In this document: positions 1 through 64,000 of the stretch, one piece after another
Position numbering within the stretch: the first letter of the stretch is position 1
How the letters are laid out: each line of letters starts with the position of its first letter
Assembly (NCBI GenBank): GCA_008632985.1
Contig: QPGO01000065.1
Coordinates: 186,001 to 250,000 of the forward strand
Source of the DNA: Psammoneis japonica
Lineage: Eukaryota
Direction: 5' to 3'
Length of the DNA: 64,000 nucleotides
Position numbers and translations under genes: made by a program
Notes under the pieces: model-generated
Told to the model about the DNA's origin: nothing
The model's input: the letters and a program-made list of their open reading frames with translations, nothing else
The model's database searches: none

Positions 1-44
1 ACTGCGAAGGTGATACGTACGATCTATCGCCACTCCCGCAAGCT

Positions 45-2112
45 ATGACCCCGAGCGCAGCACCGAGTCTGTCACCCACAACGACTGCGACCTGGACTCC
101 CGAAGAACTCAACCAAATTGAGGCCCTACAAGCCTTTTATAACTCGACCAACATGGGACATCACCAATCTAAGCGCTTTCATAACTGGTTCACGGTTGAC
201 AATTACTGTGATTTCACAGGTATCGTCTGTGATGCAAACGGTTTTGTCACCAGCATTGATCTTACGAACAAGAGGCTTTCAGGAATCCTTCCGACATCGT
301 CCTGGGAGCTTTTGAGCAAACTTCAAACTCTCAAGCTTGTTGGAAACCTGATTGAAGGCAGCATCCCTTCCCAGCTCGCACAGTTGAGCCATCTAACTCA
401 TTTGGAATTGGCAGTAAACAACTTCTCCGGCCCAATTCCCGAATCTCTCTCGTCCCTGAACCAGATTCGTCGCCTCATGCTGCAGTACAACAAACTTAAT
501 GGTACCATCCCAGAGTCTGTCTGTGATTTGACTAAGCTCCTTGCATTTGACATTTCGGGAAACAAAGCTATGCACGGCGAGATTCCTTCGTGCTTTGGTA
601 CACTTCCTTTGGAAGTTCTCCGAGTCGAGGACGTTGGTCTCGTGGGTGAAGTCCCACCGGCATTGTGTGCTGTACGCAACATCAATGGACTCGCACCGAA
701 TCGCTATGGGTGCGAGGGTATTGCTTGTCCTGCTGGATCATACGAACCTATTTTGGGGAGAAAAAGCAATGGCAATAGCCAGTGCCTCACATGTGTTTCA
801 CCCTCCAACGTAATTGGGTCGACGAAATGCGTGCTCTTGGAAGGCAACGATATCGTAACACAAGCTCCGTCGAGTAGCCCAGCACCAAGCGGTGTTCCAT
901 CGTTCAGTGCTTCTCCGACAATGAGCTTTTCACCAAGCGCTGTTCCATCTGCGAGTCCTATACCAACCGCCAGCATCATGCCTACTGTGGGCTCTTCGAA
1001 CGCGCCTTCTGGAGTGGAGACTGTTTCTTCAGCACCAAGCGCTAGTAAGGAAGGCTATTCGTCGAATCCATCTGCGGCTCCTAGCCTGCATCCGTCTTCA
1101 CCCCCCTCGTCAGTCCCCACAATAATTTCAACAGCCCCCTTGACACCCGCTCCATCCCAAGCAAACACACCAAGCCCGACCAAAGCCAATTCTACAAAAT
1201 TTCATGAGGTATCTGTCAACTTGATACTCCTCTTTGCGGATATTCCGACGAAGCTGACTGACTCAACCGACAAGGCAGCTTTTAACCATGCTACCAAGAC
1301 GTTCTTGAACCGGCAACTGCCGGTGCAGGTACACGTTGTTCACGACGTTCTTATTGTTTCGCAGTTTCTGCACGAGCCAGAAAGTGAAAGTGATGGCATT
1401 GTGCACTTGTCTTTCCGACACCTGTCTCAAGCGGCTCTACACGTCAAGATCCGAGTCCAGGGGGAAACGATCGATACTGACAAGGCGTTCAAGATGGCGA
1501 TTGAGCAGTCCCTGAAAGACCAGTATGGCTCATACATTTACGATCTTTCCAAAGATATTGATTCCTTTGCAACGCCAGTCGGTAGTAAAGGTGGCGGAAA
1601 GGACAACATGAATTGGGCATTGCTGGTTGTAGCTGTAGTCTTGTCTGTCGTGGCAGTTGCAACGTTGCTGGTGGTTCGCCAACTTCACCGCAGAGACCGC
1701 TTATCAGCATCAGACGGGCAAAACTCAGGAGCCCATTGGTCGAAAAAGGAAAAGGTATGTCTTGAATCACCACCATGAAGGCATGCAGTGGCCCTTGCCC
1801 CGCAGAAACATCCTCACACGCACTTTTCATTGAATCATTCTTTCCCAGAAGCGACGTTTCTTTAGTTTCGGGGGAAAGGGAAAAGCTCGTCCACCGGTTG
1901 AAGGCGGTTCCTTGTCTGACGAGAGTAGCGCGGGTTGGAGATCAGGCGAAGGATCAGAGGAAGGAGAATTTGTCAATCCGGTCCGTGACAACGAAAGCAT
2001 TGAGTCAGACCAAGAGTGGACGGTTGATCCGCTGGACCACATGACAGAGTACGACGGTGACAACATGTCAAGAACCCCAAGTACCACGGAACAATCCATT
2101 GCTGTTGTATGA
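45..2112 (+). CDS. LRR receptor-like membrane protein (LRRs, Cys-rich segment, Pro/Ser-rich PSxxPS stalk, single TM helix, acidic tail); exons 45-1754 and 1849-2112; may extend 5' beyond the window
   Basis: Plant-type LxxLxLxxNxLxGxIP repeats, TM segment NWALLVVAVVLSVVAVATLLVV. A GT..AG intron at 1755-1848 joins ORF 45..1778 in frame to ORF 1912..2112. Confidence 0.85.
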
Positions 2113-2656
2113 GCAAGCGGCGTCATGGTTTTCTTAATTCTTCTCGGTAATCAATTATTAACGAAGTAGACGTTGGTTCTCTTTTCTTCTCAAGAAATGA
2201 TATCGTTGCTCTCAGCGCTGTGTTGTCTCACGGTAGCGCGGTCGCACTTATTCACCCGGTACGGTACACCGGCAATGCTACCAATGATGCTACTCTTCCC
2301 AAAAGTGGGGACTCACGGTAACGCGGTCGCATTAATTACTGGTACCGGCAATGCTGCCAGTAATGCAACTCTTCCCAGCACAATAGAAATGGACAAAGAT
2401 TCGAAAGATTTGAGATCAGATGCAAAACTTTATCACTCGCGCAAAACAAAAAAGTGAGAAAATTGGTGAAGAGCGTGCGTGTGCGAACGACAACAGACGG
2501 TGTGCACCCCTGACGCGCACGCGCGCGGCGACGACCGAGGAAAGCAGATTTCAGAAGATGTGATGATGATCCGTCATCGGTGAGAAAAGAGATTGCAGAT
2601 TGCGTCGTTCTGGTGCTGCTTGCATGTGGATGTATGTCCATAACGATTAAACATAG

Positions 2657-3707
2657 ATGGCAATGGATGGCTTTACGTGGCGGCTAGTCATGCGCTGGCT
2701 TGATGCTCGGGATGTCGGAAATGCGTCTACAGTGTGTAAATCCTGGAACAAAAGGCTCTCCTCAGGTCAAGACTGCGGAGACTTACATATGGAAACAAAT
2801 CTGCGCAAACACTCATTCCGAGAGTACTGTCCAGAGCTGTCTCTCTGTAAAATCGAATTGGGATTTCCGTCGCTTAACTAAAGCGCTCTCAGCGGAAGTG
2901 CCTGTTGAGGAGCTACCAAGAATTCCACTCAGACACAACCTTCCCATAAGCTCCGTTTTTGCAGTTGTGGAACTCTACCGAATCAAGAGGTCCAATGATG
3001 TCAACCGTCGCCGACACATCATAGCTTCATGGACGCATGATCAGATTCACTACGGACCACCATGGTCGCTATATTCGCCTCAGATTCCATCACCAATGGT
3101 GCAAGCGCCTGACACTGGGGTGACACTTACGGTTGAAAATCCGTATGCATCATCAACAGCATCTAGTTGCAACGATTGGTACGATGATGATGGCGGCATG
3201 CTCGATGTCGATAGCATCTCAAAAGACATTGTAGGTGAAGCTCTGTGCACAGGTGAACCCTTTCTCCGAGTCACTCTCTTCAGGCGTGATAACATGAAAT
3301 CAGTATGCATTCTAGATGTCGAAAGGGATGTGTGTGCAACGTGCGAGAGTGCCCGCGAAGAATGCTATGGAATGCGTTTCTTTTGGTTCAATGACAACGT
3401 CAAGGCGGATTGCACTCAGGCTGGCAAAAGGGCTCTCATTGTGCAGAACGAGCATGATTGTAATGGCTTTCAATGCGACGCAGCGATCTCTGTGAGAATC
3501 CTAGAGGAGGAGGGAGCTTCAGAGATGAAAGGCTGCAACGGAGGGAAGCAGCTTCGCAACGTACTATCGAAAATTCCTGCTTTCAAGGTTCAGATTCGTG
3601 ACGTTGAAATTAGGAATTTGTTGTTGGAACGAGCATTCGGTTAAATACGTGCCTTTTCAGAGTGAGAATGACCTGGCTGTCGCATTGGAAGGCTTGCGTT
3701 GGCGATG
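2657..3707 (+). CDS. F-box-like domain protein, frameshifted (assembly error or pseudogene)
   Basis: N-terminal WRLVMRWLDARDVGNASTVCKSWNK resembles an F-box; it continues in another frame as YIWKQIC... (ORF 2700..3644) and probably ends ALEGLRWR* near 3707. Confidence 0.55.
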
Positions 3708-4008
3708 AACGAGGAAGTACGTGTCCAACCTCTCATTCAGAATGCTCTCGAAGCTTCAATCCTTGAAAAGATCGTCATCCCCATAACTCTACTGTATAGT
3801 GACAGACTGTGCTATTAGGTATGAGCTTAGTCATCGATGTGTGTCTTTTTATGTGCCGTCCCTTGTTTGCACCTACCAATGTTTGCGAACACATGTAGAT
3901 GGCGAGCAATCACATTATTAGTTTCGCACATGCACCTGACGAAACAACCAGCAGTGCAATCAACTTGGACGAGTGGCGCGAACAACATAACGCCATTGTA
4001 AACCGAGC

Positions 4009-4483
4009 TTTCCAAAAATATTGATTCCTTCGCAACGCCGGTCGGTAGTAAAAGGTGGTGGAAAGGACAACATGGTGATTCGCCAACTTCACCGCAGAGA
4101 CTACTTATCAGCAGACAGCAAAACTCAGGAGCCCATTGGTCGAAAAAGAAAAAGGTACGTCTTGAATCAAGGCATGCAATGCCCCTTATCCCGCAGAAAC
4201 ATCCTCACACGCACTTTTCATTGAACGGTTCCCTCACAGAAGCGACGGTTCTTTAAGTTTTGGTAGAAAAGGAAAAGCTCGTCCACCGGTTCAAGGCGGC
4301 TCCTTTTCTGACGAGAGTAACGCAGGTTGGAGATCAGGCGAAGGGTCAGGGGAAGGTGAATTTGTCAATCCGGTCCGTGAAAATGAAAGCATTGAGTCAG
4401 ACCAAGAGAGGACCATCGACCCGCTGGACCACATGACAGGAAACAACGGTGACAACATGTCAAGAACCCCAAGTACCACGGAA
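4009..4483 (+). pseudogene. Partial duplicate of the 3' end of the LRR receptor gene (intron retained, TM segment deleted)
   Basis: Aligns by eye with about 1546-2092; lacks 1611-1670 and has further small indels. Confidence 0.85.
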
Positions 4484-6886
4484 CGACTCCTACTTTAGGA
4501 GACGTAGTAGATACAATGACAAAAATTGCCGCTGCGATGTTTCTATAAGTGGGTGAGACTGCAAAAAGTCAGCAACGAGAATCGCATTACGAGTATCACG
4601 TAGGCAGCAACAGTTCCACGACGCACATATTCCCTTCAAATTGTGGTGGCTAGCAACAAGTTACAATAGAAGGCCGGTATGATATGTACACAAAAGAAAC
4701 TATTGATCTTTTATCTTCCAACTTGCTCAACGTGTTTCCACTTGTTGCGGGGTCTTCCATGAACGCACAACGTATGCGTCATTTTCCAAGTCAAGCTTTG
4801 CACAACAGCGTGAGACCGTGTTCTCGACACTAGGTGAAGCTTTCTCTCTGCACCGACTTTGGCATGAGTTTCAAAGGCAGAAGGTAGCATGGCGGGATTC
4901 ATCATAATCATTTAGGACAAGAATCGTGGAGCCGCCCAACTCCATAACGCGAGTTGTGTCAGCTTGTTGCGATCGGCCAGACCCCGCTTCAAAAAAAAAA
5001 AAGTATTCCTCGTACGTAGTACCGCTAAATTTGTGATACTGTGCCGCTTGAGCCGGGCGTTAATGTTGGCACGGAGCTGTACCTGATTTTTCCATTCCAA
5101 TAGAAGAGCCTGTTTGTATTGCTTTTGTTTTGCTCGGAGCGTATCGCCTTGTCCGTGATTGCTCCAATTGCGTACTTGAAGAAACTAACCGCAGCCACAA
5201 CTAGTGTAGGACCACTGTCAGCAATACCATATCTTATTTTTGAACAACCATCTCTCCGATTGCTGCCGGAGCTACTGCGGCTGCTGCAAATCCGGCAGTC
5301 GATGACGTTGGAAGGACCGTCTCCACTGATGCGTGCCTCGTGTTGCTGCCACGGTGAATCCGGATGATGATTTCATGACAACGCTGCGAGCAACAAACAC
5401 TTGCTGACACCAAACTAACCTAAGCCCTGCCAGAGCTCCTGGTTTCAGTGTGTCTTATGTCTCAAAAAGAGAGACTATAACTTCGCCATGGTTGTTGCAA
5501 TGCTACTAGTACACCTGTAGTGAAGCATAGCATTCACGTTGTTAGACAGTTCAAATTTGGCTAGCACTGTGGTCTACATATACCATTTGTGGTCCATTGG
5601 GCACCGTCGTGATAAATATAAACTCGCCCTCTTTGAAAACTAAAACGGTATACGATATGATCAATAAGGGAGTAAGATGAGACGGTTGCAATGACGTTTG
5701 CTCCTTCAAACAAGTCCTCACAATACTTCAGTCATTTACCTGCATGCAACAAGTTTTCAACTCAAGTCAGAGAAAATTGTTTCAGACGACTTGCAAGAGT
5801 GTTTTCAATGTCAAGCTGCTTGTCAACAGACCAATGAAGTTCAAGGTGATGGTACCGATATGTCGGTATGGAATCTAAGGTACTGCACCTGGAACAAGCG
5901 CGACATCGAGTTGCGAAAAAAGAAGTCGATATTGGGACAACCTGAGCAAAGCTCGACTTATCACTTACGATAGATCATTGACAGTGTTACTATTGGAAGC
6001 CGTCGCAACGCCAGCCAAGCATCTAATGCAAACAATCATGACCATCAAAATGAGGTTTACGGTCAAGCCAATGAGTTTGTCGAGGTTTGATAATTTTGAT
6101 AGCGTTTCAAAATACTTCCACACCAGCTCAGTATCCCTCCCCGGAAAGAACGCCAAACCAATACCCATTCAGTATTTCTCAGTATAGCTCCTCGCAACAA
6201 AACATTCTAAGCGTTGAGCGGAATTGAGAATGTCAACGCTTGGGCCCTCAGGACGGACGGGACGCAAAGTGATTTTATCGTTATCGGCGTTGACTGAGCG
6301 GGTCCGATGCCAACATAATGTTTGGGAACACCCTCGTCCTCTCGAGCAAGTTCGCGAGCAACGATGACGTTCAACCTTTCTTTTGTTCCTGTCGAAGGCG
6401 CGACCGAACTCATCGTGATCATTATGGATGATCTGGATGAAAGAAGGAGACGATGACGACATGGTAATTGTGGACGGTTGCAAAAATCAGAGAACCATAG
6501 AATACACCACTCGCACCGCACTGCATGCTGGAAAACACTGAACGGGTGTAAGCTACAGGGACGCCATGGCGGTGAATGAATGCATGCTTTCTTTTTGTGA
6601 TGACACAAATTCAAAATGTTTGGCAAAACGTCCCTGACGGCAGCAAGACGGGACGTCGGTTCGCAGAAGAAAATCGGTCCGTTACGTAGGATGCTGTAGG
6701 ATTTCTACGTGCGAGCATGCAGCAGATAGAGCTTCAAAGCAACGCTGGGGGACGTCTTCGGAAGTAAGTGAGACTGTCGAAGAAAGTTACGTAGATTTTG
6801 TACTAAAACAGTCTGTCAATCAGTGCGATTGGGTATTTGGGACCTCTGGACAGATCCTACGTGTTTTTTTTTCGTACAAAAAATAA

Positions 6887-9000
6887 TTGTACTGGGAAAA
6901 CCCCAAACGCACTGGCGATCAGACCGCCTTCGACGATCTCACTTCCAAAGACGCCCCCCAACGCGCTCGAGACACAACGACGATTGAAACAAAACTCGAA
7001 AACGACTCAAGGAACTCTATTATTCCGGACGTGGAAGCTCCCTCCTTGTCGGATCCAACTTCGTCATTTCCAATGTGGGGTATCGAGGAGTCTACTTCTC
7101 CTCTATCCAAGCCTGAATCTCTCGAAACATCACCAGTAGAAGTAGCGCTCGGGATTTCCAAGATTCTCGTCTCGATATTTATGTTCTTGACAGAACCGGA
7201 ATTGGTTCAATCAGCGTCAGCTGTTTCCACCGAGTGGGCTGACGCATCCACTAGTGCGTCTGCCTCTCTCATGCTCATTAGTGTGGGTTGCTCCGAGCTC
7301 TTTGATGAGGGTCGAAAAGAAGATGACAGTTACGCAGCTTCGTCTATTGTTCGGTCCATGGAGAGGCCTTGGGAATTCTTAACAAGCAAGTTTCCATGGG
7401 CGATGTTTTTGTCCGAGGGGGCTTTCAAAAGCGTTTACAAAGTTTTCAATACTTCCATTCAAGCATATGAGGCCGTATCTGTTATGTAAGTTTACAAGTG
7501 CAGCACTCGATTCGATCAACGTCTCTCTTTGGATCGTTCCTTACCTCCTCGTTTTTTCTGTTTGAAAAGGGATGTAAATGAAATTGACTCGTTAGGACAG
7601 AAGCAAGTGGTGGGAGCAGAGTTAGCGGTTTCAGTAATGTTATCTTCTTTGACGCGCCGTAACGTCTGTCCTAACTTTGTTATTACTCGAGGTGTCTTCA
7701 CGTGTCCGTTTGCTCCGCCGCCCAAGGTCTGGGGCTGTGAGAAGAAAAGGAATCCAATGGGGAAAACGTATGTGCCAGGCCGTGCTCTTCCAAAGGAACC
7801 GAAAAAACGTGGAAGGTGAGTAGAAGATGGATTCTGCACTGTGTCTTGGAATAGCGCATCCATCTCAACGTGCCGTCTTCTTTTACGTTCAGGTATCAAT
7901 ACATTCGAATGGAGTTATGTTGCAAGGGCGACGCAGAGAACTACATCAAGGAGCTACCTAATGAAAGAATGGACACATGGGAAGTGAAGTCAATTCTATT
8001 TCAGATAGCATTTGCACTGCACGCGGCAGGGGACTGGTACAGCATGAAGCACTATGACTTGAAGTTGTTAAACATTTTCTTGCAAGACGCAAATGCAGGG
8101 TGCGCTGACGATGCTGGTTCCCACACAGTGCTCCGATATGGACTAGGACGACACGTCTTTGCTATTCGTATGCCTTCTGAGAAGGCCGTCATCGCCAAGC
8201 TGGCAGATTATGGGACAGCCAACATACAAGCGGAGTCGGAAGGCCAACCTGTAAACATTTCTCAGATTACCACCCCTGAAAATACTCCACCTGACTTTAT
8301 GATTCTTGGGGATGCTGCGACACAAGGGTATGGTCATGACTGCTTCAACCTTGGCCTTTGTTTGCTTCATCTTTCAACTGGCCATAAACCGTATGAAGAG
8401 ATTCTTGAAGATGTGAAGTGTCCTCAAGGATTGCAGAAGAAGCTTGAACGAATCTGGGAGGATGAACAGTCTTCAGGCTACGAGGTGATTCGCAGTGTCA
8501 TTTTATCTGACGTCGATATCGATAAAGGCGGCGCCATGGAGGGAGAGCCCGATCAAGTGTTTTATCACACCTTGTACCGCTTTCTCGTGTTGTTTGGAAT
8601 CCCCGAAAAGAAATTCAAGATGAAGGAACACAGCAAAGTTTGGTGCGCAATATCGTCATGTTTAGATAGTAACAAGACGTCCGCGAGGCCTCGTCGGTGC
8701 CGCAAAAATGCCTCAAGGGGAGTTGACGCTGATCAGTTTGGACGTCACCGTGACGAGTATTCGTTGGAACGTGGAACAAATAAATACATTGCTCGGGCAC
8801 GAGAATTGCTTGAGGGCACTGACGGCGGAATGGAACTCCTCTTGTCTTTGGTGGACTTTGATCCCCAAAAGCGTGCGACGGCCCTAGATGTGTTAAATTC
8901 CAAGTTTATGCATGACTTGCTTGAGGAGGCTGGTACCAACACGGAGTATCCGGGGGACACGGTTTACTCATACATGGCATTCCACTCGGCTTTGAAATGA
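6887..9000 (+). CDS. Ser/Thr protein kinase; introns 7486-7569 and 7816-7892; 5' end uncertain
   Basis: LSEGAFKSVYKV (Gly-loop-like), HYDLKLLNIFL (catalytic loop), KLADYGT (DFG-like), DFDPQKRATA (subdomain XI). GT..AG introns join three ORFs in frame. Confidence 0.85.
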
Positions 9001-9562
9001 CGAAGCTGCACCGGGGTCGTTTCAAAATTAAATGCCATGGCTACTGCGACGTACGGTACTAAGATCTATAAGCACTATTCTCTCTACTAGTAGAGCATAC
9101 TGTTCGCGCCTTTTCTCGTTCGAGCATCGCCTTCTACTTTCGGACACGTGATAAAACTTGACAAGCAATTGATGTCACATTTCCAATGACGTGTATGCTG
9201 TATATATTTTTTTTGAAGAGTAAAAGGCTCGGAAACGGCATCCACCACGGCAGCCTAAGGAGCGAGTGAGTAGAAAGCATGCACAATTCACACATTTTAA
9301 GTGCAAGCCACTGTGAACAGAGAGGATCGAGTGAGGTGCAAGACCAAAATTGTCCATCAATCAAAATTCGCAAGCTCCATCAGGCTCCTTCCACAAGAGC
9401 AGCACAGCAACACCCAGGACATTCACCCAATTGACAATGATGCCACTGGAGCATGTCGGACGATGAAGTGTCACCCGAACTTGGTCAGGATGTTTTGGTG
9501 TTGCCCAGACTGGATGCAACTTTGGAGATGCACCTGGCCCTTGCAACTGGGATGGTGATTCA

Positions 9563-10148
9563 TTGCAAGCTTGCCAACAGATTGTGCAGCATGCTTTCCA
9601 CACCCCGAATGTTGTGGAAATCATGTGACCATTCCTGCCAATGCTCAATTTTCCTCCGGCTCCAGTGGCTTTGGTGGTTGCCTCATTTGGCCAAGCTCTC
9701 CCAGATTCTCTCAACCCGGGAGTGCTGCGAGATGGCCTGTGGATGTCCCCTGCATTCAAACTCCACATTGACGACAATGTGTGGGCCCACATTGCACGGT
9801 TCTTGGAGCACACTGTTTTTGCCAGTGCATTTGCCCTCTGCATTCTGCAAGGGTTTGCAAGCTTGCCAACAGATTGTGCAGCATGCTTTCTGCACCCCAA
9901 ACATTGTGGAAATCATGTGACCATTCCTGCCAAAGCTCAATTTTCCTCCGGCTCCAGTGGCTTTGGTGGTTGCCTCATTTGGCCAAGCTCTCCCAGATTC
10001 TCTCAACCCGGGAGTGCTGCAAGATGGCCTGTGGATGTCCCCTGCATTCAAACTCCACATTGACGACAATGTGTGGGCCCACATTGCACGGTTCTTGGAG
10101 CGCACTGTTTTTGCCAGTGCATTTGCCCTCTGCATTCTGCAAGGGTTT
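9563..10148 (+). repeat. Tandem duplication, 292-bp unit, 2 copies
   Basis: ttgcaagcttgccaacagattgtgcagcatgc starts at 9563 and 9855; the copies are near-identical. Confidence 0.9.
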
Positions 10149-10669
10149 CCACGTCCAGAGATTCCCAATGCCTTGAGCCTGGAAAAGCTCAATCTTCACA
10201 TTTCCTTTCTTTGGGAGCTGCTTGGATGCAAATGTGACACAAGAGCACCTGCTGTCAGTGCGGCAGCTCACAAGTTGCATGAGCTTTTGATCGTCCTTTG
10301 AGATTGGCTGGTGTGTCAGCATTGTCTCTTGGGTGACACAATGTCATCTCTGCTGGGCTTGTTGGAGTTCCATGTTTGGCATTGTCCCTGCACCGCTGTT
10401 GGCTCTTCTTGATTTGGGACAATTTTGGGCTGACTTGATTGCCCATCATCACATTGCACAGTGGATTCTTGAGCAGCAAGGCAGGAAGGAACAAATTTTG
10501 GACAACCTTCCTTGCAAGCTCCATCACCATGTTTCTTCTGTTCTCGAACGGGAAAAGGCCCAATTTGTCTGCCATGTGCACCTTGATGGCAAATGAATTG
10601 GCTCACACTCACCTTGCATCTGACAAAAACAAGGCTGCCAAAAGCAACCTTGCATGTGACAAACAAGGC

Positions 10670-11790
10670 TGCCAAAAGCAAGTGCATGTCGCAGGCAGCA
10701 AAGAACAATCAACCTTTCTGTCAATTCCATGTTGGAATCAACAGCGCACATGCAACATTGACCACGGGCAAAGTTTGTGATCAGCATCAACAAAACATGA
10801 CACAACAACTGGGATTCCCATGTTTTTGGCATCTTGGGTGGCATTCCTCCTCAACCTCTCCACAAAAATCAATCCAATCTGTGTTGCACCAAAAACCGAT
10901 TTGTCAATCTTGGGTCTCATTGGATTGCACCCCATCTGTCCAAGATCTTGATGTTTCTTTAAACATCCAAAAACATGATGCAATGCCTCCAAATGACATT
11001 CCCTGGATTCACTTACAATGAAACAAACATGAGACTTCACTGAAAATGTCAATCCTTCCAAGCTCAGTTGCCCGCCAACAAATTCCAGTCAACTGCAAAT
11101 GCCATGTCACTCCATCAGGTCCCAGCTCTGCCATTGCATCCAACTTGGGTTTGCAATCTGAGGCAAAGGGTTCTCAACATGGCTTTGAGTGCTTGGCCAA
11201 TTCCATCTTTGGCTGACAGCCTTCCAACAACTTTGATCACCTTCTTGACAAATGATTTTGAAGAACTTGCCCAAATTGTGCTGCCATCCTGCACCTGGAT
11301 CTTCTCAACGTCAGCACCCAGGCATTGTTCCAGCTCACTTCACTTCCTGGCTTGACCACACACCTCAAATTTGTTTGCTCAACAATCAATTTGCCTTGAT
11401 GAGAGACAATGAGAGTGATGTCATCCACATGGATCAATGACATCTCATGGCTCTCATGACCATCTTCACAAGTTGCCGCTTGGATCCAAACATCTGGGTC
11501 AGCCACAGTTGATTCAAATCCCATGTCACAAATGACAGATGCAAGATGCACGCTCCACAAATGTCCAGCACTCTTCAAAACACACAAAGCGCACACAACA
11601 ATGCAAACTTTGCCCCCAGCTTTGCCACACTCTTTGCCACCTTCAAACCATGTTTTCTCCCATGCACTTCACATTCAAGTGTGCATTCTGCAAATTGACA
11701 CCTGTGGCATCAATGCCGCCAGCAACAAACCAACTCAAGCACCACATCTTGCAACCACACTTGAATGTGCAATGCTGGTTGGTGCTTCTG
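10670..11790 (-). mobile_element. Degenerate Ty1/copia (CoDi-like) retrotransposon pol fragment: reverse transcriptase plus RNase H start
   Basis: ALCVLKSAG, DMGFESTVADPDVW, LIHVDDI (YVDD equivalent, 11420-11431), HLEALHHVFGCLKKH, SCFVDADH. No LTRs were recognised. Confidence 0.85.
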
Positions 11791-11814
11791 CAGCATGCTC
11801 GTCAGCGACAAACC

Positions 11815-12208
11815 TTGACAGATGCAACCATTCCAGCTTGAAGCAGCTCATTTTGTTGCATCAAACTCTTGACATGGCCCTTGTGTCATTTTCTCTCCCA
11901 ATGATCTCTGCGCTCTTCCACTTGTCCTGTGAGCACTCAAAATCATGGCAGGGTTTGCTGAGCTTGATGAAATGTTTTTCAATCCAGGATTTTGGAGTTG
12001 TTGGAACATCCACTTGCAGACTTTGCAAGTGACCCAAAAGCCCCAAAGCTGAGTGCATTTGGATGGTGTTGATTTGGATCACTCAAGCAAAGTTTCAAAA
12101 GTTTTGATTGGAGCTAAATCAAGCAGTGGAGGAGAAGTCGGATCAGCCAATGCACCTTGACAGCACCAATCACAGTCAGCATTGACTGCAATCAAACAAA
12201 CAAAAATG
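11815..12208. repeat. Mutated paralog of 22030-22438
   Basis: Colinear alignment, for example ttgacagatgcaaccattccagcttgaagcagctc versus ttgacagacgcgaccattccagcttgaagcagctc. Confidence 0.85.
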
Positions 12209-15200
12209 TGCGCACATGTGTTGTGCATTGGTTGATGACACAACAGCATGTTGAGTGTTGTCTTGTTGCTGCAGCTTCAAGTTGCAGGTCACAGGCCTCC
12301 ATGACTGACACACCATGGTGCACTGCATCATTTCGCTGTGTCCGCCCATCCTCAGTCCTGGCTGTGGCTGTGGCCAGGACGGGTCAGAAGATGGTCAGAC
12401 ACGTGTGATCTCGAGTCAGAACCAAAGCTGTGTTCTGCCACATGCAGTGGGTCAAAATGACCCATTTGTCACAGAACATGGAATCCACTTGGGTTCTGGT
12501 GTTGAACTTGCTTCTGAGCACTGCCAGCACACAACCCAATGATCACAGCATGTGGAGCCTGCATGTGTTCTGGTGCTGAACTTGCCGTTGGAAACAGCGA
12601 GTGCACAATCTGCATGATCATGGCCGCAACTGCTGCCAGCAGTGTCAACAACAATTGTTGCTTCAATTTGAAGCCTTCGGTGCTGAATTCATGCAAAAAG
12701 AAAAGAACAGAAGGTGGCATTTGTGGCAGCAGTTCAACTCTTCCACCGGGGCTGGCTGGCAATGAACTGACTGTCTCAGCAGAATTTGCAGCAGGTGCTG
12801 CACAAGCTGTGATCAGCAAGTGGGCTGTGATCCAAGAAGGAATCTGGAATCTTGGAGGGGGTGGGGTTTGAAGGCGGAACACAACGTTGATTCAGACTCG
12901 CCAAAAAGGAGACAGGAGACACACCAAACACAAAAAAACCAGAAGACATGACCGAGAGTGGACCTGCAGACAATGGCCAGGGAGAGCAAGCCACGGGGGC
13001 CATGAGGGCATGCAAGAAGAAAAAGAGGACCAAGACAGAGAAAGAACAGTGCAGAAAGACAAATCTTGCAAAGAAAAGGGTGCAGAACAGGGAATGCCAT
13101 GAGTGAAACCGTCGCGGTGCAACTTTCTGGGTGGACAAAAGGACCCAGCCACTTTGAAGTCTGCCCCAAATGATGCAACTCTTTTTGTTTGCTGCGATGC
13201 TCTGAACAACTGGCGCGTGTTGCGCAACAAAGATTGCGCGCGATGATTGGTGACAGACAAGAGAAGTGAAATCACACACGACAACCGGATCGTGGCAAAC
13301 TCCGGACTCGGGCTCGAGAGTGAGTTCCTGGCACTCAAGTGCTTCTTGTTGCCCTGTGTCTTCCCCCGAGGGCAAGAAGAAAAAGTGACATCTGTCTTCT
13401 TCTTGCTGCCCTTGCTCATGTCATGTGCAGCACTGCGCATTTTGGCTGCAAGCTTTCTTCTGAGCTTCCACGCATGGGTCTGTGACATGCTTTTGCTGCT
13501 CAAACTGGAACCAGGATCAATTCCTGTGCTTTTGTCATTGTTTGAAAATGGATCAATCTGTTCACCTTTTTTAGACCCTCTTTCATGGAAGCCGCTGCAT
13601 CACCCGGGCCAACTCTCACATGGCAAGGCACTCTTCCTCTTCATTTGCAGCTCTTCATCCAGTGGGGCACTCTGCAATGACAGGGTTAGAGATGCACGCG
13701 ACAAGACAACAGTCTGCTTGTGTTGTGCGCAGACGCACCTCTGACTTGGCCAGTTTGTCCATTGACTCTTTATTCAGCAGGGCAAAAGTGGCGCCAAAGG
13801 GTCAGAGATGCATGCGATGTGACAACAGACTGCTGACAGTGTGCCCAGACGTGCAGCACCTTTGACTTGGCCAGTTTGTCAATGAACTCTTTGTCAAGCA
13901 GGGCACTCTGCAAACAGGTGTCAGGTGGATTCTGACACTTGTCACAATGCATGTGCTCCCTGCAGAAAAGTCTTGGCGAACGACAACGATTAAAACTTTT
14001 CTTCAAACAGACGGGTCACTTGGCACCATGAGCTGCACCTGCTCCTGAAATGTTCCAAATGTCCTTTTAAATGTCGACACAGCTCATTGCAGTCGGAATC
14101 GTAAACCCCGCATGCATTGCCTTGACTTCAGGAGGGCCACTTAGCCACTTCAACAACATCTTCTGCCACCAGCACAGGTTGGTCAATCATGATCGCAAAA
14201 TCCAGTCCACCACTCACTTCAACAGTCTGCTGAGAATTGGCTCCTTCGTGCCTGAGATTCTGCTCAAAGGTGTTCAGTTTGGCAACCATGCTTCAATTCT
14301 TGCAGAGAATCCAGCAAATGCTGACAGAACTGTTGGAAGAGAACGCGCCTCATTTGGTGTTCTGACAGCATCATTGAGAAGAAACAGCGCTCATCTGTGA
14401 CAGTGTCTTACGTGCCGCAGCGGTGCCTTTGAGCACGCAAGCAACGAGGAGTCTCTCGCTGCCGCAATCCTTGTCAATCAACTTGGCAAAATCCTTGATT
14501 CAATTTTTTTTGTTTGCATGCAATCATGATGCTGGCCAGATGACCCTTGTGAGCAGCAGGTGATTCGAATTCCTGCGATCCAAAGAGCGGTTTTCTTGGA
14601 CCAATCACAAACATTGGGACATTGCAGAAGATTTCAACACATTTCGCCACCCCCTCTGGGATCACAATTGGAGCACAACGCTCCTCAGAAGGCAGCACAA
14701 GCTTGCTCTTTTCTGTCATTCTCCTCCTCATTGCCTGTCATTTGCCATCATGCAACAGCCACAGCTGCCGCCGCTCATTTTCTTGACCTGAAGCTCTTGG
14801 GCAGGCTGAAGTCGTGATGTTTTCTTTCTGTTCATGAGTTGGGAACGCCTCAATCTACGAGCCTGATTTCGCATGCAAGAATGACACCTGGCAGTGCAAG
14901 AACCAAGCAGCGGACACGTGCGAGAATCTTTGTTCCTTGCATTGTGGAGGACAACAGCCAGCTTGCAGGCAGCACCACAGGCTGACGACTGCCGCTCGCG
15001 GTTGAAATCACTGCAGACGATCAACCCGTGCGATGCAGAGTGACGCCTTGACATTTCTGTCATTGCATGGTGGCAATGATGAATGCAAGCAGAAGACTTG
15101 AGTGCCCTTCCAAATGACAATTGACCACTGCCATGTGACAGGAGTTGGTGGTGCCACCATCACCATTCTGCTGGAGAACCGTGGCCCAAATGCATCTGCA

Positions 15201-15654
15201 TGCAAGACAAGTGAACTTTAAGACTGGCTGAAGTCATGTGGTTTTCCAAAGCACAGCAACTGCAAATTCGAGTTCAAGGAGACTTTCCCGACTCACTCTT
15301 CTGCCATCTTTCATTCTTTTGTCTCCCTGCACAATTGATCCATGCTGTGTGGACGTCAAAGTGGGCGCAATGATCCTCTTGAAGTTTGATCATGTCAATC
15401 CTTTGGCGTCATTTGCGATTTGCTCATAGAACGTTTGGGTTTGTTGACTGTTGTCAAAAAGTGCCTGTGAAAGCATGTTCCAGATGATCAACAGCGGCCC
15501 TGCACCTTCTGTGCCTTGTTCATCCGACACGAGGCTGTCCGCCCAGTCAAGCACGTCTTTCTCAGAGTGTCTGACTTTTTAACATCTTGATTGTGTCTTT
15601 TCTTTACGATCACATTGACAGGATGCAAATCAACTTGATTTCGATGATGATGCG

Positions 15655-16500
15655 GTGGGGGTTCTGAAGCCTCGTAGCTCTGATGGGGTTGCCACGACTG
15701 TTTGCACTCACCCTCCTTTCAATGCAAACCAAGCCAAGCTTCTTCGTGACACCAATTCCTCTTCTAATGTGGACAACTTCCAGATCAAGGGAGGAGCAAA
15801 AGAGTTTGAGTTTCGACATGAAAATCTCTTTGTCTGTGTCAAAGACCTCAAGGAGATGCCTTTGTCGAGGAGTTGGTGCATGCGGCACCCGGTCCAAGAC
15901 ATTGGAGACTTCTTGACACTTTGGAAATGTTCTCAGCAGAAGCGTCACACCGCATCAAACAACCTCAATGCAGGGTCAAGTCATTCCATTGTGTCTGTCA
16001 GTTGGAACTTGCTTTGGTGGCAGTCCATCAGGCTGTGTGGCAACTGGCACTGACAATGACTCGGTGGCCTTGGGTGGCGGACAATGCGGGCGAGGAGGTG
16101 GCTTGCATTCAAAGCCGAAAGAGCAGATGAGTCACCACGCAAATTGTTGATCTTGCTGGAAGTGAAAGACAAAAATGACTGACTCAGATGATGAACTTTG
16201 GCAGAAAGAAGCGGCAAGCATCAACTTGTCAATCATGTCTCTCGTGAGATGCCTTCCCTCCATGGGGAGCGAGCATCCGGCCCAAGGTTGTTTGCGAGAC
16301 ATTCTTCGATGCCGTGATTCAAAGTTGACTCACACTTCTCGAATGTGTGTGATTGTCAGCGTCAATCAAGCGTCAACGGACTTTGATGAAACGCAGCATG
16401 CACTTGCTCATGCCACCGATGCCAAGAATGTTCAAATGTCTCGTGAGGCATGTGCACTTGAACAAGAAGCATGCAATCAACAGTCACCTCAAGCTTGAGG
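15655..16500 (+). pseudogene. Degenerate kinesin motor-domain gene
   Basis: TASNNLNAGSSHSI (switch I-like), IVDLAGSER (DLAGSER at 16149-16169), EAASINLS, CRDSKLTH, CVIVSVNQASTDFDETQHALAHA; frameshifted. Confidence 0.85.
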
Positions 16501-16697
16501 CTGCTCCTGGATGTGACAGAATGGCCCTCAAGCGGGATGCTGCCCCAACGGATGAGACGAAACGCCCCAACAGGATTTCCAAAAAGCACACAATCAATGG
16601 TCACCTCAAGCTTGAGGCCACTCATCGACGTGACGGAACGGACCTGAAGTGGGGTGCTGCCCCAACGGATGAGACGAAACGCCCCAACAGGATTGCA
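16482..16697 (+). repeat. Imperfect tandem repeat, period about 120 bp
   Basis: gtcacctcaagcttgagg...tgccccaacggatgagacgaaacgccccaacaggatt occurs twice. Confidence 0.8.
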
Positions 16698-17539
16698 CGA
16701 CTTGCAGAGAGAACCAACCCCCCCCCCTCAAGAAGAAGCCACCACAAAGAAGGACATGTCAAGGAAACACGTGGCAGCGGTGGCGACAGGCAGATCGGAA
16801 AAGAGACCAAAACAGACAAGGCCTGCCATTGATGGCATCAAGAAACACAAGGCAGAACCACAGGGGAGCTGCTGACGTCACTGAGAGCAACGTGGGCAGC
16901 GTTTTACTCTTGGCTGGACTCAAACGCAAGTCTGCCAGCGAATCATCTGACAAGGACTTCAAGAGAGCTTGGAGGACATGCCTGTGGTTGCCAAAGCAGA
17001 AGCTGAAGGCCTGCAGTTGGAGAACGAGGTGGCTGCACATCAAACGACTCCTCGCATCCCAACGGAGTGTCGCCCAAATGCATTCTCGGCATTGACACAC
17101 ACACCACTCCCGGTTCCAGGGATGGTCGACTCCTGAGCTGAAAAGCCCAAACAAAAAGCTGCAGCAAAGTGCAAGAGTCAAACGAGGGAGCTTCTTCTGG
17201 AGGTGGACTTCCTTGCTGCCATCAGCACGGCTCCCATGCCGGACACACGACGCACTTGACATTTTGCTTTGACGCAGAGCTCCGAGGAGTCGCACTTGCG
17301 TTCACGCAGTTCCTCGGACTGCACCAGCTGCAGGTTTTCAAACATCCCTCTTGAGGTTCTCTTTTCAAGAATGCTTCATGTGAGCACCATCCAAGGAGTG
17401 TGGCTTCTTTTTCTTTTGCATGCTCAGAATTCAATTCACAGGAAAAATCCTTGTCGGACTCGTCGCTGCATTCCGTGCCCAATGCAGTGAAAAAAGCCTC
17501 GTGGGACACGTCTTTGTTCAACACAAAGGTCCAACCATC

Positions 17540-17990
17540 CGGACAAAAAGGACAAGCCCAGTGTTGGGTTGCTTTCCTGCTCGCAGATTTCAATTCTAAA
17601 TGACTGCCCCACAGGAAGACCCGGTGCAGGCAGAGCCTTTTCCTGCTCGTCAAATTCGCAGCAAAGCTAAATAAAGACAGACAGTCACAGCGAGTCGCGA
17701 CATCATCGCAGGCATGAAACCCCGTTGAGGCACCTCGCCATGTTGTTCTCAATGCATGGGATCGGAATGACACATCATCGTCAATCAACTCTCGTCGACA
17801 GAGTGCGCACCTTAGAAAACGAGCTTCGAATCACTGCTGTCCGAGCTGCTCATGTTGCTCAAACATGTGAGACACCATCGACAGTTCTCTGAACAAAGAT
17901 GAAAGCTCTGAAGCTGCTGCTCGACTTGAGTCGTACCGTAAAGCTTCGGCCGTCGTGAATTCGAAGGTTCATCATCTTGCTCTTCTTTCA
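17540..17990. repeat. Partly mutated paralog of about 20530-20790
   Basis: Shared ccacaggaagaccc, cccgttgagg and aagcttcggccgtcgtgaa segments. Confidence 0.75.
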
Positions 17991-18407
17991 CAGTAGAGAG
18001 GGAGAAGTTTTGAAAAATGTGAGTGGTTGGCAGGCGCGCATGATGACGTTTCACTTCAATTGACGGACTACGTACGTGCCGGTACTACAAAGGTCCATGC
18101 ATACAGTACATCGTCCGTCGGTTCGCAGAGAAAATCGATCCGTTGCGTAGGGCGTCGTACGAATTCTACAGTGCTGCTCCACACAGCATCATTGGCGTCT
18201 TTTCAGTCACCGCAAAAAACTCGATCGTTGCATTGCGATGTCATTGCGTCTCTCGCTCTTGTCAATCACTACTACCGACAATAGTCAACAGCAGCTGCTT
18301 GTATGCCAAGCTGCATCTCTCGTATAACAGCACCGAAAGAACGACCGATGATCAACGCTTACGTCATTATCAACCGCCGCAGAGTTGTTCGCACGCAACC
18401 TGTCAGC

Positions 18408-19890
18408 ATGACGCTCACCGTGGGAGATCTGCAACAACACGGGATATTGACGGACGCGCAGCGAGACAATATCGTTTCGGCCATTCGCAACGGTGAAACA
18501 TCCTATCTGGAGTATGATGCATGCGGGAATCCTATCTTTGGCAAAGATGGCAAACAAAAGAAGTCCTATGTTTCCCAGAGAAAACTCAGCATTGATGAGT
18601 CGTCCGGCGTTCTTCTCAAAAGCGGGAAAGTGGTTCCCTGGGTGAAAGTGAACGTCGAGGCGGGAATGGAAGCACCGGTGGATCCAGACTCAGGAAACCT
18701 CCTGAGTATTCTAGACAAAGCCTGGGTCGTCCACAAAGAATCTGGGCTGGAATTGGTTCTGTCGGGCGTAAACAGTTTTTCTTCTACACTCAAAAAGGTG
18801 ATTTATTTCACGAATGCAATTAAATTTCTCGAGCACGCCGACTACATGAACGACCTTCCAACGGATGAGGATCGCAAGAAGAAGGAGAAGGAGCAAAGAG
18901 ACGAAGACGAAGCACTTGACAAGTTTCTCCGTGAATTTCAATGGAATAAACGTCCAGTCGAAGAAGACCATGCGGCATTGGCCGAGGATACAAAGGTGCA
19001 GTCCGATCTTGTCTTATCTTTCCACTTATGCTGCACGTGGTCATCTCACTTCGGTGTTTCTTGCTCTCGTATAATTGACATAGAAACCTCCCGCGTCTGG
19101 CAAGAAGGTCGCGGTTGAGGGTAAAATGGTGAGTGCAAACAAACTAGTCGTCCACCTCTGTCAGCATATTTCTCACTATTGTCCCCTTCTTTATTCTCAC
19201 AGATTCCTCCTGCGTCGGCGAAGCGTGTTGCCTTCCGTGAGAATGACCGTAATGCTGGTGACATCGCCACTTTTCCAGGTATCGCCCGCACTGAAAGCGA
19301 AGATACAACGGCAACCATTGCTTCCAACATTTCAAGTGTTTCGACGCCGGGGGAATTCAAGGGTTTACCCGAATCTGCGAAGAAATCCGTCAAGAAGCTG
19401 ATGAAGAAGAGAAGAAGAGCGCCAACTCAACGAAGTGACGCGCCAACTCAATGCGCAGTATGAAGTGAACGCGGATCTAGCGGAGGCCAACAAATCGTCT
19501 GCCAAGACTGCGGAATTGCAAGCGGAGGCCACCAAAGTGGCTCTTGAAACCACCCAATCGGCTATTGAGACCGCCCAATCGGCTAACGAGATTGCAAAAT
19601 GGAAGCGGAGACCACCAAAGTAACAGTGAAGTCAGGTATGGAACGCATGAAGAAAGTGGCAGATGCCCTCCATACTGCCACCAACACGGCAGCTTCTGAC
19701 CGTGAAGATCGCAAGAAAGCGGAAGCCGAGTTGGCTGCTGCCAAAGAAGCGCAGAAAAAAGCGGAAGCCGAAGCAGCTGCTGCCAAAGAAGCGCAGAAAA
19801 AAGCGGAAGCCGAGGCGGCGGCTGCCAAAAGAGGCGAGCAAAGCAAAGGCCACTGAAGATGGCAGTGGTACAGAATCCTGCCGTTGACGA
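18408..19890 (+). CDS. Hypothetical protein with Ala/Lys/Glu-rich coiled-coil C-terminus; introns and frameshifts unresolved
   Basis: ORFs 18303..19118, 19179..19463, 19435..19623 and 19599..19856 read as one gene; three 42-bp KKAEAEAAAAKEAQ-type repeats at about 19713-19838. Confidence 0.55.
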
Positions 19891-20773
19891 AAACAGCGAA
19901 TAAATCATGCACTGCTGAAAATGGCGAAGGAAAAGGGAAAGGGTGAAGGGGTAAATTATAGTCTAGAATGATAATACTCTATAGAATAGAGGTATCAAGC
20001 TATCAAAGAGTTGCTCGATGACAATATCTTAGTGATAACACACTGATACGATACCTTACTCTACCGGTAGAGCACAAGGTACAATAAATGATGCGACCAA
20101 GTGAATACTAGTATCTTCAGTCTAGAGCAGGAGTTATGCAAAAAAGATGGTTCAGTTTCCAAAGTAGACAAGGAGCTTTCCATTGAAAGCAAAAGTTGTA
20201 GTAGAAAAACGTGTTGACGTGCTCCTGCCGAGCCACACTTTGCAGCTGCGGTGCGTTTACCCGATGACCTGAATCGTTCGTATCATCATCGTCGTGATGC
20301 TCTTTGCACAAGACCCTGACGAAAGCGCTGTAGCGCACTGCTCCTATCGATATTACTGCGGTCGCCCGTTTTGTTATTCCTGGATCGTTGGGTCATACCA
20401 TCGTTTGTTATTCCGGCCGGAGATCGTTTTTCCATTCCGATAAAAAGATGTAAAACAAATGGGGTCGAATCAACATTAACATCCTGCCGAAATGATTCTT
20501 GGCTTCCACTGAATAATGATGATTTCCATTCGGAGCAAAAAGGATGAGCCCAGTGCTGGGTCGTTTTCCGGACCGCTGGTTTCAATCCTAAACAACCATC
20601 CCACAGGAAGACCCGTAGAGTCTTTTCCTCTTCGTCAAAGCGGCAGCAAATCAGAAAAGAATAGATAGTCAGAGTTAGTCGCGATATAATCGTAGGTATG
20701 CAACCCGTTGAGGTATCTCGCCGTGCTGCTGCTCGATTTGAGCCGTGAAAGCTTCGGCCGTCGTGAACTCGAC

Positions 20774-20884
20774 CAATTCATCTTTCTTGCGATGCCCACA
20801 CTGCTCATATTTTTAGCAGCAGCAAAGTCAATTCATCTTTCTTGCGATGCCCACACTGCTCATATTGGTAGCAGCAGCAAAGTC
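20774..20884 (+). repeat. 55-bp tandem duplication
   Basis: caattcatctttcttgcgatgcccacactgctcatat starts at 20774 and 20829. Confidence 0.85.
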
Positions 20885-22400
20885 GAAGCCAATTTTGACA
20901 TATCGCAAGAGAATCGAGTAATGTCACTTGGCCGCATCCACCGACCTTTATTGCGTTGGGCGGCTTGGACCAAGAATGGCAAGCCCCTGTCTCTTTTCAA
21001 TACTGTATCTGGTTTCAACACGCAAAACTTCCATCCGGCACGGCCCTGTCGGTCTCGTCTTTTTCCAAATATCTGAGAAAGTTGGTACAAGAGAGAAAAG
21101 GTGCTCGCGGGACAGAGAAGATCCATACCCAGATGATAGCCAAACGCCATACCTTTTGCAGACAGACATACTTGCGGGTTTCGTGAGGTAGTCACAGCAT
21201 TTTTAGCATGTTTCGCATGTTTGACAATCGGGTACAAGGCAGAGGATGCATTGCAGCAACGCTGATTGTACAAGTCTCGCAATTGTTTCTTGCCACTTGG
21301 CAAGACACTCTCCAGCAATACCACCTCCTCTTGACTGACCCGCCATTTTTCGTCGTAGTCGCTCGTAGGCTTCCCTTGTGCACACTTCTTTGGCTCGTAC
21401 ATTCTCCAAGACATCCCCATCGTGCAAACGAATCTAGTAAAAAACACAACGAGAGTAAGAAAGAATGTAACGAGAGTGAGATTCGGAATCCCAACATTCA
21501 TCGCTAAGCCTTACCGATTGGCCCACCACCTCCCTCTCTTCTTCCTACTCCCGATCCCAAGGCGAGACCAACTCTCGGGCCTACAGGACCACCTCCGCCA
21601 AACCCGACAGTCTTGCCTACTCCAGATCCAACTCCGTAGTCGCCTCTTCCTACTCCCGATCCGACAGCGCGGCAAACTCCGGAGCAACAAGACTACATAC
21701 ACCAAACCCGACACCTTTGCCTACTCCAATCTGACTGGCCCACCTCTCCTCCCTCACTTCTTCCTACTCCCAATCCCACGGCGAGACCCTTTCTCACAAC
21801 TTACAGCAGGCAACAAACATCAATAAAACAAAACGGGAAATGTCCTTCTCGGTTGGCATGGGCTGTAGATGATGGTGTGTAGCTATCTGGAAATACAGGT
21901 ACATTCTCCACTGTCTCTCCTGTACCCTCTTGAATTTCACGAGTCGTCGGGAGACTTGAATAAGTGGGTGGGGGCGTGACGGACTGCACAGCGAGAGTTC
22001 GAGAGGACGATGCTGAACGTGTATCATGATTGACAGACGCGACCATTCCAGCTTGAAGCAGCTCTTTTTGTTGCATCGAACTCTCGATATAATCCTTGCA
22101 TATTTTTCTTTCCCAACGCTCTGCCACTTGTCCTACGAGTACTTGAAATCACGGTGAGGTTTGCTGAGCTTGATGAAATCACGGATTTTTCGATCCACGA
22201 TTTCGGAGTTGTTGGAACATCCAGTTACGGACTTTGGAAGTGACCCGAAAGTCCCAAAACTGAACAAACATGGATAAGCCACTGATACTGTATCGATTTT
22301 GGATCATTCAAATGAAGCTTCAAAAGCTTTGATTGGAGCTAATCGAGTAGCTGAGCGAGAATTCGATGAAAAATGAGCCGACACTTTGACAGCACCAATT
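20860..22400 (-). pseudogene. Disrupted hypothetical gene(s), family shared with the copy in block 1
   Basis: Protein-like minus-strand fragments with stops; three internal cttcctactccc repeats at about 21536-21790; homology to 11815-12208. Confidence 0.35.
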
Positions 22401-22856
22401 ATAGTCAGTATCGATCGTAAATCAAACAAGCGAAAATGCTAATATAAAGATACTTTAACGTATCGTGTGTCATCTCGTTATATTGTAGGTCGTATGGGCC
22501 TCCGCAACTCTAAACGCCATGGCGCAGCGCAGCGTTGTCCCTTTTAGGGCTACCGTACCGTACCGTATTCCTCGAGATATACTCTCCATCGTTTATCTTT
22601 GAATTTTTTTTGACACCTGTGGACAAACGGGACACTGCGTACTCCAGGGCGTAGATAGTACTGAGTGCTCCGTGGACAAGCGTAGCAAGGCGTAGTAGCT
22701 GTATCAAGTGCTTCACGAACGATGGGGAGTGAAAATCTCTCGCGAAAATTTGCGCGAAACAGGTTCTCAGCGTCTGTCAGTGACACCACCACCCATCATT
22801 TGCTCCCCCGCTCGTCTCCCATCTCGCGTCGCTCGCCCATCGCAAAACCATCAACC

Positions 22857-24088
22857 ATGACGTATGTGCTTTCAGCGGCGGCGCTCCTTGCATGGTGCCT
22901 GCGTCCATCACATGCTTGGATACCACCCAGTGCAAGATGGATAAGAAGCACGAGGCTGAATGCAGTCGAACCGAAACGCCCGGACATGGCAAACATCGAT
23001 CTTACGGGCGGCAGGCCGGGTGCAATCATAGAAACAGAAGAACAATTGGAACGCAAAGCGGAAATCCTGCAAGAAATTGAGGACGGAGTTCGCAAGTATC
23101 CTGCATGGATTGATGAATATGGAGATCCGGAAGAAGAAGGTGGTGCAGAATTTGATACGGACGACCCAGATGCGATTGATTCGTCAACCTTGGGTACGTA
23201 TGATATTTTTGATCTCAAATCCAAGTTTGATTACGAGTGGGATCCAGAAGCTGGAGATCCTGATCCTAACGACCTTAGTGACGAGTTGGAGTATGTAAAG
23301 GAGCCTGAAACTGATAAAGAAGGTATTGAGGTGTTGGTGGGATCCGATCTTTGGACCATCCAATCCGATTGACACCCGTACGATTGTTACACCCATCGAC
23401 TCGTACATGATTGCAGATGACACACGAGACGACACTATTCTCGAACCAGTTTTTCCTGAAAACGACTTGGAAATTGGATTCAACGAGGACGTTGTGAAAC
23501 TACGAAAATCGCTTGGTATCATTGACACCTACGTCGATCCGTTTCTTCCGGAATTGCAAGTTCCTCGTCACGTTGCTACTTGGCACGGATACCCCGAGGC
23601 CTTGTCCTATCCAGAAAAGAACTACACCAACAATCGATTCACCAAACCAGAAGACATGACAGATTTCGACTCTATGACTCCTCATCGCGCTCGTCAACGT
23701 GCCGTTGAACTGGCACGATCCAAGAATTGTGAGTGGCTGCCCGAGGGCAAGTCATTGGAATACCACAAGGCTCAAAGACAGCCATACGAAGACTACGGGA
23801 CCCTTGTGGGTACCTTGAGAAAGGGAAAATTGACCAGGCATTGGTGCAAGAGATTCAGCCTGTACTTGATGTGTTGGGGAGCTGTGCCGAATTGTTGGAG
23901 ACCATTGATGGAACTATATTTAGATTTCATTACCACGGATTGATGAAGAACAAGGCTGGTATGGCGGCTTGGACTGAATCCATGATTCGTGATGCTGGAG
24001 TAGAATGCACTTCTGTCATTTTTGAAACCGGCTTTCGAAACGAGACCCTGCCTATGATGGAGGGGATCCGTGGTTTGGGCCTTACTAG
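22857..24088 (+). CDS. Hypothetical protein, probably plastid-targeted; 3 apparent 1-nt frameshifts
   Basis: Signal peptide MTYVLSAAALLAWCLRPSHA followed by W, resembling the diatom bipartite presequence. Overlapping ORFs 22722, 23326 and 23733 join; at least two shifts fall at A runs; ends DPWFGPY*. Confidence 0.7.
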
Positions 24089-24299
24089 AATACTCCTAGC
24101 TGGTGACTCAGTAACAACACTACTCGAAGCAGCAGACGAATAATTATTGTAAATCTGACATTAGGATTATGTCACTAGACTTGTACTCTAGGTTTCGCGC
24201 AAGTGAGACGACTTTCCAATACAGAAATCTGCAAAGAGAATGTGGAGAACACCTTCAACGTCGACAGCACCTCTCCTCATTTTTGATTTTCCATAACAT

Positions 24300-25516
24300 C
24301 AAAGCTGTCGTTGATGTTGAATCGTCCAAAAGGCTCACAAAAAAGTTGAAGCTGTCTCAAGCTGGCCCTTGAATTCTGTCTGCAAGGCCTGTTGCAAGTG
24401 AGGCAGCAGACAGGAGAAAAGTGCAGGCATTTTCAAAGAGTGTCTGTGGCCACTTGGCTTCTCTGATCGCTTTTTGGCTTCCACTGCCATTTTGAAACAA
24501 AAGGAGTTGTGGGGAGAAAAGGGACAACAGTTGGTTTTTTTAGACAAAATCCCAGCTTGCTCCACAATTGCATGGCAATGGCACAAACAGGAGCCAGTCT
24601 CCTTGGTGCTTTCCACTCAGTGAGCAGCTGACACACTGCTTTGTTGTGGGTGTCATTGGAGCCATTCTTCTGAGGGGCACTGAACCAACAGGCTGACTTT
24701 TGGTGGCAAGCTTGAGGTCCTTTTAAAGCTCTTTTTCATGCACATGTTGCATGACCAAAGCGCACCTGGCAGGAGCTGAGACCAGAGAAGAAAAACTGCT
24801 TCTGTGTCTGTGGGGCCAGTGTGCCCCATTGAAGACAAGCTGCAAGCTGCACAAGACACACAATTGTGGACATTTGATGTTTCATGGTCATGCTGCTTGG
24901 GACTCCCTGTTTCTCTGGCAGGTCTTTTTGGTGGTGCAGAAGTCACATTTTTGCCTCAGCATGAATCCAGTGTTTTGAGCCTTAAAAGTGCAGAGCAAAA
25001 CAAGCAAAAGTTCAACAAGTTTGACAGCCAGTGGCTCTCACACAGAGATGAGGATCAAGCTCACAGCACCAGCATGCAACATTGTGGTGGGACATTGTGG
25101 GAGGACAAGTGTGGGCTGCCTCAGCAATGGGGACAACAAGCACAGCTGGACAAAGGCAGCCCCCCCCCCCCACCCACCCACACATGTTCCTTGGGGATGC
25201 AAGATCACCAAAAATCTTGAGAAGGAGCCCTCATGAGCTCAACTTGTTCAAGCCACTGTTCAAAAAACTCTGGAGCAACAAAGTTGTGCAGAAGCAGTGC
25301 CAGGGCCCCAGAAAAGTGTCTGGAATTTCATTGTTTTTTGACATCCCTGGTGCTGATTCTGTGATGAATTTCCACTCAGTGACATTCTAGACTTTTTTGG
25401 CATTTCTGCTGAGGCCCTGGCACTGCTTCCATGCAAGTTTGTCATTCCAGAGTTCTTTGTCAGCTGGCAAACTTGCTTCATTGGCACTTGGCAACAAACA
25501 AGCCAACTCTGTTTCT

Positions 25517-25558
<42 letters not shown>

Positions 25559-26630
25559 CCTCCCTCTCCCTCTCATCTGTGGAGTTGTCTTCAACAAACA
25601 ACCCAGCCAACATTGTCTTGAGCATCTTGCACCCAGGCTTGCTTGGAGAACAATCTCCAAAGCCTGCTTTGAGTCCAGCTTCTCTTTTTGAGCTGGTGGC
25701 TGCACCAAGCCTTGAATTTTGCTGGCCAAAAAGATGTGCTGCTGCTGGGTTGATTGGTTTGGTGTGTGCAAGCCCTGGCTGCGCCCGTTGTTCAAAGCTG
25801 GCTGCAAGAGCACTCTGTGAGCAGCAGCATGCCCACACAAAAAGGTGCGGGCAACAAAGCTTCAGAGATTGCAACAGCATCTCAAGCACTGCCAGCTGCA
25901 ATTTTTGTGCTGTCACCCACCTCTCCTTGCTTGTGTCCTCTCCACATTGTGTGAGCTGATGCTGCTGCCTGGCAGTTTGCTGGGGCTGTGCTCACCACTG
26001 AAGCCTCTTCTGACTTTGTTGTTGACACATGAAAGTGCACAACAAGGGCAGCAACATTTCAAGAGCTTGTTGTGGCAAATTGCTGGTGGGTTCAGAGAGA
26101 ATGTCACACCACGACTTGCTGCCACAAAGCCATTGTTGCTCAAGAATGTGCGCCATCATTGCCCCTGCTGGGTTGAAAAATGAGCAAGTTTTCAGCCACG
26201 TGGGGGTGCTGCCAGTTTGAGAACAAAAACACATGGCACTGCTCTTGTTTTCCTGTGGGCAGCAGCCTCTGGCAAAAGTTGCTTGGGCCGGCACCACGCC
26301 GACATTTTTGACACCAGGGATGCTCACCTCTCTCAAGGGATGTGGGTGGCCAGACCAAGCTCTTGCTTCAAACTGATCTGATGTGCCTGAACCCACAGCA
26401 TGCAGCCCAATGCAGTGTTTGCACAAGTGCAAACACAGCACAAGCAAGTTTTGCAAAGCTTGTTTTTCTCTTCTTGGAGGTCTGAGCTTCTTTTTCAAGC
26501 AAGTCCGCCGCGCGCGGGACCGACGGTCGCCGCCTGGCTGTCGCCTTCAGTGCAGAGTGCGGCCTCATCGCTGTGGCTGTGCGCTGTGCTGTGTGCTGTC
26601 GGCTGTCGCGGTGTCCGCCATGACGCTCTT
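24300..26630. other. TpA/CpG-depleted hypermutated block 2
   Basis: Only a handful of TA, mostly TTA/TAA; CpG nearly absent until about 26290. Confidence 0.9.
25519..25574 (+). repeat. (CT)n microsatellite
   Basis: Directly visible ctctctct run. Confidence 0.95.
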
Positions 26631-26850
26631 CCTTATCATCTTCAATGTACTAAGCGGCATCTGCTGTTCACTGATCTACTGTTAAAGGGGGGTACAGAGC
26701 TAAGCTGTTGTTGCGCTGCTAGTAATTCGCTTCTTGCCAATGAGACTCTCCTTTGTGCCAACATTGACTGCAGCAACTGGTTCCACAAGGCTGATATCGA
26801 GTACTACGACGAGACACCGCATTGGTAGAATTATTCATGCTCACACCATC

Positions 26851-27835
26851 ATGTCAGCAATCCAGCCATCCCCATCACCCCGGTTGATTGACGTGGACTG
26901 CAACTTGTGGCATGAAGATCTCATTTCTTTTCAGTCAGAACCGCATGGCGACGAAAAATCCGCTTTTGATATTTTACAACAAGACGCTGTAAAAGAATCC
27001 AACATTGTGGCCATGCTCTCGCCGTCTTCCACTCTAGCCGAGGCCCAAGTCGGCTTGGAAACACTCTCCCGAACAAACGCCATGATTCCCATAAAGACAA
27101 CGGTCGGTGTACATCCATATCATGTGGACGAAGAGGGACTGCCTACGAATGAAAAGTTGGAAAGTATAAGGAGATTGCTACAAGAAAACAAGGAGACCGT
27201 GGCAGCTGTGGGTGAATGTGGTCTGGATACAAGCGAAGGCTTTCCACCGCTCGAGAATCAACTACCTTGGTTTCGAGCCCAAGTTGAGTTAGCATCTGAA
27301 TTGAATCTCCCGCTATTTGTTCATGAAAGGCTTGCATTTGATGAAACAATAGAGTGCTTGGCTTCTGTACAGGTTCCAGTATTAATCCATTGTTTTACTG
27401 GAACTCGAGAGGAATGTCGTGAGTACGTCAAGCGGGGGTACTTTATCAATTTCTGGATTTATTTGCAGAGAGACCAATGATAATTGCGCCGAGGTACAGG
27501 CTTGCCTGGCAGAGGGGCTGATACCGCTGGACAGACTCATGGTTGAAACAGACGCACCGTATATGGGCTTTGACGGCTGTCACGATGCGTACATGGAAAA
27601 GAATGCAGAGTATGTTGCCAGTCTCAATGGTAAGAAACGAAAACGATTAGCCAAGAGCACCTATCCAAATCTACCCAGCTCATTGCCACAAGTTGTGGAC
27701 AAAATTATGGAATGCTTAAACAAGAATAGACTGGATTGTGGAGAGGAGCTGTTGAACCGAAACCAGGTGTCGGAACAAATGACTCGAAACGCGATCGCTT
27801 TCTTTGGTTTTGAGGAATGTAACTCACTAGAGTAA
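26851..27835 (+). CDS. tatD: TatD-family deoxyribonuclease; one frameshift near 27445
   Basis: LIDVDCNL, TVGVHPY, AVGECGLD, LPLFVHER, LIHCFTG, ISG, DRLMVETDAPY motifs. Confidence 0.9.
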
Positions 27836-27949
27836 GCACTTGCCACTCAAATCTAGAGTAGCCGTACCAGGAAGGAATCATCAAAGCTAACCTACACGGG
27901 CGACGATGGTCGCACCGGCGGCAGTTTATGCAGTTTGATGGTTGTCGTA

Positions 27950-30900
27950 AAGCTTGCACAGCAATTGGCAATGATTTTAGGTGCCAAGTTCCAAAGAATG
28001 TTCCACATGCAAAACCATGGTGCCAATTCTGTGAAGGTGCACAAAAATGACAGTGATTGACTAATTTAGCAACGGTCATGATTCAAGCAAAATCTTGTCA
28101 AAAACAACTTGTCGTCTGGCATGATGTTGTTGTTCACCAAGTGCCAAGGGTGCGTGGCTCACCCTTCCCACAGCCCCAATTGTTTGCTCTCGTTTGGTGT
28201 TCTACAACTCATTTTGCTGGAGCACAAAGTGTTGTCTCTCATTGCTTCAATGCTTTTGCATTGTTGAAATGTGCAGTGCAGGTGTTGCCAGTTGAGTCTG
28301 GAGGTCGGGGCAAATCAAGCACATGTCTCTTGCCTGGAGTCCATGTCACTCCTGTGTCTTTGACTGTGGGAAGTTGCCTGTTTGCTTGACCCATCAGGCT
28401 GCAGCTGTTGAAAAGCAGACAGCATTGTTTGTCTGTGAAGCAGCAAAAGCTTGTCAAGCAGATCCTGCTGTTGGTGGAATGCAGGGTTTGGGGTTTCTTC
28501 TGTTGCACAAGTGATGTGGTGCAGCAAGTCATCACTTGCAGGGAGCACTGATCAAGCATGCGACTGACTTGCAATTTTCTTGTTGTGTCTCTGCAGCCCC
28601 CACCCTTGCATTTTTTAGTGACATTTTTCACTTTGAAGATGCACAAAAGCTTGAGGGCCATCTTTTGATGGTGCTCTTGAGGCAACATTGCACCATCTGA
28701 GCAACCGTCATTTCAACTGCATTTTTTGACTTGTTGAAACTTTTCCCAACAGACGCAGAAAGTCTGAAAGTGCAGTGCAGCAATCTTTGCTTGCGTGCAA
28801 CTCATTTTGTGCAAATGTCAATGGAGGACTGTGATGGCAGCTGCAGTGCTTGCCATGTGATGCCATTGCTGTTTTGATGCAGCTGGCTGTGGTTTTGCAC
28901 AAGATGAGGCATTTGCTGTGATGCACACCAGTGCTTGACATTTGTTGACATGTGCTGGACTGGACAGAGGTGCTGATTGCCTGCACACTCTTTTGTGAAT
29001 TTTTTGTGTTTGCTTGTTGTTGGTTGGGGAGTGCCATGCAACAAGTGTTCCACTGAAATGGTGGAGCAACAGAAGAATGTCAATGACAAAGCCATTGGTG
29101 GTTTGTGCTTCCAAAAGGTGAGTTTTACATGCCTGAGAAACCTTTCTGTGAAGAACAAGAGATTCAGCACTGACGTGCAAGTCAAAGTGCTGGCTCTGAA
29201 GCATGTCTGCTTTTGCCTCTGGCTTTCATGTGTTCTGGGGAGTCAATGGGTTTCACTCCAGCAAGCTGCTTCTCTTCTTGATTTGCCTGGCCCCGCCTTT
29301 TTCCTCAGCCCATCTGGGGGTGAAAACAAAGCCAGTCACTTTTCTTGGAGCCTTTCCAGGCCTCAACACCATGACTGAAGCCCCAACAAAGTCTTGCAAA
29401 TGAGCACCAGCCCTTGCCAATGGGTCTTTGTTTCAGGTCACAAATGACAAAAAATGAAAACTGTGCTTGTGGCAGCAGCATTCGAACAAGCACCAGTCTT
29501 CTCCTGCAAGCAGAGCTTTTGATCAAAGTGGTGCTGCTGAACAAGGTGGGCCATGGGCATGACGGCCAATTCCTGAGTTCAGTGCAATGGGACATCATGG
29601 GCCAAGTCCTTTGTGCAGGTGAGAAAAATGAGGGGAAACAAGTTGCAGCAAAAAGACCACCATTGCTTGATCACACTGGGGTGCCACACTTAAACCACCA
29701 CAAAACTGCTGATCATCTTTTGCAAGCTGAGAATGGACACCCTGAGGCAGAGCCAATTGGACCTGCTCCAGCCGCTGTCAGAAACATCGTTGATTCCCAA
29801 AATGACAGTGCTGTGAAAATGGTGGTTGGCCAATCCCATGGATTTTGGCAGCTTGTTCACATCATGAGGGCACCTCTGGGTGTTGAGAACCCTTCAAAAC
29901 AGAACGCAAAACTTTTGCAAGTTCTGCTGGCAAGATGGTGGCATCAAAGCCAGAGGTCATCACAAATGGCACAACCTTGGAGAGAAACACCACCACCACA
30001 GCCATGCTGCAATTTGGGAGAGGCAGACTGCAACACCACAGCCTCAGTTGCCCCCACAAGGGGCAGAATGATCTTTGAGAGTGGTTTTGTGGCACTTTTT
30101 GGAGAACAGGCAAAAGTGGCTGTGAAAGGAACATGCACACAGCTGTCTCCAGACTGTGATGTCAAGGACTGCCTTTGCTTCTCAGGCTTGCTTCTTTGCA
30201 AGCTGGTCAGGGCTTTTGCTTTTTCTTTCTCAGGCACGACATTGTTGTCAATTTTGGAAGCTTTTTCATCCACATGTTCTTGTCTCCTGCATTGGCAGTT
30301 TCAGGAACATCAACAGTTTCCTCATTGGCAGCAATGCCAACATCCGCGTTGGCCACAAAAACCAAGATTGCTTTGAAGGCACACACAAAGGTCACATCTT
30401 CTTTTGAATTCACAGCTGCATTTGACTCAACCATGCATTGTGCAAACCTGCTTGGCATTCTTGCTGATGCGTTGAGGGTTTGTCATCATCCTTGTCCTTG
30501 TGCATTGCCACAGAGCCCTGCCCATCTTCAGCAAGGCAAGCTGCAGCCAGCACTGCAACCATGCAGGAACAGACATTGAGGTGANCCAGGTGCATTGCTT
30601 TCAAGGTCACATCTTCTTTTGAAGTCACAGCTGCATTTGACTCAACCCCATGCATTGTACAAACCTGCTTGGCATTCTTGCTGCTGTGTTGAGGGTTTGT
30701 CGTCATCCTTGTCCTTGTGCATTGCCACAGAGCCCTGCCCATCTTCAGCAAGGAAAGCTGCAGCCAGCACTGCAACCATGCATGAACAGACATTGAGGTG
30801 ATCAACAGCTTCTGCAAGCAACCCTTGTTTCACCAAGGTGCCCAATGTGGATGCAACTGTGGCACAAATGTCATCAACTGCTTTGCTTGAGACCTCGTTT

Positions 30901-32845
30901 GAATTTTTGACTTTCAACAAGTCAAAGGAAGTCAAAGAGAGCCAACATGTCAGTCTTGTTCTCAGTGAAGAGGGTCAGGGATGTCACACCCACATGCTTG
31001 CAAAATGGCAACTTGATCAACTCACTCAGATAAAGGGCCCAACAAGGCTTGGTCTTTGCAAAGAGAAAGGCATTGCTGAGGGACACAGAATTTGCTCAGC
31101 CAACACAACGTGTGCAAATCGTCCTCATGTGCTGCAACCAGCACCAGGAAATCTTTCTTTCAACAGTGCACTGCTTTCATTTTTCAAAAGACAATTGCTT
31201 CTTCTCTGGCAACAAAGAGAAAAAAGGCCAGATTCATTGACACTGGGAAGAACAAGGAGATGAGTGCGCAGTCAGGACCGTGGGGCAGCCTTTTCACATA
31301 TCCAGCACACTCCACCTGCCTCACACCAGTTTTTTCTCACAAAAGCATGTTGTTTCAGAACAGATTGCTCAAAGGCAACTCAGTCACACAGCAAAGTGCT
31401 GCACACACAAAGAAAAATTAAAGTCACAGCATCACACATGTCTTTGCATCCTGTGCACTTGTCTTCTACACAGACAAGCTGTGCTGGCACACTGGGATCC
31501 ACAGGAAGAGGAGGCACATTGGCCACAACAACCCAAGTGGATTCTCTCACCCGCTGAAGGCTCTTCCATTCTTCAGCAGCAATGTGCAGACCACAGAGTC
31601 AGACCACAGCAAGCAACCCAGAGAATTTGAGCCAATCACCATCTGCAAATGAAAGAAAGATGGGGCTGGCAAGAAACAATGCTTTTCATGGTGGAGTCCC
31701 CCACAGCACCACCACAAAGAGTGGCAGCACCAAGAACTCTTGTTCACAAGATTTGCACAGTCAATTTTGCTTGCTGCTGTCTTGCCTTTCTTTCCTCCTT
31801 TTGTGCAGCTGCAGGTCAGGTTGCTGCACTTGGTGACCAAGCAGACATTGTTCTGCACATGTGCTTTCTTTTCTGCCAGATTCAAAGTGGGTCAGTGGGC
31901 TTCCTGCTTTGTGAACAAGGGTTGTCATTGACAGCAATGAACAGCACCGCTGGCTGCAGGTGGGCTGCCCACAGGTCCAAAGTGACAGGTGCTCTTGCAT
32001 TGTTGGCTTGATGATCAACTTGCACCAGCAAACAGCCAGCATTGCACATGTGTCTTTGCTCTTGTGACAGAGCATTGTGCGCGGCATTGTCGGAGAGTGA
32101 ACACAAACCATCTGAAATTGCACTCTTTGGGAATCAGCCAATGTCACAACTTTCAATGCATTTGATCCTCTGGTTTGAGGAGTGAGTGGGATTGCTTCAT
32201 CAGTGCCCATGTTGGAGTTGCTTTTGCAGCTGCCAATTGGCTCACAAGGGCTTGTGATCCGCGCCAAGCTTTTGCACAAATGTGCCCATGAAATCTTCCG
32301 ACAAGTTCAGTGCAGTTGTCAGTCCAATTGTCAGCCACCCCCTGGTTTGAGTGTGTCAACTTTTAAGAGACATTGCGTGCTTTTTCAAAAGAACAGCGGG
32401 ACTCCATGATGTCTTCTGCCCTGGAACGCGCCCTTGAAAGCATCTGAGCCGGAGCAAAACTGGGAATGCTCAACTTGCTCAATCAGTTGTGCCAGCACAT
32501 CCATCCAGTTTGAAGTGGCCTGGTCAGGTTCTGTGCTTGAATTGCCACTGCTGTCATCCATTGCCAGCAAAGGCAAAAGATCTCCATTGATTTGATCTTG
32601 GACCAAAGTCATTTTGACAAATTGTCAGGCAGAAGGAGTGCTGTGCAAACATGGCACCCCAGTTGCCTGGCATGGAAGAAGGAACTTCCCGTGTGGAAAA
32701 GCAACCCTTGCTTCACAATGAGTGTGCACACCTCAAGAATCCGTTGTGCTTCCTGCTCCTCTTCTGTGATGGCATCCCGACCATCACTTCCAACGGCACC
32801 TGCAGAACAGATCGCTTGCGAGAAAAAAGCCAATTTGCGTTTCGC
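27950..32845. other. TpA/CpG-depleted hypermutated block 3
   Basis: TA and CG both very rare over 4.9 kb; abrupt return to normal composition at about 32845. Confidence 0.9.
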
Positions 32846-33224
32846 TAGTACAAAACTTTCGTAGATTTCTACGTCGCTCGCTGGATGGTCCGTCATCAGC
32901 ATCACATTCATCCACCGCGTCAACATTGTCATCTGCCGTAGCAATGCTTCGTGTCTTGAGTTCCATCTGTTTGACAATCGTACTGTGTTTGAACCACATC
33001 TGCGTTTCATCTGGTGTAAAGCTATTGATATAGCTGTTGTTAGCGGAAAAGCAAGAACTACACGAGCATAAGAACGTCACTGCAACTTTCACAACGAAGT
33101 TACAAGCAAAAAGGACATCGTCGACAACACCCTCCTTATGTGGATCCTTTTTATCCTCCAAACGTTCACTCATCGCCTTTACATGGACTAGTACTACGGT
33201 ATTGTCATTGGTATCATTCATCAT
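32385..33224 (-). pseudogene. Hypothetical gene whose 5' part has normal composition and whose 3' part runs into block 3
   Basis: Minus-strand ORFs 32784..33224, 32609..33010 and 32385..32612 overlap successively and cross the boundary. Confidence 0.4.
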
Positions 33225-33379
33225 GGATCATGGCACTGATGATGACGTTGTAAATCAATCCACGCTGTCGCTATTTTGGAGAGGAAAATACTGTAGCAGG
33301 TAGCAGCAGCGTGAGCCAGAGCGTCAAGCACGTGCTCAAGATAGTGACGACGGCGAAGAAGAAGGAGAGTAGACCTTGC

Positions 33380-34680
33380 TTTCTTTAAACATTCAAGTCC
33401 GTCCGTTTCATCTCAAGGAGTTGTCGCATCTGAGAAGACTGTACCCACCCCATCAACTGGACTCGCTTCTAAGTATTCAAGAAAGTAAGAAGCTCGCCGA
33501 TCATCCATTATTTCAAGGTGGCGCACTTTGGATGCAGCGTTTGTGGCAATGTTGAGCGCTTTGCCGTATCTGTAGCTGCCGTAACCCCTTTGCTCTTGTA
33601 CGCAATCGGTGCGTCTTTCTGATAAGCAAGCTCTTCGTATTCAAGAGACACCCGATCAAGTGCCAGCTGGACAAACACCGGCTTCGATTCTCTCCTTTCT
33701 CTTTGACGATTTGGTCAATCAGGTTCAGCCGGGCGGCTGTATTGTAATCACAGGGGTGCTACAAGCCCAACCACGACGAGTAAACCCCAAGATTAGCAAG
33801 GTCGATTCTGTATACAATACAATATCGAGGTGATTCATTTCAGGCGTGTAAATGCCAACGACGAGACGCACAGTGGTGGCCTACCGTAGCGTGCGTCTCG
33901 CCTCACTCCAGAACGTGTTTAAGAGTTCATGAAGTTGTCGCAAGAGCCGGACATTTTGATTAACAACCTCTTGACCCAAAGCGTGGTATTCTTTGCATAC
34001 TCTTTGGTGGTAACCACGTACGAGTAAAGTAAAAGCAGGGCCAAGTCATTGGCAGCGACGATGATAACCAGAAGACGTCCACGATCAATACGGCTCTCTA
34101 GTCAAGCGTGGCGACATTAGGACCTAATATGTTGTTCTGTGGTGTCGCAGTTGCTTGGATTTTTCCACAAGATTTTACCTCAAGGGATTTATCCCCTCCG
34201 CCGTGGGTTTGGCAGCTTCTGTCATGCGTGATGTCAAGACGAGGGATTTAGTCTTGGAAAGCGGCGCTCTAGTTCTTAGCGATTTTGGTGTCTGCTGTAT
34301 TGATGAGTTTGACAAAAAATGTCGGATTCGACAAGCTCGGTACGTACTTCATGAAGCCATGGAGCAACAGACCGTCAGCATTGCCAAAGCTGGTACTATA
34401 TTATTGCCACGCTCCACGCAAGGATTTCTATTTTGGCGTCGGCAAACCCTGCCTCGTCCAGGTACAATCCCAACCAGTCTTTGGTGGATAACATTCAACT
34501 GCCGCTAACGCTGCTGTCCAGGTTTGATTTGATTTACTTGTTGTCATGGATTCTCCCAACGTGGATCACGACCGGCCTTTGGCTCAGCACCTTGTTGGAT
34601 CGTACTACGAAACTCCCTATCGAGTATTCCAAGGACCATATTCATCCTTACTTGAGTGACATCCGAGGATTTGTGTTACA
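33380..34680 (+). pseudogene. MCM4: MCM helicase subunit (MCM4-like) pseudogene
   Basis: [95 protein letters not shown]; many stops and deletions, Walker A not found. Confidence 0.85.
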
Positions 34681-36211
34681 GTAGTCTCTACGAAATGTAT
34701 TTTCCGTGCAAAGTCCAGCCTCTATTTCGCTCTTACAGCAATCGGGCAATGATAACTTTTCCACCGTCATTTCCGTTGTGATACAAGACGAACAAACAAT
34801 ATTGAAAACAATGGTGACAATTCTTCTTCCTCGAGCAGTGGCTATCAACGGCAGTTATTATTGCCATTGTCAAGGGTACCGTGATTGTGTGTTGCCTCTT
34901 TGCCGTTGAATATCGTTATGCCAGAATGACAACTCGACCACGAAACTATTTCAAAAGCACGGGTCCCAACACGTCTCTTGCCGTCAATACATCCATGGGT
35001 TCGTCGTCGAATGCTGCTGCTTTCAAGAATAGGAATTTGGATAGTTCCTTTTGGACTCCACTGAAAAAGTCCAACAAGCCACAACGACGACAAGCACCAC
35101 CCAGTTCGGCTCGACCCTCCAATCTGTCCTACGTCAAGGATGGTCAAGCCAGTCCCAAGAGTCAAGTCAGCAGTTATTCGTATCGACAACGAACCAAATC
35201 CAGCGGTGACTCATCGTGGAATAATGGATCCTACACTTGTCGAACAGTAGCAAAGGAGGCCACTTGACGTATTCCTACGCGGCCACGTAAGATCCTGGTT
35301 CCGTACTGAGTGGAATCACCATCCTGGGTACTACTACCGCCGGTGGTTCCTTGTCAGCACCGTACTTTCAAGACGAAACACGACATTCCACCCGGCAAGG
35401 CACAATGAGATGTCTATGCACCACCGGGTTGGGAATTGCCATGGACACCACGCTGGATGGACCCAAGGCATGTCGCTCAAGGACGACAGTCCATTGGTGG
35501 GTGTGATTGGGTAGATGATTTGATTGTTGCCATTGACGATGTTGATACACGCAACATGACGGCCATTCGATTGGACAATTAATGGCGAACAGTGTGCGCC
35601 GAAGACGGAAATTGACATTGTGGAGTGATGTTGAGTGATGAAAATCAACAGCATAGTGCAGGAGAAGACACCGGGATGGTTTATAGAATGTGTGTGTGTG
35701 TGTGTGCTGTGGGTCGATGCACTTGCTACCATGGAAGATGTGCTGAGTCTGCGTTTCCAGCACAGGCGGTGTCGAATGGAGTGGTGCCGACCACTATGGG
35801 GACTGCAGTGATGATGAAAGACGATACCGTTACAAGCACCAGTCTGCTAACTCTACTCTGTCTCGGTAGAGATATAATAGCTACATAAAGTGGTTTTAGG
35901 ATTGGTAGTCGAAGCGGCAAACTCTACGGTAGATAAGCGAACGATAATTGTAATGTTGTACTATACTTTCTGCTCGAAGCTAACTAATAACATATACCCC
36001 CTCGATGCTAATCGAGACTCACTAACGTCTCGATTCATTGTTTCCCAACTGACATCTAATGCTTCCAAGAACTTAAAAAGCACCCATTCGAAAGGCGAGC
36101 CTGATTGTTTCAATGTCGTGACCCAACATCCTAAAGCATGTGCCAGAACCTCAACAGCATTCTCTGGTTCTTCGCGGCGTTTCAAATATGGCACAGAATC
36201 TTGAAGAACGT

Positions 36212-37135
36212 TCATCGCATGAATTGACGTATTTGAAACTCTCGTCCCCCAATATTGGCTTTCCACTCCATTGTAGAGCGACAGTCAGACAAAATTGGGT
36301 TCCAAATGAGCGACACCTTTTCAAAAAGCAGGTTCGCCCGAGTCTTTGCAATCTCCAAAACTTTCCTCCCCCAATGTCCAACACTTGATTTGATCTCAGA
36401 GAGATGGTTAGACAAGATTGGGTTCCGAAACGGCAAAAAATTATCGCGTTCCTGCAGAACGCGAGCCTGAGTCTGGATTTGCGCGACAACGTCGTTCGAG
36501 AATACGTCTACAAGTTTCCACCAAAGCTGAAACACTTCCGACTTGGATTCCAAAAAAGTACTGTACGTGTCCGTCAAGAAGGCCGACTGGATCTCCAAAA
36601 ATATCGTGAACGTATCTTGGAACGGGACTCCCTTGGTCTGAATCGTGCTATCGGGAGTAGTGTTGAGAAAAAGTTGCTGGAGGCTGCCGTTGGAGAAGCT
36701 ATTGTTGTCGGGTACAAAATAGTCATAGACACAATACTCGTTAGCATCGTCTTCTGGTACAATCGTGGGCGTGGTATTGCGTAGGAAGTCTTGGACGCGA
36801 CTCGGAGACTTGTCGCCGTCGTCAAAATATACGCAAAAGCTGGAAGTGATGATGGCGTTTTCGAAGGGAACAGTGCTGGGAGCAGCGTTGCTGATGATGA
36901 CATGGTAGTAGCTGGGGGTAGTGCCGATATCTGAGTAACTGTTGTTGTCCAAAAACTTGCGTAGGAGCTCTTGGTTGAACGTGGCGATACTGTCGGTCGC
37001 CGTGGCGGCCTTGATCGACAAGGCGCTAACGGAGCGCTTTGCCGTATCCACAAACGAGGCAGAGAGAGGACTGATGATGGCACCAGCGCTCATGGCGGCA
37101 ATGATGGCAAGGACAAAGTTCATGATTTTCATGAT
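36212..37135 (-). CDS. Lineage-specific protein with hydrophobic N-terminus and LRNTTP-like repeats; paralog of 57717-58734
   Basis: AAMSAG N-terminal motif and WW..QTQAR..PFRNP..IGGREF C-terminal motifs shared with the second copy. Confidence 0.6.
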   Translation of the reverse strand: MMKIMNFVLAIIAAMSAGAIISPLSASFVDTAKRSVSALSIKAATATDSIATFNQELLRKFLDNNSYSDIGTTPSYYHVIISNAAPSTVPFENAIITSSFCVYFDDGDKSPSRVQDFLRNTTPTIVPEDDANEYCVYDYFVPDNNSFSNGSLQQLFLNTTPDSTIQTKGVPFQDTFTIFLEIQSAFLTDTYSTFLESKSEVFQLWWKLVDVFSNDVVAQIQTQARVLQERDNFLPFRNPILSNHLSEIKSSVGHWGRKVLEIAKTRANLLFEKVSLIWNPILSDCRSTMEWKANIGGREFQIRQFMR

Positions 37136-38236
37136 GGACTGTGAACTGACGAGCAATTCAGAAATTGTGAGAGCACTCGAACGAGAAGAGATTCTGTCTG
37201 CAATGGAGGCGCCGTGGTACAAGACACGTAGAAATCTACGTGGCGTTATCGAGTTGAATCGATGTTCAAAGAAAGTTTCGCGATAGTTATTTTGGCGCAG
37301 GTGGTGCACGTACATGTATCGAGCTTAGATGAGCGTGCTAAAGTTTTTTCTGCCTCTCGTACGTCTTTCATCGATTCATCAAACACCATGGCGTCAACGA
37401 CAGCGCGATATTCAGCAAATATTACCATCACGGACCGCTACCGTAACGACCCCGATTGTTCCAAAGTACTGTAACATTATTGAGATTCTGGAAAACGATG
37501 ACGAGGAACCATCGAAAGATACCGCAGCGTCACCCAAAGATATTGCAGCGACTCAGCTCATCTCTCAGCACTCTGCAGCAAATCTGATGTGGGCGACTCT
37601 AGCTAGCTAGAGTAGAGTACTCCCGAACATAGAGATATCTTGTCCGACGAGGTTCCTTCTCATACGTTTCCTGTGTGTGAGTCAGCGCTTCTGGTTATTG
37701 TTGCTGCACCGACTACTTCAGAAGAAAATGCCGAGTGTCTGACAAAGTTGCCCATGAACAAGGTGCGCAAGGACTCTCCTGCGTTTGTCGTGTACTGTGT
37801 TTTGTTGATGCTTACATCAACTTGTAATTTATTTCTGCCAAAGCTTCTAGATTGTTTGCGACCTGGCAGTGTAATGTACATGTCCATATCGGGCGGCTTG
37901 CGTCTTAGGTTTACCGATCAGGGCACATTTTCTTTTCCTTTTTCTTTTGATTCTGCTACTCTAGTCCAAACGATGCTGTATTTATTATGAATCATAATGA
38001 TGTTGCCTTATTCACCAGTTTGTTGAAGAATAGAGATGGTAACTGAGACGTGGGCCTACAGTAGTAGATCCGAATTTATTGGCCATCGCAACAGCATGCG
38101 ATAGTCGATATGCTCGGCGGTGCAGACAAAGGAGACGTGCTCCACGAACTGGCAGATCTGTTCAAAAATCAAGACGGTGCGTAAATTCATTCGGGGGCAC
38201 TTCAATGGCATACTAGTTCATCTAAACTAATGCCTG

Positions 38237-38435
38237 CTAGCTTGTATCAACTTCAAAATGAACGATAGAGGGAGGCGGAGCAGCACCTGGTGTCTTTCAG
38301 AATCGTCGTGTTCTTTCTCCGGGGATTGATTGAATCGACTCGCTGTCGGTGTGTGTATCAATTTGCAAAATCGAAAACTCGAAGTGGAACACGAAACGAA
38401 TTGTTATTGAGATAAGTCTACACTATACTGACAAC
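38237..38435 (+). repeat. About 200-bp dispersed repeat, copy 1 (copy 2 at 47151-47358)
   Basis: ctagcttgtatcaact...gaattgttattgagataagtctacact is present in both copies. Confidence 0.9.
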
Positions 38436-38874
38436 TATTTCAAAATCTTGTTGCAACATTGGACGTTACTCTCGAACTGACAAGTCGCAAACAAAAGTGC
38501 TACTCCGCCGGTACGGTGCTTTTTGACGAAGCTTCGGTTCAGCACCTCTTGTGGTTCCTCCCGTTGCAGTAAACACCATGGTAGCTGCAAGAGATAACAG
38601 CACAATGCTCGTACGCTTCAAAGGCATTGCAGCGTTAACACAAGCGACGTGCGGGCCAGAATCGACGGAGTAGGGATCGAAGTACGAATCTTTCTTCACG
38701 TAGATTTGATGCAGATACGGCTCTGTACGCATCCTCATTTCGTATCCGTTGTACCACAGGCATCTGAGCCTGTGGTTGTACCGCCTGTTCCTCACTCCAG
38801 TGCTTGCCCACGTCCGTTTTATTCACTAGACTTATCGACGATGGGTTTGCCGCGACAATCAAGGAAAGGCTCAA

Positions 38875-39633
38875 ATGGAAAAGGTTGTTATGTTTATCTG
38901 GCAGTTTCGTGACTACCCAAAGTCGTTGAGTTTATGGCTCCCTTCATTGCCGAGCTTGGTGCATCCCGAGAAAGTCTTTGATGGAATCGAATTTCACTTA
39001 CCGCAGTTGGCTCATATCATTATCCATCTAGAAGCTGATCGGGACGACGCCATCTTGGAACGGTTGGCTCCAGTCATTTCTCAGCAGTCCCTTCACTTTA
39101 CTCTTCAATTCAACTGGATCCTAGGCGATCGGATGCTCCCCTTCATGTTTCAGGTTGTAAATCCGGCATTCCACTCTACAATGAGGGCGGCGGGTGAGGA
39201 GGAGAAGCAAAAGTGGATCACTTCTCTGCGAGAAAAAGCCACGTCACAGGCTCTTTTTGAAAACGTTGGCAACCCGACTGCACCGTCGAAGAAACAGAAA
39301 AAGATCCCGGACGAGTTGACGACAGCGCAGTTGGACCGATACAATTTCTTCAAGGATGAACGTGACTTTATTCGAGATGTTTGTGACGTCGCGGTACGGT
39401 TGCGCTTCAAGGACAGAGTCGAACGAAAGGCGCTCGCCCCGCAGTACATGGAAGAATTGTGCATTCCTGCTTGCTGCTACTGTATATCCCAATGTGCAAC
39501 AGTACTGATATCTGTTGTCGAGTATCCAAGACTATTCCCAAGGATTGATGTCCCAATTCTCAGTGGTTATCGCATCGTGATCGCAACAATTCAAAAGACG
39601 ACTCACCATAATGCTTTTGATTTGTCTTTTTGA
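38875..39633 (+). pseudogene. Phosphatidylinositol 4-kinase (PI4K-beta-like) fragment, kinase domain missing
   Basis: IEFHLPQLAHIIIHLE..DDAILERLA..SQQSLHFTLQFNWIL resembles the PIK helical region; ERDFIRDVCDVAVRLRF resembles the pre-kinase segment. Confidence 0.65.
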
Positions 39634-40131
39634 TACGAGAAACGTTCTCAACCACTTATACAAAGACCGACTCGAGTTGCAAATTCATTCTTCCAAGCCA
39701 GAGGAAGTGGGCAACCGCGGCTACGGTGATTTAAATTGGACCCGCACTACCTTTTGTTTGTTTGCTCCAACAGCAGCTCAGCGAATACATAACTTTTTCC
39801 ACAAAGGTGATGCCAACGTCTGAATTGATCTTGTATAGTCCCAAGATGGGATTCTGAGGATAATGGTCGGGGGTTTCTTTCGCAACGATTCAGGGCCAGA
39901 TGATGTAGTACCCCACTCTGTGTAAAGTTCATTGTTCCCATTTCTATTCATTTATCCTCTAAACCAGTCATGCCTAGAGAAGAGACGATACGACTTGAGA
40001 CGAGCAATGCTTTTCGAGAGAAGAACCTACAGAAGATACGAAATGAATGAATAAACATCCGAAAATGGGTCGGTGTTAGTCACAAAAAGACGGTGCGAGA
40101 CCACACGCACGAGTGCGACCGATAGTTCTCG

Positions 40132-40431
40132 CCACAGATCAAACACACAGCATACCCAAGACAGAATATTCCTTAAGTATCTATAATGAAGAGATACCGG
40201 TAATGGCACGCAATAGCGGAGGTGTATTGAACGAATAAACATCAAAGTATGAGTCGTGACAATTTCCTACTTTGCGATGTTTCAGTCAATGTGATGTTGC
40301 AATGTTTAACTCCACAGATCAAACACAAAGCATATTCAAGACAGGGGATACTTTTCGTATCTATAATAAAAAGATACCAGCAATGGGAGGCAACAGAGGA
40401 GGTGTAATGAACGAATAAACATCAAAGCATG
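40132..40431 (+). repeat. Diverged direct repeat, about 120 bp, period 180
   Basis: ccacagatcaaacaca...gaacgaataaacatcaaag starts at 40132 and 40312. Confidence 0.8.
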
Positions 40432-41382
40432 GGTTTGCCGCTCAAATTTGGCGAAGACAAAAGCAAAAAGACCCATCTTTCGATTTTTACACAACCACAA
40501 CTCCGTTTCTCGCCAAACCAAGGGCCTTACCTATTAATTTAACCTCATAAAAGTAATATCTGTGTCTTCAATGAATGAAAACGATGAAGAACAGCTCAAA
40601 CAAGGCCGAGTATGGGTCGGCGTAGCGTCATCTCCAAAAAACGCAATCCACGTTCCGGAAAAAAGTCTCTCCGCGCAAAATCCCACGGATCGCGCGAAAG
40701 CCAATACATCCGGGTGATTTTTGTGGTGATCGTCACAAGTTGTGCAAAAAATCGGTGCCGATCGCCACAAAAATCACCCAGATGTAAAGTTATTACAAAC
40801 CAAAATTCTGCCCACCATCGTGCATTGCTGATCGACAATGACGAAACATTTTGAATCGGCGAGTAAATCTGTAATATATCTCATCATATTGTCTCTTTTC
40901 TTCTTCTAGTCACGATGCGAAGCAATCCTAAGAACAAGGCCTGAGAGTCGACTGGCAGCTGAGTTGCATTTAGCGTGCGTAGCCGGAGCAGAACAACAGG
41001 AGGCAGATCAAGTCAAGAAAATGGCCGTGGGAGGAACGGTTGCAATTGCAGCGGTTGGAGTAGTTGCCGGTGTCGCTTCCATGATGATGTCAAAGAAGTA
41101 GCGAATATGAATACATTCTTTTTGCTACCATGGCGAGCGCTTTTGACAAAAAATGTTCTTTAGCGGCATGAGTCGTCGCGGGTCGCGGCTGTTTGCTCGT
41201 AAGTCGGGAGAGGAACGCAGACTAACCTAGGAAATGCTACTTTCTTTGAATATGCTCCAGCTCCCTATTTGAAGCGGTTGCTCTTATTCTAGTCGGAAAT
41301 AAAAAATAAAGGAGAAAGCGCATGCACTGGAGAGGCATTGCGAACTTTATCAGCAACAAAAGAAAAGGGACCATCTTAGCTT

Positions 41383-41648
41383 TCCTGAAGCGAGAAGAGA
41401 TCCATTAGCTTGAAAGCAACAATAGTTCTGCTGACCATCTTGTCGGATTGCTAGCCTCTAGTGCTTTGTAGGGCATTATGTGAAGGAATCATTACACGTA
41501 CCTGTAGCTTTGGAATCCTGAAGCGAGAAGAGATCCATTAGCTTGAAAGCAACAATAGTTCTGCTGACCATCTTGTCGGATTGCTAGCCTCTAGTGCTTT
41601 GTAGGGCATTATGTGAAGGAATCATTACACGTACCTGTAGCTTTGGAA
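41383..41648 (+). repeat. Apparently perfect 133-bp tandem duplication
   Basis: tcctgaagcgagaagagatcc...gtagctttggaa starts at 41383 and 41516. Confidence 0.9.
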
Positions 41649-42265
41649 TTATCGTTTCGAGTTTAGAGTATAGCGACGAGCGTGGAAGGTATGGCAAGTG
41701 TATTGTTGGTTTATCCTAGCGTATTGACACAGTTGATCTTGTGTATGAATGCTTTGTCACATTCGTAACAAGATTGCCGGAAACGATTCTGCTGCAACGA
41801 TAGGGATACGCTAGATAGAGAGTGTGGACTTGTTGAAAATACCGGTAGAATGGTCTCTACTACTAAGAGGGCTTCAGGAATTTTCTAGTCGTAGGAAATA
41901 CTATAGGCGTGTAACTTTTTCAATGGTCTTTCGTTCGTTTTCGTCTGACAAGACTGCAAATATTGGATAGACCACGACATGCAATATTTGACGGAAGATT
42001 TTATAAGCATTGAACTACCGGTCCATGGTTTGCTTATTTGTGCGCACTGACTGACACCAACAACAGTTCAGAAAAATATTGAATCTCACCACGACACTGT
42101 CCAAATTGGTTCTAGCAAATATAGGCACCAGCAGTGCCGCAATTGTTGAAGACAGCGGGGTTCATGTATCGTTCAGCAATACAAATGATAGTGGCTTGTG
42201 ACAGATTGGTGAAATGATAATGAAAAGCTACTCTAGAGAGTATGTCACTAGCTTGAATAGCTTCG

Positions 42266-43986
42266 TCAGTGCTCCGCTCTAGTGCAACTCGGGTCGCGTT
42301 CCATGACAAGGCGGCACGGGGTACGTAGGTCGTCGCTCGTCAGGACAGATTGTGGCAATGACACGTTACTTGAGATTTTTGTGCTTCGTTTTTTCTTGCT
42401 CCGCTTTTCCCGTATTCTTGGACAGTGGACCGCGGCTGTTGCGGTTGGAGCTTTTGTTGCCGATAGAGGTGGTTCGTCCGTTGGTTCTTTCGTTACGGCC
42501 GGCGAGACGTTGTCAGTAGTCTTGGTGCTCAAGTCTCTCTCTTGGGTTTCCGTGTTCGTTTGAGCGACTTCCTCGGCAGTCGACGCCTGCTTTTCCTTAT
42601 TCAAGGATGTAGACTTTGCACTTGCATCCTTAGTCGAAGAAGACGCTCTGATGCTCTCGCTCGTACCGGCTTCTTCCTTTGATGCCTCGTTGGGGCGGCC
42701 CTTCGCTGTAGTTTTCGATTTTCGTTTTGTGGTCTTGGCTGCCTTTGAAGCTGGCGCTGCTGTTTTAGTGCGGTCTCGTTCCACAGCTGCAACATCAATG
42801 TGCATACACTTGAGACCTGAGACAAACACAGGATCTTGAACAACTTCTGGGTATTTGAGCAATATCTGCTTCAACTCCTCCCGTGCTTGAACTTTGGTTT
42901 CGGCATCAAGAGCCTTGTGCAACATGGCGATGCGTTCGTTTGTGCGTTCCTCCTCGACAATGGCTCTCTCTAAATTAGGCAAAACTTGTGTCGGAAGCAT
43001 AACATCGGCACGGGGTATTTCATCCAACATACAATACAATCTAGTTGGTTCTTTGGGTTGCGGCTGCCCCGGTATCGGGCTCTTGATTGTCACTTGCACA
43101 ACACCCGTTGCCACCAACACTTCAACAATATGTTGCAACGTATTGGGTCCCAGCATGACATGCCACCGCCTGGTATGTAAGACTCTCGAGACGATTGTAT
43201 TGGTGGGAGATTGTATTCCAGTTGCTCCAGAGAAAGCGGCCCGTCTGTACAAGTACAGGTAAGAAAGAGTACTACGAGGTGAGCTTCATTGCGAGGAAGC
43301 ATTGAATCATCAACACCACAAATCCACTTACACGTTTGTAGCAGGGACATTATGTCATGAGAAGTTTGAACTACAACTGGGTCCGCAAGGGGCATGTGCG
43401 GTGTTACAGGAACAGCACGTGACGGATTGCCGCTGGTATCAGCTGCGACTTTGCGCTTCTTGCTCGTCGGCTCACCAGGCGGAGTCGTGTTTGCATGCTT
43501 CTTGTCACTGATTCCTTGACTTGTCCCTTGCTCGGTGTCGGTGGCGATTTTCTTTACGCCACGTTCTGATGCAGCTGAAGATTCTCGTACTGCTGCTGCT
43601 TTCTGAGACACGGTTGGAGTCGTCTTATCCGACTTGTCAGCAGGATTCTTACTGCTTGCAGCAGCCGGTTTCTTCGCAGATGACGCTGAATGTTTTGCTA
43701 CATTACCTGTACTATCAGAGCCAGAATTCGACAAAGCTTTTGACTTTACCGAAGGAGGAGCTGCACCCGGGGCTGTGGCGAGGGACGACTCGTTGTTCTT
43801 GCTGACATCGAGCGCCGATTTCGTTGGGGGCAAGCTTGGGTTTGTCTTCGTGTCGTGCTTGGATTCCGAGGTGCATGTGATTTTCTTTTTCTCATCTGAA
43901 ACAGAAGGAGTCGTCGTGGTGGAGTCGACACCAGGGTTGTCCTTAGCAGAACAAGAGGCAGGGGCTGCTGGCACGGTCGTCGTCAT
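42266..43986 (-). CDS. Hypothetical protein with low-complexity S/T/K/A termini and a central globular segment; intron 43245-43331; one frameshift near 43150
   Basis: ORFs 43090..44184 and 42266..43252; gtaagt..cag intron on the minus strand gives LLQTYGPLSLEQLEYNLPP. Confidence 0.6.
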
Positions 43987-44091
43987 GGTCACTCGAATGT
44001 GCACGCAAGCAGGGATCATACGCATACACTCCAATACTGGTACTGAGTCCACAAAAACAAAAGCAGGCGAAAGTCCAAAAAGTAATTCTAC

Positions 44092-44452
44092 ATATCCCTG
44101 CTTATGCACACGAACCACCTGGTGGTCCGTGTGCATTTTTGGGTGCACACGAACCACCTGGTGGTTCGTGTGCACCCTACGCAAAATGCTGCGTAGATTT
44201 GTACCGAATTAAATCTGAATGCCTACATCTGCAGTAGGCTCTACGTGAAAACGCACTCGAAACAGTGTCCACCGAGCCGGCAGTCATGTGCCGGAACGTC
44301 GTGAAAAGTATTTTATGTCTGAGAAAGAGTTCGTCAGGGCCGGCGAACAACACCCCTCTACGATGCGACTGGTATAAAATGTACGTAAATGCACAGGAAC
44401 CAGCATGTGGTTCGTGTGCAAATTAGAGCTCGTGAAAAATAAGCAGGGATAT
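44092..44452. mobile_element. Non-autonomous TIR element (MITE), CCC...GGG ends with putative ATAT target-site duplication, piggyBac-like
   Basis: atat|ccctgcttat (44092-44105) and ataagcaggg|atat (44439-44452) are reverse complements; three subterminal palindromes of the type tgcacacgaaccac..gtggttcgtgtgca. Confidence 0.7.
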
Positions 44453-44619
44453 TCAAGGCAGTAGAGTCTTCAATGTATGATGCGATTTATATTTTTATTT
44501 GATTTCGAAGATGTCAGGTAATGAAAATGTCATTTGCAGTCTTCAGGACTATATAAATTTGAATGCATGATGCACTGACACCTCAAAAGGATGGGCCGGT
44601 CCTACAGCATGCCGTACGA

Positions 44620-47100
44620 GAGAAAGCAAAAGCAAACATCCATCGCTTGCCCAAACCGCAACACCCAGAGCATTTGTTTCAAGCAAGCACTCGTGGTTGC
44701 ACCATGCTCTCTCTGTGGCAACTTGTCACCGCAGGAGAGCAGCACAAAACAACCTGCAACTCAATGGACACAGCTTGCCACCCCTGCATCATTGCAGCGG
44801 CCAACCTCATTGAATCCTGCCACAAGCATGTGCCCAGACAAGACTCATCATTGCTTCATTGTTCCACCAGTCAAGGAAAAGAGACTGCCCACAGACTTCC
44901 AGAAACACCACTCTTCATGGTCCTGTGCCAGCGATGCTCTTGCTTGGTGTGGCTGAGAACCATGTTTGTGCAACTTGCCACACATTCCATCACATTGCCG
45001 CACACAGCAACCTCTTGTTGCATGTTTTAAAATGAAAAAGTTCAGGGCCAGGGCCAACAATGAGTTGTTTGTGAGTGCCTTCATCAGCTCTCCCAGCCAA
45101 CAAAGTGCCTCTCTCTGGCAGTTGAGTGTGTGAGAGAGCACATCTCTTGCAGCTTCATAAAAACAAGAGTGGAGAGAGTTGTCAGTTGTGGATTTTGTGG
45201 TGGTAGATCAAGTTTCCCATTCTTCTGGGTCTTGTGAACACAATGATGCTGACACAATGACTGACATGAGCAAGAGGGTGAAATCATCGCAATGCTTTGC
45301 AGGATGAGAAGTGCTGTGTGGCGCAGCTTTTTTTGCCACATGTCCTTTTTGCTGCACTGCTTTGCTCTAAAATTGCCTCTGCTCTTGTGACTGACAATGT
45401 GTTGCCCACAAGCTTGGTTGCAGCAGATGAGGCAGCAAAAAAGTGAGGCAAAGCTGCGCCTCTTTGCTTGTCAAGCATGTTGAGAAACTGCCTTGCTGCT
45501 GACAGAGTGGGTGCTTTGTGCTCAACTGCATGAAGATGCAGCAGCTTCAAGATCATCCACCAAAAGTTGTTGAAAAGCAGGTGCAGAAAGTGTTGGAGAA
45601 CTTGCAAAAAAGACCTGTGTGGGGCTTTGGCAGGCTCAAGTTGGAGCAGAGCTGTGCCACAGATGTTGCAGGGCAGATGACACACTCAAGAAGGCACAAG
45701 AGAAGCTTCAAGGTGTTTTGACAAATTCAAAGTCAAGGTGGCAGAGACTTTTGCAAGCTCTAAAAATTCCAAGGCAAGTGGAAGGCCAAACATTTGTTCA
45801 AACAAAAACAAAACAAAACATTGGCGTCACATGGGCAGCACTCATCTGGCTGTGATTTTGTGCACCATGTTGTGCAAAACCCAGTGCCCATCCATTGCAC
45901 ATTGACCTGTAAAAATTTTGCACCTCTGTGCACACACCCAACACCAAAAAACACTCCACACCATGGTGCGTGAATCTCAGAAGCCTGTCATTTAATGACC
46001 ACAATGACTCAAGATGGGCAATGCTTCACAGTTCTTGCATCAAACACTTTGGTTGTTCACTGGCTTTCTCTTTTCTTCATCAACATGATCATTTGATCCA
46101 AGTGCAATGTGTGAATGCCAGCTGCACTGTGAATGCATTTCACAATTGGTTGTTCAAGAAAACCCGGTTTTTGTGTTGAATGTTTTGCAGGAGCATGCAG
46201 TGGTCTGGGAAAACACAACAAACTGACATGCCCAAAGTGCAGCACCCTTTGCACCAAGTGTCAGCGCCCCTCTCTTGAGCGCACTCTCCACAAGATGGAA
46301 AAGGAAGAATGCAAAGAAAGGGTCTCTGATCATGAAATGGAGCAACCCAGCAGAAAGAAAAACTTTGTTCAACACTTTGAAACCATGCTCAAGAAGCTGC
46401 CAGTTTGATTGGTTTTTCCTTGGTTGGATGGAAAGTCAGTGGGAAGCTGGGTCCATGAACTGTCATCACTCCAAAAGACAATGTTCCTTCTGAAATGGGA
46501 GATGACCATCAAAAGGGTTTTTTTCAAGTTGGTGAAACATCTTCACTCAATTGGGGTCTGTGACAACTTGAGCAAGACTTGGTGATGTGACCCAACTGCT
46601 CCTTTGCAGATCTTGCAAAGTCAGACAAGAACAGCTTTCTGTGTGAGAATCATGTGTTCCATCTCTCTTGTGGCAAAACAAGAAATGAAATTGAGGAAAG
46701 CAGGAGGGGTGAAAAGTTGGACATTGGGCTGTTTGTTCAAAAAGGTGTTTGTTGCTGTCAATGTCACAAGGAGTGCAGGATGCTTGAATGCCAGCAGCAG
46801 CATTTTGCAGGCTCGCCAATTGGCCAACACTTGGATCTCATCTTTTTTCTCTGCTTTCTCGATTCAACCGCTCTCCACTTGGCAGCTTTGCACCAAGACC
46901 AAGCAGGCATCATGGATGAGCTTCTAAAATTCAATCCTGAGGTGGTTGACGTGCTGGGGGAAGAGGGCATCACTCCTCTTTGATTGCTGCCATCGAGTGG
47001 GACAATGTGGAGGGGGCACGAATTCTCTTGCATTGACGAGCGTGGCGCAACGGCGGCCCTTTGCTGCGCAGCGTGTGCAGGCAATGAAGCAATGATTCTT
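44620..47100. other. TpA/CpG-depleted hypermutated block 4, with possible RING-like and ankyrin-like remnants
   Basis: TA is rare; CVECF..LTCPKC at about 46170-46240; TALHLAA and GATALCCAACAGN ankyrin-like segments at about 46865-47090. Confidence 0.85.
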
Positions 47101-47150
47101 CTACTTCTAGAATGGCATGCTAAGGAGCAAATTCAAAAGCACAATGTCTA

Positions 47151-47358
47151 CTAGCTTGTATCAACTAAATAAATGAACTGTAGAGGGAGGCGGAGCAGCA
47201 CCTGGCATCTTTCAGCATCGTGACATTCCATCTCCGGGGATTAATTGAATCGACTGACTACACTGTCGGTGCCATTTGTATCAATTTGCAAAATCGGCAA
47301 ACTCGAAGTGGAACACCAAACGAATTGTTATTGAGATAAGTCTACACTGTGCTGACAA
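47151..47358 (+). repeat. About 200-bp dispersed repeat, copy 2
   Basis: Aligns to 38237-38435. Confidence 0.9.
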
Positions 47359-47577
47359 TACAAGACTCTTGAGACACAATGTTTCCGCTTTGCTTGTCGT
47401 CTAAGAACGCTGTTCAGGCCCAAGCATTGCAGCAATCAGTTAGGAGGTCACGTTTGAAACTCCGACAGGTCGCGCTCTCGTTGTTTCTGAGCTGCCCGAG
47501 AACAACAGTGAGGGCGAGGTAAGAAACGACCCAGGCATGTACGGAACAAATCAATTGTCACCATTGTCTCTTTAAAA

Positions 47578-49080
47578 TGATTGGAATGATGATCGAAGCA
47601 TTGTGTTTGTGCAAAGAGGGTGTGGGCGCAGTCTCATCATGGGTCGGAAGAAGGATCGTGGGTTCCAGTTTTTTCTCTGGCCATCTCGGGGAGAAGCCTG
47701 TTAGCGGAGGATCGATTCGATGAGGATGAATCTCTCCATGAACGTTTGCGGAAGTGTAAAGCCATTGCCGCTGAGAAATTCGACAACATTGCACAGAAGT
47801 CAAACGTGATTTTGTCTCCAACGCTGTTGAGCAGCATGATGCAGCAACAACATGCAGTACAAAATTATTATCGCAAAATATCTCATGCCGAAGAATGGCT
47901 CGATAAAATTTCGATTGAGGTTTTCGTATGTATCGTTAGAACCCATGACGGGCACACAAATTGTCGAACGAGTCAAGACAAGAACAACCGAAGTGCAGCG
48001 ACGCTATTTGCCCTGTGTGGATTTTCTAGTGTCGTGTCAGCAAGAATTACGTGCAGTCCTGGCAGCTGAATGCCAGGGATGTGAGTTAAAGAAGAATGAG
48101 TTTTTGGGTGGGATGAAGGATGGAGAATCGTGGGGATTGTGCAAGGGGTTTTGAAACACGGTGGGACACTTGTGATTTGCAACAATTTGGAATGTGTTTT
48201 GACGGCTATCCAGAAAATGGATCGTAAAGCAGAAAATACGCGTAAACTCGCCGAGCGACTGAGACCCATGGCCAAGAGAACGTTTGTTTTGTTGAAACGA
48301 GACGTGCCGGTTTCGTATCAAGATCAGAGTTCGGCTCACCCGCATTTGCCTTTTTTCATCGACTCGAGTATGCCTTGCGGGGTGTTTCTAATTTTGACCC
48401 AGAGGATGACGGTGTGATTTGTATTGACGATGACGACGAAGTCCATGAGATTAAGCAAAAAGCGGCCAGCAGCCCAGCCAAAAGGAAAGCGGAAGTAATG
48501 AGTCAGGGACAAGCCAAGCGAAGGAAATCAGAGATCGGTGAGAGCAACGTCGTGACGACAGCAACAAAAGCGCGTGGTCCCTTTCATGCCATTGCCAAGG
48601 GCGGAGATGTTTCGGACGATGGCAGTGACGTTGAAGTAGCTGGAGTCTCGGGAAAGGTATCGTCCAGCCCTTACGGTGCACATGCCGTACGAGTACCATG
48701 CTCAATGCGGCCTCTGGTACAAAGTGTTGCATGTGTGACAAACACTTCGCTAAGAGTGGCAGCTATGAAGTGAAAGAGGACAACCACGTGATTCCGGCAT
48801 GTGGGAAAATGCTGCAACAATTGCAGAGGAATTTTGGGCCACAGTAGACGGCTTGGCGGCGGGGGTTTCTACCGCTATTTCCGCATCTACCGAGGGTTCG
48901 AATTCGTCCATGACGGTGGACGAAATTTTGTTTGAAACTAATCAGCAAGGCACGGTAATTTCCATGATGTTGGACAGCTCGTGCTTTTGCAACTCGCGAG
49001 TCCAATGCGCGATTGCTCTTCGATTGTTTGCTTCCATTTTGCAAAAGCGAGACGCACGACAGTTTCTTCAGATGACTTAG
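47578..49080 (+). CDS. Fragmented hypothetical gene(s)
   Basis: Chain of overlapping protein-like plus-strand ORFs (47620, 47852, 48130, 48375, 48799); no family recognised. Confidence 0.3.
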
Positions 49081-49292
49081 CTAGAATAGTAAATGATGAA
49101 AGTGTTGCTCTAACTAGCATTATGGGACTACGGCATCTGTCGAAGATGGAAGACTCTAATCACAGTACGAGCACTGTAGATCTTTAGTCGATAGAGTCAA
49201 ATGGGTGCTGAGCTGTTCGCAGAAACCCACTACTCCTGCACTTTATTTTTTTCTGTTTTCACTTTTTCTTTTCTGTCGCAGAAACAAGCACC

Positions 49293-51238
49293 ATGGCCAA
49301 GTAAAAGCGCCGCTATCCCCAAAAGAAGCAGGGCGATGAGAGACATGTTGTAAAATAAGAGCAGGAGATTGAGAGTCTGGAACAGCGGATTGCGGCCGAA
49401 GCTCCTGATCGAGGGTATACTCCTCCGCTTTTTTGTCGGAAGCAACGTTGCGTGGATTGGATGGAGCTAACTTCGTCACCCTGACTGAAATACAAAACGC
49501 TTGTATTCCTCATGCGCTGTGTGGAAGAGACATTTTGGGCGCAGCACGAACGGGCTCGGGAAAAACTCTTGCGTTTCTGGTGCCGGTTATTGAAAAGCTG
49601 TTTCGCTCGAGATACACTCCATCCGACGGGCCCGGTGCTCTTGTTCTAAGCCCGACTCGCGAGCTTGCGGTACAGATCTTTCAAGTATTGAAAAAGATGG
49701 GACAGCATCAAGCATTGTCGGCTGGACTAGTAGTGGTCGGCAAAAAATATCGTGTCGAACAACAGCATGTTGGATCCACCAATATACTCGTGGCTACACC
49801 GGGACGTTTGTTGCAGCACTTGGAACAGACACCAAATCTTGACGTTTCGAGCATGCAAATACTAGTAATCGAATACTTGACATGGGCTTTCGGAATCAAA
49901 TGCTACAAATTTTGGAATATCTACCGAGCGAACGGCAAACTTCGTTGTTTTCTGCAACGCAGACGAAACGAGCTTCTGATTTGGCGGCGTTGTCTTTGAA
50001 AAAAACCGAATACCTTGGTGTACACGATAAGGAGTCAACATCTACTACATCCAATCTGATTCAGTCTGTCGTTGTGGTCCCCCTTGAGCATAAGCTCAAC
50101 ATGGTGTATTCCTTTCACATCTCAAGTCAAAATCGATTATATTCTTGGCGTCGTGTTAGCAAGTACGCTTTGCGTGGCAGCTCTTTTGTGCGCTTCAACG
50201 CGGTATTCCCGTCATGGCATTGCATGGCACGCTGGTACAAACCAAACGAACCTCTATTTATTTTGACTTTGTCCATCGACCCAACGCCGTCTTGTTTGCG
50301 ACAGACGTCGTAGCGCGCGGGTTGGACTTTGCAAGTGTCGATTGGGTCGTTCAAGTGGATACGCCCGAAGACCAAGACATGTATATTCATCGTGTTGGAC
50401 GAACCGCATGGTCCAATCGTGGTGGAAAGTCGTTATTGTGTGGCAAACTCGTCCACGGCCAAGTCATCCAACTTGAAGATGTCCTTGTTTGGCATTAGAT
50501 GAATCGATCGTAGATTGGACTAAAACGCTTTTTTGGCGAGCGACTGTAGCTTAGGATTGGACGCGACAAGTGAGGTTGGGTTCATGGCCAACTTTTTCAA
50601 CGGCACGCGAGACTTACTCAGCAATTCCAACATCCCGGCTTCTTCCTGTGGCGTGACATCTGGGACTGCCCTTTACTCCCAACCTTCGGTTTCTACAAAA
50701 AATCAAGGATCGAACGCAGGTACGCAAATCCAAAAATGTCAAACGAGGAGGAGAAAGAAGAGGACGACTTGTTGGTTGTAAAGCAACAGTACGAGTGGAG
50801 CCAGGAGGATGTAGACGCAACCGAGGGTGACATTCATGAAGTTACCAAATCTCGAAAGGCAAAGAGAATCAAGGTCGATATGGAGGTTCAGATTTTAAGA
50901 ATAAACGAATCGTCTTTGGTACCGGACTCGTTGGCGGATGCAAATCAATCCTATGTCGACAAGTGCGTCGGCGGTTGGAGGATAATATGAAGCAGGATCG
51001 TCAACAGGAAAAGGAGCGAGTACGGGAAATGCGCAAGCAGAAACGAATCAAAGCAAAGGGCGCATTGGATGAGCAGCAGCAGGATACTGGCATGATGCTG
51101 ACTCTTTGCGGACACAGTGACGACGAGGGGTCTTCTAGTAGTAGTAGCAGCAGCGACGAGGAGAGCGATTCATCATCAAGTAGCGATGACCAGCATGCTC
51201 GTGGCAGCATAGACGTCAAGGCGCAAGGAGACTTGTAG
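49293..51238 (+). pseudogene. DDX10: DEAD-box RNA helicase DDX10/DBP4 pseudogene
   Basis: TEIQ, GRDILGAARTGSGKTLAF, SPTRELAVQIF, ATPGRLLQHL, LFSATQT, ATDVVARGLDF, YIHRVGRT. The LDEA codons of the DEAD motif are missing at about 49867; further deletions and an early stop. Confidence 0.85.
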
Positions 51239-52076
51239 CTACCGTGTTGGACCTATGAGAACACGGAAGAATGTCTGATGTTCCTCGTGTGAATCTCCGA
51301 TAGCCGAATGCGCTCTGGTAGTACTTGATTCCTCATAGCAACTACTAGAGACTCTTTTGGTCGACTAATAGAAATACTTTGTACGCAAGCTTTACACAAT
51401 ATCTGACGACACAGGACGGGAATACAAATTAAAGTACCACTACATGGTTAAACCTCGGCCCTACTAATTATTACGAGACGCCACGGAATACGTAACAACA
51501 ATGGAGCCGCTATCCTTGACGTCCGATTCCGTTTTGTCCCTTCCTACAGTATTCTAATTCATATTTCTCCGCATCCGACATTCAAAGTTATAGGTTTGGT
51601 CCATTGACCTCCACGGGTCTCGAGCAGATACGAACAGGGTATTCTTGATATGTAGAAAGACCAATCATGCCTGGTACACATTTTGTTTGAGAAAACGTAA
51701 GTTGCGGGGCGGGACCCACGGTTACTTGAACCTTAGTATTTCAACAAAGACTGTCTGTCGTATCGTTTCAAGTCGGGTGGTCGAACCGGGTAAAGGGTGT
51801 ATTTCTATGTTGCGAAATGAAAACGAAAAGCAAGGTTAGTAAACAAGTCTCAAATGAAAATGGAAAGGAGGCACGAAATTGACTTACATTGGGGGTGCAT
51901 TCGAATGTAACGTAACACAACGAGTGCACCCCATGGTATTATGAATTGCACGACAAACTCGTGCAATGTTGGCGAGTCTTTGATGCGCAGAAAAGATATT
52001 GTACCGTGAAATGGAATCAAGAGATGCCCCCATGCATTCTCGACTCCCACAGGTACAAAACAAGCATCTAATGAGT

Positions 52077-54023
52077 CTAGCGGCGACTCATGATCCTTGC
52101 GGATCTACGCACGACACGCCCAGTATTAGACGAAACAAAGACACTGCCAGCAGCTTGACGGAGCCTAGGCGAGCGTCTCAATGGGACAGGACGGGCAACT
52201 TTCTCCTCGCCGTGCGCAACAACAACAACACCCACCGGATCGACGTTCTCGGCTTGCAACTCCGAGTTCTCCAAGTCTTGATCCTCTCCGTCTGGAATAA
52301 TGTCATGTTGCACAACTCCATTGTCCATAGGTTTTTCCGAATCGTCCATCGGTTCTTCCGCGTCAGGTGGATCGTTCAAGGCACCGTCAGGCTCCTCATC
52401 TGCTTCCGGAATAATCTCCTCCGCAGCGACAGAATTCTCATCATCAACAACAGCAGGATCAGCCGAGGGTTCCTCTGCGCCCTCTCCTTCTAGAATATTG
52501 TCGTGATGCAATAACCCATCATCCACAGGATCCTCTGAATCATCGTCCATCGGTGCTTCCACGTCTTGCGGATCGTTCAAGGCATCGTCGGGCTCCTCAT
52601 CATGCACTTCAACGATTACATCCAGAGGAACCACTTCCTCCTCGGTGACAGGATCATCATCAATGGCAATGACAGGATCAGCAATGGGTTCCTCAACCAC
52701 CGCATCTACTGGATCAGCAAGAGCCTCGGCCGGTTCCATGGCCGCTGGTGGAGTCCGCACCCAGCCACGCCAGTGATCACACGAAAGATCAGAGTCCCAG
52801 TAATGAATACTTTCTTCTTGACCCGCATCAAATTCAAGCATCGCCACAGCCAACTGCTCATCATTCAATACGGGTATCACACGGGTGTAACGTGCACGTC
52901 GAAGAATTCTTGGAGCAGTCGCGCCGGTTGGATTGGGAGGAGCGTCACCAACGTGAAAGTCTTGAGTCAGCATTCGGTCGGATTTCCACCTGACATGCCT
53001 TTCTACTGGATCAGCAAGAGCCTCGGCCGGTTCCATGGCCGCTGGTGGAGTCCGCACCCAGCCACGCCAGTGATCACACGAAAGATCAGAGTCCCAGTAA
53101 TGAATACTTTCTTCTTGACCCGCATCAAATTCAAGCATCGCCACAGCCAACTGCTCATCATTCAATACGGGTATCACACGGGTGTAACGTGCACGTCGAA
53201 GAATTCTTGGAGCAGTCGCGCCGGTTGGATTGGGAGGAGCGTCACCAACGTGAAAGTCTTGAGTCAGCATTCGGTCGGATTTCCACCTGACATGCCTTTC
53301 TACTGGATCAGCAAGAGCCTCGGCCGTTTCAATTGCTGCTGGAGTCCGCACCCAGCCACGCCAGTGATCATACCTTGGATCCGTACGATACTCACGAATG
53401 TATCGGTCTTGCTTCCAGTCAAACTCAAGCAGCGCAGCAGCCAATTGCTCATCATTCAGGACAGGAATGACACGGGTGTATCGAGGGATCCGAAGACATG
53501 GTGGAGCGGCCACGCCGGTTGGAAAGGGGGGAGCGTCACCAACGTAACGGTGCTTCAGCAACATTCGGTCCGGTTTCCACCTGATGCGCCCACGACCAAC
53601 TAGCTTGCGCTTCAAGAGCAGTGGCCACGGGAACAGAAACCGCAAGGGGACGTAGATGAAGTAGGAGAACCAATACACGGTGCATGCAACCACCGCAACC
53701 GCGAGAGTAGCCGCAACAGCATCGCACGCTCGATCCCAAAGAAGAGTGGTAAGGTCGTCGATTTCCATAATTCGGTAGTACAAGAAATGGACTTTAGCAC
53801 CAATCAACTTCAACGAGGAGTGTATGAATATCCCAGCATATAAGGAGAGGAGAGCTTTCCAGATCGCAACGACAACGGGCACGAGAGCGTGAATCGTGCA
53901 GCGAATCTTGTCCCACGCTTCCCAAAGGAAACCGCCAACGATTCGGCCGTGGTTCTGCTTACCGTGAAATACACGTAGCAGAAGATTCATAAAGAGAATG
54001 AGTAGTGCAATGTATGCAATCAT
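52077..54023 (-). CDS. Membrane-anchored hypothetical protein with three 99-aa repeats, D/E-rich region and basic RRSxR tail; ORF is open to 54449
   Basis: Uninterrupted 790-aa ORF with hydrophobic segments; internal 297-bp repeats. Confidence 0.7.
   Translation of the reverse strand: MIAYIALLILFMNLLLRVFHGKQNHGRIVGGFLWEAWDKIRCTIHALVPVVVAIWKALLSLYAGIFIHSSLKLIGAKVHFLYYRIMEIDDLTTLLWDRACDAVAATLAVAVVACTVYWFSYFIYVPLRFLFPWPLLLKRKLVGRGRIRWKPDRMLLKHRYVGDAPPFPTGVAAPPCLRIPRYTRVIPVLNDEQLAAALLEFDWKQDRYIREYRTDPRYDHWRGWVRTPAAIETAEALADPVERHVRWKSDRMLTQDFHVGDAPPNPTGATAPRILRRARYTRVIPVLNDEQLAVAMLEFDAGQEESIHYWDSDLSCDHWRGWVRTPPAAMEPAEALADPVERHVRWKSDRMLTQDFHVGDAPPNPTGATAPRILRRARYTRVIPVLNDEQLAVAMLEFDAGQEESIHYWDSDLSCDHWRGWVRTPPAAMEPAEALADPVDAVVEEPIADPVIAIDDDPVTEEEVVPLDVIVEVHDEEPDDALNDPQDVEAPMDDDSEDPVDDGLLHHDNILEGEGAEEPSADPAVVDDENSVAAEEIIPEADEEPDGALNDPPDAEEPMDDSEKPMDNGVVQHDIIPDGEDQDLENSELQAENVDPVGVVVVAHGEEKVARPVPLRRSPRLRQAAGSVFVSSNTGRVVRRSARIMSRR
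52705..53590. repeat. 297-bp coding tandem repeat (2 identical copies and 1 diverged)
   Basis: tctactggatcagcaagagcctcggcc starts at 52705, 53002 and 53299. Confidence 0.95.
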
Positions 54024-57000
54024 AATGGGGGTAATAGTATCAGTGAAGATAGATTGGTAACAGCGTGTTTCAATGCAAGCAAAACTTGAATTGTGTGATG
54101 GTGAGGGTGACGGTCGCTCGTTGTTGCGGCTGGCCCATTCGTGAATGCGTAGAAACTGTACAGGAGAAGCCCGTAGAAAATCCGACGGAGTCACGCTCAC
54201 GATTTTCGATTTCGCGGGATGTGGGCACGTTTGCATTCGGTTAGTCGTAGGCTTCTTGGTAGGAACAATCAGAGGTCGAGACTGATATTGGTTTTCATTC
54301 GTAATGATTATTATCTTCTTATCACTATTCTGCAATGCTCCGGAACAAGATATCGTACTTGACGTGGGAGCAACAATGAACAAGACGCGCCACGAGGAAG
54401 AGCACTGAAAACAACATCGGAGACGCCACCAATGATGACTCGTATCCACTTTCAGTCAAGCGCTTGTTCTAGAGTCAAGCAAGTACCTCATGGAGGTCCT
54501 ATCCGACGATCCGCCTCGATTTCCAATGTTAGAGAACAACAAAGTTGGCGCAGTTCTCGGAGGTGCAAGGACTTGATTTTGTCTTTTCGTGGCCATTACG
54601 GACATTTATCAGACCGGCTCGTGCGCAGACACGATCCATCTTGCCTCATTGTCTCGGAGGGACAGCAAAGCCATGTCAAGATAACGATACACAGCATTGG
54701 CAGCAATGCTACAAAAGGTATCAAATCGGTCCACACGCCTCCACATTGACTCGCAGAAGATTTGTTGAATGGCACAGAGTGATACAATTCAATTCAGGGA
54801 AACACGAAGCGAGAGGTACCAACCCAGATGACATAATATGGCAGGACGTAAAGGCTCATCACGGTCACACCAAAATTCCGCCTTGGCTGGAACCACCCTG
54901 GAGGAACGAAATTCCGTACGTCAGAGTTGGAACTGCGTGCTCGAATCTGTTGGCGTTTCACCGAGCAAATGTTTCAGCCCACGTCTGGAGAATATCCTCA
55001 AGTGCAATGAGAAGCAACACTCGTGTAGGAAAATGCTTTCGTACAATGCTGTAGTGTGTTTGACTTCCGATGCCACGTTGACACATGTGTATTCAGCAAG
55101 TACATGGGGATTTCATTCAAGCGGTGCGGCAACGGTTGCCATTCTCGAGAAGCACAAATGTAGGCTTACGATTTGATGGATCGTAGTTGCCAATTTGTGA
55201 ACCAACGTCGTCGGATTGTTAGAATGAGATTTCTGCTAAAAACTCCGCTGCGTTCAGATTTGAGACCATACGTCTCTCAAAGAAGGGCTTGAAAAATTGT
55301 CGGTCTCAGTCTCACTGCGTCAAGCTTTCAATTGTTTCTGAACAGGCTAGGTAGTTGGCTGTTGGCATTTCCCCGAGAGCAACACAAGGCCTGACCAGTT
55401 GCCTTCATGTTGTCATGCCTTGCCAACAGAAGAGAGGCCACAGCTTCTGCTGAACGGGGCGGCACGTTGGAATTGCTGCCACGTTCAGCGTACATGTCAT
55501 TAGCGCTCAATTGCTTGGCCAGTTTTTCATTTCTCTCTATCGATCAACTATCAAACTCGACAAGCAGGAGGAAGGTCAGCTATCGAAAAAGCAACGCTCG
55601 ACGCGTCGATGGCCTTTGTCACATGCAGACCGATGCGAAGCTAGCCCCTGCGAAAGCCGCGAGCGCCATGGCTGGCAATACAGTACATACCGTCCATTCT
55701 TTCTCTTTTATTCGTTCATGAATGTTTGAATGTACGTGCAGTTTTTTCGATCTTGTACAATTTTTTCGATTTTTATACGTTCATGTATGTTTGAATCTAC
55801 GTGCGATCTTGTTGGATCTCTTGTACAAGCTTACTGCTTTTCGTACCGACCACAGTAGCATTCTACGTTACATACCAGAATTTTTAATTATTTATCTAGT
55901 CATTAATATATCATTACGAATTGACAACCACCGATTTTTCGCACGCGACACCACCACGATGACACGTTCCGTCGAACGAGTTCGGGCCCACCCGGAATAG
56001 TTACCAAGCCATTTGGGTACAGCTATATCAATGAGGTACTTACGGATCATATATACCTCATTGGCTTGGTAATTCTTCGTGGTTGACAAATAAACGACGG
56101 CAAAGGATTCACGTGTTGTTTTGTCGTGCTTTGGCGTCAAGAGCCAGGTTAGTCGAGTTAATCCCAGTAGAAAACCTACGTAGGCCTACTCTGAGCCACA
56201 AGCGCGCGTAATACGCTTGTATTCATACATACAATTTTTTCGATTTTTCTCTTTTCCCATTTCTGCATCCTCCTCACCGACGATACGCCATGATGATGGC
56301 GGAGCCGTGCCGTCATGTCACAGCCGCCAACACGTCGCTCTCCATGTACTGTAGCACAACTTGATTCCAATTCTTCTTATAGCCAAACAGAATGAGTTCC
56401 GAAAAGAGAAAGATGTCATCGAAAAAGTCCTTTTGGTGTTTGGCGGCGCCGTGCGGTGATAATTTTGGTTACGATTGACAGCAACACGAAACAACTCCGA
56501 CCAGCTTCGAGTCTGCTATCTCATCTACGAATCTTTCGTCATGCCCATCATCTCTTTCAAGATGACTTTTTTGCGTAGATTTGCATGCGCATGCTACGAG
56601 AAGATACTGCTCGAGACTGCGGCACAACAACAAAAGCCATCAAAAGAAGAAATACCCGGCCATTGAATGCCTTGTTGGAATCAATTAATGGTCTCTACCA
56701 AAAGAATATGCAGTATCAAGAGTCGGACGTAGATGTAGCGGATATCATGGCGGCTTGTTGGATTGTGATTCAATTTGCAGGCAAGCAAATGCAAGTTCCC
56801 CCGATGCGTGATTGTACAAGCTTGTCGTACATCAAGACAGAAACAATGCACTCGAATGATCTTTTGGTTTGCTTGATTGGATTATGCTTCACAACGATTG
56901 GTGACGACGAGTTACTGGTCCAATCATCAAGGAATCTTACCGACAAGAATACAAGAACGGCAGAACGATCGATCATTCTGGAGAATCGAAAGGCGTTTGA

Positions 57001-57716
57001 GACACCCAGAAATGGAATTGCTTTGACGTTTCGCCAATAGACTCAGGCGATTCGGATAATGCATCAGATATGGTATGTACCAAAGTCTCTCGTGCCCAAT
57101 GCAACGAGAAAACACCAACAGCCTTGGGCAACTGCAACAGTTCGTTCCCACTACTAGTCTCGAGTGCATAGCGAAGCGCGTCGGTACGAGCTACTAGATT
57201 GCCAGAAATGTTCTCAAACGTCAAACAAAGTGACAAGAATCCTACAACTCTATGTGACGGAACGACATGCAGCCGCAACAAAAAGAAACCGCGTCGAGAT
57301 CGTTAGTGCCCGACAGCAAGGTTTCTGCCATTGCTACAGGCTGGTACATCTTTTCACTACGCGAGTAAAAAGAGAAGCTGGCAGTTGGCCTTCAAAAAGC
57401 CTTCCAATAAGACAACAAATGCAAAGAAAACAGCAGAAACGAAGTAGTAGCAGTAGTACCAGTACTAGTACTACTACTCAAACCAGCAGTAATACTACTA
57501 CGACGACAGCAAGATGACAGCAGAGAGACTACTAGGATACGGCCTCTGCTTTTCTTGTTTACACACTCTGGACTACGACGTAGCCATATCCTACTATCTA
57601 ATATACAATAAAAAAGAAACTACCAATAAGAATCGTCTTGCGCTAATATTCCAAATAAAACTACACGACAGCTAACCCCGCACTACAAAACATCACCCCT
57701 CTCTCGTCCTACACGT

Positions 57717-58734
57717 CTAACAACTAACCCAATTCACCGTGTGATTCGGATCGGGACACAAGGAACGTCCGCGACTCTTTAAATCGTGCTCACCCGTACT
57801 CGCACCCAGAGAAATAGCTCCTCCACGAGTCTTGAACTCTCTTCCACCAATGTTGTAAAACAAATTTGGCTTCCGAAACGGCATCGTCCCGTATTTTTCA
57901 TACAGAGTGCGAGCTTGAGTTTGAACAAGTGTGACAAAGCTATTTGTCAATTCTTGAATTGTCGTCCACCAATATTCTAACGACAATCTAGGGGTCTGAA
58001 GCGGCATCATCATATATATTCTTTCCAAGTGCGAGCCTGAATTCGTGCCTTTATGACGAAGGTCTTCAAGGAGTCATGGATGATTTGTGCAAGCTCGAAG
58101 CGGTTTCACGAACAGTCTTGGTGGTCTTCAAAGAGAAGTCATGGAATGTCGTGTGCAACTTCGACGTGGTCTCAATGGTATAGTTTGACAAAATCTTGCA
58201 AGTGTCGGAAAATGTCTGGATGGTAATCATTGCGGCGGGCGCGTTCTCTCGAAGGATTTTTTGAAAACGGCCGGACAAATCGATTTCGTGCTCGAAGGAC
58301 AGGTCGAAGGAGGACTGGCAGACAGAGCTCGAGGCTTTGAGAGCTTCAACTGGCATGTCGTCCGTAGGCGTGCAGTTTCGAATGGCGTTGTGAAGAAGGG
58401 TGGAGTCGTAGTCCTTGTGATCAAAAGACACACAATGGATGCTCGACCTGATTTGAGCTTCAATGGGCATGCTCGTAGGCGTGGTGTTGCGGAGGATGTT
58501 TTGGAGGCGGACAAAGGAGTCGTCATGGCTTTCGATCGTCGTCGTAAAAATCGTTTTCGTAGCCAAAGCAACGCGAAGGATGTCTTGACTTGCTTTCGAG
58601 GCAATCGATACACCTTGCGCCGTCGCGTCAAAGACGGCCGAAAGCGAAAGCGGGCGGGCAAAGGGACCAGCGCTCATGGCACCGGCAGCAATGCCAAGGG
58701 AGATGATAGCAAGATTCTTAAGAGAAGCAATCAT
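57717..58734 (-). CDS. Paralog of 36212-37135 (split into ORFs 58066..58734 and 57717..58028)
   Basis: GAMSAG, LRNTTPT and WW..VQTQAR..PFRKP..IGGREF motifs. Confidence 0.6.
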
Positions 58735-59779
58735 GGTGATGACTTTACTATGCTACTTTCCTCGTCAAAGAAAAGATTGTGGGAGAATCGAGAGCAAAAA
58801 ATTGAGGCATCAATCGAGAGCAAGCATCGACGTCAAGTACCAGACACGTAGAATTCTACGAGAAACGCACCTCAAACAAGAATCGCCCGGATCAATCGTG
58901 TCGCCCGAGAGAGGGGAGATAGTGTTGTCACCTTTTACAATATTCAATACTGGGCTGGATATGAGGTATGATTCTCCTGAAATGAACCGGGACTACAGAA
59001 CAACGGCCTGTTTTGGTGTTTGTTTTCAGCCGATGTTGTGATGAGGTCGGAGGGAGATTTGAAAGTGATAGCGATTTAGCTCGTGTTTTCTTCAGCCACG
59101 CAAGCAGTAGGGTGATCACAACTCCACGTGTTTATTTACTTCACTCGTTGACATTTTTACTCAAATAATTATATTGCCCCGTATGTATCCGCCGCCTTTC
59201 TTCGCTTCGTGGCCCATTCATGCAGTACATACACGAGGTGCAATGAAACGACCGGCATTTTATGGCAGGTTCCCTCGTCACACTTCTACAAAACTGTACA
59301 GGAATAGGCTCTAAATTATTGAGCAAGAGATACTATCAAAGCAAAACCAAATCAAAATCAACGCCGCGAGCCAACCTACCAGCAGTCCATAGTCCACGAA
59401 AACAGCCTTGGCCAAATCTCGTCGTGCATCCGAATTGACGCCGCTACATCAAATATGGCATCATCGCGTTGAAATCGTGGGATGACGAGTCCTGAACTAG
59501 CTACTCTTTCTGCTATTCGACGTGTGGATGTTTCCAAAGGGAACTATCACTGCGAGGAGATCAGCTGCTCGCTCAATAGTCCAGTATCTAGCTTGATTTA
59601 TGACGAGCAAGGGAGTGTTGTAACTAGTATCTTTTCGTATTGATCTAGAGGTATAATTGTACTTTTCGCCAAGAATCAGAGGAACGAGATGCAGTACTGC
59701 AAGACCCCTGAACAAACTCGAAGAAAAAACAGATTCATTGCATTCATCAATAGAAAGTCTAGTTCGCGACAACGATCAA

Positions 59780-60776
59780 AACAGTTTAGCATCTTTGCTC
59801 TTGTTTTTCTTCCTTCGTTTTGCCAAGGCCTTGTTGATTGCATTCTGCCCGCCTTTGCGCTTGAGCTGCTCATACTTGAGCTCGGTCGTTATTTGTTTCA
59901 CTTTGTTACGCTTCGGACAATAACCCTGCTGTGGTGTTTTTCTTGAACAACTTTCTTAACTTGCTGCTGCAACTCTGTCTGTTGTAGCATCGCTCTCTGT
60001 TGAATCAGTCTTTGCAAAGTCGCTTCACATTGCTCCAACGTCGTTTGCTGCAATTCAGCTCGACGTGCTTGAGGTCGTCACTGCCCCCTCTTTCCGGTCA
60101 ATTTTCGAAGCGCAATTTGTTGCTTGACTCGTTTTATTTCTTCTTGATGCTTTTCTTTCATAAATTCAAAGTAATGAATGGTGGCTTTTGTGTTGCCGTC
60201 AGAACTAAATCTCGGATCGCGAGCCTTGTACCTTCCGTTTCCAATCTCCACTCCAATGCCTGATGAGTTCAATAAAGTGCGCCACGATGATAGAAATCAC
60301 GTCGTAACGAGCTTGCCACAGTTGGAGCATGCTTAGACCTCTTCTTCATTTTCGTTTCCTTTTCTGGAAGATTCTTGTCCGACTTGTGCAATTGTTCTCG
60401 TGCCTTTTCGATCGCCTCCTTTTTTCGTCGACGTTTGTAGTGTAAAGCATTTGTCAACTTCACACTACCTTCTGTGCGTCGTTTCTCTATTCGTTCTTGC
60501 AGAGTCATGTGCGTCGTCTTCATCGTCGTATTCTTCGTCTTGTTGACTGCTACTGCCACTGCTACTGCACTCTCGCTCGCTTCATCCTCGTCGCTGCTGC
60601 TACTACTGTCGAGAGAAACGATGTCGTCTGACGTCTGACGGAAGGTTTTCCAAGCTGCGAATTTTAGCAACTGCCGAGGAGGATTTCTCTGAGATGGTTG
60701 ACTGACGCGGAAGAGTAGTCATCACCGGGGCGGAGGAGGACGAAGATAATGAAGCTGGCTCTGCCGCTGCGCTCAT
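59780..60776 (-). pseudogene. RRP36: rRNA biogenesis protein RRP36-like, frameshifted and disrupted
   Basis: KRSKHAPTVASS, ARDPRFS, YFEFM..EEIKR, and C-terminal KYEQLKRKGG..KALAKRRKKNKSKD. Confidence 0.7.
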
Positions 60777-60989
60777 GGTCGTGACACGCATTTTGCTCCG
60801 GAGAGATCGGCGAGAACGCAAAAGCCATCATGTGGTTTGGGTTGCAGGTCGGTTGTGGGCGAGAGCACGCGTCTTGCTTTCGTCCGTCGGCGCAGCAGTT
60901 TTGTTCAGTACAAGCCTGCGTGATTCTACATGATTTTGAAATTTCAATGTAGACATTTAGTGCTGTAGAATCTTCTTTCTAAATATAAA

Positions 60990-63900
60990 CAACGAGCACG
61001 AATGAGGCAATTCTCGCAATGACAGATTCTGGATTCATGTGATGACTGCCTGCCGATTTCCTTTGTGGTCCTAGCAGTCTGAGCGGCAAAAGGAATGCTG
61101 TCAAGAACAACTTCCACTCCATTTGACATGGTGGCCTTGGCAGGCCACACGCTGGATGAAGCACTGCAGCAGCACCGCACCCAACCTTGAGCTAAAACGA
61201 TTGGGACACTGCTGCAACAAGTTTGTCAAAACACGCCTGTGATGATCAAAAAGCTCTCTTGCACCGGCACATTCAAACTGTGCTTCCTGATGCATTGCAG
61301 CAAAGCAGAAGAATTCTTGTTTCAAGAAAGCAACATTGTGGGAAAACTGGAACAGTGCTGTTGGATCAAAGTGCGTTTTTGACATGAACAACAGGTGCGG
61401 CAGGAGCGAGGCAAGCACACAGGAGGATGGAATTCACATGTTTTGCGCTGCTCCAATCCAAAATGTTGCATGTTTGCAAGAACACAGGCATGGACAAGGA
61501 GTGGTGCAAAATGTCAAGAATTGCATGCACTCATTTTGTTGTGGGTTTTCACTCGAGCGAACGAGGGGCCTGAATTTGTTGCAGATTTCTGCTCGAGTGA
61601 ACGAGTGGCCTGCAGTTGGACAAGAGCAGAGATTTTTGATGTTTTGGCAGAGAGCATGCAACAACCATGTGAGCACACACATGGACAAGGAATGTCATGG
61701 CATGAAATGTCAACCACTGCACACAGCAGGGGGCAAAGATGACTCATTGTCCCTCTCCTGCTGCTGTGAGAATGAACACTGCTGGAGCACTGAAGAAGGA
61801 TGTTGCCAAGACGATTTAACTTGAGACAAAATGAAAAGCTGGTGCACACTGCCCCATCCAGCAGGTGCACATTGAATTCTGCCAGAAAACATCCAACTCC
61901 ACCAAGAGATTTGTTTGGCTTCTTCACCTTGAAGACCCAACTTGCATTTTTCTTGGTGACTCACATCTCTGCCACCCGATGAGCCAATGTGCCCTCATCT
62001 TGAACAGCGCCTTTGTCATTCACTTTTATGACAAGAGTCAACTCAGGCTGCTCATTGACTCCATCTGTGACAGCCTTGCCATTGCAGCCCTTGAACTGAA
62101 CATTTTGCAGAAGCTTTGGGGATGTGCTGTCTGCTGCCTCTTTTGTTTTGTGAGGTGGACCACAAGTGTGGAACCAGAGCCAGTGTCATGGGGAGGAATG
62201 GATCCTTGAGCTTGCTGACCACCTTGAGCTCATGGGTGGAATCCAAGGGACAGGCATCACAAGCATCTCCAATGCCATCCCCATCACTGTCACCTGATTG
62301 GCATTGGGAAACAAGGGGCAGTTGTCAAAGTCATCGGGCATGCCGTCACGTCAACAGCATCAGGATCCTGCTGCAGCAACTCCAGCACAAAGAGCTTGGG
62401 ACCTCCTTCTGTTCCATCATGTGCAGCAAAACATGGGAGCTTTCCATCCATTGGTGCAAAAGCTCAATGGATGCAAATTTTTGAGACCAGGATTGACTTC
62501 CTTTGCCATTTCAGTCTTGCACCCAATTCTGCTGACCGTGCATTCTGTCATCAGCACTGAAGCAGAGCCTTCCACCTCCTGTGGGTGTCAAGGACCATGG
62601 ATCCAAATGCAGTTGCTGCCAGGATTGGTGTCCTTTGCAACAATGGCTGTGTTGCTTGATGGACAGTGGGTCCAAAGCTCAGTTCCATGCTTTCTGTCTG
62701 CAGCACTGAAAAACAGCTTTCCAGCCATTGGTGTCAACTCCAATGGATGTGAGTGCTTGTGACCATGACAAAAATCCTTTGCAATGTTTGTTGTGTTGCT
62801 CAATGGATCTTGCATCCAAGGCTTGCTGCCATGCTCAAAGCCTGCAGTGCAGAAAACAGCTTTCCATCCAGGAGTGTCAGGTTGCACAGACAAGAAGAGT
62901 GCTGGCAATGGGGATGAATGTCATGCACCACGTTTGTCATTTGATGCAAAGGGGGTTGTGCTTCCAAAGCTCCCTCCCATGCATGAAATTAAATGCAGAA
63001 AGAAACAGCTTTCCATCCGCAGGTGTCAAATGTTTGGGTTCTAAAGACACGACACTGGGAGAGACATCTTTTGCCATTTCAATTGCTCCCCTCATTGGAC
63101 CATGCATCCAAAGCTCTCTCCCATGTGTTTCATCATTGTTGGTGAAGTGCAGCTTTCCACCCATTGGTGTCAACAGCAACAGAAAACACTTCCCACACAG
63201 CAGGGAAGGCTGCTTGTTGTGGCTTTGGTTGGACGGCGAATTGGAAACTGGGTCATGCTGCTTCCGTCCTTGGTTTCTTCCACAATGTGCAACAAAGTGC
63301 AGCTTTCCTCCATCCACAGGTGTCAAATGCTGTTGAGACAAAGACGTGCAAGAACAGGGATTGACACACACTGCGCAAACAGAGCTCCTCCCCATGCACT
63401 CCATTGTTTGTGAGAGGAAGTGCAGCTTTCCGTCCATGGGCTTCAAGCTGTGCAGGTCCGCAAACTCCTTTGGCCAGGATGGGTGTCACATGCCAACTGC
63501 ACTGTTTGACTCAAGGGGCCATGCACCCAAAGCTCAGCTCCAATCACACCACCATCAGCTCTGACTTGCAGCTTTCCATCCATTGATTTCATTCCATCCG
63601 TTGGCACAACCTCGCTGATTTCCACAATCTTGCAGGGTGAGTGATGACCTTGCACCAGTTGGCAACTGCCTTGATTTTGTGCTGGCTTGATGGTGGTCAT
63701 CAAGAGTTTCTGAATTGGTCATTGCCTCAACATGGCCAAGGAAAATGAAAAGCAGACATGAAAAGACTCAACTCTGCATCAAGTTGATGGTTGAGGGTGT
63801 TGCATGACAAGGCTTGAGGAGAAGGTTTTGTGATGTCACTTTTTTGTTTGCACGTGCCACTGCTTTGTGGCAATGCATGTGCGTCTGCCTCTGGCAGAGC

Positions 63901-64000
63901 AGAGAGAGCAGAGAGAAGAAACAACAGAAAGGTCACCTGTGAAAGTGTTGGCTGGAAGTTTGTGATCCCTCATGACAATGCCTTGCAGCATGCACAATGT
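60990..64000. other. TpA/CpG-depleted hypermutated block 5 (runs off the window end)
   Basis: The few TA seen after 61100 lie in TTA/TAA contexts. Confidence 0.9.
62280..63936 (-). pseudogene. Degenerate ELWxxDGT-like repeat (beta-propeller-type) protein gene
   Basis: Repeated LTP.DGKL(H/F)F.A...HG.ELW.H.P units in ORFs 62588..62908, 62937..63446 and 63443..63703; hydrophobic segment at about 63900. Confidence 0.7.

Follow-up and report, generated by a model that had tools for sequence, protein, structure and literature searches.

Near-total TpA depletion and separable CpG loss in five non-coding blocks of a diatom genomic window

The window analysed here, a stretch of 64,000 bp, contains intact genes and, between them, five blocks that are dead and gene-free and that together make up 21,250 bp, about one third of its length. 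The TatD-family gene on the plus strand (26704..27832; Pfam PF01026, E 9.8e-30 and 1.5e-10) is intact, has ordinary TA and CG content, and is flanked by the second and third blocks at a distance of about 100 bp from each. Exons of an MCM gene, also on the plus strand and ordinary in composition (33585..34681; OB domain and P-loop; PF17207, E 3.6e-14; PF00493, E 1.3e-26), stand directly to the right of the third block, and the exons of a DDX10-like DEAD-box helicase occupy 49409..50495 on the same strand (PF00270 and PF00271). The best named matches of the helicase are diatoms, at 67-72% identity, which supports the placement of the host among the diatoms made in an earlier reading of the letters alone (below, the sequence-only reading).

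The five blocks differ in how far each dinucleotide has been lost. Block B1 (9298..17810) holds 23 TA against 357 expected and 229 CG against 491 expected, its left part being CpG-poor (CG observed/expected, o/e, 0.12-0.31) and its right part, from about 13000, moderately CpG-depleted (0.4-0.9). Both dinucleotides are erased from B2 (24294..26634; TA 5 against 98 expected, CG 31 against 135), of which the last 130 bp or so, adjoining the start of the TatD gene, are TA-free yet CpG-rich, with 18 CG in the last 150 bp. B3 (about 27950..32846; TA 13 against 205, CG 47 against 283) reaches from the 3′ end of the TatD gene to the 5′ end of the MCM gene and is likewise TA- and CpG-erased; the single N of the window sits in it, at 30585. 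B4 (44615..47102; TA 9 against 104, CG 29 against 144) is of the same type, and B5 (about 60990..64000; TA 6 against 126, CG 40 against 174), which is TA-erased and CpG-poor, continues past the window end. These recomputed coordinates agree to about 10 bp with those given by the sequence-only reading.

The blocks are non-coding wreckage, consisting of dead gene copies and unrecognisable sequence between intact genes. A dead kinesin motor-domain tail lies on the plus strand inside B1 (16166..16495; Pfam PF00225, E 1.1e-7, 31.6 bits against a cut-off of 29.3) and also matches KIF20A in PDB (E 3.6e-5). Inside B5, on the minus strand, a dead and frameshifted ELWxxDGT-repeat gene (62300..64000) matches TIGR04534 in two different frames, with E 2.4e-14 and 2.8e-13 and both scores under the curated whole-protein cut-off of 65 bits, and its remnant shows as periodic repeats of about 144-149 bp. 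ORF lengths follow the chance expectation in four blocks (P 0.2-0.87), with P 0.017 in B3, and a real Pfam match is found in 1 of the 125 block ORFs. A search of 1.84 billion proteins gave no relative for the 333-codon ORF of B3 (29375-30373), and the six read-through frames of B2 and those of B4 contain no Pfam family. Neither a reverse transcriptase, a transposase or an integrase nor any viral domain could be recognised in the blocks, the scan of B1 and of the second half of B3 covering ORFs of at least 80 aa, and no viral-contig relative was found. Of the dead transposon and gene copies originally described, the gene copies are thus represented by the kinesin tail and the ELWxxDGT-repeat gene, while the transposon part is unconfirmed, given that none of these three enzymes turned up.

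Over the five blocks, 56 TpA are counted against about 890 expected and 376 CpG against about 1,227 expected, corresponding to an o/e of 0.04 for TA (0.61 outside) and 0.30 for CG (1.03 outside), in line with the original description of near-absent TpA and low CpG with ordinary DNA between the blocks. The TA depletion is significant block by block (Poisson P 2e-33 to 2e-119), and the longest TA-free runs reach 1,662 bp. A scan of the window in 500-bp steps of its sequence clearly separates blocks from intervening DNA: TA o/e is 0.00-0.12 in block interiors and up to about 0.2 in edge windows, against mostly 0.4-0.9 (range 0.29-1.03) outside; CG o/e is 0.00-0.68 inside against mostly 0.8-1.4 outside; and TG/CA o/e is 1.5-2.1 inside against 1.0-1.4 outside. 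On the assumption that the original composition of the blocks was similar to that of the flanking DNA, a combined TA and CG deficit of 0.0793, as a share of block dinucleotides, stands against a TG and CA excess of 0.0733. TG (frequency 0.1068) and CA (0.1115) are about equal in every block, and their order along the blocks shows no strand runs (runs-test z -0.13 to +1.73) and no clustering. The description of the change as roughly neutral for GC holds, with a G+C of 0.489 in the blocks against 0.474 in the rest of the window. The ratio f(TG+CA)/f(TA) is 83 in the blocks against 3.5 outside, and f(TG+CA)/f(CG) is 12 against 2.5; the composition implies that TA is lost at least about 80 times faster than it is gained in the blocks, compared with 3.5 times outside.

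The direction of change is indicated by paralogous copies, the ancestral states being read from two in-window pairs, with 22 TA sites between them, and from a single paralogous contig. In the first pair, the block copy at 11815..12208 (plus strand) has a partner outside the blocks at 22030-22438 with 74.6% identity; the 12 TA sites of the partner read CA at 6 and TG at 4 positions in the block copy, with none kept, and its 19 CG sites read CA at 8 and TG at 7, with 2 kept. In the second pair, comprising a block-edge copy at 17535..17745 (plus strand) and a partner outside the blocks at 20526-20728, 7 of 10 partner TA sites read CA and 1 is kept, and 8 of 12 partner CG sites are kept in the block-edge copy. 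Both partner copies have ordinary TA and CG content. With the pairs pooled, TA is kept at 1 of 22 sites and has become CA or TG at 17, whereas in a control pair, neither copy of which lies in a block, TA is kept at 4 of 7 sites and CG at 18 of 21. The paralogous contig carries CG or TA opposite a TG or CA of the window at 11 of the 28 listed differences, and the reverse at 0. Flips between TG and CA occur at 5 of 53 sites in the first pair against 0 of 56 in the control, a pattern that would fit repeated creation of TA or CG followed by fast re-conversion. Taken with the mass balance and the strand symmetry of TG and CA, the paralog comparisons support the directional conversion of TpA and CpG to TpG and CpA that had been proposed.

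The transitions into TA-free DNA are 0-250 bp wide, as sharp as or sharper than the 100-300 bp first estimated, and at several of them TAs occur every 10-40 bp right up to the last base and then cease. In the first 150 bp inside a block, TA o/e is at most 0.24 at all nine edges, whereas the CG values are split, 0.56-1.12 where the edge was assigned to the 5′ side of a gene (six edges) and 0.17-0.27 where it was assigned to a gene 3′ end (three edges), four of the nine orientations resting on family-supported genes. TpA loss comes within about 100 bp of adjacent coding sequences, whereas CpG loss halts short of gene 5′ ends. The two losses are separable: CpG persists in TA-free DNA beside gene 5′ ends. 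The single convergent process envisaged by the sequence-only reading is contradicted because the boundaries and degrees of completion differ between the two dinucleotides, as in the right part of B1, in the second paralog pair and at the gene-5′ edges. Retention of CpG on the 5′ sides of genes would fit methylation of the blocks.

TpA→TpG/CpA hypermutation, taken at first for an undescribed process, was described in 2026 in the chlorarachniophyte Bigelowiella natans, where integrated viral DNA undergoes TpA-only A:T→G:C hypermutation (Mettrop et al., bioRxiv 10.64898/2026.01.13.699255). In two viral regions, 230 of 231 mutations were A→G or T→C, all on TpA, and they arose at about 6e-7 per site per generation, where the background rate is 3.5e-10; the genome holds 124 clusters with a depletion of TpA and an enrichment of CpA+TpG, and the authors propose an ADAT2-like deaminase (10.64898/2026.01.13.699255). 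The blocks share with that system, as far as its preprint describes it, the conversion of TpA to TpG or CpA on either strand in restricted regions and, as the long-term mark, clusters of 1-kb windows poor in TpA and rich in CpA+TpG; the 1-kb thresholds of the preprint are passed by 20 of the 64 one-kb windows here. The host differs, being a diatom (Stramenopila) rather than a member of the Rhizaria, and the depletion is near total, with a TA o/e of 0.04 compared with a rho of 0.45 in the NCLDV (giant-virus) region of B. natans. The targets recognised here are dead cellular-type genes rather than viral or transposon ORFs, and CpG loss is co-located but separable, whereas the main text of the preprint makes no mention of CpG. 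The rate was measured directly in B. natans, whereas the bias towards TA loss is here read from composition alone. A literature search returned no report of TpA hypermutation for diatoms.

Fungal RIP, which is premeiotic, converts C to T mainly at CpA through an RID/DNMT4-type enzyme. The blocks resemble its products in the domain-restricted, saturating transition mutagenesis of non-functional DNA, with adjacent genes intact. RIP, however, turns CpA into TpA and thereby creates TA and lowers GC, and it mutates both copies of a duplicate; here TA is erased, CA is enriched, G+C is unchanged, and the partners at 22030-22438 and 20526-20728 are unmutated. RIP was rejected as a class on these grounds, and the characterisation of the pattern as the reverse of RIP is upheld. 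Of 60 diatom species, 31 carry an RID-related DNMT4, and P. tricornutum deprived of DNMT5a loses methylation and expresses young transposable elements more strongly, as reported in PMC9998398. The CpG component resembles the decay by 5-methylcytosine deamination of DNMT5-methylated diatom transposable elements (PMC9998398) in the conversion of CpG to TpG or CpA in silent DNA, with CpGs spared beside gene 5′ ends. Removal of TpA lies beyond the reach of such decay, which accounts for the CpG half only, as the sequence-only reading held. ADAR hyper-editing and APOBEC3 hypermutation also inactivate parasitic nucleic acids by deamination, and they act on RNA or single-stranded cDNA, marking one strand. 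Here, in contrast, both strands are marked equally and without clustering, and chromosomal DNA must be where the mutation takes place. A further similarity is that ADAR favours an A preceded on its 5′ side by U (10.64898/2026.01.13.699255); ADAR-type editing fixed by retro-copying was rejected, as one-strand, clustered changes would be expected.

The blocks are real stretches of diatom nuclear non-coding DNA, probably hit both by TpA hypermutation and by CpG decay, under different determinants. The first process would be a TpA-specific A:T→G:C hypermutation that turns TA into TG or CA on either strand near to completion, of the same kind as that measured directly in B. natans. The second would be decay of CpG to TpG or CpA by deamination of 5-methylcytosine in methylated silent DNA, the blocks being presumably methylated. 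The two would overlap, each with an extent fixed by its own determinants, and targeting may follow a non-transcribed or silent chromatin state. For the TpA process, DNA adenine deamination is our favoured guess, and the enzyme would most likely be a DNA-acting adenine deaminase of the ADAT2/TadA type with a 5′-TA preference. tRNA A34, the natural substrate of ADAT2/TadA, always follows U33.

The occurrence of both losses in all five blocks, and their convergence on TG and CA, might also be produced by a single ADAT2-like deaminase of dual specificity, acting on A at TpA and on C at CpG, in which case CpG loss would be independent of methylation. Amphioxus and Trypanosoma ADAT2 act on both A and C in DNA (as cited in 10.64898/2026.01.13.699255). 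This reading is unlikely, as the right half of B1, the second paralog pair and the gene-5′ edges keep CpG without TA, and the 230 of 231 hypermutations at TpA in B. natans come without a CpG component (10.64898/2026.01.13.699255). Strand-symmetric data cannot separate A→G from T→C, and a second unlikely source of the TpA loss is thymine chemistry, in which TET/JBP-type oxidation of T at TpA yields 5-hydroxymethyl- or 5-formyl-uracil that mispairs with G and gives T→C. The outcome of such oxidation would be TA→CA when one strand is read and TA→TG when the other is. 5-Formyluracil promotes A:T→G:C mutation, and a thymine hydroxylation with TpA preference is known in dinoflagellates. Nothing in the window supports this chemistry, however, and the authors of the B. 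natans work favour adenine deamination, as a proposal (10.64898/2026.01.13.699255).

That the composition pre-dates integration, the blocks being foreign DNA that avoided TA and CG or retro-copies of RNA hyper-edited in an ADAR-like manner, is very improbable. The TA edges are base-sharp at several borders, as for discrete insertions, and the origin of the blocks is unrecognisable, but the block edges yielded neither a target-site duplication nor a terminal inverted repeat nor an LTR, broken eukaryotic genes are present inside, and paralogs in the same genome carry TA or CG at exactly the converted sites. Retention of CpG, moreover, tracks the orientation of the adjacent host gene, and TG and CA are balanced without strand runs, where RNA editing would be expected to leave its changes on a single strand. 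TA-free DNA has no codon for tyrosine and therefore cannot represent a functional genome in its native state.

Pol eta produces A→G at WA motifs in vertebrate somatic hypermutation, and its recruitment to the T:G mismatches arising from 5-methylcytosine deamination in methylated domains would agree with the co-localisation of TA and CpG losses. Such error-prone repair, among the candidates of the sequence-only reading, nevertheless fits poorly because AA is undepleted (0.0822 in the blocks against 0.0814 outside); TA is erased even where CpG is kept, the B. natans spectrum consists exclusively of TpA transitions (10.64898/2026.01.13.699255), and we give this mechanism hardly any weight.

The TA-free sequence is present in reads. 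Read run X1 holds 0.55 of the words sampled from a stretch that is 72% block, more than the 0.28 that non-block DNA alone could supply. Read-derived contigs cover 30 of 30 bins, blocks included, and one of 1,444 bp spans the left edge of B2 (23050-24395). Contigs at a word depth of about 55-65 show 0 differences from non-block DNA and, among the differences listed, 4 at full depth inside the blocks; where variants were listed, the reading of the window is shared by other contigs, of depth about 70-106. In one bin of B3 (28007-28673) the contig depth is about 2,150. All runs containing the sequence derive from a single sample in one study and may be the source of the assembly itself, and are therefore not an independent confirmation of the kind the sequence-only reading had called for. 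No error mode known to us would produce domains delimited to the base, with such a mass balance and with CpG retention dependent on gene orientation. An assembly, base-calling or library artefact, to which the single sample and the one N in B3 might point, is extremely unlikely because the contigs contain the TA-free sequence and bridge a block edge.

A wider reading, possible but rather doubtful, is that diatoms possess an active adenine-deamination system acting on DNA, independent of cytosine methylation, that erases TpA from nearly all non-transcribed DNA to within about 100 bp of gene ends, maybe with an extended preference (5′-VTA hit, TTAA spared). It would be homologous to that of Bigelowiella and thus represent an ancient mutational genome defence spanning the SAR lineages (stramenopiles, alveolates and rhizarians). 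The label of a defence system, already attached to the pattern by the sequence-only reading, is one that we infer, and the targets that could be recognised, dead genes of cellular type, include no transposon or virus.

We judge the blocks to be a real diatom case of a very recently described kind of TpA hypermutation, for which the mechanism is a guess. Chromosomal TpA-specific hypermutation was first reported in 2026, in the preprint on one chlorarachniophyte, and a saturated end-state in a diatom extends the phenomenon to a second major lineage, one with ecological dominance and with species that lend themselves to genetic work. The blocks indicate that the process can go near to completion, with one third of the window affected, and that it is separable from the decay of methylated CpG. 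TA-free DNA is without TAA and TAG stops, and the spurious ORFs that consequently grow long in it can lead gene prediction astray in such genomes. The finding in a diatom also makes the mechanism of TpA hypermutation testable.

A sliding 500-bp profile of dinucleotide observed/expected (o/e) ratios along the window delimits five blocks, B1 at 9298-17810, B2 at 24294-26634, B3 at ~27950-32846, B4 at 44615-47102 and B5 at ~60990-64000, and bears out the coordinates that a sequence-only reading had assigned to RIP-like hypermutation of TpA and CpG to TpG/CpA. For the 500-bp windows, TA o/e lies at 0.00-0.12 in block interiors and ~0.2 in edge windows against mostly 0.4-0.9 outside, CG o/e at 0.00-0.68 against mostly 0.8-1.4, and TG/CA o/e at 1.5-2.1 against 1.0-1.4. 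The blocks total 21,250 bp and hold 56 TA where ~890 are expected from the composition of the flanking DNA (Poisson P for the deficit per block, 2e-33 to 2e-119) and 376 CG where ~1,227 are expected on the same basis; the longest TA-free run is 1,662 bp. The surplus of TG and CA, 7.33% of dinucleotides, almost exactly balances the shortfall of TA and CG (7.93%), and the minor shifts in the blocks, with AT and GA lower and GC and CT higher, are those expected from the bases adjoining converted TA and CG sites. The neutral GC content and sharp edges described from the sequence alone also hold, as mononucleotide composition is unaltered (G+C 0.489 in blocks and 0.474 outside) and the TA boundaries are abrupt, in some cases to the single base. 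A search for terminal repeats, LTRs and target-site duplications at the block edges found none.

The direction of change can be read from two segments of B1 that have paralogs outside the blocks, with the outside partner taken as the reference for the fate of each site. In the first pair (11815-12208 versus 22030-22438), none of the 12 partner TA sites is kept, six having become CA, four TG and two other dinucleotides, and of 19 partner CG sites eight are CA, seven TG, two other and two kept, while the block copy retains 21 of 28 partner TG and 22 of 25 partner CA. In the second pair (17535-17745, at the right edge of B1, versus 20526-20728), ten partner TA sites yield seven CA, two other and one kept, and eight of 12 partner CG sites are kept. 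A control pair with both copies outside the blocks keeps TA at 4/7 and CG at 18/21 sites. The proposal that changes relative to intact homologs would fall in TpA context is thus upheld, with 17 of 22 partner TA sites converted to CA or TG across the two block pairs. A paralogous contig over 14185-14515 carries CG (seven) or TA (four) against TG/CA in the window at 11 of 28 listed differences, and the reverse case occurs at none of the 28. Flips between TG and CA, seen at 5/53 sites in the first pair and 0/56 in the control, fit a continuing turnover, with TA or CG restored by ordinary mutation and soon lost once more through rapid conversion. The ratio of TG+CA to TA frequency is 83 in blocks and 3.5 outside, and that of TG+CA to CG is 12 and 2.5, respectively; provided that the blocks are near equilibrium, the first of these ratios implies that TpA is lost about two orders of magnitude faster than it is created.

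Loss of TpA is both more complete and farther-reaching than loss of CpG. In the right half of B1, CG o/e is still 0.4-0.68 where TA o/e is only 0.00-0.12, and the second paralog pair, within that half, has lost its TA sites while retaining most of its CG sites. Over the first 150 bp inside a block, TA o/e is at most 0.24 at all nine edges, whereas CG o/e ranges over 0.56-1.12 where the edge is assigned to the 5′ side of a gene (six edges) and over 0.17-0.27 where it faces a gene 3′ end (three), four of these orientations being supported by protein family (the kinase 3′ end, the TatD 5′ and 3′ ends and the MCM 5′ end) and five assigned from ORF orientation alone, with an uncertain right neighbour of B4. 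Methylation of CpG that avoids promoters would give such a pattern, and as CpG is kept at gene 5′ sides where TA is lost, the TpA process does not require the CpG process. There are therefore two processes rather than one, and the joint convergence put forward earlier stands insofar as both dinucleotides are lost in the blocks, but not as a single event of common reach and completeness. A single deaminase of dual specificity, which would account for the coincidence of both losses in the same blocks, is improbable given their different extents.

TG equals CA in every block, and the order of TG and CA along the sequence is without run structure in a runs test, so that either strand is struck, site by site. 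This behaviour disfavours RNA editing fixed by retro-copying, and strand-coordinated clusters find no support in the runs test, though the second paralog pair gave seven TA to CA and no TA to TG changes. The blocks would on the proposed mechanism be silent DNA subject to two superimposed processes, with CpG loss presumably following from 5mC deamination and TpA loss most likely from adenine deamination in DNA by an enzyme preferring a 5′ T. Enzymes of the ADAT2/TadA type naturally act on tRNA A34, and because A34 always follows U33, they are the obvious candidates. Oxidation of thymine at TpA would likewise act on this dinucleotide and is unlikely to be the source of the loss, and repair of the Pol-eta type fits poorly, as AA is undepleted in the blocks. 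Targeting looks chromatin-based or transcription-based and not homology-based, since the partners outside the blocks have escaped conversion and TA-free zones stop ~100 bp from coding sequences.

Wider sequence context offers a lead only. Among the 47 TAs left in block interiors, 14 lie in TTAA, and survival relative to flanking DNA is 0.66 for TTAA, 0.09 for TTAB and VTAA, and 0.017 for VTAB. Independent hits on each strand, with a T before TA shielding that strand, would give this pattern; biased creation of new TAs (TCA to TTA) could mimic the apparent protection of TTAA. In the polarised pairs the C-T-A context won 7/7 contests as read here, from sites too few to decide, and bulk trinucleotide bookkeeping proved unstable, returning negative values for the A and T contexts.

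The TA-depleted sequence is present in sequencing reads. Three runs, all from one sample and one study, contain window sequence, and in one of them (X1) contigs of word depth ~55-65 span 30 of 30 bins of 14000-33999, blocks included, differ from non-block DNA at no position over pieces of 0.6-1.5 kb, and cross from flanking DNA into B2 at its left edge (contig 23050-24395). The share of words found in X1 is 0.55 in a stretch that is 72% block, for which non-block DNA could give 28% at most. Among the best-supported differences, four at full depth lie within blocks, including a residual TA at 31031 in B3 that is CA in the run. These reads speak against an error of consensus or base calling, although the runs are possibly the source of the assembly and so not independent of it. 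Outside the blocks, at 33568, ~720 bp right of B3, a full-depth G in the run replaces the A of a window TA (TA to TG); with 31031, two of seven listed full-depth differences are of TpA type, too few to interpret.

The blocks are dead DNA, including pseudogenes, as their ORF lengths match chance expectation from composition, tyrosine is not encodable by DNA without TA, the genes they hold are broken and hardly any protein family is matched. Ordinary genes lie between them, encoding an LRR protein, a kinase, TatD, MCM and a DDX10-like helicase; the best named relatives of the latter are all from diatoms (Attheya, 72%; Fragilaria and Thalassiosira, 70%; Phaeodactylum and Fistulifera, 67%), its top match overall has 74% identity, and no Bigelowiella protein is among the 120 matches listed. 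Only one of 125 block ORFs of at least 80 aa has a real Pfam match, a kinesin motor tail at 16166-16495 in B1, and B5 contains a frameshifted ELWxxDGT-repeat gene (TIGR04534, E 2e-14, under the curated whole-protein cut-off). Six-frame read-through with X at stops recovers no other Pfam family in B5, B2, B4 or B3 27950-30400, B1 and B3 30401-32846 being scanned as ORFs of at least 80 aa. Dead gene copies, as proposed from the sequence, are thus found, while the dead transposons proposed alongside them are not borne out, with no such domain recognised in these scans and no terminal repeats at the edges. Among viral contigs there is no relative of the longest ORFs from B3 and B2, and the 333-aa ORF of B3, without a match among 1.84 billion representative proteins, is read as a chance ORF (length P = 0.017). 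With TGA as the sole stop codon of TA-free DNA, ORFs 200-330 codons long should arise by chance, and gene prediction could yield spurious calls in these blocks.

Several repeats are present in and around the blocks. Young tandem duplications in TA-free DNA at 9563-10146 in B1 (292-bp units, 97% identity) and 30388-30801 in B3 (~215-bp units, 95-98%) must have arisen after or during TA erasure, and the single N of the window, at 30585, falls between the B3 copies. The bin 28007-28673 in B3, with a summed X1 contig depth of ~2,150 against 60-400 elsewhere, marks a high-copy repeat family inside a block, and B3-related contigs of a second run (X2) run on into DNA of ordinary CG and TA content. 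On the minus strand, 52705-53592 comprises a 297-bp unit repeated three times in tandem, with two copies identical, within a 790-codon ORF (52080-54455) that has no Pfam family match and looks like a repeat-protein gene. Non-block DNA also contains a 133-bp unit present as two identical tandem copies (41383-41648) and dispersed duplications at 1669-2092 and 4073-4484 (87% identity) and at 38229-38434 and 47143-47358 (85%), the last copy lying just beyond B4 on its right.

This striking feature is genuine and belongs to a kind described only months earlier in another lineage. The sequence-only reading knew of no description of such a process; TpA hypermutation has, however, been reported in mutation-accumulation lines of Bigelowiella natans, in which two integrated viral regions took 231 of 302 nuclear point mutations, 230 of the 231 being A to G or T to C and all 230 on TpA (10.64898/2026.01.13.699255, April 2026 version). 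The rate per site per generation is given as ~6e-7 in these regions and 3.5e-10 for the background, and hypermutation was seen in some of the lines only. Genome-wide there are 124 clusters of 1-kb windows depleted in TpA and enriched in CpA+TpG, and the authors propose an ADAT2-like enzyme; CpG is nowhere mentioned in the main text, which also offers no wider sequence context (10.64898/2026.01.13.699255). By the thresholds of that preprint, 20 of 64 1-kb windows here carry the signature, compared with 0 of 1,148 in a negative control of 43 metagenome loci around DDX10-like relatives, which reach 53% identity at best and from this low identity are judged mostly distant or bacterial. Among diatoms, loss of DNMT5a in P. 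tricornutum removes methylation and de-represses young transposable elements, and the RID-related DNMT4, whose function is unknown, is reported in 31 of 60 species (Hoguin et al. 2023, PMC9998398). For diatoms, neither depletion nor hypermutation of TpA was found described in the openly searchable literature. In contrast to the B. natans case, the window adds a TpA process in a diatom host, an erasure of TA that is near total, a loss of TpA that is separable from the CpG decay accompanying it, and pseudogenes among the targets.

Follow-up and report, generated by a model that had tools for sequence, protein, structure and literature searches.

Fungal RIP converts C to T, classically at CpA, and creates TpA dinucleotides, AT-rich DNA and many TAA and TAG stop codons. 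Editing of retroelements by ADAR and APOBEC enzymes leaves a single-strand signature that is acquired before integration. In diatoms, transposons are CpG-methylated. The closest described system is that of the chlorarachniophyte Bigelowiella natans (Rhizaria), in which A→G and T→C changes arise de novo on TpA in integrated viral DNA, and in which RT and DDE domains are enriched in clusters depleted of TpA and enriched in CpA and TpG (Mettrop et al., 10.64898/2026.01.13.699255). In the literature searched, A:T→G:C hypermutation confined to TpA has been described only once, namely in that 2026 preprint. Searched by term, three papers on diatom transposons (PMC2806351, PMC8147415, 10.1101/2025.10.24.684338) make no mention of dinucleotides, RIP, hypermutation, deamination or TpA.

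The locus described here lies in a 64-kb stretch of the nuclear genome of the diatom Psammoneis japonica (hereafter the window, meaning the whole of the DNA analysed) and contains a truncated Ty1/copia-type pol fragment (Table 1). The host genes of the window agree with a diatom origin. By tblastn of full-length relatives, the fragment aligns to residues ~820-1207 of polyproteins of ~1350 aa. Its 143-aa RT open reading frame (ORF) stays below the gathering score of the Pfam family RVT_2 (PF07727; E = 0.015, 15.4 bits against 31.6), which is the outcome expected from hypermutation of conserved residues. A phmmer search of 1.84 billion representatives yielded 670 matches at E ≤ 1e-3, of which 59 had E ≤ 1e-10 and the top one reached 1.5e-23 with 53% identity; RVT_2 exceeds its gathering score in all nine of the relatives tested, and a custom profile made from 20 long relatives gave 147, 33 and 29 bits for three pieces of the fragment. 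Judged by these matches, the reading frame is a genuine copia-type RT despite failing Pfam itself, which bears out the identity proposed in the initial annotation. Both ends of the fragment are missing: tblastn, Pfam and self-BLAST revealed neither integrase nor gag, nor an RNase H end or LTR, beside it. In particular, tblastn with seven full-length polyproteins and 152 ORFs of 80 related loci detected no copia homology beyond ~10.5-12.1 kb, self-BLAST of the window detected no long, LTR-like pair of direct repeats around the RT, and Pfam detected neither rve, gag nor RNase H in 86 ORFs of block 1 (9.3-17.6 kb), which gave a weak RVT_2 and a kinesin match only. On this homology evidence, the copia sequence is a fragment and not a whole LTR retrotransposon. 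It resembles the CoDi elements in its RVT_2-type RT and its residence in a diatom genome (Maumus et al. 2009, PMC2806351).

The four motifs singled out in the initial annotation (HVDD, ALCVLK, NAHL and CLK) were all located on the minus strand where it had placed them. The catalytic box retains its Asp pair, has lost its Tyr and no longer reads Y(V/I)DD. The comparison set of 80 metagenomic relatives, all of them non-hypermutated (TpA rho 0.50-0.89), has Tyr at this site in 80/80 loci, under a scan pattern that permitted Y, H or R there (ORF position 80), and 18 of 20 long relatives have it too. Tyr is likewise found at the ALYGLK site in 79/79 loci (codons TAC 41, TAT 38) and at both EYYEM sites in 80/80 loci each, the pattern having permitted Y or H at the second of these (ORF position 74); at the NAYL and YLK sites it is present in 16 of 20 long relatives and 15 of 18 relatives, respectively. 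The possibility that relatives already carry His or Cys at such positions is contradicted by these counts. NAHL is read one base off the main frame, within a stretch of ~16 codons that is flanked by two compensating frameshifts, and the TTA AAG beside CLK keeps a rare surviving TpA in the context TTTAAA. Over the fragment as a whole, the 13 columns in which long relatives conserve Tyr now hold no Tyr, five His, three Cys and five other residues. Arginine is affected as well: five of ten conserved Arg columns now hold His, Cys, Gln, Trp or TGA, and the four Arg retained are all encoded by AGR codons. Conversion of CpG to TpG/CpA, which runs parallel to the loss of TpA and was not mentioned in the initial annotation, has damaged the RT about equally. 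The initial annotation held that the RT was killed by changes of Tyr, mostly through missense; the loss of Tyr stands, but "killed by" and "mostly" are too strong for a frame that also contains three TGA codons, at least three frameshifts and a truncation.

Table 1. Features of the window, in window coordinates (minus-strand motifs are given in reading direction)
Feature	Position	Strand	Remarks
Truncated Ty1/copia-type pol fragment	10777-11850	-	RT domain and linker toward RNase H
HVDD, catalytic box, CAT GTG GAT GAC	11431-11420	-	YVDD in relatives
ALCVLK, Cys codon TGT	11590-11573	-	ALYGLK in relatives
NAHL, His codon CAC	11687-11676	-	NAYL in relatives; ORF 11643-11801
CLK, Cys codon TGT	10965-10957	-	YLK in relatives; ORF 10738-11088
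In-frame TGA stops, RT fragment	11737, 11239, 11176	-	at least one at a conserved Arg
Frameshifts (at least three), RT fragment	~11700, ~11655, ~11010-11024	-	from tblastn of full-length relatives
Hypermutated block 1	9299-17597		8.3-kb mosaic of degraded repeats including the RT fragment; 19 TpA in 8299 nt
Block 2	24295-26634		TA-free, CpG-poor
Block 3	28204-32846		TA-free, CpG-poor; onset of depletion near 28000
Block 4	44616-46925		TA-free, CpG-poor
Block 5	61194-64000		TA-free, CpG-poor; continues past the window end
Kinesin motor pseudogene pieces	16146-16495	+	VDLAGSER, then LRCRDSKLT past a frameshift
Normal-composition copy of the repeat abutting the RT (11815-12208)	22030-22438		in-genome reference for the ancestral state
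Normal-composition copy of the block-edge repeat (17535-17964)	20526-20772		

The RT fragment belongs to one of five blocks that together make up ~20 kb of the window. Between 10670 and 11790 (1121 nt), there are 2 TpA and 10 CpG, as against densities of 41.5 TpA and 58.4 CpG per kb in normal regions of the window; the Poisson probability of two or fewer TpA in this interval is 7e-18. The pooled blocks (20.4 kb) contain 47 TpA, i.e., 2.3 per kb versus 41.5 per kb in normal regions, and show a signature of rho values of 0.03 for TA, 0.28 for CG, 1.75 for CA and 1.75 for TG. CpA is enriched 1.5-fold over normal regions, and within block 1 the rho of CpA and TpG, taken per kb, is ~1.4-2.1. The limits of the blocks, including the knife-edged ones of block 1, are sharp, with TpA falling from ~40 per kb to 0 within 50 bp. 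Boundaries of this kind also fit mutation before insertion. The G+C content is 0.487 in the blocks and 0.475 outside; the TpA and CpG processes shift G+C in opposite directions, so that the blocks stay at genome G+C and are missed by G+C scans.

Besides the RT, block 1 contains a kinesin motor fragment (Pfam Kinesin, E = 1.1e-7, 31.6 bits against a cutoff of 29.3). The view that transposons are the substrate therefore holds in part: a copia RT is affected, but the TA-free mosaic is not transposon alone. Pfam revealed nothing credible in 105 ORFs of blocks 2-5. A 333-aa ORF at 29375-30373 is treated as spurious (ESM Atlas scores ≤ 0.89, low recognition, few shared features). Block 1 is present on repeated DNA, being overlaid by 197 contig pieces of one run, 130 of which are less than 99% alike; the paralogous copies among the contigs of this run differ by ~20%, mostly by transitions, with 40 of the 876 variant places listed. 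The three sequencing runs that contain the locus, with no RNA run among them, represent one sample, possibly the assembly's own source.

The direction of change can be read from a repeat that abuts the RT and has a copy of normal composition elsewhere in the window. The normal copy contributes 13 aligned TpA, which in 11815-12208 appear as CA (five), TG (five), TA (one) or other dinucleotides (two), and 20 CpG, which appear as TG (eight), CA (seven), retained CpG (two) or others (three). CpA and TpG, by contrast with these, are retained in 22 of 25 and 22 of 27 cases, respectively. At the codon level, TAC→TGC, TCG→TCA and TAG→CAG are seen. Both the outgroup relatives and this paralogous repeat thus show that conserved TAY codons have become CAY or TGY in the direction TpA→CpA/TpG, as had been claimed, and the postulated removal of stops is directly visible in TAG→CAG. 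The copy at 22030-22438 was also considered as an unmutated copy of the RT and rejected, since the homology stops exactly at the RT start and the RT profile finds no match there in either copy; the pair is a neighbouring repeat, which shows direction and is not the "closest intact element". Both normal-composition fragments lie within 3-10 kb of their mutated counterparts, which shows that homology between repeats is by itself no trigger.

The changes in the window are on both strands: former Tyr columns hold His and Cys at 5:3, and CpA roughly equals TpG in every block. No strand-coordinated runs of CA versus TG were detected (z from -0.5 to 1.7, skew variance like that of normal DNA), in a test of low power, given the diluting background of native CpA and TpG. 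Tandem duplicates inside the blocks carry adjacent CA/TG double mismatches in 13 of 907 columns, versus 3 of 1525 outside (p = 4e-4), which points to independent resolution of the duplicates and thus to a process that acted on the genomic DNA in place. Among the TpA that remain, TTAA is strongly over-represented (14 of 43, versus 42 of 1680 in DNA of normal composition, p = 1e-11), and 35 of 43 survivors are preceded by T or followed by A; such sparing of TTAA suggests an enzyme-like context. CpG survives least in A/T-flanked contexts (TCGT 0.15) and most in CCGC (0.63), the pattern expected for spontaneous deamination of 5-methylcytosine (5mC). Moreover, TpA is 0 and CpG normal at 17.0-17.6 kb and 26.48-26.63 kb, and CpG depletion occurs nowhere in the window outside TpA-depleted blocks. 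CpG loss is nested within TpA loss and not coextensive with it, which shows the two to be partially independent. Among database relatives, P0280 has no Tyr in 1377 aa and keeps its Arg, and P0003 keeps its Tyr and has Arg replaced by His or Gln; 11 of the best 150 relatives (JGI, ENA, Logan) are Tyr-free in the same manner. At the former Tyr sites of P0280, Cys outnumbers His by 23 to 8, a coding-strand bias (p = 0.011) that would fit RNA or non-template-strand editing.

The locus is best explained, with a probability of about 0.7, as a dead copia pol fragment in a repeat mosaic that, like the other four blocks, was hit in place, as genomic DNA, by two transition processes with distinct sequence contexts. 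The evidence for this explanation consists of one 64-kb window and database relatives, interpreted at the sequence level. The first process would be a TpA-directed A:T→G:C change that acts on both strands, runs near saturation and yields TpG or CpA; it would turn the Tyr codons TAY into TGY (Cys) or CAY (His) and erase TAA and TAG. The second would be a decay of CpG to TpG/CpA, most simply by deamination of 5mC in silenced repeats, methylation being assumed, and would turn the Arg codons CGN into codons for Cys, Trp, His or Gln or into stops. We infer that the first process is enzymatic, most likely a deamination of adenine to inosine at 5'-TA-3' by a DNA-acting deaminase; it would be of the same kind as the TpA hypermutation of B. 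natans and would act as a defence against repeats.

An ADAR-like A-to-I hyperediting at UA of retrotransposon RNA or dsRNA, fixed by reverse transcription, would have produced an element that was hypermutated before integration. The knife-edged boundaries of the blocks, the 5' U preference of ADAR (10.64898/2026.01.13.699255) and the coding-strand bias of P0280, whose 1377-aa ORF is still open, agree with this origin, and clustered, deaminase-type transitions in retroelements are common to ADAR/APOBEC editing and the present locus, ADAR's preference for 5' U corresponding to TpA→TpG. Unlike the products of such editing, however, the window is changed on both strands and not on the sense strand only, as seen from the near balance of His and Cys and of CpA and TpG; the mosaic includes non-retroelement DNA, i.e., the kinesin fragment and non-RT repeats; tandem duplicates of genomic origin were each resolved in their own way; and DNA viruses integrated in B. 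natans acquire the signature de novo (10.64898/2026.01.13.699255). RNA hyperediting is thus considered unlikely. We rate even lower a single deaminase of dual specificity for C in CpG and A in TpA. It would account for the two depletions sharing blocks and for the confinement of CpG depletion to TpA-depleted DNA, and ADAT2 enzymes have been reported to attack A as well as C in DNA (cited in 10.64898/2026.01.13.699255), but the TpA and CpG domains are not coextensive and the losses are separated in P0280 (TpA only) and P0003 (CpG only). Moreover, the target would have to lie on opposite sides of the context base (A follows its T, C precedes its G), and CpG loss is strongest in A/T flanks, whereas TpA loss is weakest in T..A flanks.

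Nanopore consensus sequences are known to contain systematic miscalls at methylated motifs, and base-calling or sequencing errors of long reads at modified bases (A or C) could in principle mimic the signature; all runs bearing the locus come from a single sample, which may be the source of the assembly. Such an artefact is nevertheless highly improbable: contigs of run X2 differ from the TA-free stretch at 0-1 positions over 12344-14763, every former TpA is cleanly CA or TG rather than ambiguous, Tyr-free relatives are found likewise in the databases, and the paralogous copies stand ~20% apart, mostly by transitions. A native composition or selection against TpA and CpG, or ordinary neutral decay, is the least credible of the alternatives. 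TpA is indeed slightly under-represented across the whole window (rho ~0.6), in keeping with such a bias, but this explanation is refuted by the 80 related loci, with their unexceptional TpA rho and their Tyr at the sites concerned, and by the unmutated paralog in the same window, which retains both TpA and CpG; it also fails to fit the steep step in TpA at the block edges, and because the RT frame is broken, no coding selection is possible.

The two-process explanation, which we prefer, places the locus close to B. natans, where TpA transitions to TpG/CpA likewise occur on either strand in discrete regions of foreign or repeated DNA (10.64898/2026.01.13.699255). Here, 10 of 13 TpA of the paralog became CA or TG and 8 of 13 conserved Tyr became His or Cys, and the affected DNA forms discrete blocks with edges within 50 bp, a copia RT inside and paralogous contigs in the genome. 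There are also differences. The host is a diatom (Stramenopiles) and not a rhizarian; TA rho is 0.03, near saturation, as compared with 0.45 in the NCLDV region of B. natans; CpG loss accompanies TpA loss, whereas CpG appears nowhere in the main text of the preprint; and that text describes neither the TTAA sparing nor the knife-edged boundaries seen here (10.64898/2026.01.13.699255). Conversely, real-time evidence of mutation rate comes from B. natans (10.64898/2026.01.13.699255), whereas the diatom process is deduced from its sequence footprint. The likeness to RIP lies in repeat-associated, context-specific transitions, in missense-riddled transposons and in discrete tracts of genomic DNA. 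In contrast to RIP, TpA is destroyed, TAA and TAG vanish and G+C is unchanged; the basidiomycete TCG-type variant of RIP resembles only the CpG part. Decay of methylated CpG shares with the locus the conversion of CpG to TpG/CpA, strongest in A/T flanks, and explains the replacement of Arg by Cys, His, Gln, Trp or stop. However, it is unable to remove TpA, and CpG loss here is less complete and nested in a TpA-free domain.

A further possibility, to which we give somewhat less than an even chance, is that diatoms possess a dedicated, context-reading DNA mutator opposite in effect to RIP, which would deaminate adenine, or convert the A:T pair by other means, at 5'-TA-3' on both strands of silenced repeats, spare TTAA, act with 50-bp sharpness independently of 5mC decay and represent an old defence common to the SAR lineages. 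The SAR-wide scope is proposed in view of the de novo appearance of this signature in an alga of the Rhizaria. Such a mutator could have been overlooked so far because it leaves G+C unchanged and because its stop-poor, long ORFs are called orphan genes by gene finders.

If the blocks represent the saturated end-state of the TpA signature in a diatom, the process would extend beyond a single odd species, and comparative genomics could be used to seek the enzyme. The locus would constrain any candidate: it should act on both strands and in place, spare TTAA, respect boundaries as sharp as 50 bp and be independent of CpG decay. Blocks with normal G+C and without TAA and TAG escape both RIP and G+C scans, and they yield long spurious ORFs such as that of 333 aa; Tyr-free "proteins" are already present in public databases, among them the 11 of the best 150 relatives of this RT.

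Five blocks of the window are almost free of TpA, lowered in CpG, and enriched about 1.5-fold in CpA and TpG over normal DNA, i.e., the rest of the window. The truncated copia-type reverse transcriptase (RT) fragment in the first block is one part of this regional pattern and is not special within the window. In the pooled blocks (20.4 kb), 47 TpA remain (2.3 per kb, versus 41.5 outside the blocks), and CpG falls to 16.7 per kb (58.4 outside); the observed/expected ratios (rho) are 0.03 for TA, 0.28 for CG, and 1.75 for both CA and TG. G+C is nearly equal inside and outside the blocks (0.487 versus 0.475) because the two conversions offset each other. In the 1121 nt to which the initial annotation had drawn attention, 2 TpA occur versus ~46 expected (Poisson P=7e-18). 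The TpA edges of the blocks are sharp to one 50-bp bin.

Coordinates of the TA-free blocks, the RT motifs, and other features of the window
Feature	Position	Strand	Remark
TA-free block 1	9299-17597		
TA-free block 2	24295-26634		
TA-free block 3	~28000-32846		
TA-free block 4	44616-46925		
TA-free block 5	61194-window end		
NAHL	11687->11676	minus	RT motif
ALCVLK	11590->11573	minus	RT motif
HVDD (CAT GTG GAT GAC)	11431->11420	minus	RT motif
CLK	10965->10957	minus	RT motif
Kinesin motor pseudogene pieces	16146-16495	plus	inside block 1
LRR protein with LRRNT_2 domain	3-1775		host gene, normal composition
Protein kinase	7855-8997		host gene, normal composition
TatD-type DNase	26704-27477		host gene, normal composition
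DDX10/DBP4-type DEAD-box helicase ORF	49409-49996		host gene, normal composition

Host genes near the blocks, some only a few hundred bases from an edge, have normal TpA and CpG. The best named matches of the helicase ORF are from Attheya (72%), Fragilaria crotonensis (70%), and Thalassiosira species (70%), followed by Phaeodactylum and Fistulifera (67%) and brown algae (~64%); the host ORFs are long and intron-free, which fits a diatom. The window is accordingly placed in the nuclear genome of a diatom and not in that of Bigelowiella. Normal-composition DNA also holds a 792-aa ORF without a Pfam match (52080-54455, minus strand), which contains ~297-bp tandem repeats at 52705-53584 with units 77-89% identical. 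Within the blocks, TAA and TAG have been lost and TGA is the sole stop left; therefore, long spurious ORFs arise in several frames, and gene finders would probably call orphan genes there. Neither Pfam nor the Atlas yielded a match for these ORFs, the longest of which has 333 aa (29375-30373, plus strand). In the third block, two ~200-bp tandem units of near-identical sequence are separated by a single N at 30585, possibly the trace of an assembly join.

A 143-aa ORF at 11237-11668 scores below the gathering threshold of Pfam RVT_2 (E=0.015, 15.4 bits versus 31.6), and its sequence nevertheless identifies it unambiguously as a copia-type RT. In particular, phmmer against 1.84 billion cluster representatives returned 670 matches with E<=1e-3, of which 59 reached E<=1e-10 (best 1.5e-23, 53% identity), and RVT_2 exceeded its gathering score in 9/9 relatives scanned. 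Seven full-length polyproteins (~1330-1865 aa) aligned by tblastn to ~10777-12025 only, a part corresponding approximately to residues 820-1207 of ~1350-aa polyproteins. Against a profile of the 20 relatives, out of 150, that span at least 300 residues of this part, the read-through pieces scored 147, 33, and 29 bits. The homology path is broken by three or more frameshifts (close to 11700, 11655, and 11010-11024) and by three in-frame stops, all of them TGA (11737, 11239, and 11176). Integrase, gag, the RNase H end, and LTRs were not found around the RT by self-BLAST, Pfam, or tblastn; thus, it is a ~1.1-kb pol fragment and not an element.

All four motifs quoted in the initial annotation as showing replaced tyrosines are present on the minus strand (see the table). 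None of the 13 conserved Tyr columns of the profile (those where 60% or more of the long relatives carry Tyr) is Tyr in the window: five hold His (11767 CAT, 11681 CAC, 11449 CAT, 11431 CAT, and 11101 CAT), three hold Cys (11584 TGT, 11155 TGC, and 10965 TGT), and the remaining five hold Ser, Met, Ala, Leu, and Phe. Intact relatives were represented by 80 metagenomic loci retained out of 112 confirmed ones, all 80 with an ordinary TpA rho (0.50-0.89). They bear out the proposed Tyr->His/Cys change, as they carry Tyr at the ALYGLK site in 79/79 loci (TAC 41, TAT 38) and at the YVDD site and each of the two EYYEM sites in 80/80, where the metagenome scan pattern (ORF positions 74-83) admitted only Y/H at 74 and Y/H/R at 80 and left the ALYGLK site and the first EYYEM Tyr free.

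Arginine is retained in four of the 10 conserved Arg columns, with an AGR codon every time. Through CGN->CAN or CGN->TGN, five others have become His (CAT), a stop (TGA), Cys (TGC), Gln (CAA), and Trp (TGG), and the tenth is AGC (Ser). CpG->TpG/CpA has therefore been about as damaging to the RT as TpA loss; it is a second process and gave rise to one or more of the TGA stops. The observation made in the initial annotation is confirmed and its mutational reading, TpA->CpA/TpG, is right; its weak points are the statements that the RT was "killed by" these changes and inactivated mostly by missense, and the omission of CpG.

The direction of change can be read from paralogous repeats. A repeat adjoining the RT (11815-12208) has a normal-composition copy at 22030-22438, whose 13 TpA correspond in the mutated copy to CA (5), TG (5), TpA (1), or other dinucleotides (2), and whose 20 CpG correspond to TG (8), CA (7), CpG (2), or others (3); CpA and TpG are kept at 22/25 and 22/27 sites. 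For example, the codon run AAG TAC TCG TAG in the normal copy reads GAG TGC TCA CAG in the mutated one, with a Tyr->Cys replacement, a synonymous CpG->CpA substitution, and Gln in place of a stop. In a further pair, 17535-17745 versus 20526-20728, 7/10 TpA became CA and 8/12 CpG were retained. The copy at 22030-22438 was rejected as an unmutated RT copy, as homology ends at the RT start and the RT profile finds no match there in either copy. The repeat copies at 20526-20772 and 22030-22438 are short (~250-400 bp), lie only 3-10 kb from the block, and have normal TpA and CpG. Since they are untouched, repeat homology by itself is not the trigger; short length or another chromatin setting may protect them.

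Residual dinucleotides differ in context. Surviving TpA in the blocks lies in TTAA in 14/43 cases versus 42/1680 in normal DNA (Fisher p=1e-11), and a 5' T or 3' A flanks it in 35/43 versus 588/1680 (p=1e-9); the typical survivor is TTTTAAA, in T-run or A-run contexts (e.g., positions 10960, 14068, 24724, and 45028). This sparing is possibly a specificity rule of the mutator. CpG shows the opposite trend, with survival least in A/T flanks (TCGT 0.15, TCGA 0.17) and greatest in CCGC (0.63) and GCGC (0.58). Spontaneous deamination of 5-methylcytosine would be expected to give such a pattern. Moreover, 17.0-17.6 kb (17000-17597) and 26.48-26.63 kb (26484-26634) contain no TpA at normal CpG density, and no CpG-depleted stretch was seen in the window outside a TpA-free block; CpG depletion is nested in, not coextensive with, the TpA-free domains. 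The opposite survivor contexts and the TpA-only stretches argue for two mechanisms, of which the one acting on TpA looks enzyme-like.

Both strands are targeted, because His and Cys replacements stand at 5:3 and CpA and TpG counts are similar in every block. A runs test of low power detected no strand-coordinated tracts (z -0.5 to 1.7), as in normal DNA. The process acted on genomic DNA in place: adjacent CA-versus-TG double mismatches between tandem duplicates, each reflecting one ancestral TpA or CpG resolved twice, occupy 13/907 columns in blocks versus 3/1525 outside (p=4e-4). Such mismatches occur in the older duplications at 16463-16694, 13682-13905, and 62536-62879. In the young duplications at 9563-10151 and 30388-30801 (97% and 96% identity), both copies are already TA-free; therefore, the duplications are mostly later than hypermutation.

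The substrate is wider than retroelement sequence, as the kinesin pieces show that host-derived sequence was also hypermutated. They match Pfam Kinesin (E=1.1e-7, 31.6 bits, cutoff 29.3) and read VDLAGSER and, past a frameshift, SINLSI...LRCRDSKLT, the Cys of which occupies a Tyr position of kinesins; the genome also contains a paralogous contig, ~80% alike. Sequencing run X2, which may share its sample with the assembly itself, yielded 197 contig pieces at least 80% alike to the block, and 130 of them are less than 99% alike, so the genome carries more than one copy of the block. Their differences are mostly transitions, with 157 A>G, 151 T>C, 166 C>T, and 159 G>A versus 26-32 of each transversion kind.

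Database relatives of the RT likewise support the separability of the two processes. Among the 150 best representatives (median Tyr 4.6%), 11, from JGI, ENA, and Logan, have at most 0.7% Tyr and about doubled His+Cys. P0280, which lies outside the 150 and clusters with one of these low-Tyr representatives (cluster of P0055), is an open 1377-aa copia polyprotein from an ENA contig of 4811 nt and contains no Tyr, which upholds the point of the initial annotation that TpA loss alone makes no stops. Where its intact relative P0009 has Tyr, P0280 carries Cys (23), His (8), or Phe (6), a Cys-over-His bias (p=0.011), and Arg is mostly kept. Another relative, P0003, keeps Tyr at 10/13 sites and has His (4) or Gln (3) in place of Arg. 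Judged from its sequence, P0280 represents apparent TpA-only hypermutation with coding-strand bias, which leaves room for a transcription-coupled or RNA-acting route in some copies.

A precedent is described in the main text of a preprint on Bigelowiella natans (10.64898/2026.01.13.699255), according to which A->G and T->C accounted for 230/231 de novo mutations within two integrated viral regions, these GC-biased changes being at TpA every time. The B. natans genome contains 124 clusters depleted in TpA and enriched in CpA+TpG, RT and DDE domains are enriched among low-TpA predicted genes, and an ADAT2-like deaminase has been put forward as a candidate (10.64898/2026.01.13.699255). That main text does not treat CpG, TTAA, or flanking context, which are described here for the window. 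Beyond this preprint, a literature search brought up no relevant account of the signature, whether in diatoms or in other organisms, and a term search of diatom transposon papers returned no relevant terms. We file the window as a case, from a new eukaryotic lineage, of TpA-directed hypermutation, a process described only recently. It places new constraints on this process: TTAA is spared, edges are sharp to 50 bp, both strands are altered in place, and TpA loss is independent of CpG decay.

Follow-up and report, generated by a model that had tools for sequence, protein, structure and literature searches.

The region at 11815-12208 is located in a 64-kb window, by which we mean the whole stretch of DNA that was analysed, and it represents one of the two copies that this window contains of a ~400-bp dispersed repeat. 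Whereas the second copy (22030-22438) lies in ordinary, gene-bearing DNA, the first is embedded in one of five tracts, which were delimited by their dinucleotide profile and TA spacing. Genes can be recognised in the ordinary DNA that separates the tracts, namely an LRR-kinase (LRRNT_2, LRR and kinase matches), a TatD nuclease, an MCM protein and a DEAD-box helicase. The TatD exon has 349 relatives in the protein collection, with no self-match and the best being 59% identical, and the matches with a species name are nearly all from diatoms (Nitzschia, Cylindrotheca, Fragilariopsis, Pseudo-nitzschia and Mayamaea, with Epithemia among the longer ones). A plant origin, which the LRRNT_2, LRR and kinase matches had suggested, was rejected in view of these TatD relatives. 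The window probably derives from a diatom or a close relative, and, provided that the proteins of the published Bigelowiella natans genome are included in the collection, it is probably not from that species. The features on which the first part of the analysis is based are the following:

11815..12208, forward strand: converted copy of the ~400-bp dispersed repeat, inside tract 1, as determined by MAFFT alignment and dinucleotide counts
22030..22438, forward strand: unconverted repeat copy among the genes of the ordinary DNA, with 13 TA and 20 CG in 383 aligned bases, similar to the usual density there
9299..17596, no strand: tract 1, 8,298 bp, with 19 TA, 215 CG, 916 CA and 836 TG; holds 11815-12208
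24295..26633, no strand: tract 2, 2,339 bp, with 4 TA, 31 CG, 240 CA and 261 TG
28204..32845, no strand: tract 3, 4,642 bp, with 9 TA, 43 CG, 543 CA and 515 TG
44616..47101, no strand: tract 4, 2,486 bp, with 8 TA and 29 CG
61194..64000, no strand: tract 5, at least 2,807 bp, continuing past the end of the window, with 4 TA and 33 CG

The pair of repeat copies (hereafter pair 1) was recovered by self-BLAST of the window with 74.6% identity over 421 columns, and was aligned with MAFFT using 22030-22438 as the reference. Out of 383 aligned bases 308 are identical, and the differences comprise 58 transitions vs 17 transversions. Only one of the 13 TA sites of the reference is kept in 11815-12208, while five read CA and five TG; the 20 CG sites behave similarly, with two kept, eight changed to TG and seven to CA. 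Altogether, 25 of the 33 TA and CG sites were converted to CA or TG through one transition. The remaining 14 dinucleotides show a retention of 53-100%, the lower values occurring where a dinucleotide shares a base with a converted TA or CG. The per-base transition rate is 0.41 at TA and 0.40 at CG compared to 0.10 at CA/TG and 0.09 elsewhere. The initial annotation had described 11815-12208 as a mutated and 22030-22438 as an unmutated paralog, in which most alignable TA and CG sites are converted and other positions are much better conserved, and these counts bear it out. All four of its quoted examples, including gaCGCGacc->gaTGCAacc and ctctCGaTATA->ctctTGaCATG, are present in the alignment. 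It had also proposed a formal alignment with a per-dinucleotide substitution count as the way to verify the pattern, and would have abandoned the idea if TA changed no more often than other T- or A-containing dinucleotides. In this count TA is altered at 12 of 13 sites vs 84 of 300 for all other dinucleotides containing T or A (Fisher p = 4e-6), and CG is altered at 18 of 20 sites (p = 2e-8).

The changes in pair 1 also have a direction. TA or CG in 22030-22438 stands opposite CA or TG in 11815-12208 at 25 sites, and the reverse is found at none (binomial p = 6e-8). This asymmetry and the composition of the surrounding TA-poor tract support a polarity from TA and CG towards CA and TG, and with it the assignment of 11815-12208 as the mutated copy. 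About half of the transitions (30 of 58) are A-to-G or T-to-C changes. A general pressure from A/T towards G/C beyond the TA sites is suggestive only, since bases within AT steps show 11 such transitions per 68 vs 13 per 150 elsewhere. The background divergence at other sites amounts to about 13%, from which we conclude that the two copies are old paralogs.

The composition of pair 1 is mirrored by that of the tracts. They total 20,571 bp, corresponding to 32% of the window, and contain 44 TA altogether. Counted over both strands, TA drops to 2.1 per kb in the tracts vs 41.5 per kb in ordinary DNA, and CG to 17.1 vs 57.4 per kb (0.29 of expectation in the tracts), while CA rises to 109.4 vs 72.9 per kb. 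The TA/AT ratio in the tracts is 0.04. At the same time, the sum of pyrimidine-purine steps is nearly constant (238 vs 245 per kb), as is the G+C content (0.488 vs 0.474). AA is not depleted either (83.0 vs 78.3 per kb), for which reason we rejected a polymerase-eta-like 'WA' spectrum. The longest run free of TA is 1,662 bp in tract 1, compared to 202 bp outside the tracts, and at ordinary TA density a kilobase without TA would occur with a chance of about 1e-18. The tract borders are sharp: TA, which is spaced at 10-20 bp outside, disappears over a distance of 50-100 bp. No similarity among the five tracts was detected by self-BLAST, nor when transitions were ignored. A simulation with two rules reproduces the TA, CG and CA contents of the tracts, but it misses AT (64.7 per kb predicted, 51.7 seen) and GC (63.0 predicted, 76.4 seen). 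The trinucleotide residuals of the simulation (ATG, ATC, GAA and AAT low) look like a difference in baseline between coding and non-coding DNA, which we regard as a candidate explanation.

Self-comparison of the 64-kb window identified two pairs with one copy in a tract and the other in ordinary DNA. The second of them (pair 2) has its converted copy at the right edge of tract 1:

17535..17745, forward strand: converted copy of pair 2; its partner at 20526-20728 lies in ordinary DNA

In this pair seven TA sites were changed to CA and none to TG, and just two CG sites were converted. Beyond pairs 1 and 2, a self-comparison of the window collapsed to purines and pyrimidines, which is blind to transitions, revealed no further pair of a tract with ordinary DNA. 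Both copies of the dispersed repeat 38229-38434 / 47143-47358 are unconverted, and a copy of a 220-bp repeat that starts about 40 bp beyond the right border of tract 4 has retained its TA. An exact 22-base word of the ~400-bp repeat had no match in metagenome contigs or in viral contigs.

The losses of TA and CG behave as two separate processes, which refines the initial annotation. The number of TA per 500 bp is bimodal across the 128 windows of this size, with 39 windows holding at most 4, 85 holding at least 9, and four intermediate windows, three of which are placed on tract borders. CG per 500 bp is spread evenly from 0 to 23 in the TA-poor windows, compared to 14-46 in ordinary windows. 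Tract 1 itself changes in this respect at about 12.9 kb: the counts of CG per 400 bp are 1-8 before this point and 9-19 after it, whereas TA stays close to zero along the whole tract. From the bimodal TA distribution, the wide range of CG and the few CG conversions in pair 2 we conclude that the removal of TA is saturating and all-or-none, whereas that of CG is gradual. The two processes also differ in their sequence contexts. The TA process spares TTAA, a second refinement of the initial annotation: TTAA is present in the tracts at 63% of its ordinary density, vs 0-16% for the nine other TA contexts (p = 2e-11), among which CTAA/TTAG survives at 16%, GTAA/TTAC at 7% and the seven remaining ones at 0-4%. 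CG survives best with an outer G or C (GCGC 64%) and worst with an outer A or T, where TCGA is lowest (18%) and TCGA, ACGA/TCGT and CCGA/TCGG reach 18-22% of ordinary density.

Some of these properties would be expected from passive decay, i.e. from old, non-functional DNA in silent, modified chromatin that drifted to an equilibrium by deamination of methylated cytosine at CG and by a repair or polymerase bias fixing T-to-C at TA, without any dedicated editing. The graded loss of CG and its dependence on the flanking bases, with the lowest survival next to A or T and the highest for GCGC, are what spontaneous deamination predicts, and the ~13% divergence at other sites of pair 1 indicates that much time was available. 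However, a slow drift would hardly leave TA all-or-none, with no intermediate tract, while CG spans its whole range in the same tracts, nor is it easily reconciled with the sharp borders and with the repeat that keeps its TA about 40 bp outside tract 4. By our estimate, for about 95% of TA to disappear while transitions at other sites stay at about 9%, the rate at TA would have to be higher by tens-fold. Moreover, according to a recent preprint, the same signature arises in Bigelowiella natans in bursts and in some lines only (bioRxiv 10.64898/2026.01.13.699255). We therefore consider passive decay unlikely as an account of the tracts, although it retains an appreciable chance.

The process appears to act on both strands of the DNA, since CA and TG products alternate without order along pair 1 (five of each from TA) and since the skew between CA and TG varies no more within the tracts than in ordinary DNA. 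The latter observation is also why we dropped the idea of long conversion runs on one strand. Pair 2 is one-sided, with seven out of seven TA converted to CA (p = 0.016), which may reflect a short run or chance.

Next to the dispersed repeats, local duplications inside the tracts provide a record of the changes. Four such duplications were analysed, including the following:

9563..10151, forward strand: 292-bp tandem duplication in tract 1, 97% identical; 7 of 7 transitions are changes among CA, TG and CG steps
30388..30801, forward strand: 217-bp tandem duplication in tract 3; 3 of 3 transitions are step changes (TA/TG, CG/TG and CG/CA)
16463..16694, forward strand: 117-bp tandem duplication in tract 1; 10 of 12 transitions are step changes, including three double differences of CA versus TG

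Among the four in-tract duplications, 27 of 33 transitions are exchanges among TA, CG, CA and TG steps, vs 40 of 93 in seven duplications in ordinary DNA (p = 1e-4), with about half of all columns falling within such steps in both sets. At seven sites one copy has CA and the other TG. As these are double differences, the site must still have been TA or CG when the duplication arose, and each copy was later converted independently. In the 217-bp duplication one copy still keeps TA where the other has TG, and a similar sequence in the public sequencing run X1 shows TG where the window has CA, at 24737-8 and at 24741-2. Conversion thus occurred in place and continued after the local duplications. 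This continuation is also compatible with passive decay, which as a continuous process would act on new copies as well.

Little can be recognised in the tracts by homology. Pfam searches with 286 stop-to-stop open reading frames from the tracts (142 of at least 90 amino acids and 144 of 55-89 amino acids) gave one clear match, plus one match below threshold at chance level. The clear match is located in tract 1:

16166..16495, forward strand: fragment of a kinesin motor domain (pseudogene), Pfam PF00225, E = 1.1e-7, aligning with KIF20A-type motors

Its best relative in a large protein collection is 46% identical, and both tyrosines of this relative within the aligned stretch read cysteine and histidine in the fragment, which is the expected effect of TA-to-TG and TA-to-CA changes on a tyrosine codon. 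The rest of the motor is split across reading frames by frameshifts, from which we conclude that the gene is a ruin. No domains of a reverse transcriptase, integrase, transposase, capsid or polymerase were found among the 286 open reading frames by Pfam, although heavy mutation may hide the origin of the tracts. The longest of the open reading frames (333 amino acids) had no match among 1.84 billion proteins, two others had no relatives in viral contigs, a PDB search with 15619-16053 gave no match, and Rfam identified no family anywhere in the window.

These contents bear on the possibility that the tracts are functional sequences under selection against TA and CG, in the way that RNA viruses avoid UpA and CpG or that nuclease sites are avoided. 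A joint suppression of CpG and UpA is indeed described for RNA viruses and cytoplasmic RNAs (PMC3829696). However, in the tracts TA falls to 0.03 of expectation across 20 kb of unrelated sequence, the changes are random as to strand, no intact gene is recognisable by Pfam or, for the longest open reading frame, in the protein search, and the kinesin remnant has lost its tyrosine codons and lies scattered over several reading frames. An origin by selection is therefore exceedingly improbable.

Alternatively, the composition could have been imported, in which case the tracts would be foreign insertions, viral or from another organism, out of a genome that avoids TA and CG, and the repeat copy would have been captured and have evolved there. 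The tracts are sharply bordered, contain almost nothing recognisable and lack similarity to each other, and in B. natans the hypermutated regions are reported in the preprint to be integrated giant-virus and virophage DNA (bioRxiv 10.64898/2026.01.13.699255), all of which would fit such insertions. On the other hand, such a source would have had to contribute five separate insertions, one for each of the unrelated tracts of the 64-kb window, the duplications within them show that conversion went on afterwards, capsid, polymerase, integrase and transposase domains were not found in the 286 open reading frames, and the two open reading frames compared with viral contigs were without relatives. 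Taken together, we regard import as quite improbable.

We also asked whether the tract sequence itself is real. The run X1 contains 0.87 of the sampled words of tract 1, and contigs that were built independently from exact 31-letter words of this run differ from the tract DNA at 0-1 positions. Their word depth is 55-72 on the tracts and 56-65 on neighbouring ordinary DNA, whereby depth is not equal to copy number. A further X1 contig covers 21699-22330, i.e. the region of the unconverted repeat copy, with zero differences. The latter region is also spanned by a spliced contig from a second run, X2 (21515-22534), the X2 joints having GT..AG or CT..AC ends although this run is labelled 'DNA?'. 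Contigs of X2 leave most tract bins blank, which is not to be taken as a sign of silence, and a third run, X3, yielded no contigs on the window. For tract 1, no RNA run was among the public runs listed as containing its words. The X1 contigs rule out an artefact of the assembler or of polishing, while X1 is possibly the source sample of the window and not an independent biological replication. What could still be imagined is that base modifications caused miscalls, either in the sequencing chemistry or in the base-caller, which were then carried into the assembly, all the more as the tract sequence is present in one run only, whose library type is unrecorded and which may be the source of the assembly. 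Misreading, however, predicts mixed calls and not clean CA or TG in independently built contigs, and it does not account for frameshifted pseudogene remains and ~13% ordinary divergence within the tract. In addition, the preprint on B. natans reports this signature from Illumina data (bioRxiv 10.64898/2026.01.13.699255). We thus judge a misreading of this kind to be highly improbable.

In our view, 11815-12208 is probably a repeat paralog inside a tract of nuclear DNA, most likely from a diatom, that was subjected to directional hypermutation confined to particular regions. The substitutions observed here, with their contexts, polarity, confinement to tracts and continuation after duplication, could be accounted for by two components. 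The first converts TpA to CpA or TpG, i.e. A to G on either strand; it is saturated (about 95% of TA gone), all-or-none per tract, with borders within about 50-100 bp, and spares TTAA. Chemically, a targeted deaminase would most likely act on the DNA and turn adenine into hypoxanthine. The second component converts CpG to TpG or CpA, graded between tracts and uncoupled from the first, and would most simply be explained by deamination of methylated cytosine in silenced DNA. The role of the process may be to disable unwanted DNA.

If this holds true, the editing would erase tyrosine codons, the stop codons TAA and TAG, TATA boxes and AATAAA signals, sparing only TTAA, and TpA hypermutation could explain a large share of the non-genic DNA of a genome. 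With one clear domain match per 286 open reading frames, tract DNA escapes an annotation of repeats and viruses that is based on homology. The combination of TA near zero, an excess of CA and TG and an unchanged G+C content provides a scan statistic for other algal genomes. In 47 metagenome loci with TatD relatives (236 kb), no TA-free run longer than 449 bp was found, whereby these short, gene-rich assemblies represent a weak test, and the longest TA-free runs in them are G+C-rich or CG-rich ordinary DNA. In the sparing of TTAA and the lack of an overall strand preference, the footprint of the putative activity begins to be visible. To our knowledge, no natural DNA adenine deaminase is in use for base editing, where the enzymes are laboratory-evolved; the tracts, if correctly interpreted, would be a strong reason to seek one.

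Within the literature searched, regional hypermutation of A:T to G:C specific for TpA was found solely in one preprint from 2026 on one chlorarachniophyte, the remainder being literature on fungal RIP and on CpG. Like RIP, the process in the tracts consists of dense, dinucleotide-specific transitions on both strands, is confined to what eventually become gene ruins, and is visible in a pair of paralogs. RIP, however, causes C-to-T changes only, mainly at CpA, and thereby creates TpA and A+T-rich DNA, whereas here TpA is destroyed and G+C is unchanged. Furthermore, RIP mutates all copies of a repeat, while here 22030-22438 and both copies of 38229-38434 / 47143-47358 are untouched. We therefore rejected RIP, since half of the changes are A:T to G:C, TpA is lost, G+C is not lowered and one copy of each repeat pair has escaped. 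RIP depends on an enzyme of the RID/DNMT4 type and takes place before meiosis. Diatoms are described as carrying RID-related DNMT4 genes of unknown function (PMC9998398).

The CpG component resembles the decay of methylated CpG in that CG was changed to TG and CA nearly equally (8 and 7 sites), in a manner that is graded between tracts and dependent on the flanks, but such decay is unable to remove TA. For the loss of TA by a repair bias rather than by deamination of adenine, a precedent is given by the very-short-patch repair of Escherichia coli, which corrects the T of a T:G mismatch to C, turns the TA of CTAG into CA or TG and leaves CTAG scarce. This system is bacterial and mild and acts genome-wide on one tetranucleotide, in contrast to the loss of TA in all contexts except TTAA and in tracts only that is observed here.

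Transitions in a fixed neighbour context are also typical of ADAT2/3, of hyper-editing by ADAR and of AID/APOBEC, and such enzymes are used against viruses and repeats. ADAT2/3 target A34 of tRNAs, which is preceded by U33. A 5' U or T before the edited A is likewise common to ADAR, as the Discussion of the preprint points out, and A-deaminases act on RNA, save for two reports of activity on DNA that are cited there (bioRxiv 10.64898/2026.01.13.699255). Unlike the record left by RNA deaminases, that in the tracts is written into the genomic DNA itself; both of its strands are affected, strand runs are lacking, and AA is not depleted. Hyper-editing of the ADAR type via an RNA copy was rejected, because the clustering of A-to-G changes on one strand that it would leave was not seen in pair 1 or in the CA/TG skew of the tracts (pair 2 alone is one-sided) and because no reverse-transcriptase domain was identified among the 286 open reading frames.

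The closest likeness is to B. natans. In mutation-accumulation lines of this alga, Mettrop et al. (bioRxiv 10.64898/2026.01.13.699255) report that two integrated viral regions, of a giant virus and a virophage, hypermutate at about 6e-7 mutations per site per generation, which is a thousandfold above background; A-to-G and T-to-C changes make up 230 of the 231 new mutations in them, all of these changes being stated to be at TpA, and the regions show no excess of C-to-T. The preprint further describes 124 kb-scale clusters of 1-kb windows that are poor in TpA and rich in CpA and TpG, with mostly unannotatable content, and proposes an ADAT2-like DNA adenine deaminase; the words CpG, TTAA, flanking and diatom are absent from its main text. 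Both cases have in common that A-to-G or T-to-C changes at TpA give TpG or CpA on either strand, which were measured de novo there and read from sequence comparison here, and that they are confined to particular kb-scale nuclear regions, leaving stretches poor in TpA and rich in CpA and TpG. Of the 64 1-kb windows here, 20 satisfy the thresholds of the preprint and form runs of 8, 5 and 3 windows as well as two shorter ones of 2 windows each, whereby these thresholds are the 5% cut-offs of the B. natans genome and serve as a yardstick only. The differences concern extent and content. In 1-kb windows lying wholly in our tracts, TA has dropped to 0.01-0.12 of expectation, i.e. the process is saturated, compared to 0.45 in the giant-virus region of B. 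natans; 32% of our window is affected vs 124 clusters in ~95 Mb there; CpG is lost as well (15 of 20 CG to TG or CA in pair 1), possibly through a separate process laid over the first; and the tracts contain no recognisable viral or transposon-like sequence, unlike the integrated viruses of B. natans.

Judged by this analogy, the TA half of the pattern probably represents the saturated end state of the process described in B. natans, operating in a different phylum and affecting a much larger part of the surrounding genome. If so, the saturated case in a probable diatom would mean that the process is no curiosity of a single species. More tentatively, and here we would lean towards doubt, a genome defence by adenine editing of DNA at TpA might be common to distant branches of SAR (Rhizaria and Stramenopiles), being saturated over about a third of the local genome in this diatom, in which case a natural DNA adenine deaminase with a specific sequence context would be targeted to selected chromatin domains.

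Within the five tracts, i.e. the stretches of together 20.6 kb in which TA has nearly disappeared, CG is scarce and CA and TG are abundant, the conversion of TA to CA or TG depended on the surrounding sequence. TTAA was spared, with 14 occurrences in the 20.6 kb of the tracts compared to 47 in the 43.4 kb of ordinary DNA, which corresponds to a survival of 63% of the density in ordinary DNA when contexts are counted over all tracts, whereas only 0-16% of TA survived in the other contexts of the same count. The composition of the tracts also departed from the one predicted if TA and CG were simply converted in ordinary DNA of this window: ApT was below the prediction (51.7 vs 64.7 per kb) and GpC was above it (76.4 vs 63.0 per kb). 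This ApT deficit and GpC excess may reflect a difference in baseline between coding and non-coding DNA or a weaker third process. The window's only N (position 30585) is located between the copies of a 217-bp tandem duplication in tract 3 (28204-32845).

The ordinary DNA contains the following genes, open frames and repeats:

45-9000, forward strand: receptor-like gene, with LRRNT_2/LRR repeats at 45-1778 and a protein kinase domain at 7870-9000
52080-54455, reverse strand: open frame of 792 aa without a Pfam match
38229-38434 and 47143-47358: dispersed repeat of ~220 bp, 85% identity between copies

Neither copy of the dispersed repeat shows conversion, including the one that starts only ~40 bp beyond tract 4 (44616-47101). 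From this we conclude that repetition alone is insufficient for targeting. Other duplications are found inside the receptor-like gene (1669-2092 and 4073-4484, 87% identity), within the 792-aa frame (three tandem units of 297 bp at 52705-53584, 88% matches) and at 41383-41649, where a perfect tandem duplication of 133 bp lies in A+T-richer ordinary DNA (G+C 0.43).

For contigs of the public sequencing run X1, the summed word depth was ~3-4x that of nearby single contigs at 22007-23340 and ~2-3x at 10001-11334; depth is not copy number, but the unconverted copy of the ~400-bp repeat (22030-22438) may therefore exist in more copies with at least 90% identity, and so may parts of tract 1 (9299-17596). 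Contigs built from a second run, X2, align with a short piece of tract 1 (13259-13619) at ≥90% and then continue into dissimilar sequence with TA and CG, which suggests, as judged from these alignments, that an expressed, unconverted relative of this piece is present elsewhere in the genome.
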